A stretch of 64,000 nt of DNA, taken from contig CALXUP010000006.1 in assembly GCA_944391715.1 (NCBI GenBank), positions 1,895 through 65,894 of the forward strand, in the 5' to 3' direction. Positions 1 through 64,000 of this stretch are shown here, in pieces; the stretch's first letter is position 1, and each line of letters starts with the position of its first letter. Under the pieces are notes generated by a model. That model saw nothing but the letters and a program-made list of their open reading frames with translations. It made no database searches and was not told the origin of the DNA. Position numbers and translations under genes: made by a program. This DNA comes from an uncultured Alphaproteobacteria bacterium. Its GTDB lineage: Bacteria > Pseudomonadota > Alphaproteobacteria > RF32 > CAG-239.

Positions 1-1301
1 TGAACAAACAAAGCATCAGGCGGCGCACCGGCTCCGGCATCTTTGACATAGGCCTCATAATTGCTCCAGAGTTCGGCGCTGTCTTGTCCGACGCCGACAG
101 CAAGATCGCGATACAAGCCGACTTTCAAACCGGCATCTTTGACCGCCTTGGCGACTTCATCATACTGGCGGGCAGCCTCAAACTGCAGATATTTGAAAAA
201 GCCGACGCGTTTCTCGTGCTCTTTGGCAAATTCTTTAATGGCCAGAGAATTCGGGTTGCGTAATTTTTCATCCCAGGCTTTCCATCCGCCCCAGACCGTT
301 TTGGTCTTTTCTTCGTACAAAGCCTGATATACGGCCAGGCGCTCCAATTCCGTCCCCTGCTCTTTGCAAAAGGTTTTGAACTCCGCCATTCTTGCCGATT
401 TTTTGTCTTTTAACAAACGGTCATACATTTTTTCCAGCAAGCGGATTTTCAAATTATAAACGCCGGGGTAATCTATCAGCTCGGCATTGCGCAGGCCGGC
501 GATTTCACCCTGCAGGACGGCAATATCTTCCGGGTTAAACTCGGGAACCTGCTCAATATCAATGTATATCGGGTTTAAGAACAAACGGCTGATTGCACAA
601 TAGGGGCTGCAATTCTCAGGGTAATCGTGCGATAAAACGTTCAGCGGGTTCAGGCCGATGATGTCTGCACCGGCGCGGGAAGCAATCCAGACCAGATTTT
701 TCAAATCGGTAAAGTCGCCGACGCCCCAGTTGCGCTCGCTCCTGACCGAATACAGCTGAACGGCAAAACCCCAGAGTTTGTTTTTTTCCAAAGCCTCGTT
801 ATGATAACAATGCTGCGGGGCAACGGCCAGGGTTGTTTTGTATTTTTTACCGCCGAGGCTGACTTCGGCATCATAATACCCAACCTCCAAATCGGCTTTT
901 AACAACAATTCCAGACGGCTGTATACCGTTTTGCCGATTTCTCTTTCTTCTCCGGTGATGACAACATCCAGCGGAATGGAAAACTCGCTGTCGGTATTTT
1001 GGTATTTTAAGTTAATCCGGGCATTATCTATGCTTGTCGGAACCGGAACGACAATATCCAGCCTGATGCTGCCCTGCTCGCAGACATATATATTTTCCAG
1101 AGCTTTCTGCCAGCGTTTGCGTCCGATTTTTTCCAAAGAGGCATTGATTTCGGCATCGCTGCCGGCCTTATATCCGAAACTCTCGGCAAAAAAGCGGATG
1201 ACGCTTTCGGGAGGGTAATAGTCTTTTTTGCAAATGCCCGCGTCGCTAAATTTGGTCAGAATCCCCAATTTGTCAGCCAGCTGTTGAAGATTGTCCTGCA
1301 T
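1..1301 (-). CDS. malQ: 4-alpha-glucanotransferase (amylomaltase, GH77), C-terminally truncated by the window edge
   Basis: Minus-strand ORF starting at ATG 1299-1301 (revcomp ...ggagggatcATGcaggac) and running off the window start, so absent from the ORF track. Translation MQDNLQQLADKLGILTKF...WGFAVQLYSVRSERNWGVGDFTDL...GLNPLN matches amylomaltase N-terminal signatures. Lies directly downstream of glgX. Confidence 0.8.
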   Translation of the reverse strand, partial: MQDNLQQLADKLGILTKFSDAGICKKDYYPPESVIRFFAESFGYKAGSDAEINASLEKIGRKRWQKALENIYVCEQGSIRLDIVVPVPTSIDNARINLKYQNTDSEFSIPLDVVITGEEREIGKTVYSRLELLLKADLEVGYYDAEVSLGGKKYKTTLAVAPQHCYHNEALEKNKLWGFAVQLYSVRSERNWGVGDFTDLKNLVWIASRAGADIIGLNPLNVLSHDYPENCSPYCAISRLFLNPIYIDIEQVPEFNPEDIAVLQGEIAGLRNAELIDYPGVYNLKIRLLEKMYDRLLKDKKSARMAEFKTFCKEQGTELERLAVYQALYEEKTKTVWGGWKAWDEKLRNPNSLAIKEFAKEHEKRVGFFKYLQFEAARQYDEVAKAVKDAGLKVGLYRDLAVGVGQDSAELWSNYEAYVKDAGAGAPPDALFV

Positions 1302-1309
1302 GATCCCTC

Positions 1310-3388
1310 CTATTTTTTGATTTCAAAAAGCAATACGCTCCAGGCCGGAACGGTGATGACTTTTTTGGATTTAATGTCTGTCCGGGCGTTAAATTTGTCT
1401 GAGCTGTCGAGCAGAAGCTGCCATTTCAGCTTGTTGTCCAGATTAGGCAGTTTCCATTCTATCTCCGATGAGCCGGCGTTTAAGATACAGAAAATGTAAC
1501 TTGTTCCGTCATAAATGCTGTAAGCCAGAAAACGGCGGTCAGGCATCTGCCAGTCGGCAACCGAAAATTCTTCTCCCTTTTCGGTATACCAGGTCAGGTC
1601 TTTGATTTTGCTGCCGTCTACCGGTTCGCCTTTAAAGAATTTGCGGCGCAGGAAAATACTCAGGCGGCGGCGCAGCTTTATCAGCCGGCGGGTGAATTTG
1701 GCAAGCTCTTTGCCGCGTTTGCTTATCCCCTCCCAGGTTATCCAGGTGATGGCATTGTCCTGGCAATAGGGGTTATTGTTTCCCATCTGAGTATGGGCAA
1801 ATTCATCACCGGCAACCATCATCGGCGTGCCAAAGGACAAAAGCAGTGTTGCCAACATGGCTTTGGCTCTGGCATAGCGGTTTGCCCGAATAGTCTGGTT
1901 GGCGGTTTCGCCCTCCTGCCCGGAATTCCAGCTCCAGTTGGAATCTGTTCCGTCGCGGTTATCTTCGCCGTTGGCCTCATTGTGCTTATGATTATAGCTG
2001 ACCAAGTCGCGCAGGCAAAAACCGTCGTGTGCGGTTATAAAATTGACACTACTCCAGATATCACGGTTATTATGGCCGAAGACATCGCTTGAACCTGCAA
2101 GCCGGCTGGCCAGCTCGCCAATCTGATATTTGTCGCCTTTCCAGAAACGGCGGATGACATCGCGGTATTTGTCATTCCATTCCGCCCAGCCCGGAGGAAA
2201 CGCCCCGACCTGATAACCACCGATACCGACATCCCACGGTTCGGCAATCAATTTGACTTTTTTCAAAACGGGATCCTGCGCGACGGCATATAAAAATCCG
2301 CAATGCGAACTTACCGTCGTTTTATAGCGGCAGAGCGTCGGTGCAAGGTCAAAGCGGAAACCGTCAATATGAAACTCTTCTACCCAATAGCGGAGGGAAT
2401 CCATAACCAGTTTCAACACCTGCGGGTTCTGAATATTAAACGAAGCCCCGCAGCCGGTGCTGTCATAATAGTAACGTTTGTTTTCCTGCTGCAGCGTATA
2501 ATAACTGGCATTATCAATACCGCGATAGCACAAAGTCGGCCCAAGCTGGTTGCCCTCGCCGGTATGATTAAACACCACATCCATCAGGACTTCAATACCG
2601 TTTTGGTGCAGCGTTTTGACCAGCTGCTTAATCTCGTTCAGATTATGAGAGTAAAGATATGTCTGCTCCGGGGCAAAAAAGCTATAGCTCTCGTAGCCCC
2701 AGTAATTGTCTTTGATATAGCCTTTTTTATGCCGGTTGCCAAAGAAAGCGTGCAACGGCAAAAATTCTACCGCCGTAATGCCCAGCCATTTCAGATAGCT
2801 GATGACAACATTCTCGTTCATCCCGGCAAAAGTGCCACGCTTTTTATCCGGGATTTGCGGGTGCAGTTTTGTATAGCCTTTTAAATGCGTTTCATAAATT
2901 ACCGAGGTTTCAAATTTATGGTTCGGCGGAGTATCATCTTCCCAGTCGAAGTCGTCTTGCGTTACTACGGATTTCGGCACATAAGGCGCGCTGTCGAGCG
3001 GGCTGAAAGACAAGTCTTTTTGCGGGCTGTCAACGTCATAACCGAAGATGGCCTTATTCCAGATTAATTTTCCGGTCAGGCGGCGGCCGTAAGGGTCGAT
3101 CAACAATTTGTTCGGATTAAAACGGTGTCCTTCCAATGGTTTGTACGGCCCGTAAACACGGTAGCCGTAAACCTGCCCCGGTTTGACGCCCGGAAGATAA
3201 ATATGCCAGATATTATTGTCATTTTCCAAAATGGCAAAGCGGGCGGTTTCCTCCGTTCCGGCATCATTAAAAAGGCAGAGTTCCACCTTTTCGGCATTGG
3301 CTGAAAACAGGGCAAAATTCACCCCTTCGCCGTCATAATGCGCGCCTAACGGATAGGGGCTGCCGTCGCGGGGATGAATTTTTGCCAT
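1310..3388 (-). CDS. glgX: glycogen debranching enzyme GlgX (GH13)
   Basis: 692 aa. N-terminus ...PLGAHYDGEGVNFALFSANAEKVELCLF...NPNKLLIDPY is typical of GlgX. GH13 catalytic regions (GFRFDLA, EPWD). Position between glgB and malQ. Confidence 0.9.
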   Translation of the reverse strand: MAKIHPRDGSPYPLGAHYDGEGVNFALFSANAEKVELCLFNDAGTEETARFAILENDNNIWHIYLPGVKPGQVYGYRVYGPYKPLEGHRFNPNKLLIDPYGRRLTGKLIWNKAIFGYDVDSPQKDLSFSPLDSAPYVPKSVVTQDDFDWEDDTPPNHKFETSVIYETHLKGYTKLHPQIPDKKRGTFAGMNENVVISYLKWLGITAVEFLPLHAFFGNRHKKGYIKDNYWGYESYSFFAPEQTYLYSHNLNEIKQLVKTLHQNGIEVLMDVVFNHTGEGNQLGPTLCYRGIDNASYYTLQQENKRYYYDSTGCGASFNIQNPQVLKLVMDSLRYWVEEFHIDGFRFDLAPTLCRYKTTVSSHCGFLYAVAQDPVLKKVKLIAEPWDVGIGGYQVGAFPPGWAEWNDKYRDVIRRFWKGDKYQIGELASRLAGSSDVFGHNNRDIWSSVNFITAHDGFCLRDLVSYNHKHNEANGEDNRDGTDSNWSWNSGQEGETANQTIRANRYARAKAMLATLLLSFGTPMMVAGDEFAHTQMGNNNPYCQDNAITWITWEGISKRGKELAKFTRRLIKLRRRLSIFLRRKFFKGEPVDGSKIKDLTWYTEKGEEFSVADWQMPDRRFLAYSIYDGTSYIFCILNAGSSEIEWKLPNLDNKLKWQLLLDSSDKFNARTDIKSKKVITVPAWSVLLFEIKK

Positions 3389-3412
3389 TATGTTTTCTCC
3401 TTTCGGATAAGA

Positions 3413-5605
3413 TTATTCTCTTATCGGTTTGATAACGATTGTCGACAAGGCCGGCAGTACGACTTCAATCGAATATTCTTTGCCGTTGGCCGGAATGTCG
3501 CTCGCCTGCATAAAGCCCTCGTTCTTGACGCCGCTGCCCCAGTAATTGACATCGTCGCTGTTAAAGATTTCCTGATATTTTATCCGCTCATGAACGCCGA
3601 CGCGGAAATCGTGCCGAACAACCGGCGTGAAGTTGCAGATAACAATCATATAGTCGCCGGGCGTCGAGCCTTTGCGCATATAAGAAATTACACTGTCGTC
3701 GGCGTTGCTGTGATCAATCCACTCAAAACCGCGATAGTCAAAATCAACCTCATAAAAGGCCGGATTGCCTTTGTACATATAGTTCAAATCGCGGACGCAG
3801 TTTTGCATTCCCTTATACATCGGGTATTGCAGCAGATGCCACCGCAGGCTCTCTTCCGAGTTCCATTCCCAATCCTGGCCAAACTCGCAGCCCATAAACA
3901 AAAGCTTTTTGCCCGGGTGGGTATACATAAAGCCGTAATATGCCCTCAGGTTGGCAAACTTCTGCCATTCATCACCCGGCATTTTGGACAACATAGAACC
4001 TTTGCCGTGAACAACCTCGTCATGCGAAATCGGCAGAATGAAATTTTCATTAAAGGCATAAAGCAGACCAAATGTCAGCATTCCATGGTGGAACCTTCTA
4101 TATATCGGGTCTTTGCTCATATATTTCAAGGTATCGTTCATCCAGCCCATATTCCACTTGTATCCGAAACCGAGACCGCCCATTGTTGTCGGGCGGGAAA
4201 CCATCGGCCAAGCCGTGGACTCTTCAGCGCAGGTAAACGCCCCTTTGTTCTGACCGTAAACCAGCTCGTTCATCCGGCGCAGGAAAGAGATGGCTTCCAG
4301 GTTCTCGTTGCCGCCGTAAATATTGGGAATCCATTCGCCGTTTTTACGGGAATAATCCAGATACAGCATTGAGGCAACGGCATCAACGCGCAGCCCGTCG
4401 ATATGAAATTCCTTGAGCCAGTACAACGCGCTTGCGCACAAGAAGTTGCAAACTTCTGTCCGGCCGTAGTTATAAATTTTTGTTCCCCAGTCGGAATGTT
4501 CGCCTTTGCGCGGGTCGGCGTGTTCATACAAATGTGTGCCGTCAAACTCGTTTAACCCGTGGCCGTCTTTCGGGAAATGCGCCGGAACCCAGTCCATAAT
4601 TACGGCAATGTTTGCCTCGTGGAATTTATCAATCAAATAACGCAGGTCGTCCGGCGTGCCGAAACGGCTGGTCGGAGAAAACATTCCGACAACCTGATAG
4701 CCCCAGGAAGAATCCAACGGGTGTTCCGTCAGCGGCATAAACTCGACATGAGTAAAGCCCATATTGCTGACATAAGGCACCAGCGTATCCGCCAATTCGC
4801 GGTAGGTCAAAAATTCGTTGCCGTCTTTACGACGCCATGAACCGAGGTGAACCTCGTAAATCGACATCGGCTTGTCAAAACTGTTGTGCTCTTCGCGATA
4901 GTTCATCCAGCCGTCGTCATTCCAATGATACTTCGACTCATAAACAACCGAAGCGGTATTCGGGCGTTTTTCAGACCAGAAAGCTACCGGATCAGATTTG
5001 ACCAGAATATAGTCTTCCTGCGTTTTGACTTCGTATTTATAAAGCTCGCCTTCTTTGAGGCCGGGGATAAAAATATCCCAGACGCCGCAGGTCGGATGTT
5101 TGCGCATAACATGGGCGCGGCCGTCCCAATTGTTAAAGCCGCCGACAACACTGACACGCTTGGCGTTCGGTGCCCAGACGGCGAATCCAACGCCTTTGAT
5201 GCCGTTCATTTCCATAACATGGGCGCCGAGTTTTTTATACATTTCAAGGTGGTTGCCCTCTGCCAGAAGATAGACGTCAATATCGCCTAAGACAGAAGGG
5301 AATCTGTATTCATCTTCTTTGAGGTAAAACTGTCCGAGGTCGTTTTCAATCCGAAAGCGATATGGAAAATTATCAACAGCTCCGACATTGATTTGGAAAA
5401 ATCCGCGATCATCAAGTTTGGTTAAAAATCCGAGCGAGGAATCATCATATTTGAGCAGTTCAACCGACTTGGCATGCGGCTGATATGTGCGGATAAAAAC
5501 CTCTTTGCTGCCCTTGTCTTTGTGGATGCCCAAAACGGCAAAAACATTGCCGTGATTGCCGGTTATAACCGCTTCCATTTCTTCTTTAGATAATAAATTT
5601 TCCAT
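3413..5605 (-). CDS. glgB: 1,4-alpha-glucan branching enzyme GlgB
   Basis: 730 aa. Branching-enzyme signatures (GFTHVEFMPL, IDGLRVDAVASMLY, GGLGFGYKWNMGWMND). Size and domain order are typical. Confidence 0.9.
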   Translation of the reverse strand: MENLLSKEEMEAVITGNHGNVFAVLGIHKDKGSKEVFIRTYQPHAKSVELLKYDDSSLGFLTKLDDRGFFQINVGAVDNFPYRFRIENDLGQFYLKEDEYRFPSVLGDIDVYLLAEGNHLEMYKKLGAHVMEMNGIKGVGFAVWAPNAKRVSVVGGFNNWDGRAHVMRKHPTCGVWDIFIPGLKEGELYKYEVKTQEDYILVKSDPVAFWSEKRPNTASVVYESKYHWNDDGWMNYREEHNSFDKPMSIYEVHLGSWRRKDGNEFLTYRELADTLVPYVSNMGFTHVEFMPLTEHPLDSSWGYQVVGMFSPTSRFGTPDDLRYLIDKFHEANIAVIMDWVPAHFPKDGHGLNEFDGTHLYEHADPRKGEHSDWGTKIYNYGRTEVCNFLCASALYWLKEFHIDGLRVDAVASMLYLDYSRKNGEWIPNIYGGNENLEAISFLRRMNELVYGQNKGAFTCAEESTAWPMVSRPTTMGGLGFGYKWNMGWMNDTLKYMSKDPIYRRFHHGMLTFGLLYAFNENFILPISHDEVVHGKGSMLSKMPGDEWQKFANLRAYYGFMYTHPGKKLLFMGCEFGQDWEWNSEESLRWHLLQYPMYKGMQNCVRDLNYMYKGNPAFYEVDFDYRGFEWIDHSNADDSVISYMRKGSTPGDYMIVICNFTPVVRHDFRVGVHERIKYQEIFNSDDVNYWGSGVKNEGFMQASDIPANGKEYSIEVVLPALSTIVIKPIRE

Positions 5606-5819
5606 AAATATACCTCGTATAAAATACTAAAAAATCAGATTAAAAAACCTTCAGATTTATCTATAAAATTTATTGATGATTTTTGCAACAATTTTAATGC
5701 AGAAATTAAGTTTATTTTGCAAATTTAACAAATTCAAACTTTTAGATATTGACGTATAAAATTTTACGTATATATTAATTGGTGATTGGTAAAAAATTTA
5801 ATTTTTCAGGAGTTATATT

Positions 5820-6062
5820 ATGGCAAATAATTATAATGAAAATGCAATCAGAGAAGCTGCTTACTACATCTGGCAAAATTCCGGATGCCCGTCCGGTATG
5901 GAAAGCCAGCACTGGGCTATGGCTATTGAGCAGTTGTATCATACAAACAGCAAAAGCTCTTGCTCTTCCAGCAAAAAATGCTCTTCTTCGTCTTGCAAAA
6001 AAACTTCTTCCGCAAGCTCGAAAAAAAGCAGCAGCTCTTCTTCTAAAAAGACTTCAAAATAG
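5820..6062 (+). CDS. DUF2934-family small protein with Ser/Lys-rich low-complexity C-terminal tail
   Basis: RBS caggag 8 nt upstream. N-terminus IREAAYYIWQNSGCPSGMESQHWAMAIEQL matches the DUF2934 motif (AYxIWExxGxPxGxxxxxWxxAE). Tail SSKKCSSSSCKKTSSASSKKSSSSSSKK. The overlapping ORF 5779..6072 in another frame is considered spurious. Confidence 0.55.
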   Translation: MANNYNENAIREAAYYIWQNSGCPSGMESQHWAMAIEQLYHTNSKSSCSSSKKCSSSSCKKTSSASSKKSSSSSSKKTSK

Positions 6063-6299
6063 TTTTTCTTAGAGGCAAAATTGTTTGGTAAAAATGTCCG
6101 GTTATATCCCGGGCATTTTTATTTCCTCCGCTCTGAATTCATCCTTTATTTTTTTCTTTCTGTTTTTTTGTTTTGTTTTTTCTTTGAGATATTTCTTTAT
6201 GTTACTTTTTGAGTGCCAAAAAAATTTTTTCTTCCTGTTTTTTATTTATTTTCTTTATGTTACTTTTGTCATGTAACAAAAGTAACCAAAAATACTAGC

Positions 6300-6700
6300 C
6301 CTAAACTCGTTTTCTAAGTCTTCGTGAAAAAGTTCAGGCCGTCTAAGCACAAGGCTAAGACGGCAAGAAAGCACATAGTGCTTTTAATTTCCTCTTTTTC
6401 ACAAAGACTAAGAAGTACTCGTTAAAGGGCGGGTCAACTCCCCCGCCCCTCAGGCTTGAGGGGAGTAGTGCTTCAATTTCGGTTTTTGCTTTCAAACCTA
6501 AGCTATTCGCAAAGGATACCCAGTTGTGCCGGACGAGCGATTGTGCATTAAAGTTTTTGTCATTGCCGGACTTGATCCGGCAATCCACAGGCGACGGCCT
6601 GAGCGGTCAGTTGTTAACATTATGCCTTAGAGACCGCGTTGCTCCATTGTTTTCCACGGTCAAGATTGTACTTTGAAGGTTGGATCCCCGGGGATGGCTG
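6300..6700. repeat. hairpin-rich intergenic repeat island (convergent-terminator region); shares three ordered sequence blocks with the island at 52495-53050
   Basis: Palindromes ggccgtctaagc..gctaagacggc, gggcggg..cccgccc, cccctca..tgagggg. 28 bp gtcattgccggacttgatccggcaatcc (6559-6586) is identical to 52504-52531. Blocks gaccgcgttgctcc (6632-6645) and tggatccccgggg (6681-6693) recur at 52808-52821 and 52857-52869. Confidence 0.55.
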
Positions 6701-6704
6701 AAAA

Positions 6705-8024
6705 TCATATTTTACGGACAGAAATAATCCAGCCGAAGACAGGTTCTCCGTTTTCATAACGCAAAATTTCTTCTTTGACTTTTTCAAGACGGAATCCGTT
6801 TCTTTGCAAAATATGCGTTATATATCCCCAGCTATGAACAAAGCGACCGCTGGCATGCAGAAAATAATCGCGTTCGTTTATCCGGTTTTGCGATATGGAA
6901 AAAATCGCCCGACCGCCTTTTTTCAGTGCCTGGTTCATTTTGGCAAAAAGGGAATCCAAATTGCCGAAATAAATAAAGACATCGGCAGCGGTGATTAAAT
7001 CCAGGCAGGAGATTTTATCATTCAAAAAATGTAAAATATCACCACAAAATAATTTGGAATAAATATTTTTCTGTTGGGCTTTTTTTAACATTCCGGCAGA
7101 CAAATCGACCCCGTAAATATGCCCTTTGCCGACATATCCCGTCAGATATTCCCCGACCAGTCCGGTGCCGCACCCTAAATCTAAAATTTCCAGGTTTCGA
7201 AAGATTTTCCAGCCGTAAAACCGTTTCAAAAAAGCATTAATATATTCCGGGACACGATACTCCAAATTGCGCAGCGACTCTTCAAAAGAATCCGCAAAAT
7301 AATCAAAAACTTTTTGGATATAAGAGGCATCGGAAATTTTAGCCGAGACATCGTTTTTCAGCGCTGCGACGGCGTATTTGACAATCGGATTTTCCGGAAA
7401 AGAATCCAACCACTGTTCGGCATAGGGCATAACCTTTTCCATTCCGGCTGCCGTTCCGATTTCATAAAGTGCATAGGCGTAATTTATATGCTGGGAATCT
7501 TCTCCGCTGCTGGCTTTTACTGCCCGGAATCCATAATCAAGCGCTTTATCATAATCGCCTGTTTTTTCCGAGCATTGTTCCATATAGTTCAAGGCCCAAA
7601 AGACATCCGGATTGAGGTTGAGCACGCGTTCCAGATATCGTTTGGAATCTTCATACCGTCCCTGTTCAAAATAAACGGCTCCCAGAATCAAGAGCGTATC
7701 AATGCTGTCAGGGTTGGTCTTTAATATCTGGTTGGCTTTGGTAATGGCCGCCGCATAGCGTTTGCAGGCGAAATCAACATTCAAAAGGTTGATATTGACC
7801 ATTTCGGAATTCGGAACCAGTGTCCAGGCATTGCGATAATAACTTTCGGCCTTTTCATAATCTCCGAGCATAAAATAAGCACTGCCGCAATCACACAATA
7901 AATCGGCATTGTTCGGCACGGTCTTTAATCCGCTCAGGGCATAGTGAATCGTGCGCGGATAATCGCCGCTATGATAAGCCTCAAGCGCCAGGGTATGATA
8001 ATCTTTTTGTTCCGTATTTTCCAT
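6705..8024 (-). CDS. TPR-repeat protein fused to class I SAM-dependent methyltransferase domain
   Basis: 439 aa. N-terminal TPR-like repeats (AYHSGDY, GDYEKAESYYRNA, GRYEDSKRYLERVLNLNP). C-terminal Rossmann MTase motif I ILDLGCGTGLVGEYL followed by the acidic DVFIYFG motif II region. Confidence 0.75.
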   Translation of the reverse strand: MENTEQKDYHTLALEAYHSGDYPRTIHYALSGLKTVPNNADLLCDCGSAYFMLGDYEKAESYYRNAWTLVPNSEMVNINLLNVDFACKRYAAAITKANQILKTNPDSIDTLLILGAVYFEQGRYEDSKRYLERVLNLNPDVFWALNYMEQCSEKTGDYDKALDYGFRAVKASSGEDSQHINYAYALYEIGTAAGMEKVMPYAEQWLDSFPENPIVKYAVAALKNDVSAKISDASYIQKVFDYFADSFEESLRNLEYRVPEYINAFLKRFYGWKIFRNLEILDLGCGTGLVGEYLTGYVGKGHIYGVDLSAGMLKKAQQKNIYSKLFCGDILHFLNDKISCLDLITAADVFIYFGNLDSLFAKMNQALKKGGRAIFSISQNRINERDYFLHASGRFVHSWGYITHILQRNGFRLEKVKEEILRYENGEPVFGWIISVRKI

Positions 8025-8071
8025 TTTTCCACACTTGTTTTTATTATAATTTCCCTCTGGTTAAAACTTGA

Positions 8072-8302
8072 TTAATTCCGGCACAGGTCAAGCTGCCTCT
8101 TGAGCTTTTCCAACCGGCCGATCCATTCCCAGGTGTTTTTGAACTTCTCATATTCTGCCTGTTCCAACTCTGTCGCCACCTTGCTGCCTGCCAGCGGGAA
8201 CATCGGGCAGAGTTCAGAGTTGTCCGCGGCGCATGAGCTCAAGCAAAGCATCACGCTCAAGATTAGGCGTTGATGCGATTTTGCGATATTGCGACGAAAC
8301 AT
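8072..8302 (-). CDS. o-spanin (Rz1-like outer-membrane lipoprotein), overlapping the i-spanin gene in another frame
   Basis: 76 aa. Signal peptide MFRRNIAKSHQRLILSVMLCLSSC with lipobox LSSC. Its 5' end overlaps the 3' end of ORF 8214..8420 by ~90 nt in a different frame, the classic Rz/Rz1 arrangement. Confidence 0.5.
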   Translation of the reverse strand: MFRRNIAKSHQRLILSVMLCLSSCAADNSELCPMFPLAGSKVATELEQAEYEKFKNTWEWIGRLEKLKRQLDLCRN

Positions 8303-8420
8303 ATTTTACGACCTCGATTTCTTTGGTTACGGTTTGAACGCGGCAATGACTGCGGCCGAGAAAATAACTCAGCACGCAAGCCGCTATTATGCCGAAAAGG
8401 TTAAAAATATTTCTGCTCAC
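8214..8420 (-). CDS. i-spanin (Rz-like) candidate, GTG start coupled to the upstream gene
   Basis: GTG at 8420-8418 overlaps the TGA of the upstream small gene (GTGA). Product MSRNIFNLFGIIAACVLSYFLGRSH... has an N-terminal TM helix then a charged periplasmic segment. It overlaps the embedded lipoprotein gene. Confidence 0.45.
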   Translation of the reverse strand: MSRNIFNLFGIIAACVLSYFLGRSHCRVQTVTKEIEVVKYVSSQYRKIASTPNLERDALLELMRRGQL

Positions 8421-8554
8421 AGTCCGGCTCCCAGCAATAATAAGAATGCCCGGGCAACGTTTTCGGCATATTGCGGACAGAAAAAAGAAACCGCTGCAAG
8501 CGTCAGGAAAGCGCCCCAAATCATTAGTTTTTTGATATTTTTCAGTCTTTTCAT
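8417..8554 (-). CDS. 45-aa single-TM protein (holin or antiholin candidate), translationally coupled on both sides
   Basis: ATGA overlap with the stop of 8551..8796. Product MKRLKNIKKLMIWGAFLTLAAVSFFCPQYAENVARAFLLLLGAGL. Too short for the ORF track. The first ATG in the ORF-track frame 8214..8519 gives an implausible N-terminus, which supports this frame. Confidence 0.35.
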   Translation of the reverse strand: MKRLKNIKKLMIWGAFLTLAAVSFFCPQYAENVARAFLLLLGAGL

Positions 8555-8796
8555 TTTTTGCCTCTCATTTTATTTTCACGAAAAATCAAATCTAATTTGA
8601 CTTCGATTTTGGTCAGGATTTTGTTTTGTTCGTTAATCGACGTGGTTAAATTCTCCAGGCGGATGTCCTGCTTGTCAAAATTTTGCTCAACCTTGTCGAC
8701 TCTGGTTTCAATATTTCCCTGCCAGCGTCCGATACGGATAAAATTGACAACAACGCCGCACAGTGCCGCCAGTCCGGCAACCAATCCCCAATCCAT
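8551..8796 (-). CDS. phage membrane protein with N-terminal TM helix and coiled-coil region (part of lysis cassette)
   Basis: RBS gaggag + ATG (MDWGLVAGLAALCGVVVNFI...) directly after a terminator hairpin. 81 aa; heptad-like VDKVEQNFDKQDIRLENLTTSINEQNKILTKIEV. Confidence 0.45.
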   Translation of the reverse strand: MDWGLVAGLAALCGVVVNFIRIGRWQGNIETRVDKVEQNFDKQDIRLENLTTSINEQNKILTKIEVKLDLIFRENKMRGKK

Positions 8797-8815
8797 GCTT
8801 TTTCTCCTCAAAAAA

Positions 8816-8834
8816 AGCGGGCTATGCGCCCGCT
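8816..8834 (-). terminator. rho-independent terminator (hairpin + T-run on minus strand)
   Basis: agcgggc-tatg-gcccgct stem-loop, followed on the minus strand by TTTTTTT. It overlaps the last codons of 8822..9202. Confidence 0.5.
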
Positions 8835-9202
8835 TCTCCTTCATTGCTTTCGGAAGTTTCTTCCGGTTTCGGATAGTCATCTTTTACCTTTTTTCTGGCC
8901 AGAAAAAAGGTTGACGTTTTTGCCTCTTCACCAAACAATCCGGCATTTATGTCATGATAGAGCTTATCAAGCTGTTCCGTTACGTCGGGATAGGCCTGTC
9001 GGCGTTCTTCCGCATAGTCATAGGGCTTTTCCGGCTCCTCGCCCTTGAAATACATTTTGCCGTTCCAGGCGGTGATGACTTCTCTTTCCGTCGGCTGTAT
9101 CGAATCCAAAACCAGACCGCAGGCAAAAGCCCCGTCCCGTACGGCTTCGGCATCGCTGCCGGAAAGTTTGATTTCATTATTAATTAATCCGATATAAATC
9201 AT
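8822..9202 (-). CDS. hypothetical phage protein (possibly tail-fibre assembly/chaperone)
   Basis: 126 aa, acidic C-terminus. Sits downstream of the tail fibre genes, the usual Tfa position. No diagnostic motif seen. Confidence 0.35.
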   Translation of the reverse strand: MIYIGLINNEIKLSGSDAEAVRDGAFACGLVLDSIQPTEREVITAWNGKMYFKGEEPEKPYDYAEERRQAYPDVTEQLDKLYHDINAGLFGEEAKTSTFFLARKKVKDDYPKPEETSESNEGEAGA

Positions 9203-9603
9203 TCTTTTTCTCCTAAAGCATATCTAAAAGTAACACTGTTGGCCTGTACACCATTATAAACAAAAACCTGGCCCTTGCCGATGTAGAACATTCCCCTGCC
9301 TGTATCTGCACTTGTTTTGGGAATTCCACTGTTGAAAATGGTATTTGTTCTGGCCGTATCATCATACATCAAAGCCTGTCCATAAACATTTGAACCATCT
9401 TGACCGATTTGGATGTAGCCGTTTGCAGGAGCCTGAAAATTTGCCTGAGGCGCTAAAGATACGGATATCGTTCTGTTACTCGGCGCAACGCCGGACAAGA
9501 GTGTGCTCCGTCCTGTTTCACTGAGATTTGCCAAATCAACATCCGCTTTGTTGTTCAGCGCCTCGAGAACCTGTCCCGGTTCATAATCTACCTGTTCCGA
9601 CAT
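9199..9603 (-). CDS. hypothetical phage tail protein
   Basis: 134 aa. Start overlaps the stop of the tail fibre gene. Gly/Asn/Ser-rich, beta-like composition. Confidence 0.4.
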   Translation of the reverse strand: MSEQVDYEPGQVLEALNNKADVDLANLSETGRSTLLSGVAPSNRTISVSLAPQANFQAPANGYIQIGQDGSNVYGQALMYDDTARTNTIFNSGIPKTSADTGRGMFYIGKGQVFVYNGVQANSVTFRYALGEKE

Positions 9604-11231
9604 TAGTTTTCTCCTTCTGCATAGTAAAATCTGAATCTGTTCAACGTTCCGCCACAGTCATAATAAGCCGTAAAAACATCGTCTTTTTTTACGGCGAGAC
9701 TGACAACTGCATTTGTTGATGCTGTCGGGACACAACAACGATAAGCCGTTTTTCCTTCCAAGCTTACAAACTGATTGGCGGCGTTTGACGTTTTGGATAA
9801 TACGACCCAGCCGTTGGCCGGTGCCGTATAAGACGCTCCGCTGGCCTGCAGCGCTAAATCCGTATATTTTTCGGATGCCATCGGTAATGAAGAAAGTAAG
9901 ACTTTTCCGGCTGCCGATAAATTGCCGCAATCAGAATCCACCTTGTCGTTCAGACTTTCCGCAATCTCTCCGACATCAATCAGATTGTCGTTTTTTATCG
10001 TATTACCGACAAAGAAGTAGAGATACATCTCTACCGCCCGCTGCTGAACCGATGCCCCGTCCTGATAGGCAGAAGAACAACGAGAAGCATCAAATTCAAT
10101 ATTCCCTTGCGAGTTGCTAAATACTTGCAACCCCGTTCCTCCTTGGCCGCTATATGCTTTTTGATAAAATCCTCCTGAAATACGATTCAATGCCGTATAA
10201 TTTGTTGAAAAAGCACCCGTGATGTTTGGCAAACTTTCAGGCACATAAGCTCCAACGTTGTTACGACTGCCGACGAAGCCCCATTTTGTCCGGGGAAGCT
10301 TGAAACGTCCGTTTTCCGTATCCAGAATATAATACCACGCCACACCGGTACTTTCATATAATGCGGCGATATTTTCTGCCTGCTCCGGTGCGCAGATTTT
10401 ATAGCCTTTGGGCGTTTTCTTATAAGTAATTGCAATATTGTCGACGGTATCCGTTGTTTCTGCAGATGCCTCATCGGCATATTGGGAAGCCAATTCATTA
10501 TACGCGGCAAAATATACGCCGCCGTCCTGCCAGCTGAACGTATCCGCCCGCAGCCAGCTTGCCGACTCCGGTTTATGATCAAACCAGGCCGGTTGAAAAA
10601 GTTCATAGCCGACATCGGCATTTTCAGCGGCAACTTTGGCTTCTCCCGCCCAATATTCCGAGCTGCCTTCCGGTTGTTCTTCAATCGTACCGACCGCCCA
10701 TTTTCTGGCAGTTTCTACAAGACCGGCAGCCGTCTCCGCCGAATCAGAAGCATTTAACGCGCTGCTTTCTGCCTGTGCGGCAAATGACGAGGCAGAAACT
10801 GACGAATTCTGAGCATTTTCTGCACTGGCAGCAGCATTTCCGGCGGCAGTTTCGGCTTCGGAAACAATTGTTTCAAGCTGAGGCTTTATTGTTTCGTCAG
10901 CGTATTGCTGCAGTGCCGGTTCGGCCGTGTTCTCGACATAAATATTTATTTCCGCTTTTGCCGTTTCTATATCTTCGGCAGTTTTTTCGGAAATCTTTTC
11001 GATGTTTTTACCGGTATGTTCGGAAACCTCCTGTTTTTTTGTTTGGGTATAGTCATCCAACTCCGGCTTGGCATGGTTATTGACATAAGCCTGAATCTCT
11101 TCTTCACCCGACTTGATATAAAAAAGAGGCACGTTGATATCCAACTGTACCTCTTCCTGGAACAAGACTTCAATCTTCTGTCCGGTTCCGTTAAAAACGG
11201 TAATGCCGTTTTCTTCATTTACAAAACTCAT
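9603..11231 (-). CDS. phage tail fibre protein
   Basis: 542 aa. N-terminal helical repeats (ISEKTAEDIETAKAEINIYVENTAEPALQQYADETIKPQLETIVSEAETAAGNAAASAENAQNS) typical of fibre shafts. C-terminal Gly/Ser/Asn-rich beta region with an LPNITG motif shared with the tail-collar protein. Confidence 0.7.
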   Translation of the reverse strand: MSFVNEENGITVFNGTGQKIEVLFQEEVQLDINVPLFYIKSGEEEIQAYVNNHAKPELDDYTQTKKQEVSEHTGKNIEKISEKTAEDIETAKAEINIYVENTAEPALQQYADETIKPQLETIVSEAETAAGNAAASAENAQNSSVSASSFAAQAESSALNASDSAETAAGLVETARKWAVGTIEEQPEGSSEYWAGEAKVAAENADVGYELFQPAWFDHKPESASWLRADTFSWQDGGVYFAAYNELASQYADEASAETTDTVDNIAITYKKTPKGYKICAPEQAENIAALYESTGVAWYYILDTENGRFKLPRTKWGFVGSRNNVGAYVPESLPNITGAFSTNYTALNRISGGFYQKAYSGQGGTGLQVFSNSQGNIEFDASRCSSAYQDGASVQQRAVEMYLYFFVGNTIKNDNLIDVGEIAESLNDKVDSDCGNLSAAGKVLLSSLPMASEKYTDLALQASGASYTAPANGWVVLSKTSNAANQFVSLEGKTAYRCCVPTASTNAVVSLAVKKDDVFTAYYDCGGTLNRFRFYYAEGEN

Positions 11232-11235
11232 TTTT

Positions 11236-11586
11236 TTACTCCGTTACTTCCGGGGTGATACGAAAAACCGCAACCTTGTTTACATCGCCGGGATATACCG
11301 TATGGATATCGCCGGTTTTTAACTTTATCTGGATATCGGTTTTGTAATCACCGGGTGTGATATTGGTATCGGCAGGCAAAAGTTTCAGCCGCACTTTGCC
11401 GCCCGAGACATCAAAAATCTCACCGGACTTGCTAAACAAAACTTTTTCTTCATTATTCCTGACCGTCATTTTAACGGTACAATCCGTCAAATCCCACGGC
11501 TTGTCGTCCGTTCGGAACTGCAGCACGATATCAAAACTGTCGCCTTTGCGAACAATTATCATATTGGGCAAAATCACTCCTGCCAT
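11236..11586 (-). CDS. hypothetical phage tail/baseplate protein
   Basis: 116 aa between the tail-collar and tail-fibre genes. No recognisable motif. Confidence 0.4.
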   Translation of the reverse strand: MAGVILPNMIIVRKGDSFDIVLQFRTDDKPWDLTDCTVKMTVRNNEEKVLFSKSGEIFDVSGGKVRLKLLPADTNITPGDYKTDIQIKLKTGDIHTVYPGDVNKVAVFRITPEVTE

Positions 11587-11587
11587 T

Positions 11588-12382
11588 TTAGTCCTCCTTT
11601 GCTTTAATAAAGTAGTTTACGGCCTGGTTAACCGGCGTAACATGGCCCGATTTGCCGTAAATCGCAGAAGAGCGCGCGGCATCAAAAGACACTGGTACGC
11701 GTCCGGTGCCATCCCAACCACCACCGGCGCTGAACTGGATTTTATTATTGACGCCGGAATCAATCTTCAATGCTCCGGAATAAGCATCCGGTCCACCATC
11801 CCATTTGGCCTGAGCCAGCTGTGCCGAACCGGTAATATTCGGCAGACCTTCTTCCTGCGTGGTATAAACGTCTTCGGCAGAATTACCGCCCAAACCGCGC
11901 AGAAACTTGCCGCGATAATCCGGAATATTAAAAGTCGTCACGCCGTCACCGGCACCGAAATTTGTTCCGACAAGCTCAAACAAGTCGGCATAATCCGTCC
12001 GGCTGACGGCCTGTCCGTCGCATAAAAGCCAGTTTCCGTGATTGGCCGTCTGCAAAGAGGCTTTGATATCGCCTAAGTTCATATTATCGTTCAGGATATC
12101 TTTGATTTCCGTTTTCAGCTCATCGAGCTTGTCCAGCACCTGTTTGCGGTTGACGGCATCATAATCCAGTGCGCCGTTGGCCAGGTTTTTTATTTGAAAA
12201 TTGCCGGCGTCGATATTACCGCGCATTGCAACGCGACCGTCTCGCAAAAAGGTCTGCGACAACCCTTCGGCAAGGTTATTGTCTTCTTCATCATGGTGGT
12301 CGGTTACAATATCAATGTCATTTATCCGGTCGTCTTCCCAACTGTGAATCCGGGTAAAATTTCCTTCACTGTCAAAAGGCAT
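11588..12382 (-). CDS. phage tail-collar-domain protein (short tail fibre-like)
   Basis: 264 aa. Contains the Phage_tail_collar-type motif LLCDGQAVSRTDYADLFELVGTNFGAGDGVTTFNIPDYRGKFLRG. GLPNITG motif. Confidence 0.75.
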   Translation of the reverse strand: MPFDSEGNFTRIHSWEDDRINDIDIVTDHHDEEDNNLAEGLSQTFLRDGRVAMRGNIDAGNFQIKNLANGALDYDAVNRKQVLDKLDELKTEIKDILNDNMNLGDIKASLQTANHGNWLLCDGQAVSRTDYADLFELVGTNFGAGDGVTTFNIPDYRGKFLRGLGGNSAEDVYTTQEEGLPNITGSAQLAQAKWDGGPDAYSGALKIDSGVNNKIQFSAGGGWDGTGRVPVSFDAARSSAIYGKSGHVTPVNQAVNYFIKAKED

Positions 12383-12388
12383 TTTTCC

Positions 12389-12425
12389 TCCTTATATAAA
12401 AAAAGCCGCTCCGGCATCATGCAAG
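12389..12425 (-). terminator. rho-independent terminator downstream of the needle-like gene
   Basis: Minus strand: agccgctcttgcatgatgccggagcggct followed by TTTTTTT. Confidence 0.5.
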
Positions 12426-12450
12426 AGCGGCTGAAGTTACACCAAAAATT

Positions 12451-13323
12451 TTAAGCTGCGGCCAGAGCATAGTTGACGTGCAGCAAGCCATATTCGTCCT
12501 GCATAACGGCTTCCGGGCGGTATTCCGCGACCTCTTGCGCAATCAGCCCGATTTGCGGAATATCTTCACCGATATAGTTGAACAAATATACGGTCAGGCC
12601 GTTATCCAATCTGCCGACCGGAATGATGTTTTCCTTCACTCTGGCATCAGAGAACATTGCCATGGCCGCTCCGCTCAGAAACTGATTACCCAGGGCATAT
12701 TGACCTGCCGAATTTGCAGCTTTGTTCTGAGCAATGCGAGAATCTGCCCCGAACTGGGCTTGATATTTTGCCAGGGCAACATCATCGCCGCTCATTGAAT
12801 TGGATATTAACTGCAAAATTTCGTTTACCGGATACTGCCGGGCGGCATTTGAGAAATTTCCGGCCCGAATAGAATCCGACAAGCTGTTGCTAAAAGCCTG
12901 TTGTCCTTGTAAAACGCTGTTATAAGCAGCCTGGTTCAGAGCATCATTCTGTTGCTGATACATTGAGTTCATGGCATTTTGATAAGCTTCGCTGCCTACG
13001 CTTAAGCCCTGATTTTGCAGACGGGTTTCCAGTTGGCGTTGCTGTTGCTCAAATTGCGGCGTCAACCTGCTGACATATGAATTATATGTTGCATTTTCTG
13101 CCCGCTGCCGGGCCGCATCCGAAGCATCTACCGAATAAACATAATCCGGCCGGCTGCTCAGCGTCTGCGATAAATTGTAGGCGCTTTGGTTCAAATTGTT
13201 GAGTGTATTGTCAACCAAAGACGTGTCTTTATTATTGAGATAATTCAGGTATTCCCGTTCGGAAGCGTACATCGACGTGCTGGCGCCGCCGCCCCCGAGC
13301 AGTTTTCCGATGCTTTTACTCAT
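12451..13323 (-). CDS. coiled-coil tail-needle/fibre-like protein with C-terminal peptidase S74 intramolecular chaperone domain
   Basis: 290 aa. Residues ~20-220 are Q/N/S-rich alpha-helical (coiled-coil-like). The C-terminus SDARVKENIIPVGRLDNGLTVYLFNYIGEDIPQIGLIAQEVAEYRPEAVMQDEYGLLHVNYALA matches the S74 auto-cleaving chaperone domain (SDxRxKxNI...GxIAQEV). The start has an in-frame TAA immediately upstream and a GGAG RBS. Confidence 0.7.
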   Translation of the reverse strand: MSKSIGKLLGGGGASTSMYASEREYLNYLNNKDTSLVDNTLNNLNQSAYNLSQTLSSRPDYVYSVDASDAARQRAENATYNSYVSRLTPQFEQQQRQLETRLQNQGLSVGSEAYQNAMNSMYQQQNDALNQAAYNSVLQGQQAFSNSLSDSIRAGNFSNAARQYPVNEILQLISNSMSGDDVALAKYQAQFGADSRIAQNKAANSAGQYALGNQFLSGAAMAMFSDARVKENIIPVGRLDNGLTVYLFNYIGEDIPQIGLIAQEVAEYRPEAVMQDEYGLLHVNYALAAA

Positions 13324-13385
13324 TTATTTTCTCCTTTTATGATTTATTAAAATTATGGCGCCGGATTGCCGGCATAAAAAAAGAG
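13290..13385. repeat. copy A of a ~95 bp promoter/RBS/5'-coding module (MSKSIGKLLGG)
   Basis: Near-identical (about 3 mismatches) to 15319-15415. Includes the ccggcaatccggcgcc hairpin, RBS ggagaaaataa and the first 11 codons. Confidence 0.6.
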
Positions 13386-13429
13386 GAAAGATAAACATCT
13401 TTCCTCTATGAAATCAAACCTATGTTCTG

Positions 13430-13726
13430 TTATTTTACTTCTTTATCACTGAAAACGGCAAGCGGTTTTAAGATTATTGTCAGCGGGATGACAAACAGAA
13501 ATGCCGTTTCTATACTATACGGAATAAGCAGAAAACGGGGATCGTATATATAGACGATTAAAAACGGCGTCGTTAAAATGGTCAGCGTTTTGTACAGCCT
13601 GGCCGAATCTGAAATAAAATATTGAAAAATCCGCTGCAGCATAAATATCAGCAACGTTGCTTCAAATAAAAAACTAATCAGCAGCCCAAAGCTCCAAAAA
13701 CTTGCTATTTCTTTAATTATCTGCAT
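13430..13726 (-). CDS. small 3-TM membrane protein (holin candidate)
   Basis: ~98 aa from MQIIKEIASFWSFGLLISFLFEATLLIFML...; three hydrophobic segments. AT-rich. Lies between the GH108 muramidase gene and the needle gene. Confidence 0.4.
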   Translation of the reverse strand: MQIIKEIASFWSFGLLISFLFEATLLIFMLQRIFQYFISDSARLYKTLTILTTPFLIVYIYDPRFLLIPYSIETAFLFVIPLTIILKPLAVFSDKEVK

Positions 13727-14104
13727 TTTTATCACTCTTTTTGTTGGCCGTAAAACGGAACATACTCGGAACAACCGCACCAACCACCCCGTACAAAAAA
13801 CCAAAAGAAAAAGTCGGGCTTAGGCAGCCGAAGATTATACCGCAGGTCAGTAATGAAAAAATGTTTGCTCAGACTTCCGGATTTTTTAATTTATACCGTT
13901 TTAAAATGTTCTGAAATATATGTACTAACAGTAATACCCAGATTATCCAGTGAATAATTGATGGCATGATTATCCCCTATTGCACTCATATTATTTCCTT
14001 ATAAAAATTTAATATCCAAACTATTATGACATTTGCATTTAATTAAACTTTTGCTGTTATTACATTAGAATAGTAGATTTTAGCAAGTTAATTTGAGGAT
14101 AAAA

Positions 14105-14554
14105 ATGAACAAAAATATCTTGCGTATTTTAGCGGTGTTACTTCTTCTTAATTGTTGTAACATGCAAGAAGAGAACAAAATTTTAAGTTACGGTGAAAAG
14201 CAAGCCGCTCAGATTAGTTTTCAATGTTGGGAAAAAGCTTTTGAAAACAATCCGACATCTACGACTGGCAATATTTCGGCTGGAATAAAAGCAAATGAGT
14301 GTATGGATCAACAGATATACCAGCTTCTTGATTCCGAATTTACTCAGGAAACGCAAGCAGCCATGACGGCAAGATATAATGCAATTCGTCAGCAGATTCT
14401 TGATTTTTATTGGGATTTAAGAAATGACAACAAATATTGCATTCCGTCTTGTGGCACAATGCAACAAATATTTAATCGCGGTGATTGGTTCAAATTTCAA
14501 GAAAAAATATTAGGTGCCTTGCTTGATTTACAAAAAAACCAAGATGCGTTCTAG
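14105..14554 (+). CDS. secreted/lipoprotein-like Cys-containing helical protein (possible DUF1311/LprI-like lysozyme-inhibitor fold; speculative)
   Basis: RBS gaggat; signal-like N-terminus MNKNILRILAVLLLLNCC. Six Cys. Opposite strand to all neighbouring phage genes. AT-rich. Confidence 0.45.
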   Translation: MNKNILRILAVLLLLNCCNMQEENKILSYGEKQAAQISFQCWEKAFENNPTSTTGNISAGIKANECMDQQIYQLLDSEFTQETQAAMTARYNAIRQQILDFYWDLRNDNKYCIPSCGTMQQIFNRGDWFKFQEKILGALLDLQKNQDAF

Positions 14555-14601
14555 ATAAAAAATTACTTCAAACGCATCTTGTATTAACTTTTTGATAAGC
14601 T

Positions 14602-15351
14602 TTATTCCATTCTTAATCTGTTGATTCTTGGAATTAGGCCTCTATAGTTTGGTCTTTTTTGTTTGGCCTCTTCAATTCTTTTTTCTAGAACATAATTATT
14701 AATCAAAGCAACTGTATTTTCATCAATATAATTTAAACTATTTATTGTTTGACTCCCCAAAATACCGTCTTCACTTACAGTATTATGACTATAAAGATTA
14801 ATCCCTTCTTGAAGCCATTTTGTAATATCCTTCGGACTATGATTGACATAGCTATCAAACATTGTTTCCGCCAACTTTTCATTTTGAATTTCATTTATTC
14901 GATATGCATCGTAGTAATCGTTTTTATAAATGATATCAATATGATGTTGAGTTAAATCTTTTATATCGTTAGGAAATGTCTCTCTATAGTGCGGATGAGC
15001 CCTTAAAAAACGATTTAACGTCGGCTGTATAATTCCAGTATGCGTCCTTTGATCTATTTTCGCTAAGTTATCTTCATATCCTATCCCTTCAACTTCTGGG
15101 CTCTTTAAATTTCTAACAAATTTTTCAAAACGAGAAGGAAAATATTCAGTGTTTCTTCTCTCTTGTGGTATGTATGATATATTTTGTTCTTGATATAATG
15201 ACTGTCCCCAGGCCGGTGTCGGTTCAATGTAAGATTGTTCATTTTTCCCGAATAGTTCAAAATAATTTACCTGCCGATCTTTGTTAAAATTGTTCTCAAT
15301 CGGCATTGGCTCATATTTACCACCAAGCAGTTTTCCGATGCTTTTACTCAT
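14602..15351 (-). CDS. GH108-family muramidase with C-terminal PG_binding_3-like domain (endolysin or virion-associated lysin) carrying a 70-aa N-terminal extension
   Basis: 249 aa. Residues ~75-235 follow the GH108/PG_binding_3 pattern: EVEGIGYEDN...THTGIIQPTL (cf. EGGYxxDPxDPGGxTxxGIT), IIYKNDYYDAYRINEI (cf. IYxxxYWD), MFDSYVNHSPKDITKWLQ (cf. FDxAVNxGxxxAxKxLQ), DGILGSQTINSLNYI (cf. DGxxGxxTxxAL). The first 11 aa are identical to the needle-like protein. Confidence 0.6.
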   Translation of the reverse strand: MSKSIGKLLGGKYEPMPIENNFNKDRQVNYFELFGKNEQSYIEPTPAWGQSLYQEQNISYIPQERRNTEYFPSRFEKFVRNLKSPEVEGIGYEDNLAKIDQRTHTGIIQPTLNRFLRAHPHYRETFPNDIKDLTQHHIDIIYKNDYYDAYRINEIQNEKLAETMFDSYVNHSPKDITKWLQEGINLYSHNTVSEDGILGSQTINSLNYIDENTVALINNYVLEKRIEEAKQKRPNYRGLIPRINRLRME

Positions 15352-15415
15352 TTATTTTCTCCTTTTATGATTTGTTAAAATTATGGCGCCGGATTACCAG
15401 CATAAAAAAAGAGGA
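15319..15415. repeat. copy B of the ~95 bp promoter/RBS/5'-coding module (MSKSIGKLLGG)
   Basis: See copy A (13290-13385). Confidence 0.6.
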
Positions 15416-15447
15416 AGGCTCTCACCCTCCTCCCGTTTATGGTGCCG

Positions 15448-15867
15448 TTACAAATAACGGCATTCCCTTTTTAACATACCGAAAAGAATGCAATCCCCGC
15501 CGTTTTCTCGATAAGCCCGCAATCTTCCTTCTTCGCGAAAGCCAAGCTTTCTGACAAAATTCAGGCAAGGCAGGTTATCGTCCGCGACCATCAGGCTTAT
15601 TCTTTGGCAATGCAAATCTTTAAAAGCGACGCCGAAAATGTATTTCAGCACCCTTTTGGTACACCAGCGTTTATCCGTGCTGAAGATTGTCCACCAGACA
15701 TCTGTATTTTTGCGGTAGTCATGAAAAATCAGTCCGCCGATCATTTTGCCGTTCCGGGAAAAACCGCAGGTATAATTTTCTCCGCACCATTGGGTATCTT
15801 CTCCCAAACCAAAGCAAACCCAGTCTTTAATGACGCCGCATTCATCGTGGATGATTTCCGTTTCCAT
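15448..15867 (-). CDS. GNAT-family N-acetyltransferase (RimJ/RimL-like)
   Basis: RBS aaggag + ATG (METEIIHDECG...). C-terminal acetyl-CoA-binding region KRVLKYIFGVAFKDLHCQRISLMVADDNLPCLNFVRKLGFREEGRLRAY is typical of GNAT. Confidence 0.7.
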   Translation of the reverse strand: METEIIHDECGVIKDWVCFGLGEDTQWCGENYTCGFSRNGKMIGGLIFHDYRKNTDVWWTIFSTDKRWCTKRVLKYIFGVAFKDLHCQRISLMVADDNLPCLNFVRKLGFREEGRLRAYRENGGDCILFGMLKRECRYL

Positions 15868-15880
15868 GGATTTTCTCCTT

Positions 15881-17440
15881 TTACAAGATACCGCTGCCGG
15901 ACTCGTAACGAAAACCGGTATCATACCATTCAATCAGGTTTCCCCTGGTTTTGGTCTGAAAAACAAGGCTGATTTTGAAGCCGGTTGCCGAACAGCCAAT
16001 CCACTGGCTGCGGATTTTTCCTTTCAGCGTTGCCCATTTGGTGCCGATCGGATTGTCCAGGCTGCTCCAGGCCGCAGTGTTCCATTTGGTCACACCGGAA
16101 TAACCGATATTTTCGGCATAGGCCTTATCTTTGTCATCAAAATCCACATTGGCATAAACAACCAACGCATATTTGGTGCTTGACTTTGTACGCGGATTAA
16201 TCATTTGAATTTTCTTCAAATTTCCATTACCGAGATTTGTATAGGCCTGAGCTATTTTGCCAAAGATATGGACTTTATTGTCCGAATAGCCTTCGTCAAA
16301 CAGATAGACGCCGTCTTCCCCGCCGAAATACAGGCGCCCCTGAAACAGCCCCCAGCACAAGGCGCGGATATTGGTAAAACGGCACCAGGCGCCGGTATTG
16401 GTATTGATAACGTGCTGTTCAAACTGCTGGTTGACCGGAACGTTAAACAAAGCATATCCGCCGCGGCCGTAGATAATCCCCTGCCAGCCCTCTTTTCCCT
16501 TGTTGTTTCTGGTTCTGTCCAGCACCAAGCCCCTGATTTTATCGGAAAAGGCAATCTGAGACGCATTGGCCTGTTCCAGCGGAAGCGCCTTTGACAGCGG
16601 AATATAACCGTCTTCCGAAATAATGACAACATCTCCCTGATAAGGCAAAAGGCAGCGATAGCCTATCGGACGGCTCATCCGAAAAACGCCTTTCAACTCC
16701 CAATCGCCGGCATCTCCGGGATCCGAACCGCGATAAACGGCCGCTTCGCCTTCCGACGTGATAAAAACCGTCAGATCGTCAATTCCCTGCCCGCCGTCCT
16801 GTGTCCAGGAGGCGATTGCCATAAGTTCTCCGCCGTCGCGAAAAATTGTTGAAAGGTCAAATTTGACCAAGGTTCCCTGCACTTCTCCCACACCCTCGGA
16901 ATACCAGGCATTGAGCGTGCCTTTCTCGACAAAGAAAAGCCGCTGGTGCGACGTACAAACGTTAATCAGCCGCTGCGGCAGCAAATTGGTGCCGGAAAAA
17001 GAGGCGTCTTCAAAATGTTCGTCGCCGTTGTCATCAACATAAAACGTCTGCGGCTTGTCATATCCGTTGACCAGCAGCAGACGATTTTTGAACTGGCAAT
17101 ACTGCCAGCGCCCTTCGCCGAAATCTTTTTTATAATCCTTTATGGCAGCCTTGGAAGAAATATTATAAACCGTGGAACCGGCAAAAGCCAAAAAGCGGTT
17201 TTCATCGGGCAATTTGTATTCCGCCAGCGTCCGGACTTTTCCATCCAGCGCCGCATAACGGACATAACCGCGGCGCAAAGCAACTTTGGTATCCAGCGGG
17301 AGATAATTGTCCATGACGACGGCATCGGTTTCTGACATCAAATCCAGGCTGTCGCGGGCGTTTAATCCGCCAATCGGGCTGGGCAGCGTGTAGTTGACCG
17401 ATTTGGCGCTGCGGTTAATTGTTCTTTGCTGCATTGACAT
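15881..17440 (-). CDS. large phage virion/tail protein (P22 gp10-like position)
   Basis: ~519 aa from MSMQQRTINRSAKSVNYTLPSPIGGLNARD with an aggag RBS. The longer ORF-track N-terminus lacks an RBS and overlaps the upstream gene. Assigned by position after the 237-aa protein. Confidence 0.5.
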   Translation of the reverse strand: MSMQQRTINRSAKSVNYTLPSPIGGLNARDSLDLMSETDAVVMDNYLPLDTKVALRRGYVRYAALDGKVRTLAEYKLPDENRFLAFAGSTVYNISSKAAIKDYKKDFGEGRWQYCQFKNRLLLVNGYDKPQTFYVDDNGDEHFEDASFSGTNLLPQRLINVCTSHQRLFFVEKGTLNAWYSEGVGEVQGTLVKFDLSTIFRDGGELMAIASWTQDGGQGIDDLTVFITSEGEAAVYRGSDPGDAGDWELKGVFRMSRPIGYRCLLPYQGDVVIISEDGYIPLSKALPLEQANASQIAFSDKIRGLVLDRTRNNKGKEGWQGIIYGRGGYALFNVPVNQQFEQHVINTNTGAWCRFTNIRALCWGLFQGRLYFGGEDGVYLFDEGYSDNKVHIFGKIAQAYTNLGNGNLKKIQMINPRTKSSTKYALVVYANVDFDDKDKAYAENIGYSGVTKWNTAAWSSLDNPIGTKWATLKGKIRSQWIGCSATGFKISLVFQTKTRGNLIEWYDTGFRYESGSGIL

Positions 17441-18128
17441 ATACTCCTTCTGCCGCCGGATTAAAAACCATACCGGCAAGGTTAATATCGCGGGAGGCCA
17501 GGCCGCTGCCGAATTTGGCTTTGACTTCGCGCTCGTATTCGTTAAATTCTTCTTCATACGGCATACCGTTGCGCCGGTTCCAGCGCCAGACAATGCCTTT
17601 TTTGACCAGAAATTCATCAAAAACAGGAACATCGGTATTTTTAGTCAGTTCGGATTTTTCCTCGTAGCCGTTTGCCGCATCAAACACAATGTTTGACGAG
17701 CGATACTGAAAAACAATCTTAATCCCGTCGGGCGGCGGCGTCAGAAATTTTATCATTCCGTTTTGGATTTTGAACTTCAGACCGGCATCGGGGCAGTTGA
17801 AATATTTTTCACGCATCCAATCCTGCGGGGTGATGGCGCCGATAACTTTTTCCGCGCTGTCTTTGATATAGACCGTATTATTCAATATAGAATAAAAATC
17901 GGGGCAAAACTGTTTGATAAGATAAGAACTACGGCCGCCGGAAGTGCGCAAAACGCCCTCCTTGGTCAGTTCCTGCCAATCGCCATAGCGCAACAGGCTG
18001 TCCAAAGTATCTTTGGCAACACTTAAAAATACAGCCTCCTGTTGAGAATCTTCATTAAACAAGTCTTCCGGCTTTTGAGCCGCAACAAGGCTTGCCGCCT
18101 CACGGCAGATTTCAAGCATATTCTTCAT
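17415..18128 (-). CDS. hypothetical phage virion protein
   Basis: 237 aa, GC-normal, within the morphogenesis operon. No motif recognised. Confidence 0.45.
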   Translation of the reverse strand: MKNMLEICREAASLVAAQKPEDLFNEDSQQEAVFLSVAKDTLDSLLRYGDWQELTKEGVLRTSGGRSSYLIKQFCPDFYSILNNTVYIKDSAEKVIGAITPQDWMREKYFNCPDAGLKFKIQNGMIKFLTPPPDGIKIVFQYRSSNIVFDAANGYEEKSELTKNTDVPVFDEFLVKKGIVWRWNRRNGMPYEEEFNEYEREVKAKFGSGLASRDINLAGMVFNPAAEGVYVNAAKNN

Positions 18129-18424
18129 GTTTTCTCCTTATTGGTTGTTATTTAATAAAAAAAGAACACCTGTTCAGGCTTGAACAGATGCTCGTTATAC
18201 AAAAAAACGCCGATATTACGGCGTAAGCTATTTTCTTTAGTTAAATTTTACTGATAATTTGTTTTTTATAAAAATTTAACTGCTACTTTCAAAAAAGACT
18301 TACAGTAAAAATAATTGTCCAATATAACATATAAAAAAATAGACTTAATGAAAATATATATCCAATGATTATTAATGTAAAATTTAAATAAACTAAAAAC
18401 TTATTCAAAGATCATTTCCTTTTA

Positions 18425-18640
18425 TTATAATTCTGACTTTATAACGGTGCAAAAAGTTATACAATAAATATAACCAAATAGAAGAATGCTTAATAGCAAT
18501 ATTCTAATAATGTATTTCCAATGACGAAAATAATTTATTGCTTTTATTTTATCAAAAAATTTAATAAGTAAACCTGAAGAATCTGTATCTTTAATACTAG
18601 ATTCTTCAAGTCGTTTTTGTTCTTTTTTTGTTTTTCTCAT
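18425..18640 (-). CDS. small tail-anchored membrane protein, KTKKEQ family (member 1)
   Basis: MRKTKKEQKRLEESS...AINYFRHWKYIIRILLLSILLFGYIYCITF. Basic N-terminus, C-terminal TM. AT-rich. Confidence 0.45.
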   Translation of the reverse strand: MRKTKKEQKRLEESSIKDTDSSGLLIKFFDKIKAINYFRHWKYIIRILLLSILLFGYIYCITFCTVIKSEL

Positions 18641-18644
18641 ATTA

Positions 18645-18920
18645 TCAAATATCCTTAACTGTATCAGCAAAAAGAAATACTAATATTAAAAGTTCAATGT
18701 ATGTCAGAAATAATGCAATTTCTACATTTTCTTGTTTTAAGAGCGACAATTTTTTCCCGAACAAAATGCATAAAAAACACCCTGACAGAAAAAATAATAA
18801 AGCTATACAAAGCCAATCCAAAAATAAATTTTCTTTTTGAACACCGATTATTCCCATAAAAAAGACAGGAACCGTCATTGTTAACAACATTGCCAACTGA
18901 TGAAAAAATTGTTTTATCAT
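18645..18920 (-). CDS. small multi-TM membrane protein (family 3, member 1)
   Basis: 91 aa. The C-terminus LLKQENVEIALFLTYIELLILVFLF is similar to that of 20704..20961. Confidence 0.45.
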   Translation of the reverse strand: MIKQFFHQLAMLLTMTVPVFFMGIIGVQKENLFLDWLCIALLFFLSGCFLCILFGKKLSLLKQENVEIALFLTYIELLILVFLFADTVKDI

Positions 18921-18921
18921 T

Positions 18922-19212
18922 TTACATCCCTCTCATAAGCGATGCGATTATTGGCAATCCAATAACCAAGGCAATAAAAAACAAAATCCAATCTATATAC
19001 AGAGCATATTGTATTATCTTGCGGTAAGGAATACCTAACGTGATATTAAAGAAGGCCAGAAATGCTAAGACAAATAAAATAATCTGTAATGCTATAAAAA
19101 CATATGGGGCATAATAACCTGAAAAACCTAACATTTCGCCTACTATAGACAAGGGCGCAATTGCAACCCATGCTGCGTAAACCCTGATAAAATTTTGTAT
19201 CCGTTCTTTCAT
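18922..19212 (-). CDS. small multi-TM membrane protein, MKERIQNFIRV family (member 1)
   Basis: 96 aa. The N-terminus MKERIQNFIRVYAAW is nearly identical to that of 20992..21270. Confidence 0.5.
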   Translation of the reverse strand: MKERIQNFIRVYAAWVAIAPLSIVGEMLGFSGYYAPYVFIALQIILFVLAFLAFFNITLGIPYRKIIQYALYIDWILFFIALVIGLPIIASLMRGM

Positions 19213-19223
19213 TCTCTTTTCCT

Positions 19224-19352
19224 TAAGAAATCATTTTGAGCAATAAACCAAACCATATTCCTCCTAAAACAAACATAGAGATAAGAAACGTCGGCACTAT
19301 TGCTGCATATAAAACAACTAAAATAACAAACTGAAAATACTTATGTTTCATC
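19224..19352 (-). CDS. 42-aa hydrophobic peptide, translationally coupled (TGATG) to the upstream gene
   Basis: MKHKYFQFVILVVLYAAIVPTFLISMFVLGGIWFGLLLKMIS. Start overlaps the stop of 19352..19500. Confidence 0.3.
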
Positions 19353-19500
19353 AGATTAGCCCCAAAATGATATTACCCCAAAGCAGAAGACTGAATAAAA
19401 ACATCCACAAAAGCCAAATAAAGTGCTTTTTATAATCAATATTATCTACCAAGTTATTAACTTCAGATAGTTTATCTTTCAATTTTTGATTTTTCTTCAT
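19352..19500 (-). CDS. small tail-anchored membrane protein, IDYKKH family (short member)
   Basis: MKKNQKLKDKLSEVNNLVDNIDYKKHFIWLLWMFLFSLLLWGNIILGLI. ATGA overlap with the upstream gene. Shares the NIDYKKHF motif with 20045..20233 and 20428..20640. Confidence 0.4.
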
Positions 19501-19664
19501 AACAGAAACTCCATTACCTGCATTTCTATTTTAGTTAAAATAACGAAGCCTATAATAAAGATAGAACTCGTCATAAAAAACACAGCCAGAGGAGCAAGAA
19601 ATAAGTATCCTGCCCCAATCATAATTAATTGTATAAAAGAAGACACTGTTTTTAATTTTGACAT
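19497..19664 (-). CDS. 55-aa 2-TM membrane peptide, translationally coupled
   Basis: MSKLKTVSSFIQLIMIGAGYLFLAPLAVFFMTSSIFIIGFVILTKIEMQVMEFLL. Stop overlaps the ATG of the next gene (ATGA). Confidence 0.3.
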   Translation of the reverse strand: MSKLKTVSSFIQLIMIGAGYLFLAPLAVFFMTSSIFIIGFVILTKIEMQVMEFLL

Positions 19665-19673
19665 TTTCGAACC

Positions 19674-19889
19674 TTACCAATCTAATGAAGAAAAAAAGAA
19701 ACACACTGCAAATATAAATACAAAGAACAATAAGATGTCTAATAAAAATAATTTCCAGAGTCTTTCACCTTGCTTTTTGTAATCAAGCTTATTAACTTTT
19801 TCTATCAGCTTAGACCAGCAGTTAGAAGAAGTTAAAAATTTTTCATTAACTTCTTCCGGACACATTTGTTCTTTTTTTGTTTTCCTCAT
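19674..19889 (-). CDS. small tail-anchored membrane protein, KTKKEQ family (member 2)
   Basis: RBS aagga + ATG giving MRKTKKEQMCPEEVNEKF...KLDYKKQGERLWKLFLLDILLFFVFIFAVCFFF. The longer ORF-track N-terminus is hydrophobic and lacks an RBS. Confidence 0.45.
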   Translation of the reverse strand: MRKTKKEQMCPEEVNEKFLTSSNCWSKLIEKVNKLDYKKQGERLWKLFLLDILLFFVFIFAVCFFFSSLDW

Positions 19890-20044
19890 ATTAAATCCTT
19901 CCCGTCCAATCATTCTTACATATTTAATATTCCGTTTGTTACCATTGAGGCCATAGCTGCAAAATACATAAAAAATATAATTGAAGAGATATAACCAATT
20001 AACAATAAAATAAATTTTATAATCACACTCATAATCATCACTTT

Positions 20045-20233
20045 TCAAAGTATATATAAAAAGGTACCAATTGAATAAATAGCCAAAATTATTCCAAGGA
20101 TAAAAATTACTTTAATAATTTTCCAATGTTTTTTATAATCGATACTATTAATGAAATTATAAAAGCGGGAGAAAGCTGTTGTTTGCACGACAACTTCTCC
20201 CTCTTTCTTTTGTTCTTTTTTTGTTTTCACCAT
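20045..20233 (-). CDS. small tail-anchored membrane protein, KTKKEQ family (member 3)
   Basis: MVKTKKEQKKEGEVVVQTTAFSRFYNFINSIDYKKHWK + TM. About 80 bp of DNA (20150-20230) is identical to 20555-20640. Confidence 0.5.
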   Translation of the reverse strand: MVKTKKEQKKEGEVVVQTTAFSRFYNFINSIDYKKHWKIIKVIFILGIILAIYSIGTFLYIL

Positions 20234-20427
20234 ATTATCAAATATCCTTTATTTTTCAAATTTTATTCTTTTTTTTATTTTCAAAAGATACAATCATACA
20301 ATAAAACAGTTAATGACACTAACAAAAAAAGAGTTAAAGGAAATAATATGATATAAGAAAACGACAACAAAAAGAAGCGCATGAGCAAGAAGTATGTTTT
20401 TGAATTTTTCATATATATTCCTTTTTG

Positions 20428-20640
20428 TTAACTTAACCCATCAAAAGCATTTCCTGTCATAACAACAAAAGTTATTGTTAGAACGATGAAAAGAGTTATG
20501 TCTGCCAAAATCAACCAGCAAACATATTTAAAGTGTTTTTTATAATCGATGTTATTAATAAAATTATAAAAGCGGGAGAAAGCTGTTGTTTGCACGACAA
20601 CTTCTCCCTCTTTCTTTTGTTCTTTTTTTGTTTTCATCAT
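20428..20640 (-). CDS. small tail-anchored membrane protein, KTKKEQ family (member 4)
   Basis: MMKTKKEQKKEGEVVVQTTAFSRFYNFINNIDYKKHFKY + TM. Its first 35 aa are nearly identical to member 3. Confidence 0.5.
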   Translation of the reverse strand: MMKTKKEQKKEGEVVVQTTAFSRFYNFINNIDYKKHFKYVCWLILADITLFIVLTITFVVMTGNAFDGLS

Positions 20641-20703
20641 ATCATCAAATATCCTTTATTTTTCAGATACTTTGACAATATTAGATTTTTTTATATTTGT
20701 CTA

Positions 20704-20961
20704 CTAAAAAGGTACAAGGGCACCTAAAATAAATATTTCAGGAAACAAGAGGAAAAGTGCTAACTCTGTGTATTCTTGTTTGACATACGGAAGAGAAACC
20801 CCCACCAGCACTAAGAAAATGCTTATTGCCCATATCCAGCCTAAAATGACGGCCAAAAACATTATCGTTCCTATTCCCCCAAAAAGACCAATGAATAACA
20901 AAAAAAATAACGAGGGAAACATACCACACAAAAACATTAAATTCCAAAAACGTTCTTTCAT
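20704..20961 (-). CDS. small multi-TM membrane protein (family 3, member 2; MKER-like start)
   Basis: 85 aa. MKERFWNLMF... C-terminus YVKQEYTELALFLLFPEIFIL resembles that of 18645..18920. Confidence 0.45.
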   Translation of the reverse strand: MKERFWNLMFLCGMFPSLFFLLFIGLFGGIGTIMFLAVILGWIWAISIFLVLVGVSLPYVKQEYTELALFLLFPEIFILGALVPF

Positions 20962-20991
20962 TATCTTTTCTCTTTCTATTTTGCCTGAATA

Positions 20992-21270
20992 TCATTTCAA
21001 CATCATATTGTTCAACATTTCGATCCCAAATATTATAGTATCAACAACTATCCCCCAACGCACAATTTGAGCATAAGGAATTTTGAATGTTATTTTGAAG
21101 AATGCGAAAATTGCTAACACTAAAGCTATGGGAATGGATAAAAAAGGTGCTCCCCAAACTATTACAGCCCACTCATATTCTATTACCCACCGAAGCATAA
21201 AAAATAGAAAAATATCTACAACCATAAAGGCTGCAAATACTCTGATGAAATTTTGTATCCGTTCTTTCAT
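20992..21270 (-). CDS. small multi-TM membrane protein, MKERIQNFIRV family (member 2)
   Basis: 92 aa. MKERIQNFIRVFAAFMVVD... is a paralogue of 18922..19212. Confidence 0.5.
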   Translation of the reverse strand: MKERIQNFIRVFAAFMVVDIFLFFMLRWVIEYEWAVIVWGAPFLSIPIALVLAIFAFFKITFKIPYAQIVRWGIVVDTIIFGIEMLNNMMLK

Positions 21271-21334
21271 TTATAAGCTATCCTTTCATATTTTGAAAGG
21301 ATAGCTTATATTTTTTATTTTTTCAACTTAAATT

Positions 21335-22159
21335 TTATCTTTTTTTAAGAATACGACTACAATCATATCCATTTCTCCCTAAATCTCTACCAATTTCATT
21401 GTTAGTTAAATCTTTCCAGCTGTCAGCCAACACACCGAATGTTCCTCCATATTGATTTTTTAGCTTCTTGTTTGTAATCTTTTTATATATATCATCTCCT
21501 TCTTTTGCATATCCTAGACCTGTTACAGTAATTGGCATACCATTAGACGCACCAAAACATGAAACATATTGATGTTTTTTATCATCACCAAGGTTCATTA
21601 CCCCTACTCTTTTAGCCTCTTTAGCCAAATTCGTAACATTTTGTATATAGGTCTGATTAGGTGAAATAACATTAGGAACATCTGTATAAGGATCATAGGT
21701 GCGATAATCTACCACTCCTTCTCCTATTTTTTCTCCTATTTCTTCTCCTGTTTTATACAAAGTTTCTCCTATGTTATATACCGTCTGAGCACCGCCATAT
21801 ACCGGATAAAACGCAGTATTTCCAATATTAGGCATGGCCTGAGTAACAGCATTTTTCAGGGGAAAGCCGGATTTTTGTTTAGACGCAAAGCCTTTTTGAA
21901 AAGCGGCGTTGGCAATTTCAGGACTTAAGACCGAAGTCTGTGCCGACACTTGTTGAGGCTGTTGCGGTGCATCAGGCTGAGCCGCAAACGACTGTGCCTG
22001 CGGCTGATATGGCGTCTGTTGCCAGTTTGGAGCAGATGTGTTGTACGGGGTTTGGTTTTGGGCCTGATATTGGGGCGAATATGATATTTCTTCTTGTTGT
22101 CTGCGCCAGTTTTTGGCCCAGTTATTCAACTTGTCTTCAAGAAGTTTATTGGTTGGCAT
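21335..22159 (-). CDS. phage virion protein with Q/P-rich N-terminal region and Cys-containing C-terminal globular domain (internal/ejection protein or lysin candidate)
   Basis: 274 aa. N-terminus QYQAQNQTPYNTSAPNWQQTPYQPQAQSFAAQPDAPQQPQQ. C-terminus ...HQYVSCFGASNGMPITVTGLGYAKEGDD...DLGRNGYDCSRIL. Function not recognised. Confidence 0.45.
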   Translation of the reverse strand: MPTNKLLEDKLNNWAKNWRRQQEEISYSPQYQAQNQTPYNTSAPNWQQTPYQPQAQSFAAQPDAPQQPQQVSAQTSVLSPEIANAAFQKGFASKQKSGFPLKNAVTQAMPNIGNTAFYPVYGGAQTVYNIGETLYKTGEEIGEKIGEGVVDYRTYDPYTDVPNVISPNQTYIQNVTNLAKEAKRVGVMNLGDDKKHQYVSCFGASNGMPITVTGLGYAKEGDDIYKKITNKKLKNQYGGTFGVLADSWKDLTNNEIGRDLGRNGYDCSRILKKR

Positions 22160-22160
22160 T

Positions 22161-22730
22161 TTATTTCTCCTTTGTTTTAGCGGTTTCGGTTGATTTTTTC
22201 AACTGTGCCTGCAGTTGTTCGACTTTGTTTTGCAGCTGTGCTATTGTCTGCCGGTATTTTTCTTCCTGTTTTTGCCAGGAAGAAATTTCGGAGTTATGAG
22301 CAGAAGCGGCCAGAAACTTCTGTGCCAATTCCCGCTCCCTTCCGATTTCCAGCTGAACGGCCTTTTCTTCATCCAGCTCAGCCAGCGCTTCGACGGTGAA
22401 GATTCCGCGGATTTTCAAACTCTCTATTTCTCCGGCCGTCAAAAAGGCAAACTGCTCAAGCGGCGTTCCCTCTTTTATCTGCTTTTTCATCAGCTGATAG
22501 CGGGCGTAGGCCGCCGGGAAACGCTCGATTTTCTCTTTGGTTGCCGGCTGGTCATAAACCTCCGACGGATTATCCTTAATCCGGATTTCGACAAAACAGA
22601 CATTTTTAAAGACCGGAAAACCATCTTTGGTCACTTCTTCCGTTTTAACCGAACGGTCATAAAAACGGGCGACAATACCGTCTTCCGGATTGGTGTTTTG
22701 AGCGATTTTATCAAATAATCCAAAATCCAT
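22161..22730 (-). CDS. hypothetical phage head-completion/virion protein
   Basis: ~189 aa from MDFGLFDKIAQ, with RBS ggaaagga; the upstream ORF-track Met lacks an RBS. Coiled-coil C-terminus. Lies immediately after the capsid gene. Confidence 0.45.
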   Translation of the reverse strand: MDFGLFDKIAQNTNPEDGIVARFYDRSVKTEEVTKDGFPVFKNVCFVEIRIKDNPSEVYDQPATKEKIERFPAAYARYQLMKKQIKEGTPLEQFAFLTAGEIESLKIRGIFTVEALAELDEEKAVQLEIGRERELAQKFLAASAHNSEISSWQKQEEKYRQTIAQLQNKVEQLQAQLKKSTETAKTKEK

Positions 22731-22805
22731 TTGTATTCCTTTCCGTTGGTGCAAAAATGAAGGAGGAGCCATAACAGCCCCTCCCGTTGTGTTTTTGTTT
22801 TTATA

Positions 22806-23801
22806 TTATTCACCGTCACTATCCGTTGAGGCAGAGGTTTTGTTAAGCAAAACACCCTGCAAAGACGCATTGGACATGGTCATATTACCGGCCCAGCCGA
22901 TAATTTTATAAACGGCATCCTGGTTGATGGCCGCACGCTCTCCGCCGATGACCTTCATATTGCGGTCTTTATGCGGACGCAGATACAGATAATCGGTATT
23001 GAGGAAGTACATCCGGTCTTCCGGACAATGGCCGCCCTGTCCGCCGTCGCAAATTACGTCGGCGCCCTTGAAACGCAGGGTGGCAAAACCGGCATCGGCC
23101 ATTTTCGGGTCGGTATAGCGCTGCAGTGAAGCCATAGATTCTTCAAGCAGGCTGTACAAAGACGTTCCGGTAACAATCAAGTCCGGTTTGTCGGTGCCGC
23201 GGCACAAAGACATATACAATTTGTCCATGGTCGGACGGATAGTATCTACCGTCAGCGCCTCGGAAGCCGTTAAAGACTGGTTGCGCCAGAACTCGTTGCC
23301 GGCCGTTGCGCGGTTGATGCCGCCGACCGTACCGGTAGACGGATTATCCGCGACCAGCAGTTTGAGCCCGCCGATGGCCTTACCGGAAGATTCCGTACCG
23401 TCGCCGTAAATTGCTGCGGACATTTTGTTGCACATGGTTTTAACGGCATTGTCAACGCGTTTGACCATCAGTTCCATGATTTGGGCATCACCGGAGTTGC
23501 GCAGCTGGTCTTCCCCGGAGATTGCAACCGGAACGGCACAGAGTTTGAGGGCATATTCGGCCGCGGTAAACAACTGCTTGGGCGTGAAATTGATTGTATC
23601 ATAGCCGGAATACCAAACCATATCGCCTTCGCCGTATTCCAGTTCTTCCAGAATGCGGCTGCCGCCGGTAATTTCCTTGATATTGTCTTTTTCCTTCAGC
23701 CTTTTCAGCAACGCGTTGTTTTTGGATATGTTATCCGACAAAGTGCCGGTGCGGCATTCCAAGGTGAAAGCCATTACATCATCAACAGGTAAAGCTGTCA
23801 T
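22806..23801 (-). CDS. major capsid protein
   Basis: 331 aa. Lies directly downstream of the scaffold gene. Composition and length fit an HK97-fold major capsid protein of a podovirus-like phage. No diagnostic motif, so called on position and size. Confidence 0.65.
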   Translation of the reverse strand: MTALPVDDVMAFTLECRTGTLSDNISKNNALLKRLKEKDNIKEITGGSRILEELEYGEGDMVWYSGYDTINFTPKQLFTAAEYALKLCAVPVAISGEDQLRNSGDAQIMELMVKRVDNAVKTMCNKMSAAIYGDGTESSGKAIGGLKLLVADNPSTGTVGGINRATAGNEFWRNQSLTASEALTVDTIRPTMDKLYMSLCRGTDKPDLIVTGTSLYSLLEESMASLQRYTDPKMADAGFATLRFKGADVICDGGQGGHCPEDRMYFLNTDYLYLRPHKDRNMKVIGGERAAINQDAVYKIIGWAGNMTMSNASLQGVLLNKTSASTDSDGE

Positions 23802-23831
23802 TTTTATTTTCCTTTTCTAAAAAATTTAAGT

Positions 23832-24785
23832 TTAAAGTTGGTTGTTTCGATATTGTGCGACAATTGATTCCACGATTTCACGCGTCGTCATTTTGGAATA
23901 ATCCGGTTTTGACTTCTGGTGTCCTTTCGGGGAGAATGACGCTTCTTTGGCCTTGACGGCCTCTTCGGCTTTTGATTTGATTGAAGCATCCGTATTGTCG
24001 GCAATCAGGCGGGCCCGGATGTCGGCATTCGCCCAAACCGCCATTTCGTATGCTTCTTCCAAATCCGCGGCCGCACCGGTCAGCAACAGGCGGTAGACGA
24101 CCGGTTTGACGCTGGCAAAGAACTCATGTTTGGCCCGGCCTTTTTCATCCCGGGCTTCCATAAATTCTTTGAACAGGCGTTCTGCATCGCGCTGACGGGC
24201 AGCGGCGAAATCTTCATTGACTTTTTGAAAGCGGCGTTCCAATTCGGTCAGTTTGCCGGCAATACCGGAAACCTGCCGGACGTATTCGCCCAGCTGCGCC
24301 TTGTTTTCGACCGGAGCCGCCGCAAACAGCTGTCCGGCAACGCCATAATGTCCGGCCAGCTGGCGGAGTGTTTCTTCCGGGCTGGCTTCCAGCGCATCAT
24401 CCAACGCCGCCATATATGCAAAATACTGCTGCGGCGAAAGAAAGCCGAAATTGCGGCGCAGACGCTCCTGCCTTTCGCCGTAAACTTCTTTCATCCAGCG
24501 GCAATCTTCGATTTCTTGTCCGAGTTCCTTAAACGCGTGCGTAACATTGGCCTCGCGTTCATGCAGAAATTTTCGGAATTCAAAAGGAAGATTGCGAAAT
24601 ATGCCGGCAAATTCCGGCGGATAAAATCCCGGAGCTTCAGCGTAGGGATCTTCTGCGGCAGAAAGCTCCTGCGCCTCATTTCCGGAATAGCCGTTTGAAA
24701 CCGTCTCCTGTGCCGCGGCGGCCTTTTGCCCCTCGCGGTACCGTCTGACGACTTCTTCCACAATTTTTTGGGTTTCACTACTCAT
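23832..24785 (-). CDS. scaffolding protein
   Basis: 317 aa, highly charged alpha-helical (EEAYEMAVWANADIRARLIADNTDASIKSKAEEAVKAKEA). Sits between the portal-side genes and the capsid gene. Confidence 0.55.
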   Translation of the reverse strand: MSSETQKIVEEVVRRYREGQKAAAAQETVSNGYSGNEAQELSAAEDPYAEAPGFYPPEFAGIFRNLPFEFRKFLHEREANVTHAFKELGQEIEDCRWMKEVYGERQERLRRNFGFLSPQQYFAYMAALDDALEASPEETLRQLAGHYGVAGQLFAAAPVENKAQLGEYVRQVSGIAGKLTELERRFQKVNEDFAAARQRDAERLFKEFMEARDEKGRAKHEFFASVKPVVYRLLLTGAAADLEEAYEMAVWANADIRARLIADNTDASIKSKAEEAVKAKEASFSPKGHQKSKPDYSKMTTREIVESIVAQYRNNQL

Positions 24786-24996
24786 TCCATATTTTCCTTT
24801 TATAGTTATGTAAAAAGGCGGCCATCGTTTCCCGATGTTCCGCCCGTTGTTGTTGCAGACGCACCTTCTTGCGAAAGTCGTCCGAATAATCGCCGGCCCA
24901 GGCCAGATTATTGGCTTTCAGCCAGCGGTTAATTTCTTCAAAAGAAGCCACGACCGTGCCATCCGGCAGCGTGACTTCGTCTTTTAACCGGCTCAT
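24778..24996 (-). CDS. hypothetical protein
   Basis: 72 aa; overlaps the scaffold start. Plausible codon usage. Confidence 0.35.
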   Translation of the reverse strand: MSRLKDEVTLPDGTVVASFEEINRWLKANNLAWAGDYSDDFRKKVRLQQQRAEHRETMAAFLHNYKRKIWNE

Positions 24997-25095
24997 GAAA
25001 AATTCTCCTTGTTTTCAGGCATAAAAAAAGCCGCAGCAATTGTGCGGCAGATGATGAAAAAGGGCTCCGCCAAGAGAGCCCGGGATTAAAAAAAC

Positions 25096-25977
25096 TTATG
25101 GTTCCGCCCGTATTGACCGGCGTTTTTCCCGCCAATACATCAGCGGAAGCGGCAGCAGCATAGCCAGCAGGTTAAACAACGGGGCATAAGGGGCTATTAT
25201 CAGCAGCCAATGTCCGGAAGGAATGCCGTGAGGATAGACAGACAATTCGTAAATCAGGACAAAAGGCACCAGGAGCCAGAAATATGCCAACCATCCGAAC
25301 GAGGCCAGATAACGGCTGAGCAACGGCAGCTGCTGCCGGAATTTAATCAGGAAATCCGGTGTTTTAATAAATATCAGCCAAAACAGCTCCAAAGCAAAAA
25401 TTGTTCGCCAGATGTTTCCCGTCGTTTCCAGCTCCCGGCTGTTAAAACGCAATGCGCCTGCCGTGAGCGGCAAAAAGACAATCCAATAAAGTCCGCCGGA
25501 CAGCAACAAATTGAATATAAAACCTTTGGCATCGTCTGCCGGGTTATCTTTATCGCCCTCGATGATTTCCAGAGGGTCATCCGACCGCCGAAGCAGAAGC
25601 GTTATGCGGGCAAGCAGCAGGACTATCAGCGTTGAACCCCAGCAAACCCCGTATAAATTGTTTTGCAAGATATGCCTTATTTCTTCAGACAGCCGGGGAA
25701 ACCACGGCGTGAACGAAACGGCCAGAACCATGGCAAAAATCAGCGGCAGGCAGCCTTGAAACGCCAGATAACAGGCCAGGCGCGGCCGACGTTGGCGCAG
25801 TTTGTCGAAAGTTTCAGTTTTTAAGCGGAAAATTCGGACGAACCACAGCAGCAAAAGCAAATAAAGCATAATTTCGGAATATATCAGCCAGGCCTGAGTA
25901 CCCAACAGGCCGAAAATCAACCCCAACAACCAGTATATACCGAAGAAAATCAGCGTATTTTTTGAAAAAATATGCAT
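25096..25977 (-). CDS. polytopic inner-membrane protein (moron or superinfection-exclusion candidate)
   Basis: 293 aa with 8 or more hydrophobic segments. Normal GC. Inserted between the portal and scaffold genes. Confidence 0.55.
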   Translation of the reverse strand: MHIFSKNTLIFFGIYWLLGLIFGLLGTQAWLIYSEIMLYLLLLLWFVRIFRLKTETFDKLRQRRPRLACYLAFQGCLPLIFAMVLAVSFTPWFPRLSEEIRHILQNNLYGVCWGSTLIVLLLARITLLLRRSDDPLEIIEGDKDNPADDAKGFIFNLLLSGGLYWIVFLPLTAGALRFNSRELETTGNIWRTIFALELFWLIFIKTPDFLIKFRQQLPLLSRYLASFGWLAYFWLLVPFVLIYELSVYPHGIPSGHWLLIIAPYAPLFNLLAMLLPLPLMYWREKRRSIRAEP

Positions 25978-26160
25978 ATTGCCGCTCCCTTGTTTTTGAA
26001 TATGCGATAGAGATAATCAAAATCCGGGCAAAGGCAAGGTGGCGGAACAAAATAAAAGCAGGAACTTAATTATTCCCGCTTTGTTTTTTTAATCGCCTAT
26101 CCCCCAAATTGTAATCATAAATTCTTACAACAATATTTCCTTGACTCTTCTCCTTTTATC

Positions 26161-26350
26161 ATTATATTGTTCTTAGATTGTTCTGAGAGACCAGAAAGTG
26201 GTTGGTCACATATAAGAGTAATTTTATATTAGAGGATAATGGAACACGCGCCCATCCAGAGCAATTTAGAAAAGCCTGAATATGACGATATTCTTGTTTT
26301 TCCAGAGCCGGGATATGACGATATCCCGGCTCTGTTTTTTATTCCGTCTC
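26161..26350. repeat. direct repeat R1 flanking the secreted-protein moron (contains terminator-like palindromes)
   Basis: Shares with 27090-27250 the blocks ttgttct(t/c)agattgttctgag, gcgcg..ccatccag.gcaatttagaaaagcc and the perfect palindrome gagccgggatatgacgatatcccggctc. Confidence 0.55.
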
Positions 26351-26995
26351 TATCCAAAAATTTTCAGAAGTGACCGGCGTAAACTCTTTTTTATCCAAAA
26401 AGAAAGTTCTATTATACACTTTCCAATCAGCTCTCATATCATCACCGTCCCAATTATAATGGATATCAAGCAACGGATTTGACAGATGAGTTAAATCAAA
26501 TTGTACGGAAGTTATCATTCTGCCATTATTGAGGCTTACTGCTTCCAGCGCATCAATAATGACTTTGTTATTCATTTTAACGGTCAGGTAAAATTGCTGA
26601 TAAATACCAGCGCTCCCTTCACCGGAAAGAAATTGATATTTATCTCCTATTTTATAATTTTTTTTCGGATTAAGCGCGTTTATCTGTACCTCAAATATCC
26701 TATTATCAATTTTGCAGGAAGCATTATAGCTCTTTTGCCACAATATTTTGTCATTATTATCAAGCTTATAAAGCGCCTGTAAATTATATAATCCGTATTT
26801 TTGAATATAATCCGCAGATTGTGTCAGTAATTTTTCCTGCAGGTCTTCACTGGTACGTGGATGTTCTACCGTCATATACAGGCTTTTTAGTTCCGGCCGG
26901 CACTGAATGCGCAAAAAATCATTCCAGAAATCTGCCTTGGCAGAATTGCAGCATAATATTCCAACAAGTCCTATTAAGACAACATATTTTTTCAT
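26339..26995 (-). CDS. secreted protein (signal peptide), AT-rich moron
   Basis: RBS aaggagag + ATG. MKKYVVLIGLVGILCCNSAKA then a hydrophilic N/K/Y-rich domain of ~195 aa. Confidence 0.55.
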   Translation of the reverse strand: MKKYVVLIGLVGILCCNSAKADFWNDFLRIQCRPELKSLYMTVEHPRTSEDLQEKLLTQSADYIQKYGLYNLQALYKLDNNDKILWQKSYNASCKIDNRIFEVQINALNPKKNYKIGDKYQFLSGEGSAGIYQQFYLTVKMNNKVIIDALEAVSLNNGRMITSVQFDLTHLSNPLLDIHYNWDGDDMRADWKVYNRTFFLDKKEFTPVTSENFWIETE

Positions 26996-27089
26996 GCTCT
27001 CTCCTTTGATAATAATAGTAATTATAATAATTGAACACAATAATTTTACAAGCAATAATTTAATCTTTCGTGCTTGACTTTCTTAAGAC

Positions 27090-27250
27090 AAATGCTACAT
27101 TGTTCTCAGATTGTTCTGAGGGCCAGAAAATCACGCAGTGGTGTCCACTGGTTTGTTAGTGTAGATATATGATGGAGAAGCGCGTGTCCATCCAGTGCAA
27201 TTTAGAAAAGCCGGGATATGACGATATCCCGGCTCTGTTTTCAGAATACA
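27090..27250. repeat. direct repeat R2 (partner of 26161-26350)
   Basis: See R1. Includes the hairpin ctcagattgttctgag and the palindrome gagccgggatatgacgatatcccggctc + TTTT. Confidence 0.55.
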
Positions 27251-27301
27251 AAAAAGCAGGCGGAGATATCTCTGCCTGCGGTTAAAACAAAAAAATTCCG
27301 T

Positions 27302-29221
27302 TCAGAATTCTTTTACAAATCCGGAAGAGATATTTCCGGGGTTGTCAGAGAAAGGCGCCAAAGCGGCATTTTTCTCCGGCATTTTTTCAAGCTGGGCGGT
27401 TTTCAACCTTGCCTGCATTTCCATTTCTTTATTGGTCATATAGAGTTTGTTTTGCTCAACCCACTCTTTTAACTGCAATTCGCGGGCTTTTAAGTTGTTT
27501 TTCTCCCGTTCCAGCTGATATTGCGCCGCGGCTTTTTCCCGCTCCAGAGTCAGAGCCTCGTTCGGCTTTTGCGGCAGAGTTTCGTCCGGCTTATTCAGCT
27601 CCCGTTCAATATCGTTAAAAACTTTTTCAACCGTTGCCGTAAACTGGCGGGATTTCGGCATTGTTACCACAACAGACATTATCATCTGGCGGTACAACGG
27701 CAACAGCAGCGGCTGGCTTGATACGGTTTGAAAAGCTTTTGCAATCAGCTCATTTATGGTGTTTATGCCTTCCAGCGTTTTTGCGGCTTCCTGCGCCTGC
27801 TGAAAAGCAACGTCGGTTTCCACACCCAGCACCATACCGCGCAAGTTGTCGGTTTTTAACAGCCGGACGGCATCTTTGGCCAGCGCCGTATTTTGCCGTT
27901 CTTCCGGCGGCAAAAATCCCAGCAGCGTTTCTTCCGAAAAACAACGGCAGATAATTTCCGCCTTAATCCTGAACACATCCCCGATAAAGCGCTGCATATC
28001 ATTTTGGCGATCCTGATTGCGCAAAGTGCCGAAATTGGTCTTTTCACGGACGGCCGTTGCCGTATCGCCGGGATTGGAGCTACCGCGCATAATATCCGAT
28101 ACGCCGGTTACATCAAAAATCTTGGCAATAATATCCTGTCTTCTGGCCGCCAGTTGTTCCAGAGCCGTTACATACTGCTCAACCGGAACAAAGTCTATAA
28201 TCCCGCGAATGCCGCCATTGTCTTTGAGTTTTTGAAAATCATTGAGCGATACAAGCGTTATGTCCTTATTCAGGATGCTCTTTAACTCGGGAAAAGAATT
28301 GTCATAACAGCCGGAGACTTTCAGCGCTTTCATCGTCAAGCGCATCCGGTTGTTGATGCCGTCCAGCTCAGAAAGCATTTCTTTAATCATCGAATAGTCC
28401 GGCGTCGGGATAATGCTGTTATTGGTCATGGTGGCAAAAACCGGTTTCGGACACGGGAAAAAGCCTTTCAGCCCGAAAGGATCGTTTGCGACTTTTAAAA
28501 ATCCGTTTTTATATTCTTTACAGAGCCAATAGACTTTTCGCGCCGTCTTGTCCCAGACTTCATAAATACAAACGTCTTTTTTGGCATAGTCTTTTTCATC
28601 GGGGCGGATTATAAACGGCGCCAGATGTTCGCCGAACAATTCAACCGCTTCCGTCTTGCCCATATGAATCCTTTTGGCAATCCAGGCTGCGTCTTCCCAA
28701 ATGCCGACTCTATCACAATCGGCAATAAAATCGGCCGGATCGACATAAACGGTTTCTACCCTTTCTCCGACTTTGACCTCAATTTCTTTTTCGGGATTTT
28801 CGCTGTCCGGCAAGCTCCGGAACTCCGGAATATACTGCTCCCAGACAAGCCCCATGCCTGATATCAGAAAATCGTTGCGGGCATATTTTAATACGCTGTC
28901 AAAATCAAATTGTTCCATATTCCAGGCCAGTGCCTTTTCCAAAATCCGGCAAGCCAGTGTTTCTGCCGGATCGGCGTTTTTGTTGCGGCGTTCAATGTAG
29001 GGCTTGGGCTGCTTGAAATATAAAAAGGGTTTTAACGTTTCGACCGTCGACCAAAAGATATTGTAACGGCCGGCACGGGCTATGTCAGAAGTTTGGTCTT
29101 TATAATAATTTCTGGTTTCGGCCACCAGGCGGTGGTATTTTTCATAATGCCGTTCCGCCGCGGACAGCCGCTCTATCCAGGTTTCGACTTCGTTTTTATA
29201 TACGGGGATTATATTATTCAT
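27302..29221 (-). CDS. portal protein
   Basis: 639 aa. Sits immediately after the terminase/GroES-like genes and before the scaffold and capsid genes. Size and acidic-helical C-terminus are typical of podovirus portals. Confidence 0.65.
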   Translation of the reverse strand: MNNIIPVYKNEVETWIERLSAAERHYEKYHRLVAETRNYYKDQTSDIARAGRYNIFWSTVETLKPFLYFKQPKPYIERRNKNADPAETLACRILEKALAWNMEQFDFDSVLKYARNDFLISGMGLVWEQYIPEFRSLPDSENPEKEIEVKVGERVETVYVDPADFIADCDRVGIWEDAAWIAKRIHMGKTEAVELFGEHLAPFIIRPDEKDYAKKDVCIYEVWDKTARKVYWLCKEYKNGFLKVANDPFGLKGFFPCPKPVFATMTNNSIIPTPDYSMIKEMLSELDGINNRMRLTMKALKVSGCYDNSFPELKSILNKDITLVSLNDFQKLKDNGGIRGIIDFVPVEQYVTALEQLAARRQDIIAKIFDVTGVSDIMRGSSNPGDTATAVREKTNFGTLRNQDRQNDMQRFIGDVFRIKAEIICRCFSEETLLGFLPPEERQNTALAKDAVRLLKTDNLRGMVLGVETDVAFQQAQEAAKTLEGINTINELIAKAFQTVSSQPLLLPLYRQMIMSVVVTMPKSRQFTATVEKVFNDIERELNKPDETLPQKPNEALTLEREKAAAQYQLEREKNNLKARELQLKEWVEQNKLYMTNKEMEMQARLKTAQLEKMPEKNAALAPFSDNPGNISSGFVKEF

Positions 29222-29474
29222 CTGTTATTACTCCTAAAATGCTGTTTTCCCGAACGACAACGACATCAGAATCATATGTCGGCAATTCATCAAAAACATG
29301 AAACAAAACTTTGTCTCCCGGTTTGACGCCGGAAACCTGCGGCCCGACGCTTTCGACCGTTCCAATCGTCCGCCGGTGCTCAAAATCGTCGGTCAGGATT
29401 ATTCCGCCGGTTGTTTGTTTTTCGACCGGTTTCAGGCGGATAAAAACCCGGTCCATGACGGCATGTGCAATCAT
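29214..29474 (-). CDS. phage-encoded GroES/Cpn10-like co-chaperonin
   Basis: 86 aa from MIAHAVMDRVFIRLKPVEKQTTGGIILTDDFEHRRTIGTVESVGPQVSGVKPGDKVLFHVFDELPTYDSDVVVVRENSILGVITDE. This aligns with the GroES pattern (DRVLVKR..EEKTAGGIVLP...GxVVAVGPG...VKVGDKVLF......ILxxDIL.VI). RBS ggagaaac. Confidence 0.6.
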   Translation of the reverse strand: MIAHAVMDRVFIRLKPVEKQTTGGIILTDDFEHRRTIGTVESVGPQVSGVKPGDKVLFHVFDELPTYDSDVVVVRENSILGVITDE

Positions 29475-29480
29475 GAAGTT

Positions 29481-29575
29481 TCTCCTTATCTTGTTTGGGG
29501 TTATAAAAAAATCCCGCCGGGAAAATTGCACAGCGGGATAAGCAAAAGTATTGAAGCTATTTTTCGGGAGCTTTA
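29481..29575. repeat. direct repeat D1 (copy of the terminase-downstream terminator+RBS region)
   Basis: ~95 bp nearly identical to 30906-30999: tctccttatcttgtttggggttataaaaaaatcccgccgggaaaattgcacagcgggataagcaaaagtattgaagctattttt. Confidence 0.6.
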
Positions 29576-29599
29576 CATAAACGGCGGACAATAAGCTGT

Positions 29600-30094
29600 T
29601 TAATGCTCATTTTCTGCCAAAATAATCATTATTATAAAGGCCAGCAAAGGCAGGCTTAGTACCAGACTTCCCATTCCGGCATTATATAATATGTTCCAAG
29701 TAACAGAAATTTGATTACTGATTGTTTTCATCATCAAAATGGCATAATAAGCAATCAGCCAAAGCAGATATTCAACGACCATAAAACGGCCGGTTTTTGA
29801 GATTTTCCAGAGTTTCGTTCCGATCTCCCGCAACAGCCAATATAACGGTATTGCCAAAAGGTAAATTCCGAAAACGGCACCGGCCGTTAGGCGGCAAGGC
29901 ACTCCGAGCCAATACCAATTGAACCAGCTTTGAAAGTTTATTTTTCCGACTATATCATCTTGCTGCCATAGGTATATGTCACATTGTGCTCCTTGCGTAT
30001 TATGGTTGATTACAACAGCGCCAATGCAAAAGATCAGACTTAAACAGACCATACTGGCAAAGATATATAAAAATTTTGGCCAAACACGAAACAT
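29600..30094 (-). CDS. 4-TM membrane protein, AT-rich moron
   Basis: 164 aa, very hydrophobic, AT-rich codon usage unlike the surrounding phage genes. Confidence 0.5.
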   Translation of the reverse strand: MFRVWPKFLYIFASMVCLSLIFCIGAVVINHNTQGAQCDIYLWQQDDIVGKINFQSWFNWYWLGVPCRLTAGAVFGIYLLAIPLYWLLREIGTKLWKISKTGRFMVVEYLLWLIAYYAILMMKTISNQISVTWNILYNAGMGSLVLSLPLLAFIIMIILAENEH

Positions 30095-30282
30095 TATTTT
30101 TGCTTTTTGTTATAAATATTATGACTTTCCTTAGAACTTTCTTTTCCTTTATTTACCATTATAATATTTTCCATATTTATTAAAATATTGTAACTTTATA
30201 AAAGGATGGTTGCTTTTATTATTTGACACTAAATTTAAAGTTTTTTATTATTAAGTACAAGATATAAAAGACGGGTTCTTCC

Positions 30283-30867
30283 ATGTTAAGTGTATTAAAA
30301 GACGCTATTGTTTTATTTCTGAGAAAAATAGACATTTTTATTGTATTTATTACACCGGTATTTTTAATAAATATTTTTCTCTTGCCCTCATCGATAAAAA
30401 TCCTGCTTAATGCCTTTGCTTATTGTATAACGTCTTTAAGTATATATCTTTATCTTTTGCATAACGATCTTTGTTTACGCTTTTTCTCTTTTCGGTTGTT
30501 TTTCTCTTATTTTTTGGCAGATTCTGCCATTGCCGCCGGTTATTTTATTTTGGTTTTTATTATTCAATTAATACCAATTTCCACAATCTGGCAGGTTTTA
30601 TGCGTCTATCTGCTAGGCTTATATTTTCTATGTCGCTTAAGTTTAATTCCGGCCTTGATTGCCGCTCAAAAAACGATATCGATACAAGATATTTTATTCA
30701 AAAACAAAAACAGTTATTTTCAATGGATGTCAGCGGCCACGGTTCTCTATCTTCCGTTTTTTCTGAGCAGGGTATTTATTCCTGAGGGAATTTCTCTTGC
30801 TTTTATAACATCATTACAAACTCCACTTTTATGTTGTTTTTATGTTTGTTATCTTAAAAAGCATTAA
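30283..30867 (+). CDS. polytopic membrane protein, AT-rich moron (divergent from 29600..30094)
   Basis: 194 aa, 5-6 TM, on the strand opposite the phage operon. Shares a 190 bp AT-rich intergenic region with its divergent partner. Confidence 0.5.
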   Translation: MLSVLKDAIVLFLRKIDIFIVFITPVFLINIFLLPSSIKILLNAFAYCITSLSIYLYLLHNDLCLRFFSFRLFFSYFLADSAIAAGYFILVFIIQLIPISTIWQVLCVYLLGLYFLCRLSLIPALIAAQKTISIQDILFKNKNSYFQWMSAATVLYLPFFLSRVFIPEGISLAFITSLQTPLLCCFYVCYLKKH

Positions 30868-30905
30868 TTAATTCCATATACTGTTTCATTTTGTGCATTT
30901 CCTTT

Positions 30906-30999
30906 CTCCTTATCTTGTTTGGGGTTATAAAAAAAATCCCGCCGGGAAATTGCACAGCGGGATAAGCAAAAGTATTGAAGCTATTTTTTGAGGGTTTTA
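30906..30999. repeat. direct repeat D2 (native terminator + RBS region immediately 3' of terL)
   Basis: Contains the hairpin atcccgctg..cggcgggat + T-run and RBS aaggagaaagg. See D1. Confidence 0.6.
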
Positions 31000-32346
31000 C
31001 CAGCCGGAATTATCTTTTTCACCAGCGGCGAGGGCAAACATTTCTTCTATTGAGACCTTGCCGTTGCCGTATAATTTCGGTTCACCGCAATCATAAACCG
31101 GTTCGGCAAAGGTTAATGCCAAAGCATCTCCTTTGTCCGGAGAGCGTCCAAGACGCTTTTTGACCTCATCTTTTTCTTCCATTTGCAACCTTCCTTTCCG
31201 GTCATATTTCTTATTGACCGCAGTTAAATCGTTAAACAGTTCTTCATCTTCGGGAAGCTGGACTGGCGGCTGAGATTTGAGCCACTGATTGACGCTGTCC
31301 CACATTTCGGCGCGCCGGTTGAAATAACGCTCTTCGTTAATTGCTTTTTCGCCAAAATAAATCCCGCGGATAATCTCCCCAAAACCGCGGTCTTTTAAAA
31401 TGTCATATACGCCGGCGCCCTGCCCACCGATATCCATAAAAATCCGGTACGGGCGGCATTCTTTGATAAAACGGGTTGCCAGATTGGCCACACCGACGTT
31501 GTCTTGTTTATAATAACTCTCAAAGCGGTAACACCACCGGCCTTTGCGAAAGCAAAAAGAAGTTGCGTCATCGCCGAATCTGGCAATATCCAATCCGATA
31601 ATCAGCGGCGAGGTACTCCCGTTCATTTTGGCTTCAAAAGCCCGGCGGACGTCGGTTCCGGAAATCAGCCTGGTATTGCTCTGCACGATCGGGGCGCCGA
31701 GCCAGATATGCGCATAGTCATCGGGTGAGTTTTTCCGGCATTTTTCGGCCTGATATTTGATTTCTTCCGGACAAAACGGGTTATCGTAATAATTGACGCA
31801 GCGGACAAGCGTTCTTTCATCGGGATTGGCGGCAACGGCCATCCACAAAGGATCGTTTTCTTCTTCACGGTTCATGGAAATCCAGATTTCGGAACCGTCT
31901 TTGCGAATCGTCGGCTCCAAAATCTCCCAGCTTTTTTTGCTGATGGTTTGCGCCTCTTCAATCCAGGCAATGTCCACACCTTCCAGGGATTTTATTTTCT
32001 GGCTGTCCTGATCGCGCAGGCCTTTGAAGATAAACTTTGTGCCGGTGATTGTGTTTTCTATTTTGGTTTCATAAATTTTATAATCGCCCAGAGAATAAAA
32101 AGAAATCCGGTCGCACAGAAGTTTGTGGACCGAATCTTTGATTGATTCCTGAATCTCCCTCAGGCAGGCGATAAAAAGCTTTTTCTGCCGCCCCAAAAAC
32201 AGCAGGCTGTCGGCAAAAGCATAAGATTTTCCGCCGGCACGTCCGCCGTAATAAAACTTAATCCGCTTTTTCTCGGTCATCAGCGGCGCAAACACCCGGG
32301 CCATCTCGGCACATTTGGTCTTGGGTTTGGCGTTTGTTTTTCTCAT
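30997..32346 (-). CDS. terL: terminase large subunit (PBSX/Terminase_3-like)
   Basis: 449 aa. Walker A-like YYGGRAGGKSYAFA, then GVDIAWIEEAQ (Walker B/coupling) and a nuclease C-terminus. The true start may be an internal Met (32304 or 32280) overlapping terS. Confidence 0.85.
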   Translation of the reverse strand: MRKTNAKPKTKCAEMARVFAPLMTEKKRIKFYYGGRAGGKSYAFADSLLFLGRQKKLFIACLREIQESIKDSVHKLLCDRISFYSLGDYKIYETKIENTITGTKFIFKGLRDQDSQKIKSLEGVDIAWIEEAQTISKKSWEILEPTIRKDGSEIWISMNREEENDPLWMAVAANPDERTLVRCVNYYDNPFCPEEIKYQAEKCRKNSPDDYAHIWLGAPIVQSNTRLISGTDVRRAFEAKMNGSTSPLIIGLDIARFGDDATSFCFRKGRWCYRFESYYKQDNVGVANLATRFIKECRPYRIFMDIGGQGAGVYDILKDRGFGEIIRGIYFGEKAINEERYFNRRAEMWDSVNQWLKSQPPVQLPEDEELFNDLTAVNKKYDRKGRLQMEEKDEVKKRLGRSPDKGDALALTFAEPVYDCGEPKLYGNGKVSIEEMFALAAGEKDNSGW

Positions 32347-32563
32347 ATCTTTCCTCTAAATTATCTACAAATTTTACCAATATCCGGGCAATGTCCGGTT
32401 CTTCTTCCGTTTTTTTGTTTTCGGCATAGAGGCCGGCAAGCTTGCCTTTTAACTCTATGGCCTTGAGCATGGAAGTCAGCTGTCCGGCTTCGCGCGCCAG
32501 AAAGATTACCTCGTCGAGTTCGGCAAAACTGTCTTCCCGGGCATAAGTTTTTCTTTTGGGCAT
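32258..32563 (-). CDS. terS: terminase small subunit candidate
   Basis: ~101 aa from MPKRKTYAREDSF.... Overlaps the terL start. Helical, basic N-terminus. Confidence 0.45.
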   Translation of the reverse strand: MPKRKTYAREDSFAELDEVIFLAREAGQLTSMLKAIELKGKLAGLYAENKKTEEEPDIARILVKFVDNLEERYEKNKRQTQDQMCRDGPGVCAADDREKAD

Positions 32564-32769
32564 GACTTTCTCCAAAAGCAAAGCTCCCCGCGGATACGGA
32601 GAGCTTTGGCTTGTTATAACAAGAAAAGAAACAATGGATTATGATAACAAAACGGTGGTGAGCGCCTGCCTCTGCCTACACTTCACCACCATAACAAAAT
32701 TTCTATCACGCGGTGTCACCGATGTCAATTAAGCCCTCTAAAGTTATCAACAACTTATTTCATATTTGG

Positions 32770-33063
32770 TTATTTTATCCAGATATCCCGGGAGAGCAAA
32801 TCGGTGTGCAGGCGGGTCAGATTTTCTTTGAGCCGGTTGTTGTCATTTGCCTGCAACAGCTCGAGAGTCAGTAATGTCTCCCGACTGACGCTCAGGCAGC
32901 GGGTTAAAAGTTTTTCGGTCAGGCATAAGGTGATATAAGCTTTTTGAGCCTGAGGCAGATGTCGGGCGGCATTTTTCATATCGTTAATCAGTTCTTGCAG
33001 GCCACGGCGGATTTCTTCGGGTTTTCTGCCCGAGTGTTTTTCTTTAACAGCAGTCTTCGTCAT
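32770..33063 (-). CDS. hypothetical phage protein
   Basis: 97 aa, helical. No motif. Confidence 0.35.
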   Translation of the reverse strand: MTKTAVKEKHSGRKPEEIRRGLQELINDMKNAARHLPQAQKAYITLCLTEKLLTRCLSVSRETLLTLELLQANDNNRLKENLTRLHTDLLSRDIWIK

Positions 33064-33162
33064 TTGTCAGTCCTTATTATGAATTGTTTGACATGATATT
33101 AATTTCATATCAAACAAAAGAGAAGACGCTATTTTTATATAATGCACGACCATTATATATTT

Positions 33163-33181
33163 TGGGGAGGGGCTCCCTCCC
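33163..33181. terminator. bidirectional terminator-like hairpin
   Basis: ggggaggg-gctc-cctcccc perfect stem. Confidence 0.4.
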
Positions 33182-33189
33182 CTGAGATA

Positions 33190-33870
33190 TTATTTAAGTT
33201 TCTTTTTAATTGTCAGTGCATCTTCATTTATTTTATATCTAATTTTTTCTAATGCTTGTTTTATATTGTCTGCAGCAACTTTTCTCCATATATTTGTTTC
33301 ATTATACCCCCAATACATTGCAATAAAGTCGGAATTTACAACATTTTCTGTATATTTAGCAATTAACTCCTTTTTATTGTTCCATATTTCTACCTGTACT
33401 TCTAGGGATTGTGTTATTTCATTTACCGGAAAGCCTAAAATGTTAATTGTAAATAAGGAGAGCATAGAGGGTAATATATAAAAAATTGAGGTATCATTTC
33501 CCCGATACCCTAATTTCAGTGCAACATATCCCTTTTTCTCTCCATAAGGTGAAGAAATATTCTCTTTTACTTCTTTTTCAAAAATGTTTATAACATCGTT
33601 GACTCGTGCATCTTTATAAGACGTTCCATTTACTACGGTTGTTTGTGCCCATCCGGCCCAAGGATTTGCTCCGTATCCTGTACCATAATTATTAGCAATA
33701 CCTTGATAGCCCCCTGATGAATATACAGATTCTAAATTATTCATATCTACAACAGTGATTAACGCTGGCAATAAATTACTATTTGGTTTAATTTCTGGAT
33801 TAACATCATTATAACTTATTGATTTGCAAGCAGTTAGCATTATAAAAGATATTAGTAAAAACTTTTTCAT
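33190..33870 (-). CDS. lipoprotein, AT-rich moron
   Basis: RBS caggagaat + ATG. MKKFLLISFIMLTACKS with lipobox LTAC. ~226 aa, N/Y/G-rich. Confidence 0.6.
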   Translation of the reverse strand: MKKFLLISFIMLTACKSISYNDVNPEIKPNSNLLPALITVVDMNNLESVYSSGGYQGIANNYGTGYGANPWAGWAQTTVVNGTSYKDARVNDVINIFEKEVKENISSPYGEKKGYVALKLGYRGNDTSIFYILPSMLSLFTINILGFPVNEITQSLEVQVEIWNNKKELIAKYTENVVNSDFIAMYWGYNETNIWRKVAADNIKQALEKIRYKINEDALTIKKKLK

Positions 33871-34146
33871 AATATTCTCCTGACAAATTAACAAAAAACC
33901 ACCTTGATGAGAGGTGGCAGGAAGTTGAAAGCTATTTTCAGGAAATAGTGTAGTATATTTGTTAGATATAACGTATTTTACTACCTTCCTGCCATAAGGC
34001 AAAAAGGTAGTTTTTACATCTGCTCATGCAGAAAACCTGAAAAGGGGCTTTCAAACCCCGCATTGGTAATCAACCAATGCAAAAACTAAGCTATGCGAAA
34101 TGCCCCCGGAAGTCAAATAAAAAATGTTTTATAAAAATAGATATAA

Positions 34147-34767
34147 TTAAACTGCTTTGTTTTTTTCTTTTTTGCGGCGAAGGTAGTGTTCTATCAGGCG
34201 GTCGAGGCCGCGGCACAGGTCAACCTTGGCGGCATAAGTCCGATAGGCCTGCTGGCGTTTGCTTTCGCCGTTATCATTATCAAAAAGCTCTTTATCCTCA
34301 ATGCACACGCGTCTGACGCTGGGCCAAAATTCGTGCGGGATACTCATCATGGCCTGCTGATAACGGGTGCGCGCGTCCAATACATTGTCCAGCAAAGTGA
34401 AATCGCCGCAAATTTCCGGCGTTATTTTTCCCAGCTCAACGGCCTTGCAATCCGAAAACTGAGAAAGACGAAAATCCCGATGCAGCCGTTCCGCCACCCG
34501 AATCCGGTCTTCCGCCGTATACCGCTTGTCGCCCATATCAAGCCAGCCGGCATCCGCATAACGATATAAAACGCCGCCGCGGCCGGAAACCGGCTGTCGA
34601 CAGACGACATCACCGGCCTGAGGTTCCGATATTTGGAGTTTGGCTGCTCGTAGTTTTTTTCCAAGGCCTTTTTTCGACACTGAAACGGTTATGGCGTAAT
34701 TATGCGCCGGATTTTCTGACGGAAAATTATCATTATCAGCGGAACGCCATCCTAAAATCTTTGGCAT
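34147..34767 (-). CDS. hypothetical early-region protein, divergent from the repressor gene
   Basis: 206 aa, normal GC. No recombinase or Cro-like motif. Confidence 0.45.
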   Translation of the reverse strand: MPKILGWRSADNDNFPSENPAHNYAITVSVSKKGLGKKLRAAKLQISEPQAGDVVCRQPVSGRGGVLYRYADAGWLDMGDKRYTAEDRIRVAERLHRDFRLSQFSDCKAVELGKITPEICGDFTLLDNVLDARTRYQQAMMSIPHEFWPSVRRVCIEDKELFDNDNGESKRQQAYRTYAAKVDLCRGLDRLIEHYLRRKKEKNKAV

Positions 34768-34782
34768 TGTGCCCTCCTTGTT

Positions 34783-34809
34783 TAATAGAATAATATTCTT
34801 TAATAGAAT
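34783..34809. promoter_or_regulatory. putative repressor operator sites in the divergent promoter region
   Basis: aatagaataatattctttaatagaatt contains the palindrome agaataatattct (34786-34798) and a repeated TAATAGAAT half-site. A further tcaagaataataaa lies downstream. Confidence 0.45.
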
Positions 34810-34900
34810 TGAAAGTCAAGAATAATAAAATCTTATCCAGAATATTTTTTACTCTTGAAATTTATTCTTTTATTGAATATACTGTCAGCAGGAGAAAAAA

Positions 34901-35536
34901 ATGAACAATATTAAAAATCTGCGCAAAATGCATCATAAAACCGTTACACAGCTTGCCGAGGCCGTTGGCGTTACCCAATCGACCATGACCAAAATCGAGA
35001 ACGGCAATATTTCCCTCAAAAGCGAAATGGCACAAAAAATTGCCGATTTGTTCGGTACAACGCTTGATAATGTCGTAAAATCCGAATTCGGACAGGTTTC
35101 GCCCTATGCATTCAGTCCGGCGGGCGTTTCGATGATTGAAATTATTGACGCGCGGGAATCCGTTGCCGAAAACAGTAATATCCTGACGCCGAAAGTTATC
35201 GGGCATCAGCTAGCAAATATTAATCTTTTTCCTCAACTTAAAAACATATCCCCCGATAAAATAAAGATTTTATCAATTTACGGAGACAGTATGCAGCCGA
35301 CAATCAATGACCAGGACGTTATCTGGGTGGATATCTCGGTTACCTCTCCGGAAAGCGACGGGCTTTATCTTTTCTGCATCCGGCAAGAGCTGCTGGTTAA
35401 GCGCATTCGCTTTGATATTTTTAACAATTCCGCGCTGATTTCTTCCGATAATCCGCTTTATCCGCCGCTGTCAGTCAATAATCCGGATCAGATAAAGGTG
35501 TGTGGAAAAGTAATTGCAGTTACGAAATTTATGTAA
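34901..35536 (+). CDS. cI: CI-like phage repressor (HTH_XRE N-terminus + S24 LexA-type peptidase C-terminus)
   Basis: 211 aa. The HTH region MNNIKNLRKMHHKTVTQLAEAVGVTQSTMTKIENGNISLKSEMAQKIADLFG is HTH_XRE-like. C-terminal S24 domain with a Ser in GDSMQPTI and a Lys in LVKRI. Confidence 0.8.
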   Translation: MNNIKNLRKMHHKTVTQLAEAVGVTQSTMTKIENGNISLKSEMAQKIADLFGTTLDNVVKSEFGQVSPYAFSPAGVSMIEIIDARESVAENSNILTPKVIGHQLANINLFPQLKNISPDKIKILSIYGDSMQPTINDQDVIWVDISVTSPESDGLYLFCIRQELLVKRIRFDIFNNSALISSDNPLYPPLSVNNPDQIKVCGKVIAVTKFM

Positions 35537-35551
35537 TGCATTAATTTAATA

Positions 35552-35797
35552 TTATATCTTTTTGTTATTAGATAAATTTCTTTTAGTGCAGAGATAAGTG
35601 CGGTGTTCATTGATCAAGCCGTCGCGCTCGTAGAAATGCACATATTCTTCCAACACGCCCAAAGACAGCAATCGCTTGATATAACACATAAAATTTCCCT
35701 GCCCGCGGAAACGGCTGCGGCGATAGGCTTGCTCAAAAGTGCGTTTTTGCCGGAAAAGGCGGCAGACTTCCTGTTCGGTTTTAGTCAGCGTTATCAT
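35552..35797 (-). CDS. hypothetical small early protein
   Basis: ~81 aa from MITLTKTEQEVCRLF... An upstream 48-aa ORF (35790-35935) overlaps it. Confidence 0.3.
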   Translation of the reverse strand: MITLTKTEQEVCRLFRQKRTFEQAYRRSRFRGQGNFMCYIKRLLSLGVLEEYVHFYERDGLINEHRTYLCTKRNLSNNKKI

Positions 35798-35913
35798 CGT
35801 TTTTCTCCGGTTTGGGCGGGTTATTGTCGTTATCGGCCCGAAGCACTGAACGGCGCGGCAGGAGATGCGGTCCGAAAATGCGCTCAAAGCTTTGCAGCTG
35901 CAATTTCAACAAA

Positions 35914-36162
35914 TCAAGTTCTTTCATTTTGCAAATCCTCTTCTATCCGGCTGGTGTAATATTGAATGGTCTGAAGCGATAAAAAGGGTTTGATGTCGAT
36001 TTCGTTATAAAAAACGTGGCGGATATATACTTCCCTGCTGCCGGAGAATTTCAGGAAATCAATTTCAACAGGAATTTCCGACGTCGTCTCAGAAGAAATT
36101 TTCAGGCGGCTCAGCAATTCTTTGTCCTGTTTATTGAACTGATATATATTCCAAATTTTCAT
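35914..36162 (-). CDS. hypothetical small early protein
   Basis: 82 aa; stop overlaps the next small ORF (ATGA). Confidence 0.3.
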   Translation of the reverse strand: MKIWNIYQFNKQDKELLSRLKISSETTSEIPVEIDFLKFSGSREVYIRHVFYNEIDIKPFLSLQTIQYYTSRIEEDLQNERT

Positions 36163-36516
36163 TTTCCCCTCTGGCTTTCTCTGGAATAAATCTATTCTTT
36201 AAAAGAATAATAGTCAAATACTTTACAAAAGATATAAACAGCTTTTCCGGCGCTTTCTGAGTGATAATTTTTGATAATAAAATGTAAGAAAAGCCGTCAA
36301 AGCGATACGGCAAAGGAGAGGACGCAGGGAAAGCGGGAGATGCCAAGCAACAGGGAAACAGGACTTATTATCTTTTGCCGAAAGCAGATTGCAGCGCCCA
36401 AAGCCAGAGTTTTTACGACCGGTGATTTTAGTGCAGGAAAGAAAAGCGGTTATTGCGTTCGGGGAAAGATGTTTAAAAACAAAAAAGCCTTGATTAACAT
36501 CAAGGTCTTTCAAAAG

Positions 36517-36602
36517 TGGTAGGGGTAGTCAGACTCGAACTGACACGGCCTGAGGCCACAAGATTTTGAGTCTAGCGCGTCTACCAGTTCCGCCATACCC
36601 CC
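36517..36602 (-). tRNA. tRNA-Leu (anticodon CAA)
   Basis: RNA: GGGGGUA-UG-GCGGAACUGGUAGACGC-G-CUAGA-CUCAAAA-UCUAG-long variable arm UGGGCCUCAGGCCGUG-UCAGUUCGAGUCUGAC-UACCCCU-A-CCA. The cloverleaf folds by eye with a 3-bp D stem and a long variable arm (class II). Anticodon loop CU-CAA-AA. Confidence 0.85.
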
Positions 36603-36719
36603 ATCAACTGGATGAATTAATAATATGTTTATTTCTGTTAGTCAACACTTTTTTTCATTTATTTTATCTGTTATTGTTTTTCTGACTTTATTTAACCTTT
36701 ATGCTTGAGGAAGTTGTTT

Positions 36720-37694
36720 ATGAAAATTCTGGTCATCGGCGGCGCCGGATATATCGGCAGCCATGTTGTTAAATCCCTGCTGTCTGCCCGGCACGAGGTT
36801 TGCGTTTATGATAATCTTTCGACCGGCTGCGCGCAGAATCTTTTTTCGGACGCCGGGTTTGTTCAGGGCGATATTCTGGATTATCCCGCCCTGCTCCGAG
36901 CGATGAAACAAAATATTGATGCCGTCGTTTTTCTGGCGGCAAAGAAAGCTGTCGGAGAATCGATGGAAAATCCGGGCAAATATGCCAACAACAATCTTAT
37001 CGGCGCCATTAATACCCTTAATGCCATGACCGAAACCGGCGTCGGAAAGATCATCTTTTCTTCCTCCGCAGCGGTTTACGGCCTGCCGGAATATCTGCCG
37101 GTTGACGAGCTGCACCCGACCGCGCCGATAAATTTTTATGGTTTTACCAAGCTTGATATGGAAAATTATATGAATTGGTATGACCGGCTGAAAGGTATTA
37201 AATTTATTTCGCTGCGCTATTTTAACGCCGTCGGTTATGATGAGGAAGGCGCCGTTAAGGGACTTGAAAAAAATCCGCAGAACCTTTTGCCGATTATTAT
37301 GGAAGCGGCTTGCGGCATTCGGAAAAAGGTGATGATTTTCGGCAATGATTATAATACCCGCGACGGAACCTGCATCCGCGATTATATTCACGTATCCGAT
37401 CTGGCCGGAGCTCATTTGAAGGCTTTGGAATATTTGCAGAAAAGCAATCAGAGCCAGATTTTTAACCTGGGGACGGAAAACGGCGTCAGCGTTCTGGAGA
37501 TGATTTTGAAAGCGCGCGAGATTACCGGGAAAGAGATTCCCTATGAATTTGCCGGACGACGCGCCGGGGATCCGGCCGTTTTGCTCGCCTCGGCCCAAAA
37601 GGCGCAAAAGCTCCTCGGCTGGTCAGCCGTTCACAGCGATTTGGAAAATATTATCGACTCCACCTGGAAGCTTTACAAACCTTCCGCGATATAA
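36720..37694 (+). CDS. galE: UDP-glucose 4-epimerase
   Basis: MKILVIGGAGYIGSH (NAD-binding GxxGxxG), then the YxxxK region in ...YGFTKLDMEN.... 324 aa. Confidence 0.85.
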   Translation: MKILVIGGAGYIGSHVVKSLLSARHEVCVYDNLSTGCAQNLFSDAGFVQGDILDYPALLRAMKQNIDAVVFLAAKKAVGESMENPGKYANNNLIGAINTLNAMTETGVGKIIFSSSAAVYGLPEYLPVDELHPTAPINFYGFTKLDMENYMNWYDRLKGIKFISLRYFNAVGYDEEGAVKGLEKNPQNLLPIIMEAACGIRKKVMIFGNDYNTRDGTCIRDYIHVSDLAGAHLKALEYLQKSNQSQIFNLGTENGVSVLEMILKAREITGKEIPYEFAGRRAGDPAVLLASAQKAQKLLGWSAVHSDLENIIDSTWKLYKPSAI

Positions 37695-37777
37695 TAATTT
37701 TATCTATGTGGACTTTTTTGTTAATATTTGGTTAATATATTAATGATGTTACTTAACCCTTTTGAAGGAGGAGAAGT

Positions 37778-37969
37778 ATGCAGAGAATAAATATAGCCAA
37801 TTATTTAATCGGGGAAATGTCTAACGGGCTGACAACATCTCCCAATATCCGGCACCGCCAGATTATTGACACGCTGGTCGACAACTGGGAGAAAAACCGT
37901 TATCCGGTTCCCGGGCATTCTTCTGCCGAGAGCAAAATTATTTTTAACAAATTCAAACATATCGGATAA
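37778..37969 (+). CDS. hypothetical small protein
   Basis: RBS ggaggag 6 nt upstream. 63 aa. Confidence 0.4.
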   Translation: MQRINIANYLIGEMSNGLTTSPNIRHRQIIDTLVDNWEKNRYPVPGHSSAESKIIFNKFKHIG

Positions 37970-37982
37970 GGACTGACATCTC

Positions 37983-38672
37983 ATGACAAAAATTCTGAAC
38001 CGCGGCGGCGTTGACATTACTTTTCTCGGCCACAGCGGTTTTATCTTTGAAAAAGACGGACACAAAATCGCCGTTGATCCTTTTTTGACCAATGCGCCAA
38101 TGGCTACCCGAAAAGCCGAAGACATCAGCGTTGACGATATTCTGGTAACGCACGGGCATGCCGACCATATCGGTGATTCCATAAGCATTGCCCAAAAGAA
38201 CGACATTACGATTACCACAACTTTTGAAGTCGCGCGTTATTGCCAGAGCCAGGGAGCAAAAGCCTTCGGCGTTCCGGTCGGCGTTGAACAGCTTTTTTCC
38301 TGGGGAAAGGCAATTTTCCGCCCGGCCGTGCATTGCGGGCTGCTGCCGGACAATACGCCTTTTAACATTGCAACCGGCATCATCTTTGATTTTGGCAGCA
38401 TTAAAATCTATCATATGGGCGATACGGCCATTAACCTTGATTTTAAGCTGGTTAAAGAAATTTACAAGCCGGATATGGCACTCATTCCCATCGGCGGCCG
38501 CGTCAATATGGATATTGAACAAGCAGCTCTGGCAGCAGAATGGCTGGGCGTTAAAACCGTTGTACCCATTCATTATGACCTGTTCACGCAAGGCCCCGTT
38601 AATCCGCAGGATTTTCAAAAACGGCTTGCCGAAAAGAACAGCGGTATTGAGTGTGTTATTATGGAGCCGTAA
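37983..38672 (+). CDS. metal-dependent hydrolase, MBL fold (UPF0173 family)
   Basis: HGHADHIGD motif (HxHxDH), 229 aa. Typical UPF0173 layout. Confidence 0.8.
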   Translation: MTKILNRGGVDITFLGHSGFIFEKDGHKIAVDPFLTNAPMATRKAEDISVDDILVTHGHADHIGDSISIAQKNDITITTTFEVARYCQSQGAKAFGVPVGVEQLFSWGKAIFRPAVHCGLLPDNTPFNIATGIIFDFGSIKIYHMGDTAINLDFKLVKEIYKPDMALIPIGGRVNMDIEQAALAAEWLGVKTVVPIHYDLFTQGPVNPQDFQKRLAEKNSGIECVIMEP

Positions 38673-38892
38673 GTTCCGAATCGGATTGAAAGACTTTTTA
38701 AGAAGGATATTTTTTTGCGAAAGTTTGCTATATATATGAAATAATTAAAAAATTTCAAGTTTGTCAGTGCACCTATTTTTCGTTTACGGGTATCGAATTT
38801 TACCTACTACCCAGATAAAAAATTTGCTGCTAACATTCTTGTCGAGGACTGAATATTAGTTATCCACAAAAAAAATTAATTTGGAGGCAATA

Positions 38893-39114
38893 ATGAGACA
38901 TCTTAACGAAGAGACTGCAGCGACTTATGACCTGATTAACAACAATGCCGTTTTAATCAGCAAAATACATCAAAGTTTTGAAGCGCTTGAAGAGGCTTTG
39001 GGAATGTTAAAACTGGAAGAGCCGCTGTTTCTGACATATATTGCCAAAAAGTCTTTTGCAAAAGCCGTTTGCAACAATATCCAAAACACTACCGAGGAAT
39101 ACAAAATAAATTAA
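38893..39114 (+). CDS. hypothetical small protein
   Basis: RBS ggagg + ATG (MRHLNEE...). 73 aa. Followed by a terminator. Confidence 0.4.
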   Translation: MRHLNEETAATYDLINNNAVLISKIHQSFEALEEALGMLKLEEPLFLTYIAKKSFAKAVCNNIQNTTEEYKIN

Positions 39115-39127
39115 AGCTCCGAGACAA

Positions 39128-39150
39128 AAGCCCCTGTTTTCAGGGGCTTT
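39128..39150 (+). terminator. rho-independent terminator-like hairpin
   Basis: aaagcccctg-tttt-caggggcttt. Confidence 0.5.
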
Positions 39151-39476
39151 CATTTATACCCAAGACAGGAAACAAACATTGAAGAACAAAAGATTTGACC
39201 GTTTGAGGGCAAAAAGCTCCCTTCACCCGGATGTTATTTTTTATAAACAGCCGCCCCGGCTTTTACATCAGGACGTTTTTCCTTTTTCTCCCTTTCTTCC
39301 CGATACGCCGCCTTCTCCGCCTTTTCCCGATACCCGAATTTTTTACAAGCCCCGATACAGAAAATCTCTGCGCAAAGTTTACAAAGTCTGTCTGATACTG
39401 TCTTGGCTTTGTTTCTAAAAAACAAAATGCCGGCAAACGCGGCATTTTGTATTAAAGAAATTTCGTATTCTTAAAC

Positions 39477-40865
39477 TCAGGCAATTTTCCAAGTCGTGCC
39501 GGAGGGGCCGTCTTCCAGCAGAATGCCCTGCTCCTTCAAGTCATTGCGGATTTTATCCGCCAGAGCATAGTCTTTGTTCTTTTTGGCGGCAAGGCGTTCG
39601 GCGATTTTGGCCTCGATGGCTTTTTCATCCAAAGCCGATGCGTTCTCCCCTCCTTTGAACCAAACTTCCGGCTGCTGCCACAACAGGCCCAGCAGATCAG
39701 CGCCCGCCAACAATTGCGACTTATATTTTTGCTTATCTTCTGTTGTTTCAGCCTTGTTCAGGTTGTTGACAATCTCGTGCAGATAGGAAATTGCCAGCGG
39801 CGTGTTCAGGTCATCGGCCAGCGCTTCCAGTACCCGGGCATCCGGCTCAACACTTTTATCAACTTCAACAGCGGCATTTTTCAGCAGCGCATTATAGAAT
39901 TTATCCAAAGTCGCTTTGGCCTGGTTTAAGCCCTCAAAAGTAAAATTGAACGGCTGGTGATAATGTCCGCTCAAAAACAGCAGACGCAATGCCTCGGCCG
40001 GGTATTTGGCCAAAATCTCGTCAACGATATAAAAATTGCCCAGCGATTTTGACATTTTAACGCCGTCCACCATCAACATACCGGCATGGATCCAGTAATG
40101 GGCAAATTTTGAGCCCTCAAAAGCGCAGCAAGACTGAGCGCATTCGTTTTCATGATGCGGGAAGATCAGATCTGAACCACCGCCGTGAATATCAAAATCG
40201 TTGCCCAGCAGTTTGGAGCTCATTGCCGAGCATTCCAAGTGCCATCCCGGCCGTCCGTAGCCCCAGGGGCTGTCCCAACCCGGCTGGTCGGCATCGGAAG
40301 GTTTCCACAAAACAAAATCCGCCGGGTTCTTTTTATAATCGGCAACATCAATCCGGGCTCCGGCGAGCATTTCCTTCATGGAACGGCCGGATAAAAATCC
40401 GTAATTTGGCATGGAATCAACACTAAAAAGCACATGGCCGGCGGCTTCATAAGCATGTCCATTGGCAAGCAGGCGTTTGACCAGTTCTATCATCTCGCCG
40501 ATATATTCCGTTGCCCGGGGACGAAAGTTCGGATCCAGAACGTTCAGCCTTTTCATATCATCCAGATACCACTGATAGGTTTGTTCGGTAATTTCGCGTA
40601 TCGGCTTGCCGGTTTCTTTATGTTTGTTTAAAATCTTGTCATCAACATCCGTAATATTGGAAACATAGGTAACGTGTTCTGCTCCGTAAACGGCACGCAG
40701 CAGGCGGTACCAAACGTCAAAGACAACGGAGGTTTTGGCGTTTCCGAGGTGGGCTTTATCATAAACCGTCGGTCCACAGACATACATCCGCACGTTATTG
40801 GCATCAATGGGAACAAACTCCTCCTTGCGGCGGCTAACGGTATTGTGCAGATATATTTTAGTCAT
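39477..40865 (-). CDS. cysS: cysteine--tRNA ligase
   Basis: HLGNAKT (HIGH motif) near the N-terminus, KMSKS motif (VKMSKSLGN), Zn-binding cysteines. 462 aa. Confidence 0.9.
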   Translation of the reverse strand: MTKIYLHNTVSRRKEEFVPIDANNVRMYVCGPTVYDKAHLGNAKTSVVFDVWYRLLRAVYGAEHVTYVSNITDVDDKILNKHKETGKPIREITEQTYQWYLDDMKRLNVLDPNFRPRATEYIGEMIELVKRLLANGHAYEAAGHVLFSVDSMPNYGFLSGRSMKEMLAGARIDVADYKKNPADFVLWKPSDADQPGWDSPWGYGRPGWHLECSAMSSKLLGNDFDIHGGGSDLIFPHHENECAQSCCAFEGSKFAHYWIHAGMLMVDGVKMSKSLGNFYIVDEILAKYPAEALRLLFLSGHYHQPFNFTFEGLNQAKATLDKFYNALLKNAAVEVDKSVEPDARVLEALADDLNTPLAISYLHEIVNNLNKAETTEDKQKYKSQLLAGADLLGLLWQQPEVWFKGGENASALDEKAIEAKIAERLAAKKNKDYALADKIRNDLKEQGILLEDGPSGTTWKIA

Positions 40866-40939
40866 AATTATCCTCCTCTTTAAAACATGAAAGAGATAAT
40901 AATCTTATATCTGAGGAAATTCAACAGCTTTTTTTGACT

Positions 40940-41641
40940 TTACCCGGGCAAAGCGACCGGCAGGACATTTCCGGCAGACGGAGGTTCTGCATTTTCCAGC
41001 TGTAACTGGTTATTTTTTTCATTTGATTTGGTGATGGTTTCCAAATCTTCCAAAAACCATTCGGGATCGGAATCCGCCTCTTGCATCATTTGATAAAAAC
41101 GGCTGCGATAGGACAATATCAGACTGCTCTCGCCCAATGTGATATCAATAATTTTTATCTCTTTTTCTTTCTGCTGCAGACGAAAAGCAACGGTTACGGT
41201 TGTCTCGACATCGCCTTTTTCTTTTGGGGCCAGAGTGATGGTCGTCCAGACATCAGTATAATTCTCACGGCCGTCAACGCTGTTTACCTTAAAAGAAAGA
41301 CGGTTATCAAAGTTTAACGGAAAGCCTTTATATAGCGACAAGGCGTATCTTTTAAACAACGGCATATAACGCTTTTGCTGTGATTCATCCAGCGTTTTCC
41401 AATATTTTCCCAGCACAAATTTGCCGACGTAATCCAAGTCGACGTATTCTAAAAACAACGTATCCAGTTGCCGATATTTGGCAGCGAGGTCTTTTTCATT
41501 AAACGTATTGAGCAAAATTCCGCCTTTTTCCCGCACCCAGCCGGTGGCCGTTTTATCATCTATCGGTGCAGCACAAAGCGGTGCAGAAATCAGTATTGCA
41601 AAACAGAGGATAATAAGTTGCAAAAAATGGTTACGTTTCAT
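40940..41641 (-). CDS. mlaC: phospholipid-binding periplasmic protein MlaC/Ttg2D family
   Basis: Signal peptide MKRNHFLQLIILCFAILISAPLCAA. Body ...FLEYVDLDYVGKFVLGKYWKTL...YMPLFKRYALSLY is typical of the Tol_Tol_Ttg2 family. Confidence 0.65.
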   Translation of the reverse strand: MKRNHFLQLIILCFAILISAPLCAAPIDDKTATGWVREKGGILLNTFNEKDLAAKYRQLDTLFLEYVDLDYVGKFVLGKYWKTLDESQQKRYMPLFKRYALSLYKGFPLNFDNRLSFKVNSVDGRENYTDVWTTITLAPKEKGDVETTVTVAFRLQQKEKEIKIIDITLGESSLILSYRSRFYQMMQEADSDPEWFLEDLETITKSNEKNNQLQLENAEPPSAGNVLPVALPG

Positions 41642-41700
41642 AAAAAAATGCCTTATAGTTATTTTGCCTGATATTATAATATAGCACATTGGTTAACAAA

Positions 41701-42714
41701 ATGAAACTGAAATACGCACTTTTAATTTTGACACTGTTATTTTCCGCGCAGACTTCTTATGCGGAAGATGCCGGGCTGCGCTATATTAAATCGCACGGCG
41801 CCGTACGCTGCGGTACAACGCTGTACAGCAGGGCTTTTGCTTATCGCGACGATGAAAAACAATGGCAAGGCTTTGACGCCGAACTTTGCAAAATCTTTGC
41901 ATCCACAATTTTTGGCAATGAAAAATATTTTGAACTGGTCAACGTGCCGCAATCTGAGGCAGCATCCGCGCTGCAAAGCGGAAAAGTCGACGTTATGCTC
42001 GGCAATACGCCCTATTCCGCCTCTCTGGACATTTCCCGCAGAATCGTTCCGGCCGGGCTTTTGTATTTTGACCGACAGATGTTTGCGGCAAGAGACCCCG
42101 GCGATGCAACCTCCATGCTCGATTTTAAAGGGAAAACCGTTTGTTCCGTTAACAACTCCGAAGAATTATACAATCTTGAACTCTACAACAAACAATACAA
42201 TCTTAAGCTCAAGGTTATCAAATTTCCCAGCCAGCAAAAAGCCAAAGAAGCTTTTATGCTGAACCGCTGCGTCTTACTGACCGGCAATGAAGCTTTTTTG
42301 AGGTCCGCCGTTTATGACCAGAAGAAAACAAAACTTGCCGTCCTGCCGGAAATTATTACCGCAAAACCGGTATATGCTTATGTCAGCCGCGAAAACACCC
42401 GGCTGCAGAGCATTATCAGCTGGATTATCAACAACTTGTATCTGGCCGAGGAATATGGTATTACCTCAAACAACGTAGAAATTCTTGACAATGCGCAGGA
42501 CAAGTCAATCCGTAATATGCTCGGGCTTGACCCGAAACTTTGGCGGGCTTTTGAAATGTCCCCTAAAGGTTTTCGGAATGCCCTGAAGCGATACGGCAAT
42601 TATGCGGATATTTATAAACGAACTCTGGGAGAAGATTCCGGGCTGAATATCCAACGGGTTACCGGCAGTCTGAGTTCGGACGGCGGCGTGGTTATCCCCT
42701 ATCCTTTTCTCTGA
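41701..42714 (+). CDS. amino-acid ABC transporter substrate-binding protein (family 3 SBP, AapJ-like)
   Basis: Signal peptide MKLKYALLILTLLFSAQTSYA. GFDAELCK and KVDVMLGN motifs of polar amino-acid SBPs. Confidence 0.7.
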   Translation: MKLKYALLILTLLFSAQTSYAEDAGLRYIKSHGAVRCGTTLYSRAFAYRDDEKQWQGFDAELCKIFASTIFGNEKYFELVNVPQSEAASALQSGKVDVMLGNTPYSASLDISRRIVPAGLLYFDRQMFAARDPGDATSMLDFKGKTVCSVNNSEELYNLELYNKQYNLKLKVIKFPSQQKAKEAFMLNRCVLLTGNEAFLRSAVYDQKKTKLAVLPEIITAKPVYAYVSRENTRLQSIISWIINNLYLAEEYGITSNNVEILDNAQDKSIRNMLGLDPKLWRAFEMSPKGFRNALKRYGNYADIYKRTLGEDSGLNIQRVTGSLSSDGGVVIPYPFL

Positions 42715-42721
42715 CAGATAT

Positions 42722-43426
42722 TCAGACTGCCTTTTGTTTTACGCCGCGGCGCATAATATACCGCAAGGCCTGTTCCAGCCCGTCTTCCGTCACCATATGG
42801 CGCCCATCTTCCACAACATAAGTCGAAACGCTGCAGCCCATTTGCTCCAAAAGACTGCGTGTAAAACCCAACGCTTCAAAACGCACCAGATTGTCGGCGT
42901 TGCCGTGAATGAGAAGGACATCCGGCGTGCTTTTATGATGTTTCAGCAAATAGGTATGCGGCGTTAAAATACCGCTGAAACTGATGCAGCCGCCGATTGT
43001 TTCTTCGTGCTGCAAAGCGTAATACAAAGCCAGCATTGCCCCTTGCGAAAAACCGCAAAGATAAAGGTCTTTTGCCTCCAGGCCATACATATTAAGCCGT
43101 TCTTCAATATATTCGTTCAGATAAGAGTAAGCTTCTGCCAGTCCTTGTCCCATACGGTCATAAATGGCAACACATTCTTCCATTGTCGGCACAAATTTGC
43201 GGGCATCGTCAGGGTCAAAACGATGCATGGAATACCATTGGCGTTTATTTTCGTGAACTTCACAAATGACCGGAGCCTGCGGAATATGAACCGCGGCATT
43301 GTCCAACCCGTCGACAAGAAGGTTTATTTTTCGATCAAGCGCAGGAGCACTGTCTATATAACCGTGCAGAAAGACAACCAGCTTTTGAGGCTGGCCTTTG
43401 ATATGGACAATCTCTTCAGTTATCAT
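42722..43426 (-). CDS. phospholipase/carboxylesterase-family alpha/beta hydrolase
   Basis: Nucleophile elbow GFSQGAM, LVVFLHGY start, conserved Asp/His region (IHGNADNLV). 234 aa. Confidence 0.7.
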   Translation of the reverse strand: MITEEIVHIKGQPQKLVVFLHGYIDSAPALDRKINLLVDGLDNAAVHIPQAPVICEVHENKRQWYSMHRFDPDDARKFVPTMEECVAIYDRMGQGLAEAYSYLNEYIEERLNMYGLEAKDLYLCGFSQGAMLALYYALQHEETIGGCISFSGILTPHTYLLKHHKSTPDVLLIHGNADNLVRFEALGFTRSLLEQMGCSVSTYVVEDGRHMVTEDGLEQALRYIMRRGVKQKAV

Positions 43427-43647
43427 TATTCTTCACCTTTTTTATTGGGCCTTACGGCATTTATTTTTTTTGAAAGCCTGTCTAATTTAGCCGTTATCAC
43501 GACGACTTCCAGACTTACTTTCGTTTATAACCGTTAGTTTTTGAGCTTTCTGCCCACAAAGGCATATCGTCCCTTCTTTTTTCGCGCATATTATAATCGG
43601 GATTTCTTAAGAATGTTTTAATTGTTCGGAGCGTTTTGTTTTTGCGT

Positions 43648-44136
43648 TCAGAGCGGATATCTTTTCTGTTTGGCTGCTTTTTCTACTTCATTCAGCGCAC
43701 TTTCCACATTGCCGGAAAAATCCATTTCCGTTCCGTCATCCAAACGGCAGCGGCTGTCAAACGAATCGTAAAGGCAATAAGGCGTTGAAAACCACTTTTT
43801 GTAAATCACACTGTCGTCAATATGAATATCAATGTCGTGTTCCTTACAATACCGGGCTTTGGCACTGTCCCATAATTTGTCTTCCACATGGAACTTATTA
43901 TCCGATATATGCTGTACTTTATTCAATGCCTCGTAAAAATCGAGTATGGCAAAAATCGTGGTATAGGCAATTTTCCAATCATCCAGCATTTTGCAGACCA
44001 CATCAGCCGGGCCGCCCGTTATCACATGAATTTCCCAGCCACGTTTTACGGCCTCTTGACTAAACGCGCTGAAAAAATGAGGATTGGCTGTAATTACGCC
44101 GTGAAAATCAATCCCGATTTTCAGCCTATTTGGCAT
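43648..44136 (-). CDS. hypothetical protein (possible nucleotidase/HAD-like fold, uncertain)
   Basis: ~162 aa from MPNRLKIGIDFHGVIT.... Start overlaps the asmA stop. Confidence 0.4.
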   Translation of the reverse strand: MPNRLKIGIDFHGVITANPHFFSAFSQEAVKRGWEIHVITGGPADVVCKMLDDWKIAYTTIFAILDFYEALNKVQHISDNKFHVEDKLWDSAKARYCKEHDIDIHIDDSVIYKKWFSTPYCLYDSFDSRCRLDDGTEMDFSGNVESALNEVEKAAKQKRYPL

Positions 44137-47100
44137 TGCTTTCTCCAAAAACGGAAGACAACATATCTTTTAATGAACTCGGACTCAGAGCCGAAAGAGG
44201 ATTCAGGCTGATTTGAGGATCTTCAATATTTCCTTTAATCTGATAATTGGCGGCAAAAACCGTTCCGTCTTTGCCGGAAAGCAGGCTGCCGACCAACGGA
44301 ATTTTACCAATCAGGCTGTTTAGGCTGTAAGCCGGAGCAACAACGCCTTTGATATCAATATCATCATAGTATAAATCATAGCTGCCGTTAGCAGTAATGC
44401 CTAAAACATTGCCGAAAGTTTTGGCTTCTTTAACAGATAATATCTGATCCGCATAGGTAAACGGCGCATCAAAATGCGAGAATTTTATGCCTTCACCGGT
44501 CAACAAATTTACCATTCCTGAAAAAGAGGCAACCGTCAGCAATTTTGCCAAAACCGGCGTATTATGTACACTGAAATCCCGAATTTTGGCATGACCGATA
44601 AAATCTTTATTTTTATCACGCCGGGCACTAATGGTTAACCGTCCTCCTTGCATATTATCATAAAAGCGCAGAAATTTCAGCGTATTTCCGGCATCATTGC
44701 TGTCAATATCCAGCATAAATTCTTTATTGGCATGCGGCACATAATTCAAACGCAGATAAGAATGGGGTGAAGACGTAAAGTTTCCGACCAGATGCATTTC
44801 TTTGATACCGGTTCCTTTGACCAGTTTGGCCGAACCAGCAAAATTTTTAATCATAGATTTCTCACTGGTCCAGAGATTGTTAACTGCAATGTTGATATCC
44901 GTATCGGTAACATCTTTCCATTTATCTTCATTTCTGGGGCGGGAAATGTTCTTGTTGCCTTTTATTTTCTTTGGCGTTTGAATGTCTTTTTCTTTGGGAA
45001 TAAAGAATGCTGAGAGGTCATAACTGGTGCCGGAAATATTGACCTTGATTTTTTCTTTCGGCTTATAGGCAAATTCGACTTTGGCTTTGGCCGCAGTTTT
45101 GGGCGCATGAATCCCGGAAATATCAACAGATGTTATTTTCTGATCTTTATTCAGTGCAATTTTTCCCTGAAGATTAAAATCAAACTTATCAAAGCTCAGA
45201 GACGGAATTGATGTTATTTTACCGTTGTTCACATCAATTTCGGCTTTTAACAGCGCTTTTTCTCCGAGTTTCTTATTTAACCCCAAAAATGAAAAATCCA
45301 ATTTGGCATTCGTTAATTCGGCATTTAAGTTTACCTTCATTTTATCTTGCGGATAAGAGGTGATTTCGGCCAAAACGTCTGCCGTTCCGTCAATATAAGG
45401 AGGATTCAAAATTTCATAATCTATTCCCCATTTTTCTTTAAAAGCTTTGTCATATAAGAAAGTCAGCTGATAGCGGCTATTATATTCTTTTTCTTTGTCA
45501 AAATTTTCGCTCCATATCAGTTTGAAGGGAGAATCATCCAGCGTAACATCACCCTCAATCAACATTCCTGCGTTGGTTACATCCATTTTTAACGCGTTGG
45601 CTTTTACGCTCTTGCCAGCAACAATATCTGGTATCACCACGTCTTTGAGTTCGGATTTTACTTTGACGTTCACATCGTCCGTCTCCAAGTCGTTGCGCAG
45701 CTCAAATTTAAGCTCCAAATCCGTTACTGCGTTTCCGTCAATCTCTTCCGGCTTTAATCCCATTTCGGAAGCAAAGCCGAGCGGTGGATTGTCAATCAGT
45801 TTTAAGGCATCGGTAATAGAACTTTCCGCAATAATTTTAATGTCAGCAAAGTTGTCTTCTTTATCCAGATCATATAGCAAAACCGAACCTCCGGTCATAA
45901 TAACGCCATTGGAAACACCCTTATCGACAACAACTTTTAACTCTTGGGAATCTATGCTAAACGTACCGTAAATGTCTTTAATATCCGGCATTCCGCGCAG
46001 ATAATTCAAGTTTACGCCGGCAGCATCTGCACGGCCTTTGAAATCTTTAAATGCGATTGACTTTTGTTCTTTATCGTAGGCAAAATCAACATTGAAACGG
46101 GCATTTTTTGCCATACCGCCGTACAGGCTGTCTTCACACCAAAGCCAGGCGTCTTCCGCCAGCGCACGCGGCCAAAGGTGATACAGATCATCAAATTTTA
46201 GTTCCGGGATATCCGCCTGAAAAGCAATTTTCAAATCTTCCGGCGATTGTTCAAGAAAATATTTTTTCAATCCGGTCAATTCAAGATTTAATATTGTTTT
46301 CTGGTTATCCAGATCAAATTTGGCATTTTTTATGCTGACCTTATCCAATCCGGCAGAAATATCGCCGTTCAAAATTACGGACGCAATATTGTATTTATAA
46401 TCTTCCCCTTCAGAGAATTGGATGCTGCCGTTGCCGCCTTCAAGCGAAAAAGTCATTTTTTCCAGCGCATCATCCAAACTTTTGGCCACATCATTTTTGT
46501 TTTTTAAGACATTGTGAAAATCAATCAGGGCATCTATTTTTCCGCTCAACGGCAAATTAACCTTGGCCAGCTGGGCAGCCAGTTCTTTATCCGGTAGGGA
46601 GGCGGCAAACTGCGACGGTACAATATCGGCAAAATAAAATTCCAACGCCACTTTTTCGCCCAATAGCTTATATTCCAAATCTAACCCGACGGAAGCCTGT
46701 TTGTCATCAAACTTCATCAGAGCGCTGATATCGGATTCAATAGAGGTAAAGTTGCGGGAAAAACGGTAGTTTAAATCGGAAAAAATCCATTTGCGCCCAA
46801 GGTCTACTTCGTGAAATTCCACCTCGGCATTGTTGATTTCTATGCCGTTTACATAGCTTTCCGTATAGGTCTCATCATCAGAATTGAACCGTTCGAGAAA
46901 ATCTTCAAAATAATCAAAATAAAAAGCAAGTTTTTTCTGGTTGGCGATATTTTTCTGTTCTTTTTTTACCCCGTAATCGGTAAAAATATAAATCCGAGGA
47001 TCGCTGACCTCAATATTGCTCGGCGCAATGACGCCGTGCAAAAGCGCCCTAATGCTGAATGAGACCGAGGTTTTCGGCGCATTGACGCTGAAACTTCCGT

Positions 47101-47365
47101 CATTTTTGCGATAGGTTACGTTATTGGCAATAATCTTAATCGGCTTAATCGAACGCACCAGCTCAAGATTCACCGAATCCAACGTTACCTGGTATTCGGC
47201 ATCATCGTGATTCAGAGCTTTGATGATATACGGTTTCAAAAACGGAATGGCTATCGGGCCGCTGTACAATTGCCACAAAAACAGCAAGATTAATCCGAGG
47301 ATTGCTACGCCGACGTAATCCATCGTTTTATGAAAAATATATGCCCGATTACTGATTATCTTCAT
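44126..47365 (-). CDS. asmA: AsmA-family outer-membrane biogenesis protein
   Basis: 1079 aa. N-terminal TM anchor then a long beta-rich body. C-terminal region ...TPVLAKLLTVASFSGMVNLLTGEGIKFSHFDAPFTY is typical of the AsmA_2 domain. Confidence 0.75.
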   Translation of the reverse strand: MKIISNRAYIFHKTMDYVGVAILGLILLFLWQLYSGPIAIPFLKPYIIKALNHDDAEYQVTLDSVNLELVRSIKPIKIIANNVTYRKNDGSFSVNAPKTSVSFSIRALLHGVIAPSNIEVSDPRIYIFTDYGVKKEQKNIANQKKLAFYFDYFEDFLERFNSDDETYTESYVNGIEINNAEVEFHEVDLGRKWIFSDLNYRFSRNFTSIESDISALMKFDDKQASVGLDLEYKLLGEKVALEFYFADIVPSQFAASLPDKELAAQLAKVNLPLSGKIDALIDFHNVLKNKNDVAKSLDDALEKMTFSLEGGNGSIQFSEGEDYKYNIASVILNGDISAGLDKVSIKNAKFDLDNQKTILNLELTGLKKYFLEQSPEDLKIAFQADIPELKFDDLYHLWPRALAEDAWLWCEDSLYGGMAKNARFNVDFAYDKEQKSIAFKDFKGRADAAGVNLNYLRGMPDIKDIYGTFSIDSQELKVVVDKGVSNGVIMTGGSVLLYDLDKEDNFADIKIIAESSITDALKLIDNPPLGFASEMGLKPEEIDGNAVTDLELKFELRNDLETDDVNVKVKSELKDVVIPDIVAGKSVKANALKMDVTNAGMLIEGDVTLDDSPFKLIWSENFDKEKEYNSRYQLTFLYDKAFKEKWGIDYEILNPPYIDGTADVLAEITSYPQDKMKVNLNAELTNAKLDFSFLGLNKKLGEKALLKAEIDVNNGKITSIPSLSFDKFDFNLQGKIALNKDQKITSVDISGIHAPKTAAKAKVEFAYKPKEKIKVNISGTSYDLSAFFIPKEKDIQTPKKIKGNKNISRPRNEDKWKDVTDTDINIAVNNLWTSEKSMIKNFAGSAKLVKGTGIKEMHLVGNFTSSPHSYLRLNYVPHANKEFMLDIDSNDAGNTLKFLRFYDNMQGGRLTISARRDKNKDFIGHAKIRDFSVHNTPVLAKLLTVASFSGMVNLLTGEGIKFSHFDAPFTYADQILSVKEAKTFGNVLGITANGSYDLYYDDIDIKGVVAPAYSLNSLIGKIPLVGSLLSGKDGTVFAANYQIKGNIEDPQISLNPLSALSPSSLKDMLSSVFGESNAK

Positions 47366-47368
47366 CTT

Positions 47369-48214
47369 TTACTTTCTTACCATTTCATCCAGCCAGAAAA
47401 GGACATCGCGATAATTGCGCAGTTCGTACAAACCGCTGTGCGTCCCGCCCTGATATATAATCATTTTTTTCGGTTCTTTAGCAAATGTATATAAATTTTT
47501 TGCCAATTCAAGCGGCACAACCGTATCTTCCGTTCCGGCCATGACCAAAACAGGCGCTTTTACCTGCGACAACATTTCTTCATTATGATATTTGTCACGA
47601 ACAATATATTTTAACGGCAACGGCAGCCAAACGGCTTTCCGGGCGGCGTTTTCTATATTGTCAAACGGCACTTCCAAAATAAGTCCGGCAAAATTTCCGC
47701 CGTCCTGCAAGCGGTGTATATTATTAACGGCCAGATGCGAACCGAGCGACATTCCGTACATGACCAGCTGCGAATTATTATATCCCATCCGGCGCAGCTC
47801 TTTAACCGCGGCCAGAGCATCGGTCTCCAGACCGGTCTGGGTTATTCTGCCCGGGATTCCGCCAAAGCCGCGATATTCCGGCATAAAAACGCCGTATCCG
47901 GCTTCTGCCAGCGGAAGCAGCTTTGGATAAAAATGTTCAATATTATAAGCATTGCCGTGAAGATAGACAATTACTGGAAAACTATTGTCGCGCGGGGGAA
48001 TATACCAGCCGAACAGGGGCGTGCCGTCAGCGGACTTAAAATCTACACGTTCCGCAGCAAAACCGTTCGCCACGGCGTTTTGCAGGTTTGGTTCCTCGGA
48101 TGACGGATGATAAAAAAACAGTTCCGGAAAAGACCAGGCGATTGCACAAAAGGCGAGATAAGCGGAAATCATTCCCACTATCCCGAACTTCAGCCATTTT
48201 CCGATTGTCTTCAT
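47369..48214 (-). CDS. alpha/beta hydrolase (membrane-anchored)
   Basis: N-terminal TM (MKTIGKWLKFGIVGMISAYLAFCAIAW), nucleophile elbow GMSLGS, distal Asp/His (GTEDTVV, GGTHSG). Confidence 0.75.
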   Translation of the reverse strand: MKTIGKWLKFGIVGMISAYLAFCAIAWSFPELFFYHPSSEEPNLQNAVANGFAAERVDFKSADGTPLFGWYIPPRDNSFPVIVYLHGNAYNIEHFYPKLLPLAEAGYGVFMPEYRGFGGIPGRITQTGLETDALAAVKELRRMGYNNSQLVMYGMSLGSHLAVNNIHRLQDGGNFAGLILEVPFDNIENAARKAVWLPLPLKYIVRDKYHNEEMLSQVKAPVLVMAGTEDTVVPLELAKNLYTFAKEPKKMIIYQGGTHSGLYELRNYRDVLFWLDEMVRK

Positions 48215-48224
48215 TTTCTCTCCG

Positions 48225-49320
48225 CTATAATTTTTGGGCCAGCGCCGCACTTAAAAACATATCAATATCACCGTCCAACACGGCCTTGGTATCAGAGGTT
48301 TCAACCTCCGTCCGCAGGTCTTTTACCATTTTATAAGGCTGCAAAACATATGAGCGTATCTGATGTCCCCAACCGATGTCGCTTTGGTTGTCCCGCATTG
48401 TCTGTTCGGCTTCTTCGCGTTTTTTCAGCTCCAATTCATAGAGGCGGGCTTTTAACATTTTCCAGGCAGCCTCCCGGTTCTGAAACTGAGAACGCTGGTT
48501 TTGGCATTGAACGACTATTCCGGTCGGGATATGCGTAATCCGTACGGCAGAATCGGTTTTGTTAATATGCTGGCCGCCGGCGCCGCTGGCCCGATAAGTA
48601 TCAACCCGGCAATCGGCCTCGTTAACCTCAATTTCTATATCATCATCCAAGACGGGATAAACCCCGACGGACGCAAAGCTTGTATGACGGCGGGCCGCAC
48701 TGTCAAACGGAGAAATCCGCACCAGTCGGTGAACTCCGGTTTCCGACTTGAGCCAACCATAAGCATTATGGCCGCAAATTTTTAACGTAACCGATTTAAT
48801 ACCGGCGACATCGCCTTCGGTTTCCTCGACATATTCAACTTTGAACTTGCGGCTTTCCGCCCAGCGGCTATACATCCGAACAAGCATCTCAGCCCAATCC
48901 TGCGCTTCCGTACCGCCGCTGCCGGCGTGAACTTCCAAAAAGGCGTCATTGGCATCGACTTCTCCGGAGAGCAAAGCTTCCAGTTCGCCGCGTTTGGCAT
49001 CTTCCTTCAACTGCTGCAATTCATGATAAGCTTCGGTGATTATGACCTCGTCATTTTCGGTTTCAGCCATTTCAACCAGATCAATGATATCGTCCAAAGC
49101 TTTGCTCATTGCCTCATAACGGTGGAGATTATCTTCCAGCCGTGTTTTTTCGCTCATCAGCTTTTTGGCTTTTTCGGCATCGCTCCAAAGATTGGCATCT
49201 TCGCTCAATGCATTGAGTTCACTCAGCCGCAATACGGCATTGTCATAGTCAAAGAGACCTCCTCAGCAGTTCTAAAGACTGCCTGATTTCGTCAACGATT
49301 TCCGTGATTTCCGCACGCAT
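48225..49320 (-). CDS. prfB: peptide chain release factor 2, with programmed +1 ribosomal frameshift
   Basis: ORF0 [23 protein letters not shown] ends at the in-frame TGA within AGGAGGUCUCUUUGACUAUGAC (shift site CUU UGA C at plus 49247-49253, internal SD AGGAGG). The +1 frame continues [14 protein letters not shown]... into a 335-aa body with the SPF and GGQ regions of RF2. Confidence 0.85.
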
Positions 49321-49332
49321 TTTTCTTTCTCC

Positions 49333-51795
49333 TTAATATTGTCCGCCAAGCTGAAAATCCCCGCCCTCGTCCGAAGAATAGCCGGAGGCCGGCGTTTCCG
49401 TTTCGGAAGTTGCCGCCGAATCGTCGCCGATAACGCGCTGTCCCTGCTTATCAAAATCAAAATCCGGTTTCAGCGCTTCGACAATCACGGCCTTATCCAT
49501 CGGCGTTGCCGGTTTGCCGGTATTGTGGTTTACCCGGACAAGTTTGATGCCGTTCGGAATACGGAACGGTATATCCGGCTGGTCTTTCAAGGCCTGCTGC
49601 ATAAAGTCATAAAATATCGGCAAGGCCGCCGTTGCGCCGGTCTCGCGTTTGCCAAGCGTCCGGGGCTCGTCAAACCCGATATAAATACCAACAACCAAAT
49701 CCGGCGAAAAACCGATAAACCAAGAATCTTTATTGTCGTTTGTCGTGCCGGTCTTGCCTGCCAAATGACGGTGCAGGCTGCGCAGACGGGCTGCCGTTCC
49801 GCGGACGGCCACACCTTCCAGAATGCTGGTCATCTGATAAGCGCTGAGCGGATCGACAATCTGTTCGCGATTATCCGGCAGTTTCGGCGTTTCCTGATTT
49901 TCATAAAAATCAACATTGCAGCCGGTACATTCCCGTTTGTCATGTTTCAAAATCGTATTTCCCCGGCGGTCCTGAACCTGCTCAATAAAATAAGGTTCAA
50001 TTTTTTTGCCGCCGTTGACAATCATTCCATATCCTGCCACCATATTAATCAATCTGGTATCCGACGCGCCCAAAGACATGGAAAGAAACTTCGGGAGATT
50101 GTCATTAATTCCGAAACGGCGGACATATTCCGAAACTTTATCCATACCGATATCCTGTGCCAGGCGGACGGTCATCAGATTGCGGGATTTTTCTATACCC
50201 TGGCGCAGCGTCGTCAGGCCGTAAAAATTGACCGAATAGTTTTTCGGCTTCCATTTCGGCAGCCCTTCGCCCTGATCCAAAACAAAAGGCGCATCCAAAA
50301 TCAGATCGGTCGGAGAATAGCCGTTATCCAAAGCCGTGATATAAACAAAAGGCTTGAATGAAGAGCCGGTCTGGCGTTTGGCCTGGGTTGCCCGGTTAAA
50401 CTGCGACTGAGAAAAATCGTATCCGCCGACGGCTGCCAAAACCTTGCCGGTGTGGGGATCCATGGCGACCAAAGCCCCCTGAACATTCGGCACCTGACGC
50501 AGGTGATAGCTGTCTGCCGCAAGCTTTTTGGAGGCAATTTCTTTTTCCGTGGCCTTTTCGGCATAAACGACATCGCCTTTTTTCAGAAACTTGGCGGCAC
50601 TGTCAATCGGACCGGTAATTCCCTGATTTTTCAAGGCCTTTCCGGCTTTGGGCATCAGCGACAGAGGAATTACTCCGCGCTCACCGTCAGCGGTTTCAAT
50701 TACAGCCTTGTCTTTGCTCACTTCAAGAACAACGACTTTTTGCCAGCCCTCATCCGCTCCCTTTGGCATTTCTACCTTGGCCAGAGTTTCTTTATAGTCG
50801 CCGTCCAGATTAATATTGGTTACCGCACCGCGCCAGCCATGACGGTCATCATAAGCCTTGATTCCTTTTCTGAAGACTTCGGTCGCGATTTCCTGAAGTT
50901 TCGGATCAACCGTTGTTCTGACCAGCAGCCCGCCTTCATATAAGGCATCATCCCCGAATTTGTCCGTAATCCGGCGGCGGACTTCCTCACTGAAATATTG
51001 GGCGTCTTTAACAAACTCATTGTTGCGTTCTATGGTTACCAACGGCTTTTCTTTGGCGGCAACCGCCTCTTCTTCGCTGATATAGCCGTCCTCGCGCATC
51101 CGGTCAATCACCCAGTTACGGCGGGCAATGGCAGCCTCTTTTTTGGTCTTCGGGTTATAATTGTTCGGCCCTTTCGGCAAAGCTGCCAGATAAGCCGCCT
51201 CTTCCAAGCTCAATTCATCCAGCGATTTGCCAAAATAATTCAGCGCTGCAGCCCCGACGCCGTAAGACCGGTTGCCGAGATAAATTTCGTTCAAATAAAG
51301 TTCCAGAATATGGTCTTTGCTGAAAGCCTGTTCAATCCGGGTTGCCAGAATGGCTTCCTTGATTTTCCGGCTGTACGAAAGCTCGGAAGAAAGCAAAAAG
51401 TTTTTGGCAACCTGCTGCGTAATCGTCGAAGCGCCGGCCGGACGTGCGCCGGTTCCGATTTTTTTGATATTTCCCAAAACGGCACGGACAATACCGACAT
51501 AATCAATTCCGGAATGGGAATAAAACTTTTTGTCTTCTGCCGCAATAAAGGCATTCTTCACTTTTTCCGGAATCTTATCAATCGGCACAAAAAAACGCTT
51601 TTCCGTGGCGTATTCCATCAACAGGCGTCCGTCGCCGGCATAAAGGCGGGTGGTTACCGCAGGCTCGTATTTGGCCAGTTGGCGATAATCGGGAAGTTTG
51701 CTGGAATAATCCCAGATTGTGCTGATGATGACAACAAAAGCAATGACCGCAAAAAAGAAAAATGTGCTTAATAATGAAGACAGCGTTTTTAACAT
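49333..51795 (-). CDS. mrcA: penicillin-binding protein 1A (bifunctional transglycosylase/transpeptidase)
   Basis: N-terminal TM, GT51 motifs (EDKKFYSHSGID, RxxxTITQQ), transpeptidase SxxK (GSSFKP), SxN, KTGT. 820 aa. Confidence 0.9.
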   Translation of the reverse strand: MLKTLSSLLSTFFFFAVIAFVVIISTIWDYSSKLPDYRQLAKYEPAVTTRLYAGDGRLLMEYATEKRFFVPIDKIPEKVKNAFIAAEDKKFYSHSGIDYVGIVRAVLGNIKKIGTGARPAGASTITQQVAKNFLLSSELSYSRKIKEAILATRIEQAFSKDHILELYLNEIYLGNRSYGVGAAALNYFGKSLDELSLEEAAYLAALPKGPNNYNPKTKKEAAIARRNWVIDRMREDGYISEEEAVAAKEKPLVTIERNNEFVKDAQYFSEEVRRRITDKFGDDALYEGGLLVRTTVDPKLQEIATEVFRKGIKAYDDRHGWRGAVTNINLDGDYKETLAKVEMPKGADEGWQKVVVLEVSKDKAVIETADGERGVIPLSLMPKAGKALKNQGITGPIDSAAKFLKKGDVVYAEKATEKEIASKKLAADSYHLRQVPNVQGALVAMDPHTGKVLAAVGGYDFSQSQFNRATQAKRQTGSSFKPFVYITALDNGYSPTDLILDAPFVLDQGEGLPKWKPKNYSVNFYGLTTLRQGIEKSRNLMTVRLAQDIGMDKVSEYVRRFGINDNLPKFLSMSLGASDTRLINMVAGYGMIVNGGKKIEPYFIEQVQDRRGNTILKHDKRECTGCNVDFYENQETPKLPDNREQIVDPLSAYQMTSILEGVAVRGTAARLRSLHRHLAGKTGTTNDNKDSWFIGFSPDLVVGIYIGFDEPRTLGKRETGATAALPIFYDFMQQALKDQPDIPFRIPNGIKLVRVNHNTGKPATPMDKAVIVEALKPDFDFDKQGQRVIGDDSAATSETETPASGYSSDEGGDFQLGGQY

Positions 51796-51966
51796 CTACA
51801 AATCCGTTATTTTAGGGTATTTTAATCTATTTGTTCAGAATCTTGTGCTTAATCTATTACAATTTAAGAAAAATGCAAAGAAATTTTTTATTTTTCCCCT
51901 TTAGCTTTCCACTTCTGAACCAATCTGTCTTCTAGCCAAAATACCCATTATACTTTTCATTATGTG

Positions 51967-51995
51967 TTGACTATTCACTTGAGCTGTGATATAAT
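51967..51995 (+). promoter_or_regulatory. near-consensus sigma70 promoter
   Basis: TTGACT (51967-51972), a 17 bp spacer, then TATAAT (51990-51995). About 30 bp upstream of the gggagag RBS of the Cys-rich gene. Confidence 0.55.
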
Positions 51996-52026
51996 TTCCC
52001 TATGTGTTTGTTTTGACGGGAGAGAA

Positions 52027-52491
52027 ATGATGAAACAATATATTTTGGGGAGCGTCTTATGCTGCACCGCTCTTACTTCCGGTTATGCCTTAGCGGCCTG
52101 CACCCAAACGCCGGATTGTGAGACGATGGGATACATATATACTGCCGACGAATGTCCGAACGGCGGCGTTAAATGTCCGTTTGATATCAGCAAATATTTT
52201 TGTTTCGATCCAAGCGAAAATGCCCCCTCTGTTCCGACGAGCGGATATTGTTGTGGATACACTAATTACTGCGGATACAGTGGCGGAACGTCAAGCTCTA
52301 ATGACTCTACTTGTCAAAATTATTATGGCAGAAGTTGTTATGAACAATGTAAAAGCTATGGTTTTACAGATTGTAATGATTTGCAGGATAGTTGTCGAAC
52401 CTCCGGCGGTACTCCGGTCTTCCAAGGTTGTAACGGTACCGGTGATAACGACCTTTACTATGCCCACGGCGTCACCTTCGCGTGCCAGTAG
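52027..52491 (+). CDS. secreted cysteine-rich small protein (19 Cys in ~132-aa mature part)
   Basis: RBS gggagag + ATGATG. Signal peptide MMKQYILGSVLCCTALTSGYALA. Mature region rich in C/G/Y/T/S/N/D (CTQTPDCETMGY...GYCCGYTNYCGYSGG...CQNYYGRSCYEQCKSYGFTDCNDLQDSC...). No family recognised. Confidence 0.6.
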   Translation: MMKQYILGSVLCCTALTSGYALAACTQTPDCETMGYIYTADECPNGGVKCPFDISKYFCFDPSENAPSVPTSGYCCGYTNYCGYSGGTSSSNDSTCQNYYGRSCYEQCKSYGFTDCNDLQDSCRTSGGTPVFQGCNGTGDNDLYYAHGVTFACQ

Positions 52492-52494
52492 TCG

Positions 52495-53050
52495 TCTCTG
52501 CCTGTCATTGCCGGACTTGATCCGGCAATCCCGATAGACAAAGAAGCCATATAATTGACCTGGATCTCCGGGTGTAAATTCCCGCAAGCGGGCCCCTTGG
52601 CACTTCGCCAGCTCAGCGATTTTATCCGGCAGTCCCAGTGCCTGCGGCACGCGACGCCGAATGCAATTGCGTCCCGTAGGGTTCGAACTTCGTACAAATC
52701 TAAGCTAAAGCTAAGGATTTGCACTCGTTCTCACCAACTATCGACTTCAAGCCCGGGGATGACCTGCTCGGCAGGCGCGCGGCGAACTGAAAGCACTGTG
52801 TTCCAGGGACCGCGTTGCTCCGGCGGAGGTTGTGAATGACTTTGTGCTTTGAAGTATGGATCCCCGGGTCGCAGCCCGGGGATGACAAAAAACAAAAACA
52901 GCCCGGGGATGACGAAAGAAAAAAGAGTCCGGGGATGACAAATAAGAAAAAGAGCCTTGGGGATGACAAATAAGAAAAAGAACCCGGAAATGACCTGCAC
53001 GGCAGGTGTGCGGCGAACTTTACTTGCATTAACAGCTATATTTTCAGATA
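52495..53050. repeat. repeat island: 28 bp palindrome-containing block, two copies of a ~45 bp element flanking four 27 bp tandem repeats
   Basis: gtcattgccggacttgatccggcaatcc (52504-52531) is identical to 6559-6586. cccggggatgacctgctcggcaggcgcgcggcgaact (52746-52790) is similar to cccggaaatgacctgcacggcaggtgtgcggcgaact (52984-53022). Tandem units cccggggatgac[a/g]aa..aaaaa.ag about 4 times across 52872-52983. Confidence 0.6.
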
Positions 53051-53068
53051 ATTCAAAATATTTTTCAG

Positions 53069-54334
53069 TTAAAACAGCGAGGCGTGGTGCATATTCTCAA
53101 AATATTTATCTATGGCCGAGGCTGCCGATTTTGCCAGTTTCTTACGATATGACGGCTGACGCAGAAGTTTTTCTTCCGAGCGGTTTGACAAATATCCCAT
53201 TTCCAGCAGGACGGAAGGAATATCCGGCGCTTTTAAGACGGCGAATCCGGCAAAGCGGTGTGTGTTGTCGAGAAGTTTGCAGCTTTTGCGCATTTCCGAT
53301 ACCATAAAGGTTGCAAATTCCGATGAACGGTTCAGAGTTTCGCGTTGTGCCAGGTTAATCAAAATATCGGAAACTTCTTTGGAATGTTCGGCAAAGTTCA
53401 GTCCGGCAATCACATCGGCTTTATTTTCACGTTCGGCCAGAGCCGCGGCCTCTTTGTCGGAAGCCTTTTCAGACAAAGTATAAACCGACAGGCCTTTGGC
53501 ATTGCGGTTTAAGGCACTGTCCGCATGGATGGACAGGAACAAGTCTGCCTTGTATTTGCGGGCTATACGGACGCGTTCGCGCAATGGAATAAAGACATCG
53601 CGGTTGCGGGTCAGATAGACTTTATACTCGCCTTTGGCATCAAGTATTTTTTTCAGCTCCCTTGCCGCAGCCAGCGTGATGTTTTTTTCATACACGCCAG
53701 ACACGCCGATGGCGCCCGGATCTTGTCCGCCGTGGCCGGGATCTAGCACGATGATTTTTTTGGCATTGCGGCGTTTGTTTTCCGCTGCGTCCGATTTCGT
53801 GCTTTTGGCATTTTTGGCGCTTTGGGTGGACGAACCGCCGTCATCCGATACGGCATAAGCAGCGCCGACATGTTTGGAAAAGTCGTTTTCCGAAGTGATT
53901 TCCAAATCAATAACAAAACGCCAGCCGAAATTAATCTGCGGCGGCAGCATAAAGGCTTTTTTGATTATGGCCGGCTGTTTGAGGTCAAAAGCCAGCCGGG
54001 AGGCACCGGTATCAACATTGCGGCCGATGCGCGGATTTTCCAGAACATTATTGGCCGTCAGGCTCTTTTCGACCTTTGAACTCAGCGTAACGCTGTCAAA
54101 GTCAACAACCAGACGGCGCGGCCCGCTTAACAAAAAGACATTGTAGCCGAACTTGGCATTTGTATCAAAAACAATGCGAATACCGCCGGAATTCTGTCCG
54201 ATACGCAAAGACTGAATTGTGGCCGTTGCGGCTTCTGCCTGCCCGCATATCAGCAGATACGACAAAGCAAGCATTGCCGGTACGGCAAGCTTTTTGAAAA
54301 AAACAGAGATATTTTTTTTCAGTTTTTGCAACAT
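53069..54334 (-). CDS. amiC: N-acetylmuramoyl-L-alanine amidase (AMIN domain + Amidase_3)
   Basis: Signal peptide, then an AMIN-like beta domain (ATIQSLRIGQNSGGIRIVFD). Amidase_3 region IVLDPGHGGQDPGAIG...LSIHADS. Confidence 0.85.
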   Translation of the reverse strand: MLQKLKKNISVFFKKLAVPAMLALSYLLICGQAEAATATIQSLRIGQNSGGIRIVFDTNAKFGYNVFLLSGPRRLVVDFDSVTLSSKVEKSLTANNVLENPRIGRNVDTGASRLAFDLKQPAIIKKAFMLPPQINFGWRFVIDLEITSENDFSKHVGAAYAVSDDGGSSTQSAKNAKSTKSDAAENKRRNAKKIIVLDPGHGGQDPGAIGVSGVYEKNITLAAARELKKILDAKGEYKVYLTRNRDVFIPLRERVRIARKYKADLFLSIHADSALNRNAKGLSVYTLSEKASDKEAAALAERENKADVIAGLNFAEHSKEVSDILINLAQRETLNRSSEFATFMVSEMRKSCKLLDNTHRFAGFAVLKAPDIPSVLLEMGYLSNRSEEKLLRQPSYRKKLAKSAASAIDKYFENMHHASLF

Positions 54335-54845
54335 AATATATTCAGTCTGAATCCTTTTATTTTATTAAGCATAACTGATATTCATTACCAAGTCGTTAAA
54401 CCCTGAAACAAAAATTTTACACCCGATATGATTTTATTATTGAGTTTTAAAACAATTCGTATATTCTAACGTTGGGTTAGATGAATTTTTTGCATCAGGA
54501 CGTGGTTTTAATATTTACACTGAAGAAGACTGATTTTGCAAGACCAAATTTTTGATGCCGCCGCCTTATCATTGATATTCCGGCCTCATATAACCCGGGG
54601 AAAAAGTTTTTGCCGGACGTTGTCTGCCGTATTTACAATATGTTGCGAGCAATTAGATAAGACTTAATGCATATTGCAAATATGAGAAAGTTTTTATATG
54701 GCCGTAATCTGATTTATGGCGCAGAAAATACAGGTTTCTGAATTGACGGACTTAAATTGCATTAAGGGAATCCGTTTAAAATCGACAAACTCCGGCATAT
54801 TAAAATTCGGTTGCCCTGTGCAGCCAAGAAGTGGAGTTATTATTT
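54335..54845 (+). promoter_or_regulatory. long 5' leader/promoter region of rne (probable autoregulatory UTR)
   Basis: About 500 bp of non-coding sequence upstream of rne. rne 5' UTRs are long and structured in proteobacteria. Confidence 0.3.
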
Positions 54846-57416
54846 ATGATTAAAAGAATGTTGATTGATGACACCAATCCCGAAGAAACACGGGTGGTGG
54901 TTATTAACGGAAACAAACTGGAAGACGTTGAATGCGAAACAGCCTACCGCCGTCAGATTAAAGGAAATATTTATCTTGCCAAAGTTATGAGGGTCGAGCC
55001 CTCCTTGCAGGCCGCCTTTGTTGATTATGGCGGGAACAAACACGGTTTTCTGGCTTTTGGCGAAATTCATCCCGATTATTATAACGTTTCCGAAGAAGAA
55101 CTCGCTGAGGTTGACAAAGAAGTCGACGAGATTATTGAGGCTAAAAAAGCCGCCATTAAAGAACGTGAAGCAGAAAGAGAAAGAATCCGCGCCGAAAAAC
55201 AACAGGCCCGTTTGGAAGCCGAACGTCTGAAAGCCGAACAGGAAGCCGCTGCTCAAGCCGCCGAGGCAGAAAGCAGCCCGGCAGATGCCGAGCCGGCTGC
55301 CGGTGAACAAGCAGACGAGCCGCAAAACGAATCTGTTGCAACGGCTGAAGAAACTGCGGTTCAAGAAGAAAACAGCGAAGTTAAATCAGAAGAAGAAAAA
55401 ACGGCAGAAGAAAATTCCGAATCGGAAATTGCCGCGGCTGACGAAAATAAAGAAGAAAAAGGCCGGAAACAACGTTATCGGAGACGTCCGCGCCGCAGCA
55501 AAAAACACGCGGAAGACAGCGAAAACAAAGAAGAGCTCAAAGTTATGAGCGAAGACAGCGGCACCGAGGAAGAAAGCATCAGCGAAGACGTATCCGCCCC
55601 TGCCCCGGCCGACGATGATGACGACGACGATGTTTGCGCCAATGAAAATTTTGACGAAGACGACGATGATGACGATGAAGAGCAGGAATATGACTTTGAC
55701 CTGCAGCGGAAACTTTTGAAATCGCGCAAACTGTATCATCGTCACAGTATTCAGGAAGTCATCAAAGAAGGCCAGATTTTGATGGTTCAGATTGTTAAAG
55801 AAGAGCGCGGCAACAAAGGCGCGGCTCTGACAACTTATTTGTCTTTGGCCGGAAGATATTGCGTTTTGATGCCCAACCGGATTAAAAGCGGCGGCGTCTC
55901 CCGCAAGATTACCAATGTGGCTGACCGCAAACGTCTGAAAGGCATTGTCCGCGAATTGCCGCTCACCAGCGATATGTCGATTATCGTCCGGACGGCCGGA
56001 GAAGAAAAGACCAAAGCTGACATTGTCCGCGATTATAACTACCTCATCAGAAGTTGGAATCAAATCCGTCTGGCATCGCTCAGCGGCAAAGCTCCGGCGA
56101 TGATTCACGAGGAAGGAAATCTCATCAAACGGGCGCTGCGTGACATTTATACCAAAGAGATTTCAGAAATTCTGGTTGCCGGCGACAATGCTTATAAAAT
56201 GGCAAAAGACTTTTTCAGAATTTTATCGCCGCACAGCCTTAAAAAGATTAAAAGCTATCGCAACACGGATATGCCGCTGTTCCAGCGTTTTCAGGTTGAA
56301 GGGCAGCTTGACAAACTGCATGACACCAATGCGCAATTGGAATCGGGCGGGTATCTGGTTATTAATCCGACGGAGGCTTTGGTTTCCATTGACGTTAACT
56401 CCGGACGGGCTACCAAAGAAAAAGATCTGGAAGAAACTGCGCTCAAAACCAATCTGGAGGCCTGCGACGAAATTGCCCGCCAGCTCAGAATGCGCAATCT
56501 GGCCGGTCTGGTCGTCATTGACTTTATTGATATGGACGAGCCGGCAAATAATCACGCCGTTGAACGCCGGATGAAAGAGGCGCTGAAAAAAGACCGTTCC
56601 CGCGTTCAGGTCGGCAAAATGAGCTGTTTCGGCCTGCTGGAACTCTCTCGTCAGAGAATGCATTCGTCTTTCTTTGAGAGCAATTATACCGTTTGTCCTT
56701 ATTGCGGCGGGAAAGGCCTGGTTCGGACGACGGATTCCGCAGCCGTTCTTATTCTGCGCGGCATTGAGGAAGAAGGAATCCGCAACCGTTCCGCTCAGGT
56801 TAATGTGTTTGTGCCGGGAGATCTGGCCGTCTATCTGCTGAACCATAAGCGTGAAAAACTTATGGAGCTGGAAAAACACTACGGAATGAATATTATTATC
56901 AGCGCCGACAACAGTATTAAAAACGTGTCCGATTACCGGATTGAGCGTATCAAGAGCGCAAAATCCGAAGAAGAGGACAAAAAGCCGGCAGAAAAAGAAA
57001 AACGCGAAGACAAACGCTCTGACCGTAAAGAAGAAAAAAGAAACTTCCGCACGGCAAAGCAAGAAGAACAAGCAGAAGAGATTTCTTCGGAGCAAGATGT
57101 TTCCGCAATAAATGACGAATCGGAAAAGACATCAGACGAAGCTCAGAAAGAAAACAATGATCGCAAAGGCCGTCGGGAAAGAGGACGGAGAGGACGGCGC
57201 GATCGCGGTAACGGCAGAGAGAGAAAAGACCGCCCGGCTCGCGAGGCCTCTGAAAAACCGGCACCGAAAGAAAAACAAGAGGCAATCATCTTGTATAACA
57301 GCCGCGGAAATACTACATCTCAGGCAGAAGTAAAAACGGCGGCGAACACGGATACGGCCGGATCAGATGATGCAAAGGAAAAAACAACTTGGTGGAAAAA
57401 GCTTATCAAGGGATAA
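54846..57416 (+). CDS. rne: ribonuclease E
   Basis: N-terminus MIKRMLIDDTNPEETRVVVINGNKLEDVECE (cf. [30 protein letters not shown]). S1/DNase I-like catalytic half. Zn-link CPxCxGxG region (CPYCGGKGLV). Acidic/Arg-rich low-complexity scaffold half. Confidence 0.85.
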   Translation: MIKRMLIDDTNPEETRVVVINGNKLEDVECETAYRRQIKGNIYLAKVMRVEPSLQAAFVDYGGNKHGFLAFGEIHPDYYNVSEEELAEVDKEVDEIIEAKKAAIKEREAERERIRAEKQQARLEAERLKAEQEAAAQAAEAESSPADAEPAAGEQADEPQNESVATAEETAVQEENSEVKSEEEKTAEENSESEIAAADENKEEKGRKQRYRRRPRRSKKHAEDSENKEELKVMSEDSGTEEESISEDVSAPAPADDDDDDDVCANENFDEDDDDDDEEQEYDFDLQRKLLKSRKLYHRHSIQEVIKEGQILMVQIVKEERGNKGAALTTYLSLAGRYCVLMPNRIKSGGVSRKITNVADRKRLKGIVRELPLTSDMSIIVRTAGEEKTKADIVRDYNYLIRSWNQIRLASLSGKAPAMIHEEGNLIKRALRDIYTKEISEILVAGDNAYKMAKDFFRILSPHSLKKIKSYRNTDMPLFQRFQVEGQLDKLHDTNAQLESGGYLVINPTEALVSIDVNSGRATKEKDLEETALKTNLEACDEIARQLRMRNLAGLVVIDFIDMDEPANNHAVERRMKEALKKDRSRVQVGKMSCFGLLELSRQRMHSSFFESNYTVCPYCGGKGLVRTTDSAAVLILRGIEEEGIRNRSAQVNVFVPGDLAVYLLNHKREKLMELEKHYGMNIIISADNSIKNVSDYRIERIKSAKSEEEDKKPAEKEKREDKRSDRKEEKRNFRTAKQEEQAEEISSEQDVSAINDESEKTSDEAQKENNDRKGRRERGRRGRRDRGNGRERKDRPAREASEKPAPKEKQEAIILYNSRGNTTSQAEVKTAANTDTAGSDDAKEKTTWWKKLIKG

Positions 57417-58765
57417 AATTTCTAAAAGCCTGTTTGAAAAGGCTCAACGGCGGATTTCTTCCGCTGTTGGCCTTTTTGGCTTTTTGGCCCGGAAAAGCCG
57501 ATGCCATCATTATCATCTCGGATGAAGAAACCGAGCGTTTTCTGGCTGATACGGCCAGACCTTTTTTTGATTCCGCCGGGATTCCGTTCAAACGCAACAA
57601 GCTGTATATTGTGCAAGATAACAGCCTGAATGCCTTTGTCGGCGACGGTAACAATTTGTTTATCCATACGGGAACAATCACCTCTTCAGACAATCGTAAT
57701 GAGCTGGAAGGCGTGATTGCTCACGAAATCGGGCATATTGAAGGCGGGCATATTTTACGCGGCAAAATCCAAGCACAGTCTTTGCAGCAAATCGGGTTGG
57801 CTTCGGCTGTTCTGGCCGGGGCTGCTGCCGTTATCAGCGGGCGCGGGGATATGGCAATGGCCATGGCGGTCGGCGGGCAAGGCGCAACGCTCAACCAGTT
57901 TTTGAATTATCGCACCAGCGAGGAAAGAAGTGCCGATGAGGCCGCCGTCAAACTGTTAAAGGCTAACAATAAATCTCCGGAAGGAATGCTTGATTTTATG
58001 AAAAAAATCGAGCAGCGCAATATTTTGAGCGGCAGGGAAGAAATGCCCTATTTTCGGACTCACCCGATGACTAAAGAGCGGATTTCTTTTTTGGAAAAAG
58101 CCGTAAAAGAAACCGGTGTACAGACAACACCCGAGAAAGACGAGGAATTTGACCGGGTTAAGGCCAAACTGACCGGTTTTTTGGAAAACCCGGCGCAGAC
58201 TTTGAGAAAATATCCGCTCTCGGACAAATCGACGTCGGCGGTTTATGCCCGGACAATCGCTTATTTTAAACAGATGAAACTGCAGCAGGCCTTGCGCAGT
58301 GCGGACGAATTGATTGCGCGCGAGCCCGATAATCCGTATTTTCACGAACTTAAAGGGCAGATTTATATTGAAAACGGAAAGGTTCGGCAGGCGGAAGCCG
58401 AATATGAAAAAGCGCTTGAACTGTTGCCGAATTCGGCATTGTTCAAAGTTAACTGGGCTCAAGCGGCATTGGAAAATTCGCCGGGGCGGAACAAGCTGCA
58501 AAAGATTGTCAATCTGCTCAATCAGGCGGCGCTGCAACGTCCCGGAAGCTTTGTCTATATGCTTTTGTCACGCGCTTATGAGGGGCTGGGGCAGCGGGCT
58601 TATGCCGAATATGCCGCCGCAGAATTCAGCCTGAGCATCGGAGAGCTTAAAGCTGCCAGACGTCAGGCCGAAAATGCTCTGAAACAAGCCGCCGATAACC
58701 GGCAGTTGCGTTTGAAATTAAACGATTTGCTGACCAGAATTGACGATTATGAAAAAAATCAGTAA
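57389..58765 (+). CDS. M48-family metallopeptidase with C-terminal TPR domain (BepA/YfgC-like)
   Basis: HEIGHIEGGH (HExxH) followed by TPR-like repeats. Signal-like N-terminus. The exact start is uncertain (overlaps the rne end). Confidence 0.75.
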   Translation: MVEKAYQGIKFLKACLKRLNGGFLPLLAFLAFWPGKADAIIIISDEETERFLADTARPFFDSAGIPFKRNKLYIVQDNSLNAFVGDGNNLFIHTGTITSSDNRNELEGVIAHEIGHIEGGHILRGKIQAQSLQQIGLASAVLAGAAAVISGRGDMAMAMAVGGQGATLNQFLNYRTSEERSADEAAVKLLKANNKSPEGMLDFMKKIEQRNILSGREEMPYFRTHPMTKERISFLEKAVKETGVQTTPEKDEEFDRVKAKLTGFLENPAQTLRKYPLSDKSTSAVYARTIAYFKQMKLQQALRSADELIAREPDNPYFHELKGQIYIENGKVRQAEAEYEKALELLPNSALFKVNWAQAALENSPGRNKLQKIVNLLNQAALQRPGSFVYMLLSRAYEGLGQRAYAEYAAAEFSLSIGELKAARRQAENALKQAADNRQLRLKLNDLLTRIDDYEKNQ

Positions 58766-58856
58766 ATCTTCTTGACTTAAAATTGGCGGCTTGCTAATCT
58801 TCTGACTTCTTCATTTATTAGTATTTCTATTATTCCAAGAATATATTCTTGGTGTT

Positions 58857-59153
58857 TTGTTGTTCAATTTAAAATGTACCGATATGAAAACAAGAAAAGA
58901 AATTCACCAGGAAATTAATGCTCTCGGAGGTTTGTCCAGATTGGGAAGCCTTTCGCTGGAAGAGCTGAAAAAACTCTATTCCCTTTATCGTGAAGACTTA
59001 GATTGGATTCAGGAAAATGCCCCATTGCAACAGTATAATGCAATGTATGATGCCAATTATAACGCCCGAAAGGAAGTAAATAAGGCTTTTTGTAAAAAAA
59101 TCGGAAGCACGCATATTTCTTTGGACAAGGAGTTTTCAGACGAAAGGCAATAG
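58857..59153 (+). CDS. hypothetical protein
   Basis: 98 aa (the start may be the internal MKTRKEI). AT-rich. Convergent with the radical SAM gene. Confidence 0.35.
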   Translation: MLFNLKCTDMKTRKEIHQEINALGGLSRLGSLSLEELKKLYSLYREDLDWIQENAPLQQYNAMYDANYNARKEVNKAFCKKIGSTHISLDKEFSDERQ

Positions 59154-59185
59154 ATGTAGGCAAACGCTTTTACGGCGTGTAAAAG

Positions 59186-59210
59186 AAAAGGGGGACTTTG
59201 TCTCCCTTTT
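59186..59210 (-). terminator. terminator-like hairpin (probable original secA terminator)
   Basis: Minus strand: gggagacaaagtccccc followed by TTTTC. It directly follows the duplicated secA-end remnant. Confidence 0.45.
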
Positions 59211-59243
59211 TTATACTCTGCAGTGGCAATGTTTGAACTTGTT
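59211..59243. repeat. remnant duplicate of the secA 3' end (last ~10 codons + stop)
   Basis: Minus strand reads aac aag ttc aaa cat tgc cac tgc aga gta taa (NKFKHCHCRV*). Compare the genuine secA end aaa aaa ttc aaa cat tgc cac ggc aga gta taa ([10 protein letters not shown]) at 60387-60419. Confidence 0.6.
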
Positions 59244-59245
59244 TA

Positions 59246-60202
59246 CTATTCTTCCACCCATTCTTGAATTTTGCGTGAAGATACTTCCCACGGAATATTG
59301 GTTGCGTGGTTCATATCACAATATTGGCAAAAAGGCTGCGCATTAGACATAAACTTCATTACCTCTTCTTTGCTTGATGTTTTATATAAATCGACATAAT
59401 CTAAAGATGATAATTGAAATCTTCCGCTCATAGCTTCTTTTTTCATACATTCGTTGAATAATTGATAGAATACGGGAATTGGACAATGGAATAGTTTTCC
59501 ATCTCTTAATGTTGCACAATCTGTATATGCACAACGTATATATGATTTCCAAGCATTATTAACTCCGCTTGCTTTAAGAGGAACGCGACGAAAATATTTA
59601 ATTGGATCTTTACCGCCTGCGGAAAAGACATATACTCCAAATCCTTTTACATACTCTACCATTTTATTATAATCCAAATTAATCGGATATTGGGTATATT
59701 TTAATGCAACATTATACTCAGCCATTGTTTCCCAGAGAGACTGTTTCATTTTGAAAACTAATATACCATTAGTTGTTACATCTATTCTGGCCTGTGAAAA
59801 TATTTTTCTTGCACTTCGTATAAAATCTTCTAACCGGGGATGAAGAAGGGGTTCTCCTCCTAAAAGATGGATTTGACTTACACTGTCTCCAATTAAGTCG
59901 TGTAATTTTTTTAAATCTTTTTCAAAACTTTTCACATCTGCATAATGCTCTTTTGCTATTGGCGCATAAGTACTGCAGCATTTACAATTTAAATTACAGT
60001 GATCTACAAGATGAAAATCCAAATGTTCAATAAAATGTCTAGGAAGAATTTTTGATAACTCATCTGTAACAGCCGGAATAGAATTTTTGATATCTTTTAA
60101 TAAGTTATAATTATGAGCTTGTTGTTCTGTTATATTATTCGATACAGTTTCCTTTTTATGCTTTTTAGGTTGTATTTTTATTATATCACATAATTTTCCC
60201 AT
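59246..60202 (-). CDS. radical SAM protein with SPASM/twitch-like C-terminal Cys cluster (peptide- or protein-maturase-like)
   Basis: 318 aa. CNLNCKCC (CX3CX2C) at about residue 68. GGEPLLHPRL motif. C-terminal CAYTDCATLRDGKLFHC...FCQYCDM. Strongly AT-rich relative to the neighbours. Confidence 0.75.
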   Translation of the reverse strand: MGKLCDIIKIQPKKHKKETVSNNITEQQAHNYNLLKDIKNSIPAVTDELSKILPRHFIEHLDFHLVDHCNLNCKCCSTYAPIAKEHYADVKSFEKDLKKLHDLIGDSVSQIHLLGGEPLLHPRLEDFIRSARKIFSQARIDVTTNGILVFKMKQSLWETMAEYNVALKYTQYPINLDYNKMVEYVKGFGVYVFSAGGKDPIKYFRRVPLKASGVNNAWKSYIRCAYTDCATLRDGKLFHCPIPVFYQLFNECMKKEAMSGRFQLSSLDYVDLYKTSSKEEVMKFMSNAQPFCQYCDMNHATNIPWEVSSRKIQEWVEE

Positions 60203-60386
60203 TAGATTTTAATATCCTCTACATTGATTATCCCAAAAAATGCCACACCTTCTTTTATAATATTAAATTAATATTGTAATTATTTATACTTATTGTCAAT
60301 GTTAAAACTGATTTCTTACCAATAAAAATAATCCGCTAAATACACGTTATTTAGCGGATTATTGGATTAAGACTAATTTGAAACCA

Positions 60387-63116
60387 TTATACTCTGCCGT
60401 GGCAATGTTTGAATTTTTTGCCGCTGCCGCAGGGGCATGGGTCGTTGCGGGAAATGCGTCCCCAGGTTTCCGGGCGGCTGGGATCAAAAGGCTCATTGCT
60501 ATAGCGGAACGGCGACGGTTTTTCCGCTGTCGGCGTTTCTTCCCGGGGTTTGCCGCCAATCAGCGCTTCCGGCTGTTCGTGAATCTCCTGAACATTCCGG
60601 GCTTTTTGCTCCTGAGCGCGCAAAGCATCTATCGCATCATTTTGAATTTGAGCCCGGCAAAGCAGGAAGGTTGTTTTTTCGCGCAGCTGGTCAAGCATTT
60701 GCGAAAACATTTTGAATGCCTCTTTTTTATATTCATTCAGCGGATCTTTCTGGCCGTATGCGCGCAAAACAATCGTATGACGCATCAGATCCAGCGCGGC
60801 AATGTGCTCTTTCCACAGCTGGTCAAGCACTTGCAGCAAAATGCTCTTTTCTACCAAATGCATCAGCTCGGCCGGAACAAAACGGTTCTTTTCTTCCAGG
60901 CCTTTGCGGACGGCATCCTGAATCCGGTCTTCAATCTGTCCGGCCTCGACTTCCGGTTCCGCCGACCATTCGGGAATTGGCAAAACAAAACCGGTAATGC
61001 GGAAGATTTCCTGTTTTAACTCTTCCGGACGCCATTCGCTCGGAGAAACACCATACGGAATATAATTACGGATAACATCAGAGAGATAATCTTCTCGCAT
61101 TTCGGTAACGGTTTCGGAGACGTCCTGAGCTTCCATCAGCTCGCGGCGTTGTTCATAAATCACCTTACGCTGATCGTTCATAACGTTATCATATTTCAGC
61201 AGGTTTTTACGAATGTCAAAGTTGCGTTCTTCAACTTTTTGCTGGGCTTTTTCCAGAGCTTTGTTAATCCACGGGTGAATCAGCGCCTCGCCTTCCGGAA
61301 GTCCGAGTTTTTGCAGCATATTGCTCATTCTTTCCGAGCCGAAAATGCGCATCAGGTCATCTTCCAAAGACAGAAAGAATTTAGACGTACCCGGGTCGCC
61401 CTGACGACCGGAACGACCGCGCAACTGGTTATCGATACGGCGGCTTTCATGGCGCTCCGTTCCCAAAACATACAAACCGCCGGCGGCCATTGCTTTTTCT
61501 TTGTCAGCGGCAATCTGCTTTTTCAGCTTTTCTTTGATTTCGGCAATTTGTTCTTCGGTTTCATCGCCTTTCAAGATCTCTTTCAGGCGCATTTCCAAGT
61601 TACCGCCGAGTTGGATATCGGTACCGCGGCCGGCCATATTGGTTGCAATGGTCACGGCTCCCGGAACGCCGGCCTGGGCAACAATCGCTGCTTCACGCTC
61701 GTGGTGACGGGCATTTAAGACCTCAAATTTAATCTTGGATCTGGCTTTGAGCATATCTGCCAAAAGCTCTGATTTTTCGATAGAAGTCGTACCAACCAGA
61801 ATCGGCTGGCCGCGTTTTTGACAATCGAGAATCGTATTGATAATTGCATTATATTTTTCACGGGCCGTGCGGTAAATTTCATCATGTTCGTCTTTGCGGG
61901 CAACCGGACGATTGGTCGGAATCTCAACACAGGAGAGATTATAAATCTCACCGAACTCGGCCTCTTCCGTCATTGCCGTACCGGTCATACCGGCCAACTT
62001 CGGATAAAGGCGGAAGTAGTTCTGGAACGTGATGGATGCCAAGGTCTGGTTTTCGGACTGAATTTTTACGCCCTCTTTGGCCTCAATCGCCTGATGCAGA
62101 CCGTCGCTGTAACGGCGTCCTTCCATCATACGGCCGGTAAACTCGTCAATAATCACAACCTTGCCGTCTTTGACGATATAATCGACATCGCGAATGTGCA
62201 TTTTATGCGCGCGCAAAGCCTGATTAACGTGATGTACCAGCGTTACGTTGCCGATGTCATACAATCCGCCTTCTTTTATCAGTCCGACTTTTTTGAGCAA
62301 TTGTTCAACGTGTTCCATACCGCTTTCGGTCAGGGTTACGGTCTTGGCTTTTTCATCTTTTTCATAATCGCTGTCAACCAGTTCCGGAATAATCTTATTT
62401 ACCAAAATATATTTTTCCGAGCTGTCTTCCGCCGCGCCGGAAATAATCAGCGGGGTTCTGGCTTCATCAATCAAAATGGAGTCAACCTCATCGACGATGG
62501 CATAATTGAACGGGCGCTGAACCAGTTCATCGAGGCTGAACTTCATATTATCGCGCAGATAGTCAAAACCAAGCTCGTTGTTGGTGGCATAAATAATATC
62601 GCAGTTGTAGGCGATTTTACGCTGCATATCATTTTTTTCGTGAATAATGTAGTCAACCGTCAGCCCGAGGAAACGATATACCTGCCCCATCCATTCGGCA
62701 TCGCGTTTGGCCAGGTAGTCGTTGACCGTAACAATATGGACGCCTTTGCCTTCCAGAGCGTTCAGATAGGCGGCCAGCGTAGCAACCAGGGTTTTGCCTT
62801 CACCGGTTTTCATCTCGGCAATCATACCCTTATGCAGGACAATACCGCCAATCAGCTGGACGTCATAATGCCTTTGACCCAAAGTCCGTTTGGCAGCCTC
62901 GCGGACAACGGCGAAAGCCTCCGGCAACAGGTCATCAAGCGTTTCGCCCTCTTTCAGGCGCTTTTTAAATTCAAGCGTTTTATTTTTCAGCTCTTCATCG
63001 CTTAATTTGGAGATTTCCGGTTCATAAGAATTGATTTTCTGGACGATTTTATATTGTTTTTTTACAAAGCGGTCGTTGGCGCTGCCAAAGACTTTGCGGG
63101 CGATACTTCCTAACAT
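60387..63116 (-). CDS. secA: preprotein translocase ATPase SecA
   Basis: 909 aa. N-terminus [16 protein letters not shown].... DEAD-like motor motifs ([27 protein letters not shown]). C-terminal Zn finger [14 protein letters not shown]. Confidence 0.9.
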
Positions 63117-63295
63117 TATTTTTTATACCTTATTTTTTTAAACATAACTTTAGTCTACAAATAGTGTTTATTGGCCCGAATGTCAACTTGTCTTTCAAAA
63201 GTTATGAACGTTCGTGAAAAAAAAGCTTGGAAATAGTTCCGGTTGTATTATATTTAATCCAGTTCTAATATTCTATTTTGGAGGAATTTACAAGA

Positions 63296-64000
63296 TGCAA
63301 AAGAAATATCTGGCTCTGGCAGCCGTTTCCATTCTTCTGATGAATCCGCTCAACGCCGCCGCCGAAGGGAAAAACGGCGTGGCTGCCGTTGTCAACGGAC
63401 AGAAGATTACGGTTTCAGAAATTAGAGAGGCATATAATGCTAATCCCGAACTGAAAAAGAAAGTTCCGTTTGACGAGTTTTATCCGAAAGCGGTTGAAGT
63501 TTACGTTAACGGCGCAATCCTCTACCAGGCTGCCGAAAAAGACAAGATAACCTCCTCCGCCGATTATAAACAGCAGCTGAAGCTGGCTCAGGAAGAACTG
63601 GCTCGCAAGCTTTATCTTGAAAAGAAGGTAGAAAAGAAAGTTACGCCGAAAGCGGTTGAAAAATTCTACAAAGGTTATAAAGATAATTTTAAACCGGAAA
63701 AAGAAATCAAAGCTTCTCATATTCTGGTTAAAGACGAAAGCACAGCTAAAAACATTATTGCCAAGCTTAATAAAGGCGAAGATTTTAACGCTCTGGCCGA
63801 CAAATATTCTTTGGACAAACAGGCCGAGCTCGGCTACTTTAACAAAGGCGTTATGGTTGAAGAATTCTGGGATGCCGCCGATGCCATGAAGAAAGGCACA
63901 TACTCCAAAAAACCGGTTAAAACCCAGTTTGGCTACCATATCATTAAGGTTGAAGATATCCGCGATACCAAGCCACTGCCGCTCAGCAAAATTGAGCCGC
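63296..64000 (+). CDS. parvulin-type peptidyl-prolyl cis-trans isomerase (SurA/PpiD/PrsA-like), runs off the window end
   Basis: RBS ggagga, then MQKKYLALAAVSILLMNPLNAAA (signal peptide). Parvulin domain ...ASHILVKDESTAKNIIAKLNKGEDFNALADKYS...GVMVEEFWDAADAMKKGTYSKKPVKTQFGYHIIKV. Not in the ORF track because it has no stop within the window. Confidence 0.7.

Follow-up and report, generated by a model that had tools for sequence, protein, structure and literature searches.

An intact cluster of head, tail, packaging and lysis genes, accompanied by a CI/LexA-type repressor, was recovered with Pfam and PHROGs at 8.07-36.5 kb of the window, the 64,000-nucleotide stretch analyzed here from an uncultured gut alphaproteobacterium. 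We propose, with a probability of roughly 0.6, that this element is a domesticated, SOS-triggered, non-self-propagating GTA/PBSX-like particle producer, whose particles are predicted to package DNA. As part of this explanation, it would derive from an Mx8-like temperate podovirus and be passed on with its host's chromosome in uncultured gut Alphaproteobacteria. With its particle and lysis genes conserved and those for excision, integration and copying missing, it most likely acts as a particle producer kept by its host, like a gene transfer agent.

As judged by Pfam and PHROGs matches, position, sequence features and conservation, the gene content is that listed in the original prediction, bar one naming error. 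The packaging and head genes are:

32258-32560, minus strand: terS homologue, 101 aa, overlapping the terL start (position, features, conservation, alignment)
30997-32346, minus strand: terL, large terminase subunit (Terminase_3, 2.5e-34; phrog_3717, 2e-50)
29214-29474, minus strand: GroES-like co-chaperonin, 86 aa (Cpn10, 2.4e-11; phrog_3188)
27302-29221, minus strand: portal (phrog_12082, 1.5e-119)
24778-24996, minus strand: 72-aa head protein (order collinear with Mx8 p46-p48)
23832-24785, minus strand: scaffold candidate (position, sequence features, conservation in related loci)
22806-23801, minus strand: major capsid protein (phrog_9953, 3e-99)
22161-22772, minus strand: conserved virion-module protein, 203 aa (homologue of Mx8 p50)

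Across 64 loci TerL shows a median identity of 74%; the GroES-like gene is core, being present in 67-69 loci, and Mx8 p45 matches the portal in 101 family loci. Neither TerS nor the scaffold candidate matches a Pfam or PHROGs family. Other family lineages keep a GP3_package-type TerS at full length, and the alignment of the window's TerS with it is confined to the C-terminal half; the N-terminal part with a helix-turn-helix-like segment is absent, and tblastn for TerS in the window recovered the C-terminal half only (E 0.003 and 5e-5) and no upstream remnant. The lack of the helix-turn-helix half in the window's lineage points to sequence-independent packaging. Downstream lie the tail, fibre and lysis genes:

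17415-18128, minus strand: tail adaptor-like protein (Mx8 p51 homologue)
15881 to about 17440, minus strand: tail hub-like protein (Mx8 p52 homologue)
15448-15867, minus strand: GNAT acetyltransferase (phrog_4470, 7e-29; Acetyltransf_4)
14602-15351, minus strand: GH108 endolysin (Glyco_hydro_108, 4.7e-10; phrog_315, 8e-20)
12451-13323, minus strand: virion protein with a C-terminal S74 chaperone domain (Mx8 p54 homologue)
11588-12382, minus strand: Collar-domain fibre (Pfam/PHROGs)
11236-11586, minus strand: BppU_N-like protein (Pfam/PHROGs)
9603-11231, minus strand: 542-aa fibre (Pfam/PHROGs, related loci)
9199-9603 and 8822-9202, minus strand: two small proteins, probable fibre accessories (conservation)
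8551-8880, minus strand: membrane and coiled-coil protein, likely holin or spanin component (sequence features)
8072-8302, minus strand: lipobox lipoprotein, likely holin or spanin component, at the element's left end (sequence features)

The adaptor-like and hub-like pair matches phrog_6013 (5e-35) and phrog_5107 (4e-84). Only the N-terminus of the 542-aa fibre is conserved, with 26% coverage in related loci. The distal genes (8072-9603) are kept in 25-43 loci and match the function-unknown families phrog_8886 and phrog_1787; the spanin-like genes among them (8072-8880) match no family of assigned function and are named from position, features and conservation. The label 'P22-like' has to be dropped: the P22 families are unmatched, and the nearest cultured relatives are Mx8-type phages.

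Upstream of the packaging genes lies the regulatory region:

34147-34767, minus strand: DUF6456 (GafA-type) protein (Pfam PF20057, 30.5 bits against a cut-off of 26.3, E 4.4e-7)
34778-34890, no strand assigned: divergent control region, with operators at 34795-34809 and 34864-34878 and a weaker copy at 34778-34791
34901-35536, plus strand: CI/LexA-type repressor, N-terminal HTH_3 and C-terminal S24 autopeptidase (Pfam, PHROGs)
35552-36217, minus strand: small operon, ORFs of 82, about 48 and about 81 aa (conserved gene calls)
36517-36602, minus strand: host tRNA-Leu(caa), the right-hand host boundary (ARAGORN)

The repressor and its palindromic operators are as originally described. The former matches HTH_3 (1.1e-11), Peptidase_S24 (1.9e-14) and phrog_4 (6e-36), and 35 related loci have a homologue in this place; the operator ATTCTWTWWWAGAAT occurs at 34795, 34864 and 36194, three copies against 0.44 expected by chance. 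Each copy coincides in part with a top-ranking sigma-70-like promoter, namely the leftward promoter (34819-34790), the repressor's own (34855-34883) and that of the small operon (36217-36189, over operator 3 at 36194-36208). The three genes of this operon are also called in same-species and sister-species contigs, and their ORFs match no Pfam or PHROGs family. The operator/promoter at 36189-36217 is the outermost element feature on the right, with the tRNA-Leu beyond it, and on the left the genes of the element stop at 8072, so that the boundaries lie roughly where they had been placed. The tRNA-Leu has its own terminator-like hairpin at 36488-36505 (terminator scan), and the sister species L168 and L170 share the tRNA-Leu/GalE junction of the window.

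The DUF6456 gene is the first of the leftward transcription unit, divergent from the repressor; in 24-26 related loci its homologues, for which the protein database has the same domain precomputed, sit in this place. DUF6456 is also the annotated domain of GafA, which activates the gene transfer agent of Rhodobacter. From its position and the action of GafA in Rhodobacter, we infer that the protein activates the late genes; GafA-type proteins are also found in genuine phages, and hence DUF6456 alone is no proof of domestication.

Taking these features together, we advance the following plausible mechanism. In the resting state, the repressor would bind the three operators and thereby cover three promoters, those of the leftward unit, of the small side operon and of its own gene. 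Upon DNA damage, RecA would stimulate its self-cleavage via the S24 domain, as expected from the domain family. The DUF6456 protein would then be expressed and activate the long late unit encoding TerS, TerL, the GroES-like protein, portal, scaffold, capsid, tail, fibres and lysis proteins. Particles would assemble, and the terminase would probably fill the heads from the unexcised and unamplified chromosome, whereupon the GH108 lysin together with the membrane and lipoprotein genes might lyse the producer cell.

The absence of integration, excision and replication genes, suspected at the outset, was upheld throughout. Among all the element ORFs, Pfam and PHROGs identified no gene for an integrase, an excisionase or replication. 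In line with the searches advised in the original prediction, 32800-36520 and 5600-6710 were scanned in six frames with Pfam at E<=1; the sole hits were HTH_3/S24, DUF6456 (recurring here) and DUF2934, with no integrase or replication remnant. Nor, AT-rich chance matches aside, is any stretch of at least 11 nt from the tRNA or its flank repeated elsewhere in the window. Further, we used all proteins of Mx8 and Bradyrhizobium phage ppBjS10J-1 as tblastn queries against 134 family loci (2.26 Mb), most of which reach no more than 10 kb to either side of the capsid gene, so that an integrase encoded elsewhere in the genome might still act in trans: the integrase, replication initiator, DnaC-like, ERF, YqaJ and NinB proteins have homologues in 0 of the 134, and capsid, portal, hub and p54 in 100-113. 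The ORFs adjoining the element in family loci encode, by Pfam, M23 peptidase, DUF5131, Tlde1/YkuD, ELM1-like and GH24 lysozyme proteins and, by eye, the housekeeping-type pheT, ileS, hisS, murD, ctrA, uvrD and trkH; no recombinase-like gene was seen among them (partial Pfam scan, the remainder by eye).

The comparison with related genomes that had likewise been proposed recovered capsid relatives in 161 stretches of a genome-collection scan, the core recurring in at least 161 species-level genomes. Of 80 kept records, 79 are titled as uncultured (Alpha)proteobacterial MAGs (Alphaproteobacteria, proteobacterium, Pseudomonadota, Azospirillum, Rhodospirillales); the exception, L022, is titled Bacteroidaceae bacterium. 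Synteny of a core of about 17 kb is conserved across the family, and every core gene shows a dN/dS of 0.01-0.25 in 11 species pairs. This selection, the intact core genes and the breadth of distribution speak against a decaying prophage, as had been entertained; a helper-dependent element finds no support, the complete virion and lysis set being the opposite of what a satellite encodes. Flank identity correlates with core identity (r=0.65, 92 locus pairs), and in a neighbour-joining tree of portal, capsid and hub the loci group by flank type, one clade for each; distant clades have flanks in common on one side (M23 peptidase, ABC transporter). In L168 the element sits at the same tRNA-Leu/GalE site (GalE 71% and CysS 90% identical), with terL 92%, capsid 75% and portal 69% identical to those of the window. 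Thus, the domesticated GTA-like producer, one of the options first raised, is favored by the family-wide lack of integrase and replication genes, the clade-specific positions, the shared locus in a sister species, the putative DUF6456 activator, the TerS lacking its helix-turn-helix, the host-like codon usage of the core and the lack of empty sites in same-species contigs.

Between the core genes, about 11 kb of the window's copy consists of low-GC, strain-variable cassettes (GC 35%; codon usage against host genes r=0.69; for the core genes, GC 48% and r=0.965), which we regard as probable cargo:

33190-34002, minus strand: lipoprotein-like protein, 270 aa (226 aa from an internal ATG; composition, strain comparison)
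29600-30867, both strands: two multi-pass membrane proteins, 164 aa (minus) and 194 aa (plus) (low GC, repeats)
26339-27055, minus strand: low-GC secreted protein, 238 aa (repeats, strain comparison)
25096-25977, minus strand: 293-aa membrane protein (strain comparison)
21335-22159, minus strand: Gln/Pro-rich protein, 274 aa, beside the membrane-protein array (no family match)
18425-22159, minus strand: array of eight small paralogous membrane proteins in a low-GC (~28%) region (composition)
13292-15416, no strand assigned: low-GC lysis cassette, GH108 endolysin and two small ORFs (composition, repeats)

Direct repeats flank the membrane-protein cassette (98 nt; 29479-29576 and 30903-31000), the secreted-protein cassette (62 nt; 26230-26291 and 27166-27227) and the lysis cassette (97 nt; 13292-13388 and 15320-15416), the last duplicating the next core gene's ribosome-binding site together with its initial 11 codons (MSKSIGKLLGG). 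The lipoprotein-like cassette, whose protein has no Pfam or PHROGs match, is represented by 216-229 aa variants in other strains and is absent from other species, in which the GroES-like gene also directly adjoins terL without the membrane-protein cassette. The 25096-27227 site is highly variable among strains, and the array is strain-variable and outside the core; its small membrane proteins and the 274-aa protein have no match in Pfam or PADLOC, nor the latter in PHROGs. At the lysis site other strains carry a different cassette, and other species have a GH24 or a 140-146-aa ORF at the far end, the latter resembling, by eye from its sequence, SleB-type cell-wall hydrolases.

Such turnover of lysis cassettes, and of fibre/receptor-binding genes, is as expected under strain-level antagonism, and raises the rather unlikely alternative that the element is domesticated and its particles DNA-filled, with the benefit lying in the killing of competing strains via tail and fibres rather than in DNA delivery. 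Its PBSX-matching architecture and the toxin-like proteins in some cassettes and flanks (Tlde1/YkuD; a VgrG3-like C-terminal domain in L006) are consistent with this. However, sequence does not separate killing from DNA delivery, and purifying selection on terminase, portal and capsid, unneeded in a pure killing device, is as strong as on the tail.

Two abutting 'Bacteriophage sp.' scaffolds from human faeces match the family member L042 at 99.5-100% and together span at least 30 kb, comprising a host ruvAB-tolQRA flank, repressor, DUF6456 gene and whole late operon. They probably derive from a DNase-treated VLP preparation and may be host DNA contamination; as they join at least 11 kb of host flank to the element, the latter is still connected to host DNA, in support of the domesticated particle producer. 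They also fit an unlikely scenario in which the element is selfish and transduces itself: in situ headful packaging from near terS into a 40-50 kb head would take the element with host flanks, and homologous recombination in these would spread it within the species, needing neither integrase nor replication. The capsid and scaffold, which over their full length are like those of phages with 40-50 kb genomes, the compact element of only ~17 kb, the frequent recombination implied by cassette swapping and its apparent fixation in the species (same-species contigs carry it at the right junction in 5 of 5 cases and at the left in 10 of 10, with no empty site) would all accord with this. Yet, without amplification each chromosome would yield at most a few element-containing headfuls, the window lineage's TerS lacks the part expected to recognize a pac site, and the clade-specific positions and flank co-divergence fit plain vertical descent equally well.

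We consider it quite improbable that the element is an autonomous temperate phage whose integration and replication functions go unrecognized (the small ORFs might, e.g., include a novel recombinase) or are provided in trans, be it from the host or from another element. In its favor, three site types have a tRNA (Leu, Thr and Met) no more than 2 kb from the repressor end, which hints at past integrase-mediated insertions; one genome has two divergent copies (L011 and L017), a pattern more typical of prophages; family members are present in IMG/VR and virome records; and several small conserved ORFs have no assigned function. But outside the structural module these are all at most ~110 aa, below the size of any known recombinase or initiator; the 134 loci lack integrase and replication homologues, and the window any remnant or att repeat; no contig checked has terminal repeats indicating a circular form; positions are stable across species; and the reshuffled gene blocks of a five-locus clade are inexplicable as circular permutation of a phage genome. 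Finally, an inert cryptic prophage heading for decay, whose sole use would be as a landing pad for ~11 kb of cassettes (morons), is strongly disfavored, given the intact core, its low dN/dS and its persistence in at least 161 species, most without these cassettes. Of the suggestion that the element was retained for its morons, the existence of cassettes stands, and their benefit is at most a side effect, with purifying selection acting on the particle genes.

The proposed particle producer can be compared with known systems. Its structural module is collinear with that of Myxococcus phage Mx8, the gene order of the head region matching p46-p48 and the capsid being 46% identical to p48; the GNAT acetyltransferase is a conserved member of this module in Mx8 (p53) and the Bradyrhizobium phage too. 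In contrast, the GroES-like gene, core in the element's family, has no match in Mx8-like loci. The defining properties of GTAs are that packaging is random and that the head cannot accommodate their gene cluster. Here full-length capsid identity to phages with genomes of 40-50 kb amounts to 46-50%, suggesting that, unlike in classical GTAs, the head may hold the entire 17-28 kb element plus flanks. PBSX combines a repressor, a dedicated activator, a late operon and lysis genes with no integrase or replication genes, the same architecture as that of the element. According to PMC12946183, PBSX packs host DNA in fragments of 13.4 kb and behaves like a tailocin.

From 8072 to about 36217 nearly all the genes of the element lie on the minus strand, and its products, recognized in Pfam and PHROGs unless indicated otherwise, are listed here together with the neighbouring host tRNA:

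11588-12382, minus strand: Collar-domain fibre
12451-13323, minus strand: virion protein with an S74 chaperone domain
14602-15351, minus strand: GH108 lysin
15881-17632, minus strand: tail hub-like protein of 520-580 aa, the hub (phrog_5107)
17415-18128, minus strand: tail protein (phrog_6013)
22806-23801, minus strand: major capsid protein
27302-29221, minus strand: portal
29214-29474, minus strand: GroES-like co-chaperonin
30997-32346, minus strand: terL
34147-34767, minus strand: DUF6456 protein, divergent from the repressor (Pfam, above the curated threshold)
34901-35536, plus strand: repressor with HTH_3 and Peptidase_S24 domains
36517-36602, minus strand: tRNA-Leu(caa), the sole tRNA in the window (ARAGORN)
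within the element: a GNAT acetyltransferase and a BppU_N-like protein

With terL, portal, capsid, tail adaptor, hub, fibres and the GH108 lysin identified, and every reading frame of the particle genes in the window intact, a phage-like particle is encoded. The gene list and the operators of the original prediction stand, the former through these matches and the latter through three palindromes lying inside promoters. Ten element proteins scanned against NCBIfam matched nothing, a PDB sequence search with the capsid and portal returned nothing useful, and a near-identity DNA search gave one weak match among phages and none among E. coli genomes; E. coli is not the host.

No element ORF matches an integrase, excisionase, transposase or replication family in Pfam or PHROGs, and a six-frame Pfam scan of 32800-36520 and 5600-6710 (E<=1) returned no integration or replication domain, its matches being confined to DUF6456, the domains of the repressor and DUF2934, the last from host sequence. 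The earlier reading of the sequence, in which no recombinase, excisionase or replication initiator was visible, is borne out by both kinds of scan; its failure to see a copy of the tRNA 3' end at the far boundary is borne out too, there being no repeat of at least 11 nt of the tRNA-Leu or flank elsewhere in the window beyond AT-rich chance matches. Further, the tRNA-Leu has its own terminator (36488-36505), and hence there is no sign of a reconstituted tRNA 3' end. All annotated proteins of two phages, Mx8 and ppBjS10J-1, were then compared by tblastn with 134 family loci plus the window (2.26 Mb). Homologues of the integrase, replication initiator, DnaC-like protein, ERF, YqaJ and NinB were found in 0 of the 134 loci, these being 20-kb stretches such that a trans-acting recombinase elsewhere in the genome lies outside the search; the same comparison recovered the capsid in 113 loci, the portal in 101, the hub in 103 and p54 in 100. 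It was used in place of regex screens for tyrosine and serine recombinase motifs, which also missed their positive controls and were discarded as insensitive. Thus, the ORF scans, the six-frame scan, the att search and the 134-locus tblastn are uniformly negative for a capacity for self-propagation. The ORFs just outside the repressor and lysis ends of the family loci (the right and left sides of the element in the window) are ordinary chromosomal genes, none recombinase-like: Pfam identifies M23 peptidase, DUF5131, Tlde1/YkuD, ELM1-like and GH24 lysozyme proteins, and others we take by eye to be pheT, ileS, hisS, murD, ctrA, uvrD, trkH and tolQRA. One related locus, L129, has a few extra early genes, which read from their sequence as an adenine methylase and a DUF2312 protein, with an integrase still absent; the DUF2312 protein of ppBjS10J-1 has matches in two sister loci of L129. 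No whole-contig locus has terminal repeats, and hence none of these contigs is circular or terminally redundant.

Two other classes of element were considered and rejected. The complete virion set argues against a satellite or helper-dependent element. A cf-PICI combines integrase, alpA and primase-replicase genes with a capsid module and lacks tail genes; this too is rejected, the integrase and pri-rep genes being absent and tail, fibre and lysis genes present.

As judged by protein similarity, the structural module is Mx8-like and not P22-like. In a tblastn search of GenBank phages the capsid matched Myxococcus phage Mx8 (46%) and Bradyrhizobium phage ppBjS10J-1 (45%), then Mx9 and Stenotrophomonas phage BUCT555 and, more distantly, Ruegeria, Rhizobium and Brucella phages, and the structural matches are to Mx8-type PHROGs (9953, 12082, 5107, 6013, 6121) and to Mx8 and ppBjS10J-1 proteins. 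The label P22-like, under which the element was first described, has to be dropped: no P22 family was matched in the Pfam or PHROGs scans, the PDB search with the capsid and portal was empty, and no P22-like phage occurs among the 25 listed of 56 capsid-matching phage records or in the organism summary of all 56, so that the likeness extends only to the general short-tailed layout. The element and the two phages have in common a collinear module, terL-portal-x-scaffold-capsid-x-x-tail-hub-GNAT-p54, which in Mx8 runs in the same order as terL, portal, p46, p47, capsid, p49, p50, tail p51, 'amidase' p52, acyltransferase p53 and structural p54; identity to the element is 46% for the capsid and about 30% for the portal and hub. 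Mx8 and ppBjS10J-1 are intact temperate relatives of 44.6-49.5 kb, both with methylases. The former has an annotated integrase, replication initiator and DnaC-like protein; the latter has ERF/YqaJ/NinB recombination genes and, beside a winged-helix gene, a 425-aa ORF (hypothetical in the record) that is a probable integrase by its sequence. Neither phage has the element's type of terL, its DUF6456 gene or its GroES-like gene, the last of which is absent from the Mx8-like phages.

A scan with the capsid, using one genome per GTDB species, placed relatives of 67-100% identity in at least 161 stretches. All but one of the 80 retained records (79/80) are uncultured (alpha)proteobacterial MAGs recovered from the guts of humans, primates, deer, yaks and goats, with 'Azospirillum sp. 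51_20' and Rhodospirillales among them, the exception being L022, titled Bacteroidaceae bacterium. By tblastn synteny, a core is conserved in 58-80 loci, comprising terL, the GroES-like gene, portal, a 72-aa gene, scaffold, capsid, g203 (a 203-aa virion-module protein), tail, hub, GNAT, the S74 protein, the Collar fibre, the BppU-like protein, a fibre N-terminus and two distal lysis-region genes. The compact form of the element, at about 17 kb, consists of the repressor, the DUF6456 gene, a small ORF, terS, the core and a lysozyme. IMG/VR holds more members with 59-73% capsid identity; below 49% the matches are Mx8-like phages, a tier apart in which terL is of another type. The GroES-like gene lies between terL and portal throughout the gut family (29214-29474 in the window; 67-69 related loci). 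In one clade (L058, L074, L076, L080, L083) the core blocks run GroES-portal, fibres-lysis, terS-terL, then head and tail; this is no circular permutation of the usual order, the content being kept and the order changed.

The particle genes have evolved under constraint. Across 13 core genes and the DUF6456 gene, compared in 11 species pairs (Nei-Gojobori), dN/dS is 0.01-0.25, which contradicts the decaying prophage that the original prediction had offered as one option. In the window the core genes have a GC content of 48.2% and a GC3 of 52.9%, and their codon usage correlates with that of the flanking host genes at r=0.965. Contigs with the window's exact GalE or TPR-methyltransferase protein offer no empty site: the element adjoins the right flank in 5/5 long contigs and the left flank in 10/10 among those listed. 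In L168, from a more distant species, it sits at the same tRNA-Leu/GalE junction, with identities of 71% (GalE), 90% (CysS) and 65% (MBL hydrolase) in the flank and 92% (terL), 75% (capsid), 69% (portal), 50% (repressor) and 56% (DUF6456 protein) in the element. Over 92 locus pairs with common flank gene families, flank and core identity correlate at r=0.65, the core proteins often being the more conserved. In a neighbour-joining tree of portal, capsid and hub each flank type forms its own clade. Flanks held in common on one side only (M23 peptidase, ABC transporter) recur in distant clades, as is expected if host rearrangements altered one side of an old insertion. Taken together, the dN/dS, host-like codons, clade-specific flanks, sister-species locus and r=0.65 indicate an element maintained by its host.

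The core is embellished by strain-variable cassettes. The window copy owes its 28.5 kb to the insertion of about 11 kb of low-GC DNA among the core genes, at 13.4-15.3 kb (including the GH108 lysin), 18.4-22.2 kb (eight small paralogous membrane proteins and a Gln/Pro-rich protein), 25.1-27.1 kb, 29.6-30.9 kb and 33.2-34.0 kb; these cassettes have a GC content of 35.1% and a codon usage correlating with the host's at r=0.69. Three are flanked by direct repeats of 62-98 nt, 79-95% identical, that copy the local terminator and ribosome-binding region (13292-13388/15320-15416; 29479-29576/30903-31000; 26230-26291/27166-27227). One of these repeats takes in the first 11 codons as well, so that the GH108 lysin and the S74 protein both start MSKSIGKLLGG. 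Different cassettes occupy the same sites in strains whose capsid proteins are identical, and, to go by the repeats, the cassettes appear to be exchanged through recombination at conserved sequences between genes. The GH108 lysin apart, no cassette protein has a Pfam or PADLOC match.

The membrane-protein array (18425-21270, about 28% GC) falls into two or three families of paralogues, whose N-termini read MKTKKEQKKEGEVVVQTTAFSRFYNFIN... and MKERIQNFIRV... and whose upstream regions are repeats of 69-142 nt; its copy number varies among strains with identical capsid proteins, and the proteins match no family. Might their role be one of immunity, exclusion or a holin-like function? Loci of the same species as the window (L001-L008, L090-L094, L109) have variable cargo at fixed sites: a Phage_Mu_F protein (287 aa), or a protein with a VgrG3-like C-terminal domain and its 168-aa partner, in the terL/GroES-like gap; 426-aa, 245-aa and DUF5662 proteins after the portal; and an alternative five-gene set in place of GH108. 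Toxin-like or wall-active cargo lies by the lysis or repressor end in four related loci (L018, 19404-20201; L036, 1826-2569; L049, 18957-20183; L033, 18934-19815) and includes a Tlde1/YkuD L,D-transpeptidase-like protein, a 408-aa protein with a segment that is lysozyme-like by eye and matches nothing in a Pfam scan, and Gln-rich relatives of the 274-aa protein encoded in the window (21335-22159).

Several observations concern the boundaries. Just outside the left end, the window encodes a TPR and SAM-methyltransferase protein (6705-8024), absent from all other species' loci, which matches PADLOC mad2 (7.7e-17) by its generic methyltransferase domain alone; the gene could be either lineage-specific host DNA or old cargo. 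Many metagenome contigs of the window's species (L095-L099 and L106-L109) break off either some 200 nt or less from the tRNA-Leu or some 700 nt past the methyltransferase gene, and this coincidence with the element boundaries may reflect population heterogeneity or repeats there. Among the other loci with neighbouring tRNA genes (L017; L024, L069 and L085; L031, L051-54 and L067), L017 has a tRNA-Met (4734-4808) within the element itself, in the stretch from the DUF6456 gene to terL, and three other species have one directly beyond the repressor end. A tRNA-Thr adjoins the repressor end in five species, and a tRNA-Asp lies about 2 kb past the lysis end in six, behind an M23 peptidase gene; the intact relative ppBjS10J-1 sits integrated at a tRNA-Asp.

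With regard to packaging, terS in most clades is of the GP3_package type (134-189 aa). The homologue in the window's clade has 101 aa and aligns solely with the C-terminal half of the other TerS proteins; the N-terminal 60-70 residues, which in other clades carry a helix-turn-helix-like segment, are missing, and no remnant of this part is found upstream of the window's terS. Loss of the DNA-binding part of TerS is a trait of GTAs, as in RcGTA. Similarly, in the TerS of FpGTA, a candidate GTA of Faecalibacterium, a DNA-binding domain is not obvious (PMC12946183). The full-length TerS of some lineages and the HTH-less TerS of others thereby offer a natural series for the loss of packaging specificity.

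Faecal samples from Mexico are the source of two scaffolds entered in GenBank as 'Bacteriophage sp.', L089 (MT835830) and L165 (MT837095), which probably derive from a study of DNase-treated VLPs and match the family member L042 at 99.5-100%; they abut, cover at least 30 kb together, and take in, besides the whole late operon, the repressor and DUF6456 genes and, on the host side, ruvAB and tolQRA. If particles enclosed this DNA, the element entered them without having left the chromosome. Together with the HTH-less TerS of the window's lineage, the junction of element and host flank is at most an indirect hint that host DNA may be packaged at random. The two records form one contiguous 'Azospirillum sp. 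51_20'-type chromosome piece, one of them consisting mostly of host genes.

The regulatory region suggests a phage-style switch. The palindrome ATTCTWTWWWAGAAT occurs three times (34795, 34864 and 36194; 0.44 expected by chance), each copy within one of the region's best sigma-70-like promoters, namely the leftward promoter, the repressor's own promoter and that of a small side operon. In the literature searched DUF6456 appears only in two GTA papers, both of which give it as the annotation of GafA, by which RcGTA is directly activated, and of the homologues of GafA. True roseophages also carry GafA homologues, and hence the domain indicates a type of activator and not domestication by itself. 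A homologue search with the window's DUF6456 protein found only 10 close relatives and did not reach the named GafA proteins, and a local HMM of the family's DUF6456 proteins had no match in Mx8, ppBjS10J-1, the Mx8-like IMG/VR loci or the first 50 kb of roseophage RDJL Phi 1; thus, the link to GafA stands on the Pfam domain and the literature. An AlphaFold2 model of the protein (11-sequence alignment) has a pLDDT of 40, too low for use. In other clades the DUF6456 gene is substituted by a small protein, c8, whose C-terminal segment looks like the helix-turn-helix of sigma-factor region 4 (no family match), or by DUF7415 and DUF6362 proteins with a short HTH repressor. The latter arrangement is that of one clade, L023, L025, L064 and L065 (at about 2.2-4.7 kb of each locus), where a 136-aa HTH_3 repressor, a DUF7415-like protein and a protein with DUF6362 (2.4e-21) stand in for CI and the DUF6456 protein; no mention of DUF6362 was found in the literature searched. 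In L021, an ORF adjoining the repressor end (2624-3313) reads by eye as ctrA, an OmpR-type response regulator; CtrA controls RcGTA, and this single-species neighbour may be a coincidence or a lead.

We propose the following circuit: the SOS response would trigger self-cleavage of the S24 repressor, permitting expression of the DUF6456 protein as activator, which would in turn switch on the late operon. Such a circuit resembles GafA control and has the logic of PBSX from Bacillus subtilis, with its repressor Xre and positive factor Xpf.

We favour, with a probability of about 0.6, a domesticated, non-self-propagating particle producer. The rating is no higher because of the two-copy MAG, the tRNA neighbours and a possible trans recombinase. 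Specifically, against a GTA stand one MAG with two divergent copies and the relatives of the capsid that package 40-50 kb; as capsids of 46-50% identity serve phages with genomes of that size, a head too small for the element, as expected of a GTA, may not apply here. Further, the tRNA genes adjoining the repressor end in three site types hint at old integrase-mediated insertions.

Among the alternatives, a PBSX-like killer particle is unlikely. The element is like PBSX in having a repressor, a dedicated positive factor and a single late operon from terminase to lysis, the architecture of that system, and in its lack of self-propagation and its conservation in the host lineage. PBSX, which packages 13.4 kb fragments and acts like a tailocin (PMC12946183), differs in its contractile tail, Gram-positive host, unrelated proteins and sigma-like, non-DUF6456 activator Xpf. 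Less likely still is a self-transducing element, whose spread would depend on homologous recombination of host flanks packaged along with it: the faecal scaffolds, in which element and host genes adjoin, are compatible with it, and the clade-specific flanks fit vertical descent as well. More doubtful again is a genuine phage with unrecognized functions, for which the Mx8-like structural module is present, the integrase and replication modules of an Mx8-like temperate phage being absent. An inert platform for morons is very improbable given the purifying selection on the particle genes, variable as its cargo is.

Going beyond a domesticated particle producer, we advance tentatively, and at somewhat less than even odds, the possibility of a new GTA family: an Mx8-like short-tailed phage would have been domesticated independently, would be present in nearly all uncultured Alphaproteobacteria of the human and ruminant gut, would be switched on when DNA is damaged, by way of a LexA-like repressor and an activator of the GafA type, and would carry host DNA from cell to cell. 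No prior description of the family was found in the literature searched, and to our knowledge only a handful of GTA lineages have been recognized. If the proposal is right, GafA-type control predates and extends beyond the RcGTA lineage, and the Alphaproteobacteria have a second GTA type; with a second gut family, unrelated to that of Faecalibacterium, the domestication of phage particle genes would be commoner than thought. A GafA-type regulator tied to a non-RcGTA particle would give a handle on how such regulators are recruited, and the element would be a candidate for mediating the exchange of genes, or the killing of strains, in a gut lineage without a cultured model. The strain-variable cassettes show, too, that accessory genes of membrane, lysis and toxin-like kinds concentrate in the cluster.

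Set beside the GTAs of other Alphaproteobacteria, RcGTA of Rhodobacter capsulatus and CcGTA of Caulobacter, the element is likewise a chromosomal cluster without integrase or replication genes. With the RcGTA-type systems, activated by GafA or GafYZ, it has in common conservation in many species under purifying selection, a dedicated activator with the DUF6456 domain of GafA and, in the window's lineage, a TerS without the DNA-binding part. The particle is different: an Mx8-like short-tailed module stands against the siphovirus-type head-tail cluster of RcGTA (g1-g15), the structural genes are unrelated, Pfam and PHROGs scans of the element matched no RcGTA-type family, and the DUF6456 regulator domain alone is held in common. 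RcGTA is under the control of CtrA and quorum sensing, whereas the element has a phage-style CI/LexA repressor with operators; further, all its genes lie in one locus. The nearest published parallel is FpGTA, from the human gut commensal Faecalibacterium, near-ubiquitous in that genus and reported in 2026 as the first human-gut GTA(-like element) and the first with podovirus-like morphology (PMC12946183). This Firmicutes system, with podovirus-like particles, has operons of 10.5 kb and 5.5 kb and experimentally demonstrated random packaging of 8.4-8.9 kb (PMC12946183). The gut family described here is unrelated to it in host and regulation, being alphaproteobacterial, confined to one locus and governed by a CI/GafA-type switch, as set against the published description of FpGTA.

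Follow-up and report, generated by a model that had tools for sequence, protein, structure and literature searches.

A short N-terminal peptide shared by a structural protein and a candidate polymorphic effector in a podovirus-like gene cluster of uncultured Alphaproteobacteria

The repeat and the genes that it opens

We analyzed a 64-kb stretch of DNA (the window) from an uncultured alphaproteobacterium that includes a 27-kb podovirus-like gene cluster. Besides genes for structure and lysis, the cluster encodes a CI/LexA-like repressor and a GafA-family regulator. No integrase or replication genes were found in this cluster, and its scanned ORFs include no identifiable prohead protease and no sheath, tube or ATPase genes. 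Two genes on the minus strand – one for an S74-domain particle protein (12451–13323), the other for a predicted GH108 muramidase (14602–15351) – begin with the same stretch of DNA. A sequence-only reading had described this module as near-identical in the two genes, with three mismatches. Exact alignment of positions 13292–13388 (copy A, minus strand) with 15320–15416 (copy B, minus strand) bears out the duplication as an ungapped direct repeat of 97 nt and supports the near-identity (92 of 97 bases match), but raises the count of mismatches to five.

The copies start 2028 nt apart, and the window contains exactly two occurrences of a 37-nt core of the repeat (0 expected from 100 shuffles). 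Counted from each ATG, the repeat spans about −65 to +32. Each copy comprises the 3′ half of a terminator stem with its T-run, a small hairpin, the RBS AAGGAG and codons 1–11, which encode MSKSIGKLLGG both in the S74 gene (13291–13323, minus strand) and in the muramidase gene (15319–15351, minus strand). The three coding mismatches between the copies, at codons 9, 10 and 11, are all synonymous, and past codon 11 the two proteins show no relationship, in agreement with the earlier reading. A third tag-like match, at 40055 of the window, is coincidental: it falls on the KMSKS motif of cysteinyl-tRNA synthetase.

Terminator-like hairpins lie upstream of both copies, as had been noted: on the minus strand, 15434–15409 follows a GNAT acetyltransferase gene and precedes copy B, while 13407–13382 follows a gene for a 98-aa membrane protein and precedes copy A. 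The small leader hairpin reads GCUGG-UAAU-CCGGC, with one G-U pair, in copy B (15387–15402, minus strand) and GCCGG-CAAU-CCGGC in copy A (13359–13374, minus strand). Its stem, GCCGG-N4-CCGGC, is retained around a variable loop in nearly all 15 copies that cover it; the copy at the tagged gene of the related locus L009 has one stem mismatch. The proposal that both genes are driven by the same promoter is not supported. On the gene strand we found no sigma-70-like site within the leader (total sites were no more numerous than in shuffles), and in most relatives the S74 gene lacks a leader altogether, its translation being coupled to that of the GNAT gene upstream. An Rfam search of 12300–15700 gave nothing near gathering scores (best 28 bits against 49.9), megablast of 11000–18000 against a phage collection gave no match, and neither the S74 protein nor a degenerate tag pattern found one in viral contigs.

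The S74 protein (290 aa) is predicted to form a helical rod with a self-cleaving chaperone. Pfam Peptidase_S74 matches its C-terminus (residues 225–273; 33.9 bits against a cut-off of 22), upholding the earlier domain call, and the catalytic Ser-Lys pair is in place, with S225, D226 and K230 invariant across sets of 28 and of 66 sequences. The protein matches phrog_6121, a virion structural protein (E 1.5e-39), and is a homologue of Brucella phage Tb gp23. An AlphaFold2 monomer model shows the helical rod plus S74 chaperone, with residues 1–11 at pLDDT <50. The label of tail needle found no backing, as comparison of the family profile with the sequences of solved structures gave chance matches only (E at least 0.14) and Foldseek of the model against the PDB returned only generic coiled coils (E at least 0.67). 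Among the homologues listed, about 100 of 120 begin with M-[SAGV]-K-[SATG]-[IVLF]-G. From this family-wide conservation, the MSKSIGKLLGG tag is evidently native to the S74 gene, its source.

The GNAT gene (15448–15867, minus strand) is the ancestral immediate upstream neighbour of S74. It directly adjoins S74 in about 55 of 60 related clusters, with gaps of −31 to +20 nt (133 nt in the exception, L014), and the pair recurs in Brucella phage Tb as gp22–gp23. This adjacency, often with overlapping stop and start codons, raises the alternative that an enzyme or an export route recognises the tag, which would then not be a docking peptide; the candidates are N-terminal acetylation by the GNAT protein, which weakly matches Acetyltransf_3 and Acetyltransf_4, and export via the neighbouring small membrane proteins. 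In 98 of 100 S74 N-termini the second residue is Ser or Ala, and Met removal is expected to expose it; Ser and Ala are residue types acetylated by Rim-type enzymes. Against this alternative, Tb gp23 starts with MGKSAPK, only loosely similar to the tag (which was also sought on other Tb particle proteins and is absent from them), tagged genes at chromosomal sites are not adjacent to a GNAT gene, and the S74 protein is assembled in the cytoplasm and so needs no export signal. We regard a recognition motif as very unlikely.

The muramidase (249 aa) consists of the tag (residues 1–11), a disordered module to about residue 68 and a globular GH108 domain (70–249). The N-terminal extension, read earlier as 70 aa, is thus about 68 residues and predicted to be disordered. 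The GH108 call also stands: Pfam Glyco_hydro_108 matches residues 101–171 (41.4 bits against a cut-off of 21.2), residues 70–249 are mostly modelled at pLDDT >90, and Foldseek retrieves Brucella SagA (7dnp), Salmonella TtsA (6v40) and NMB1012, each at probability 1.00, with target TM-scores of 0.64–0.74. E88 and G89 are near-invariant (consensus EGGYED, here EGIGYED), and we take E88 to be the catalytic Glu of the EGGY-type motif.

The low-GC cassette and its variable cargo

Between the repeat copies lies a cassette of low GC content (13389–15319; 24–42% GC against about 45–55% in the flanks). It is missing from about 55 of 60 related loci; a spacing of 1.4–3.6 kb between GNAT and S74 is seen only in the window and in L005, L006, L007, L009 and L010. 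By this distribution and its drop in GC content, the cassette is an insertion between GNAT and S74, confined to this clade.

The window's cassette holds the tagged GH108 gene, a convergent lipoprotein gene and two small membrane-protein genes. The lipoprotein (14105–14554, plus strand; 149 aa, lipobox LLNC) is a candidate periplasmic immunity protein, and a convergent lipoprotein gene also accompanies the GH108 cargo in L004 and L005. One membrane-protein gene (13716–13967, minus strand; 83 codons) is interrupted by an in-frame TGA at 13869–13871, where L005 has TGG. The other, the last gene of the cassette (13430–13726, minus strand), encodes the 98-aa protein with several hydrophobic segments. 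The tagged GH108 gene of L057 likewise has an in-frame TGA, a point against the effector reading given below; TGA recoding may be considered for both genes, with the TGG of L005 bearing on the site in the window.

Across the clade, the tag is found on five cargo forms. Besides GH108 these are a 174-aa form and its 167-aa relative, a 146-aa truncation of the former, and one of 270 aa. GH108, P0123 and P0124 are 76% identical in the tag and N-terminal module and differ in their C-terminal domains, and L006, L007, L009 and L010 carry non-muramidase cargo in the same GNAT–S74 slot. L006 additionally has an orphan C-terminal fragment (7363–7710) that is 81% identical to residues 157–270 of the 270-aa cargo of L010 and is followed by the same two membrane-protein genes. 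Each cargo type comes with partners of its own, either a lipoprotein or two small membrane proteins. Partners encoded by convergent genes are lipoproteins or secreted proteins, and the ones that accompany three pesticin-like cargos are 57–71% identical to one another. Pfam assigned no significant family to the non-muramidase cargos or the small membrane proteins, and the L043 cargo matches Pesticin at 24.9 bits, just below the 25.8 cut-off. The locus thereby displays hallmarks of polymorphic toxins – a conserved N-terminus with unrelated C-terminal domains in close relatives, and an orphan C-terminal cassette. The best reading is that the cassette represents one allele of a polymorphic effector/immunity locus, with the immunity genes as candidates.

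The top PHROG match of the GH108 protein is an endolysin family, and the gene could be an ordinary lysis gene: an endolysin moved beside S74, with the small membrane proteins as holin and antiholin and the common N-terminus incidental or regulatory. The clade's lysis cassette (8072–9202), which encodes holin-like proteins and spanins 5.4 kb from the GH108 gene, holds no endolysin, and the GH108 protein may therefore work in lysis, in place of or alongside a role as cargo. A GH24 endolysin occupies that position in about 38 of 60 relatives, others have a gap of 0.7–1.1 kb there, and no second muramidase was found among the cluster ORFs scanned. However, L043, L100 and L101 encode a tagged lysozyme and a convergent lipoprotein even though their cassette of holin, GH24 endolysin and spanin genes is complete. 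L006, L007, L009 and L010, which also lack a cassette endolysin, fill the slot with cargo other than a muramidase. The GH108 gene lies outside the holin/spanin cassette rather than where a holin-dependent endolysin would be placed, and its disordered extension and paired periplasmic lipoprotein are atypical of endolysins. In other proteins this domain occurs as a fusion with MuF. We consider an ordinary lysis gene unlikely, and return to the effector/immunity reading below. The sequence-only reading had noted neither the low-GC insertion and its allelic nature nor the convergent lipoprotein gene and the missing endolysin of the lysis cassette.

Recombination and selection on the tag

The sequence-only reading had offered a functional tag and a footprint of modular recombination as alternatives. 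They are not exclusive, and our comparisons support both DNA homogenisation and conservation of the tag at the protein level.

Two leader haplotypes occur, and both copies in any one genome carry the same one, although the same GH108 cargo is found with either. The repeat ends at about +32 in most cassette-bearing genomes and at +27 in L009, independent of the cargo. The presence of one haplotype in both copies of each genome indicates that recombination homogenises their DNA; on this comparison, the repeats are shown to act as recombination substrates and are thereby kept alike.

A stronger version of this account treats the repeat as purely a footprint of recombination, or as a portable expression cassette: a cassette of foreign origin was captured beside S74 through duplication of the 5′ end, and the shared codons give only a start codon and good translation initiation, the peptide having no role of its own. 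The homogenised haplotypes agree with it. So does the non-coding leader of about 65 nt, which in this clade is as conserved as the tag, as pure DNA duplication predicts. Non-synonymous variants of the cargo tag are also tolerated: G10R or L8Q/R in L007, L009, L010 and L004. In L101 the cargo and S74 tags differ as F8 and L8, and some cargo tags have only MSKSIG in common with any S74 protein seen.

Codon-level comparison points the other way. When each cargo tag was compared with the tag of its own S74 protein, synonymous and non-synonymous differences numbered 3 and 0 in the window, 3 and 0 in L043, 7 and 0 in L057, and 3 and 0 in the pair P0045/P0190. These four independent lineages together give 16 synonymous changes and no non-synonymous ones, against 1 synonymous and 28 non-synonymous in the eight codons that follow. 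L100 gives a further 5 and 0. In L043, L100 and L057 the upstream similarity is limited to about 13–25 nt, which also speaks against a pure footprint.

The P0190 cargo (MSKSLGFS...) is encoded at a chromosomal locus between pheT and pfkB, and its upstream DNA is unrelated. Its tag uses different Ser, Leu and Gly codons, with the serine codon families switched (TCA/AGT), but retains the peptide. An S74 protein with the matching MSKSLGFS... start (P0045) is present in two of the metagenome samples that contain P0190; the pairing, drawn from a cluster table without accessions, is based on this co-occurrence in samples and not on one genome. Selection at the mRNA level would not keep amino acids constant through synonymous change, and we think it quite unlikely that the repeat is a footprint and nothing else. 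Rather, the tag peptide is, by these codon comparisons, kept matched to the N-terminus of its own S74 protein by selection. Its conservation in independent lineages, including on cargo far from the particle genes, favours a functional tag.

Proposed function and comparison with known systems

We lean towards the view that the locus is a polymorphic effector/immunity cassette and that its short N-terminal tag probably serves to load proteins into the particle. The repeat is a duplicated 5′ end of the S74 gene – terminator tail, leader, RBS and codons 1–11 – and the low-GC cassette splits an otherwise coupled GNAT–S74 pair, with the GH108 muramidase as its first gene. That protein joins the first 11 residues of S74 to a disordered stretch of about 57 residues and then to GH108, and behind the common leader and tag varied C-terminal domains are exchanged together with small membrane proteins or a periplasmic lipoprotein of their own. 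The tag is most likely an address to the site or assembly route that S74 uses in the particle. The muramidase may then be loaded into the particle and freed in the periplasm of a target cell, while the lipoprotein may shield the producer and kin cells.

The tag resembles the T4 CTS in being a short N-terminal peptide common to otherwise unrelated proteins of one element. The target of the CTS is the scaffolding core of a myovirus prohead, whose protease cleaves the peptide off. The peptide described here is instead the N-terminus of a conserved rod-like S74 structural protein of a podovirus-like cluster, and no protease site or cleavage is evident in it. In T4 the CTS, about 10 residues at the N-terminus, is the sole conserved part of the diverse proteins IPI, IPII, IPIII and Alt; it guides them into the particle, which delivers them along with the DNA, and its addition allows foreign proteins to be loaded (PMC3012670).

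MuF toxins are polymorphic toxins reported in temperate phages of Firmicutes, and their delivery by phage has been proposed (Jamet et al. 2017, PMC5576092). They likewise bear variable C-terminal toxin domains on an N-terminal module derived from a particle protein, and both the pesticin-like lysozyme and this GH108 subfamily are found elsewhere fused to MuF or another repeated N-terminal module. The module here differs in consisting of 8–12 residues plus a disordered linker, with no folded MuF domain (the window's GH108 protein has no Pfam match to MuF, PF04233), and its host is a Proteobacterium. Disordered N-terminal leaders also load unrelated toxins into phage-derived particles in the case of eCIS payloads (PVC, Afp; PMC11495950, PMC10097599, bioRxiv 10.1101/2023.11.13.566157). 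Those systems are contractile tail-like injection devices loaded by an AAA ATPase (Pvc15), and their leaders have not been reported as copied from a structural protein.

The pairing of a muramidase gene with a candidate lipoprotein inhibitor gene recalls pesticin/Pim and the type VI Tge/Tgi pairs, in which a lysozyme-type enzyme is encoded next to a periplasmic or lipoprotein inhibitor. Those enzymes rely on TonB-dependent uptake or type VI secretion; no N-terminal translocation domain or secretion genes of these kinds were found here. Podovirus particles can themselves contain wall hydrolases that are released on infection, as with T7 gp16, phiKMV gp36 and Brucella phage Tb gp25, and in Tb a virion-associated hydrolase gene lies three genes downstream of the S74 homologue. 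Such hydrolases are domains of large internal core proteins, which this cluster lacks, whereas the muramidase here is small, separate, polymorphic and paired with a candidate immunity gene.

A broader and more tentative reading, possible although we would not expect it on balance, is that the cluster is no ordinary prophage but encodes a domesticated podovirus-like particle maintained by gut and rumen Alphaproteobacteria, loaded with polymorphic wall-degrading toxins via an S74-derived tag of 8–12 residues. On this reading the tag would address any protein to the particle, including cargo encoded at distant chromosomal loci beside its own periplasmic immunity genes. If it is true, these bacteria would have a system for toxin delivery or kin discrimination unlike those described so far.

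If a peptide of 8–12 residues suffices for addressing, it would be among the shortest natural loading tags for a phage-derived particle and, as far as is known, the first to be copied from the N-terminus of a structural protein itself. Its brevity would also make it a simple handle for loading foreign proteins. In this little-studied group of gut bacteria, it would explain the presence of swappable muramidase toxins and matched immunity genes both inside and outside the particle cluster.

A repeat shared by two unrelated genes of a phage-like cluster

The S74 gene, which encodes a particle protein, and the GH108 muramidase gene lie in a phage-like cluster that occupies about 8–35.5 kb of the window and is flanked by host genes. 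On the minus strand, the cluster runs from the large terminase, portal, major head protein, a 237-aa tail protein, and a 583-aa protein to a GNAT acetyltransferase, the region of interest, a collar-domain fibre, more fibre genes, holin-like proteins, and spanins. Among annotated phages, the podovirus Brucella phage Tb is closest: its gp20–gp23 follow the same gene order, with a tail protein, an ‘amidase’, an acyltransferase, and, labelled ‘virion structural protein’, the S74 homologue. We observed the same cluster in about 60 gut and rumen Alphaproteobacteria MAGs within a one-genome-per-species collection. The ORFs scanned (window about 8000–35600) include no integrase or replication genes. 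They do include a CI/LexA-like repressor (34901–35536, plus strand) and a DUF6456 protein (34147–34767) – an annotation borne by homologues of the RcGTA activator GafA (PMC9638019). The cluster may be a domesticated, GTA-like element.

A sequence-only reading of the window had described a near-identical repeat with three mismatches. Alignment confirmed a direct, ungapped repeat of 97 nt (13292–13388 and 15320–15416, minus strand), though with five mismatches (92/97 bases identical); the window has exactly two occurrences of a 37-nt core, where shuffles predict none. Each copy sits at the 5' end of one gene: the S74 gene (12451–13323, minus strand; 290 aa, Peptidase_S74 at residues 225–273) or the GH108 gene (14602–15351, minus strand; 249 aa, GH108 at residues 101–171). 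Both copies contain the 3' half of a terminator stem with its T-run, a small GCCGG-N4-CCGGC hairpin, a ribosome-binding site, and codons 1–11 (MSKSIGKLLGG, the ‘tag’). Three differences between the copies are coding, all synonymous, and the two proteins are unrelated beyond codon 11. The terminator-like hairpins previously read upstream of both copies are present, but the proposal that one promoter serves both is not supported.

In the AlphaFold2 model of S74, the N-terminal stretch whose pLDDT is below 50 coincides exactly with residues 1–11, and the chain beyond is predicted to form a helical rod followed by the chaperone domain. The muramidase is predicted to be disordered over residues 1–68 and to adopt a confident GH108 fold over residues 70–249 that matches SagA, TtsA, and NMB1012.

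Origin of the tag and polymorphism of the cargo locus

We identified more than 460 homologues of the S74 protein, nearly all from gut and rumen Alphaproteobacteria MAGs. Of 120 listed homologues, 100 start with M-[SAGV]-K-[SATG]-[IVLF]-G; among these, M1, K3, and G6 are invariant and positions 7–9 are variable. This conserved N-terminus implies that the 11 codons are native to S74 and were acquired by the muramidase gene.

The GNAT stop codon lies against the S74 start or overlaps it (gap −31 to +20 nt) in about 55 of 60 related loci. The interval expands to 1.4–3.6 kb only in the window, in L005, L006, L007, L009, and L010, and in metagenome contigs L001–L004, with a GC content of 24–42% in the insertion versus about 45–55% in its flanks. 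One locus without cargo, L014, is an exception, with a 133-nt gap (8868–9000) enclosing a terminator-like hairpin; this spacer may have been left behind by cassette loss or may represent the pre-insertion state. In the window, the insertion contains the tagged GH108 gene, a convergent lipoprotein gene (14105–14554, lipobox LLNC), and two small membrane-protein genes, one of which is broken by a TGA. The affected gene (83 codons; 13716–13967, minus strand) has this in-frame TGA at 13869–13871; the corresponding codon of the near-identical locus L005 is TGG (Trp). A nonsense mutation, a sequencing error, or recoding could account for the difference.

Sister genomes carry the same leader and tag in front of other cargo, which takes four forms: P0123 (174 aa), the related P0124 (167 aa), a version of P0123 truncated to 146 aa, and a protein of 270 aa. 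Every form has its own two small membrane proteins downstream. The first ~65 residues of the GH108 protein, P0123, and P0124 are 76% identical, after which the proteins diverge. L006 contains an orphan fragment that matches residues 157–270 of the 270-aa cargo at 81% identity and has the same two membrane-protein genes behind it; contig L003 carries cassettes in tandem. The end of the repeat does not depend on the cargo: it falls near +32 in most of these genomes and at +27 in L009.

Two haplotypes of the leader and tag were distinguished: the window, L005, and L006 have type A, and the remaining genomes have type B. Within a genome, the two copies are always of one haplotype. One and the same GH108 cargo (94–96% identical) carries type A in the window and type B in L004. 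The high DNA identity within the window is therefore a product of cassette exchange or gene conversion. Such identity alone is uninformative on peptide function, and a pure recombination footprint, which the sequence-only reading had set beside a functional tag, remains a rival explanation.

Other parts of the cluster also have low GC content. A second island (18100–22159, 27–30% GC) lies within the structural operon and encodes a 274-aa protein with a Q-rich linker (21335–22159, minus strand), followed by about 10 small membrane-protein genes (49–96 aa) in repeated families, including four copies starting MxKTKKEQK and two starting MKERIQNFIRV. This island looks like another toxin gene with an immunity-gene array. 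Three further dips (30–36% GC; 26000–27100, 30000–31000, and 33000–34100) overlap ORFs without a family match (26339–27055, minus; 30283–30867, plus; 33190–34002, minus) and may be further inserted accessory genes.

Conservation of the tag peptide

Tagged cargo is present in three more lineages. In L043, a 241-aa pesticin-like lysozyme lies downstream of a complete lysis cassette, and its upstream DNA resembles the S74 leader over only about 25 nt. In L057, a GH108 protein (17610–18395) is fused to about 30 S74-like N-terminal residues; its gene has a single in-frame TGA, beyond which the reading frame is unchanged. The third, P0190, is a pesticin-like lysozyme starting MSKSLGFS; its gene is flanked by pheT and pfkB, is remote from all particle genes, and has unrelated upstream DNA. 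An S74 subfamily with the same start, P0045, occurs in two metagenome samples that also hold P0190.

The tag is conserved at the protein level and, as a peptide, is also under selection. Comparing each cargo tag with its S74 tag, we counted synonymous/non-synonymous codon differences of 3/0 in the window, 3/0 in L043, 7/0 in L057, 5/0 in the L043 relative L100, and 3/0 for P0045/P0190, where one difference is a serine codon-family switch (TCA to AGT). The corresponding count for the eight codons after the tag, summed over the window, L043, L057, and P0045/P0190 pairs, is 1/28. The match is not strict – type-B cargo tags carry G10R or L8Q/R, and L101 has F8 versus L8 – and the constrained core is M-S-K-S-[IL]-G, with L9 and G10-11 in some lineages. 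That the tag is a recognition motif for the adjacent GNAT remains an alternative reading of this peptide.

Putative roles of tagged proteins

The lysis cassette (8072–9202) comprises genes for proteins of 126, 109, and 45 aa and, after them, an inner-membrane and an outer-membrane spanin gene that overlap. In about 38 of 60 relatives, a GH24 endolysin gene separates the holin from the spanins. An ordinary endolysin role for the GH108 protein remains a competing explanation, and it gains weight because the lysis cassette lacks an endolysin gene throughout this clade. We favor a reading in which the tag would send proteins to the site, or along the route, that S74 uses in the particle and in which cargo would be delivered to target cells, with the convergent lipoprotein as a candidate immunity protein.

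In L043, L092, and L087, the pesticin-like cargos have lipoproteins as convergent partners, which share 57–71% mutual identity; similar convergent lipoproteins are found in L100 and L101, and the P0198 partner has a Sec-type signal. Some tagged pesticin-like lysozymes, whose convergent partners are lipoproteins or secreted proteins, lie in ordinary chromosomal neighbourhoods that do not adjoin particle genes (L092, 10001–11199; L087, 10001–11212; L090, 182–1673). These neighbourhoods comprise pheT/pfkB, an island with a restriction-modification gene, and a region with Ppx-GppA, FtsJ, and N6_N4_Mtase genes.

Other N-termini are found on the same enzymes. Among 120 listed pesticin-like lysozyme homologues, 14 have an S74-type tag, 66 an MDIYPKY-SPLGYQ module, and 5 a precomputed MuF match; the GH108 subfamily has the same mix. 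In many relatives the MDIYPKY-type module occurs downstream of the spanins, in arrays of 2–3 genes with small membrane-protein genes. Such arrays (L068, 15156–18789; L057, 14682–16543; L019, L023, L029, and L045) have a common N-terminal module (MDIYPKxISPLGYQTG..IDSYGVxHxGF), differing C-terminal domains, and interspersed small membrane-protein genes.

MuF toxins are phage-encoded polymorphic toxins for which delivery by phage has been proposed (PMC5576092), T4 internal proteins are diverse and have only a capsid targeting sequence in common (PMC3012670), and eCIS payloads are loaded via N-terminal signal peptides (PMC11495950). The system described here is a variant of phage-linked polymorphic effector systems, in which the tag is unusually short and copied from a structural protein.

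Follow-up and report, generated by a model that had tools for sequence, protein, structure and literature searches.

RESULTS

A low-GC block is inserted into an Mx8-like prophage

The window analyzed here, that is, the whole stretch of 64,000 nucleotides, comes from an uncultured alphaproteobacterium of the gut and carries an Mx8-like prophage, which contains an insertion of about 4 kb (18129..22160, minus strand). The inserted block, a moron, comprises one candidate toxin gene, here called TOX, 14 small membrane-protein genes, and two terminators. In about 70 related prophage loci, homologues of the flanking sequences 22161..22772 and 17415..18128 were separated by at most 184 bp, and in MT835830.1 they overlapped. 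Inserts of 2.2 to 4.0 kb with a GC content of about 0.30 were confined to the clade in which the tail protein shows an identity of 91% or more. From 18425 to 21270, the GC content was 0.29, versus 0.49 to 0.50 in the phage genes on either side, in agreement with the sequence-only reading of this DNA, which had described a very low-GC block of small membrane-protein genes on the phage strand. The block is closed, shortly before the tail gene, by a tandem pair of intrinsic terminators (18207..18224 and 18164..18193, minus strand); every locus that bears an insert has kept both, and in one of these loci (L014) the stem of the second terminator showed a compensatory change.

The array is made of 14 genes arranged in seven two-gene modules

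On the phage (minus) strand, open reading frames (ORFs) with a minimum length of 39 aa filled 95% of the region 18289..21270, versus a one-strand coverage of 24% ± 9% (maximum, 54%) in random sequences generated by a first-order Markov model matched in dinucleotide frequencies. A Shine-Dalgarno-like motif preceded every array ORF, and reading frames as well as ribosome-binding sites were conserved across related loci. The coupled ATGA and TGATG junctions noticed earlier were both present as overlaps, and three other junctions were spaced by 1 to 4 nt. When the small genes were compared pairwise with their orthologues from related loci, dN/dS was about 0.2 to 0.3 for most of them, with dS values of up to 0.5, showing that they evolve under purifying selection, and we therefore conclude that the small ORFs are real genes. 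The products are very short and their composition is biased (GC 0.29), as would be expected of chance reading frames in AT-rich noncoding DNA, but the coverage, the dN/dS values, and the conserved frames and ribosome-binding sites effectively refute this reading, which is now hardly credible.

The array encodes 14 small membrane proteins of 39 to 96 aa; the earlier count of about 12 genes for proteins of 42 to 96 aa was thus too low, while its description of them as tiny transmembrane (TM) proteins held. The fam1, fam3, and five-member tail-anchored fam2 families were likewise recovered. The fam2 proteins have 7 to 11 lysine or arginine residues in their N-terminal 25 to 42 aa, then a single C-terminal TM helix with 0 to 4 residues beyond it, and their soluble part is predicted to be cytoplasmic. 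This placement is in tension with the Cys-rich immunity proteins of related phages, which imply a periplasmic action. The members of a fourth family, fam4, are 2-TM hairpins with an invariant tyrosine, and all five of them lie directly 3' of a fam2 gene. The repeat units are therefore two-gene modules, fam1+fam3 (module A) and fam2+fam4 (module B), rather than the duplicated three-gene module proposed in the sequence-only reading, whose five leftover ORFs are the fam4 genes. The window thus holds two fam1+fam3 and five fam2+fam4 pairs, and six of these seven modules have no adjoining toxin end.

Downstream of TOX, with all genes on the minus strand, the array opens with a module A consisting of fam1a (20992..21270, 92 aa, about three TM helices, dN/dS of 0.20 to 0.25) and fam3a (20704..20961, 85 aa, three to four TM helices, a KQE..E..L motif, dN/dS of 0.13 to 0.31). 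Between TOX and fam1a lies a perfect 17-bp hairpin (21272..21310, minus strand), the 3' arm of which holds the fam1a Shine-Dalgarno sequence; it has the same sequence in all type-A loci and a folding energy of -23.6 kcal/mol, and it may have a regulatory role. Four modules B follow, each with a tail-anchored fam2 protein and a 2-TM fam4 hairpin: fam2a (20428..20640, 70 aa) and fam4a (20281..20412, 43 aa); fam2b (20045..20233, 62 aa) and fam4b (19916..20041, 41 aa, with a GTG start and an ATG one codon later); fam2c (19674..19889, 71 aa, dN/dS of 0.3 to 1.1) and fam4c (19497..19664, 55 aa, dN/dS of 0.08 to 0.2); and fam2d (19351..19500, 49 aa), whose start overlaps the fam4c stop (ATGA), and fam4d (19223..19351, 42 aa), joined to fam2d by the TGATG overlap. 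The second module A, an orphan in the window, is formed by fam1b (18922..19212, 96 aa) and fam3b (18645..18920, 91 aa), and the array ends with tail-anchored fam2e (18425..18640, 71 aa) and fam4e (18289..18408, 39 aa), a hydrophobic hairpin with a TTG start and 94 to 100% nucleotide identity in related loci.

The two fam1 proteins were 36% identical and the two fam3 proteins 31% identical. The fam2a and fam2b genes shared 142 nt at 94% identity, including an identical run of 76 nt, in line with the roughly 80 bp of identical DNA noticed earlier at 20045 and 20428. The fam2 proteins were mosaic, and deletion scars occurred at conserved 5' ends, both signs of rapid turnover. The array is better described as two kinds of two-gene modules shuffled by recombination at conserved 5' ends. 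None of the four families has a conserved cysteine or a soluble extracytoplasmic domain. No known family was matched in Pfam or PHROG, and all four families are ORFans restricted to this phage clade. PADLOC gave no match for TOX and nine of the small proteins at E values of up to 0.1; the abortive-infection option raised earlier is accordingly left without support as a known system.

The C-terminal end of TOX is homologous to SAA

The TOX gene (21335..22159, minus strand, 274 aa) starts 1 nt past the stop codon of the head-module gene that precedes it. It had been taken for a standard virion gene; it turned out to encode a polymorphic protein that is part of the inserted block and whose C-terminal end resembles serum amyloid A (SAA) of animals. 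The GC content of the gene is 0.47 over its N-terminal part and drops to 0.33 over its C-terminal part. In the AF2 model, a helix (residues 5 to 26) is followed by a disordered Q/P-rich linker (27 to 79), a helical pretoxin region, and a C-terminal SAA-like bundle (about 167 to 270). Homologues of TOX have residues 1 to about 114 in common and then split into window-type and Pfam-SAA-type ends. The full-length protein had no match in Pfam (E values of up to 0.01), including the MuF (Phage_Mu_F) N-terminal domain, or in PHROG, NCBIfam, or PADLOC. Neither a signal peptide nor a recognized trafficking domain was found, and the N-terminal region was modeled by AF2 as a single helix with a disordered linker and no trafficking or secretion domain.

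Most C-terminal domains among the TOX homologues matched Pfam SAA (PF00277) above the gathering score, the sister toxin ends scoring 39 to 47 bits with a cutoff of 30.8. The window's own end had no direct match to PF00277 at E values of up to 10, while it matched a Pfam-SAA-type domain by BLASTP (E = 4e-5). The best Foldseek match of its AF2 model in the PDB was mouse SAA3 (probability, 0.99), and the family profile matched only SAA chains in the PDB (E = 3e-4). By sequence comparison and structural modeling, the TOX end is thus homologous to SAA and of the prok-SAA/Lipocone type, with the four- to five-helix cone fold of that group; as judged from these searches, the window carries a divergent SAA subtype lying below Pfam detection.

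Seven residues, D192, K195, H196, K219, E220, D223, and D250, did not vary between the types of C-terminal domain, and the window end also has N253-N254-E-I-G257-R258 after D250. The Lipocone active site consists of a His in H2, an acidic residue in H3, an Asp in H4, and sNxxGR (PMC12419801), and the D..KH, KE..D, and D motifs, together with the window's N..GR, fall on these positions; the GR of sNxxGR was absent from some window-type variants. Prok-SAA domains are listed as a toxin tip of polymorphic toxins, including fusions to phage MuF, and the immunity proteins paired with them are all TM proteins or lipoproteins (PMC12419801). The domain is predicted to be a toxin cleaving lipid head groups; in PMC12419801, too, this activity is a prediction, and no prok-SAA domain is reported there as experimentally toxic.

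Toxin-end type goes with the type of the adjoining module, and a window-type end moves with fam1+fam3 as one cassette

All seven distinct window-type toxin ends were followed by fam1+fam3 and all seven distinct Pfam-SAA-type ends by fam2+fam4, in loci that are closely related and hence not independent. Modules that are orphans in the window were found next to toxin ends elsewhere: the fam2a gene type lay directly 3' of a Pfam-SAA-type end in three loci (L006, L011, and L014), the fam2e variant directly 3' of a Pfam-SAA-type toxin gene in L003 and L004, and the fam1b variant directly 3' of a toxin gene in L090 and L094. Within each class, the sequences of the toxin end and of the next gene did not covary (r = -0.07 and 0.29), and identical toxin ends adjoined modules only 39 to 59% identical; specific cognate pairing is therefore putative.

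[quoted passage not shown] The two loci were collinear at 98% on both sides, with a breakpoint at about 21819, and 1,108 bp of the window replaced 457 bp that in L006 encode a Pfam-SAA-type C-terminal domain. Orphan toxin ends, separated from the TOX N terminus, were present in L003, L004, and L091. In more distant prophages, SAA-like genes were followed by a TM and Cys-rich protein or by a 160-aa polytopic protein. The former (Imm-SAA-like, judged by architecture alone) was seen in L077, L031, L038, and L017; L077 held SAA-B, SAA-A, and GH108 ends in one locus, each with its own adjoining gene. Set against the definition of polymorphic toxin systems by Zhang, Aravind et al. (2012), the locus displays a constant N terminus with alternative ends, linked downstream genes, and orphan cassettes, while no recognizable trafficking domain was found.

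DISCUSSION

Relationship to known systems

The block resembles the prok-SAA toxins (PMC12419801) in its exchangeable SAA-homologous C-terminal domain, which retains the conserved His, Asp, and sNxxGR positions, and in the membrane-protein genes downstream, and phage-linked MuF-prok-SAA forms have already been cataloged there. It differs in that the TOX N-terminal region is neither MuF, RHS, nor T6SS linked and in that four microprotein families of 39 to 96 aa, arranged in seven two-gene modules, take the place of Imm-SAA or Imm-BamE. Imm-SAA proteins combine one or more TM segments with an extracytoplasmic alpha plus 4-beta domain bearing four conserved cysteines (PMC12419801), an architecture not found in fam1 to fam4. 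As in the MuF toxins (Jamet et al., BMC Biol 2017, PMC5576092), a temperate phage carries among its morphogenesis genes one whose product has a variable toxin C terminus, and small downstream ORFs are proposed as immunity genes, whereas the window has no MuF domain, a Gram-negative alphaproteobacterial host instead of mostly Firmicutes, a long orphan array, and a predicted envelope target.

BmiA and PmiA, small integral membrane proteins with three to four TM helices, confer immunity to lipid II-cleaving ColM toxins (Ghequire et al. 2017, PMC5277000). The ColM bacteriocins share with our locus, where both attack and immunity are predicted, an attack on a lipid-linked cell wall precursor, small three- to four-TM immunity genes just downstream on the same strand, and the occurrence of orphan immunity genes, and their protection can be promiscuous; the ColM fold is, however, unrelated to the SAA-like one, and in colicins receptor binding and translocation are assigned to defined domains. 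TelC of Streptococcus intermedius, the sole Lipocone toxin described as experimentally characterized in the account of Whitney et al. 2017 given by PMC12419801, is said there to cleave lipid II outside the cytoplasm and to be neutralized at the membrane or periplasm side; by the same account, it belongs to another Lipocone clade, is delivered by a T7SS, and has a single immunity protein, TipC, with a soluble domain. Bxa, likewise encoded by a prophage of a gut bacterium, is a polymorphic toxin to which two genes give immunity; it differs in being an ADP-ribosyltransferase, in having immunity proteins that are soluble, and in its unrelated N-terminal domain. Neither the N-terminal region of TOX nor the four microprotein families nor the long array has been described so far.

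Alternative functions of the block

TOX could be packaged via its constant N terminus and ejected into the envelope, where lipid cleavage would aid genome entry, while the small membrane proteins of a lysogen would block related phages; an arms race between entry effector and blocker would then yield the polymorphism. In phage T4, DNA entry and the tail lysozyme are blocked by the small membrane proteins Imm and Sp. Superinfection exclusion of this kind, possibly a variant of the immunity idea, would fit the location of TOX within the head-tail morphogenesis operon, its translational coupling to the preceding head-module gene, its lack of a secretion signal, the capsid transport proposed for MuF toxins, and the two block-end terminators, which are typical of a prophage-expressed moron. 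It would also fit a second island, in which a GH108 muramidase that carries residues 1 to 11 of a virion protein is accompanied by a lipoprotein gene on the opposite strand. Nothing places TOX in the virion, however; the standalone SAA-like genes of L031 and L017 carry different N termini, and TOX is not needed for entry, because most related phages do not have the gene. We regard this explanation as unlikely.

The small proteins could also be moron cargo with another role, such as antidefense, modulation of the host membrane, or exclusion of unrelated phages, gathered at a recombination hot spot beside an SAA-like gene. Their being clade-confined ORFans and the absence of fine-scale covariation with the toxin end speak for this, but the class-level linkage is perfect, the toxin end travels with fam1+fam3 as one cassette, and membrane proteins also follow SAA-like genes in more distant phages, which makes an unrelated function improbable. 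We consider it very improbable that TOX cuts lipid II from inside late in infection and hastens lysis, with the small proteins as holin-, antiholin-, or timer-like regulators. The position of TOX in a late operon without an export signal and the predicted cytoplasmic part of fam2 would suit such a role, and on late transcripts that read through, the first small gene would have its ribosome-binding site covered by hairpins, which could lower late protection. A lysis timer would nevertheless hardly call for seven modules, for orphan toxin ends, or for the swapping of cassettes, and about 70 related phages lyse without the block. The holin/antiholin identity suggested by the sequence-only reading was itself not supported: no holin family matched in Pfam or PHROG, holin- and spanin-like features mark a separate cassette at 8072..8880, and a gene for a GH108 muramidase is present at 14602..15351.

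A probable prophage-borne toxin-immunity locus

We favor, as the probable explanation, that the block is a prophage-borne polymorphic toxin-immunity locus with cognate and orphan immunity modules. A toxin-immunity-like system was among the options of the sequence-only reading and fits the evidence, but the toxin candidate itself, the 274-aa gene immediately upstream, had been missed. TOX would be the effector, built of a constant N-terminal region, a disordered linker, and an exchangeable SAA-like (prok-SAA, Lipocone) end, for which homology predicts cleavage of the phosphate-linked head groups on envelope lipids, e.g., lipid II or other undecaprenyl-linked carriers. Two-gene membrane immunity modules would be formed by the 14 small genes, fam1+fam3 matching window-type toxin ends and fam2+fam4 matching Pfam-SAA-type ends. 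Since the small proteins are almost wholly membrane embedded, the toxin would probably be blocked inside or at the inner membrane. The first fam1+fam3 pair would be the cognate module of the resident TOX, and the other six modules would be orphans from earlier cassette swaps. Presumably expressed in the lysogen, these orphan modules would protect it from the toxin variants of related phages.

Location of the insert and its closure by terminators

The prophage surrounding the low-GC block is Mx8-like, with portal, tail proteins, large terminase and CI-type repressor, and its major capsid protein is 46% identical to that of Mx8. We compared it with 80 related loci of uncultured Alphaproteobacteria from human, mouse and ruminant guts. 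In approximately 70 of these, the homologues of the gene at 22161..22772 and of the tail gene at 17415..18128 are adjacent, with a gap of no more than 184 bp, and in MT835830.1 the two overlap. Only one clade, with tail proteins of at least 91% identity, has an insert at this point; it measures 2.2 to 4.0 kb and has a GC content of about 0.30. The insert of the window spans 18129..22160 and includes TOX, the 274-aa gene at 21335..22159 on the minus strand, which the earlier, sequence-only reading had taken for a virion gene ending at 21335.

Two tandem intrinsic terminators end the insert and are kept in all insert-bearing loci, with a compensatory change in one stem; such a terminator-closed insert is the usual layout of a moron, an extra cargo unit within a prophage. 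Since promoter-like hexamers in the two leaders showed no excess over shuffled sequences (24 found versus 19 expected), expression of the array in the lysogen is suggested by the terminators and the moron-like layout. Both module leaders (21272..21310 and 20641..20703) can fold, pairing the Shine-Dalgarno or start region of the first small gene, and they contain weak promoter-like pairs (TTGAAA-17-TATCCT and TAGACA-17-TATTGT) whose -10 element lies within the 5' arm. Judged from these elements, transcripts starting in the leaders would lack the 5' arm and leave the ribosome binding site free, while read-through late transcripts would occlude it. One mouse gut MAG, MGBC133411, harbors two related prophages (L013 and L015, on contigs 4 and 19), one with an SAA-like insert (tail protein 92% identical to that of the window) and the other without (82%).

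The insert encodes 14 small membrane proteins arranged in two-gene modules

The block at 18425..21270 was confirmed to be of low GC content, 0.29 against 0.49 to 0.50 in the flanking phage genes. On its minus strand, which is also that of the phage morphogenesis genes, short ORFs cover nearly the whole block: those of at least 39 aa cover 95%, compared with 24% ± 9% (maximum, 54%) in composition-matched random sequences. Comparison of the small genes with their orthologues in related loci gave a dN/dS of about 0.2 to 0.3, at a dS of up to 0.5, indicating that they are real protein-coding genes; together with the ORF coverage, this excluded chance ORFs. A Shine-Dalgarno-like motif precedes every small ORF, two junctions overlap and another three are spaced by 1 to 4 nt.

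The three families proposed from the sequence alone proved to be real. Fam1 comprises 20992..21270 and 18922..19212 (36% identity), fam3 comprises 20704..20961 and 18645..18920 (31% identity), and fam2 consists of five tail-anchored genes, two of which, fam2a and fam2b, are 94% identical over 142 nt, including an identical run of 76 nt. The array of small proteins stands, but it holds 14 genes rather than about 12, and although the repeats of the families are genuine, the repeating unit has two genes and not three. Five ORFs previously left without a family form a fourth one, fam4, whose members (39 to 55 aa) are two-TM hairpins with an invariant Tyr, each located directly 3' of a fam2 gene. 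The order on the minus strand is thus TOX, fam1a-fam3a, fam2a-fam4a, fam2b-fam4b, fam2c-fam4c, fam2d-fam4d, fam1b-fam3b, fam2e-fam4e, the two terminators and the tail gene.

All 14 small proteins are almost wholly membrane embedded, a soluble part being present only in fam2, where it is predicted to be cytoplasmic. Searches of Pfam, PHROGs, PADLOC and NCBIfam with the small proteins returned only sub-threshold noise. Homologue searches yielded 30 clusters for fam2 and 9 for fam1 among 5.8 billion proteins, and 3 representatives for fam3 among 1.84 billion proteins; these families are ORFans.

TOX carries a divergent SAA-like C-terminal domain

Homologues of TOX form 17 clusters, all on the same kind of contig, and are alike over residues 1 to about 114 but divergent beyond. 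In most of them, the C-terminal domain, here called the toxin end, matches Pfam SAA (serum amyloid A) at 39 to 47 bits, against a gathering score of 30.8. The toxin end of the window has no direct Pfam match and represents a divergent subtype (window-type, as opposed to Pfam-SAA-type), but it aligns with SAA-type domains at an E value of 4e-5. Seven residues (D192, K195, H196, K219, E220, D223 and D250) are invariant in both subtypes, and the N..GR motif is also kept in the window's own domain. AF2 models it as a bundle of helices, for which mouse SAA3 gives the best PDB matches, and a profile search of the PDB with the toxin-end family retrieved SAA chains only. The toxin end of the window is thus tied to SAA by alignment, invariant residues, predicted fold and profile search.

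The full-length model of TOX shows an N-terminal helix, a disordered Q/P-rich linker of about 55 residues and a helical C-terminal part. No signal peptide was found, and the GC content falls from 0.47 to 0.33 within the gene. No match to the toxin was found when IMG/VR and JGI metagenomes were scanned.

[quoted passage not shown] The conserved Lipocone positions (His in H2, Asp in H4 and sNxxGR) match residues conserved in the toxin ends studied here. The immunity proteins described there are all TM proteins or lipoproteins, the main families being Imm-SAA (TM plus a four-Cys domain) and Imm-BamE, and no experimental tests of prok-SAA toxins are reported (PMC12419801). Our literature search on SAA, prophage, toxin and immunity found nothing beyond that paper.

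Toxin ends are linked to modules, and one set moves as a cassette

The genes of 18 insert-bearing loci were classified with family HMMs. Window-type toxin ends are followed by fam1+fam3 in 7 of 7 distinct cases, including an orphan end in L091, and Pfam-SAA-type ends by fam2+fam4, likewise in 7 of 7 and including orphan ends in L003 and L004; there was no exception among the 18 loci, although these counts are not independent, since the loci are closely related. Within a class, covariation between toxin end and neighbor sequence was looked for and not found, and identical toxin ends adjoin modules that are only 39 to 59% identical.

The comparison with the related locus L006 revealed a clean replacement, both sides of which are 98% identical. 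Positions 20711..21818 of the window (1,108 bp), comprising the window-type toxin end, a hairpin, fam1a and fam3a, are occupied in L006 by 457 bp encoding a Pfam-SAA-type end, directly before the fam2a common to both. The swap thus shows toxin end and fam1+fam3 moving together as a single cassette, and fam2a+fam4a of the window is the remnant of the previous pairing. Moreover, mosaic fam2 proteins occur, and the 5' ends of fam1 and fam2 are truncated at array borders, showing that modules are reshuffled by recombination at conserved gene starts.

SAA-like genes and other cargo at further positions

Other, more distantly related prophages from the same hosts do not have the insert yet carry SAA-like genes elsewhere. 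In L077 (16451..19552), from a yak-rumen MAG, a shared region (..LSPTVQNALNLA..) is joined within one locus to three alternative C-terminal domains. One, a classical SAA-like end, precedes a 78-aa protein with a TM segment and four Cys; the second, a window-type end, precedes a polytopic protein of 160 aa; and the third, a GH108 muramidase end, has a small secreted protein next to it on the opposite strand. L019 and L075 likewise combine a window-type end with the 160-aa protein. Fam1+fam3 could have been a split version of this 160-aa protein, but profile comparison found them unrelated. In L031 (5136..6717), L038 (4401..6816) and L017 (18..1037), SAA-like genes stand on their own, immediately behind the portal gene or immediately ahead of the terminase gene, and are paired with multi-TM plus Cys-rich proteins. 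These SAA-like genes are followed by one or two proteins having 1 to 4 TM helices and a Cys-rich C-terminal domain, an architecture like that described for TM+Imm-SAA. L038 also has two genes with a common N terminus (MQDNRYKNMWGED..EQKKRREWLRQVYD) and different C-terminal parts. Taken together, these cases indicate that SAA-like effectors with adjacent membrane proteins are recurrent phage cargo, the partner families differing between prophages.

The prophage of the window has a second low-GC island at 13430..15351 (GC, 0.29 to 0.35). It encodes a 249-aa protein with a GH108 muramidase domain (14602..15351, minus strand), a 153-aa protein with a lipoprotein-type signal on the opposite strand (14093..14554) and a 124-aa multi-TM protein (13430..13804). 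The first 11 residues of the GH108 protein, MSKSIGKLLGG, are those of the next virion protein (12451..13323), and the island looks like a second envelope-directed effector and inhibitor pair that arose when DNA was inserted into the 5' end of a virion gene. Three further islands (30283..30867, 33190..34002 and 26339..27055; GC, 0.30 to 0.36), one of them on the opposite strand, may be additional morons; their ORFs had no Pfam match and, for 26339..27055, no PHROGs match either. Conserved in related prophages are a GroES/Cpn10-like gene just upstream of the portal gene (29214..29591) and a GNAT acetyltransferase gene within the tail module (15448..15933). At the prophage end, a likely lysis cassette (8072..8880) encodes a 109-aa one-TM protein (8551..8880), a 101-aa TM protein (8214..8519) and, overlapping the latter, a 76-aa protein with a lipobox (LSSC; 8072..8302), these last two resembling a spanin pair.

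Interpretation

We favor, as the reading that is probably correct, a prophage-borne polymorphic toxin locus in which the small genes are predicted to provide one cognate and six orphan immunity modules. Fam1a+fam3a would be the cognate immunity module of the resident toxin and the other six modules the orphans. Because the small proteins are almost wholly membrane embedded and their sole soluble part, in fam2, is predicted to be cytoplasmic, protection would have to take place in or at the inner membrane; the same holds for BmiA and PmiA, small integral-membrane immunity proteins of lipid II-cleaving ColM bacteriocins. The orientation predicted for fam2 is a poor match for action in the periplasm.

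The same parts and the same data would also fit a different biology, namely, superinfection exclusion, with a virion-borne effector and modules that exclude related phages, to which we attach a low probability. The SAA-like protein would then be an envelope-attacking entry effector and the arrays would give the lysogen exclusion against a panel of related phages, as two-part in-membrane units, a version to which we likewise attach a low probability. A lysis timer is unlikely, given the separate lysis-type cassette, the lack of holin matches and the orphan-cassette architecture, and the holin/antiholin option raised in the sequence-only reading is rejected on the same grounds.

Comparative genomics had already described temperate-phage polymorphic toxins and prok-SAA tips that come with membrane immunity proteins. 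New are the non-MuF N-terminal region, the divergent toxin-end subtype and the four ORFan microprotein families, with their two-gene modules and seven-module array. In the entry-effector version, each array would be a stack of immunity determinants smaller than any others known, namely, tail-anchored, hairpin and three-TM microproteins of 39 to 96 aa, and the phages would be engaged in a phage-versus-phage arms race that follows polymorphic toxin logic. The biochemical function of serum amyloid A, a major acute-phase protein of vertebrates, is still debated, and that version would make the ancestral biochemical activity of its fold directly accessible to experiment. The locus constitutes a compact natural test system, in which the short toxin ends fall into two subtypes, each accompanied by a very small candidate immunity module, and natural swaps are seen in near-identical phage backgrounds; orphan modules could reveal specificity rules. 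Prophages of these little-studied gut Alphaproteobacteria carry predicted envelope-directed toxin cargo at several genome positions, which is relevant to competition among strains in the gut and to the ways in which microproteins can neutralize an enzyme at the membrane.
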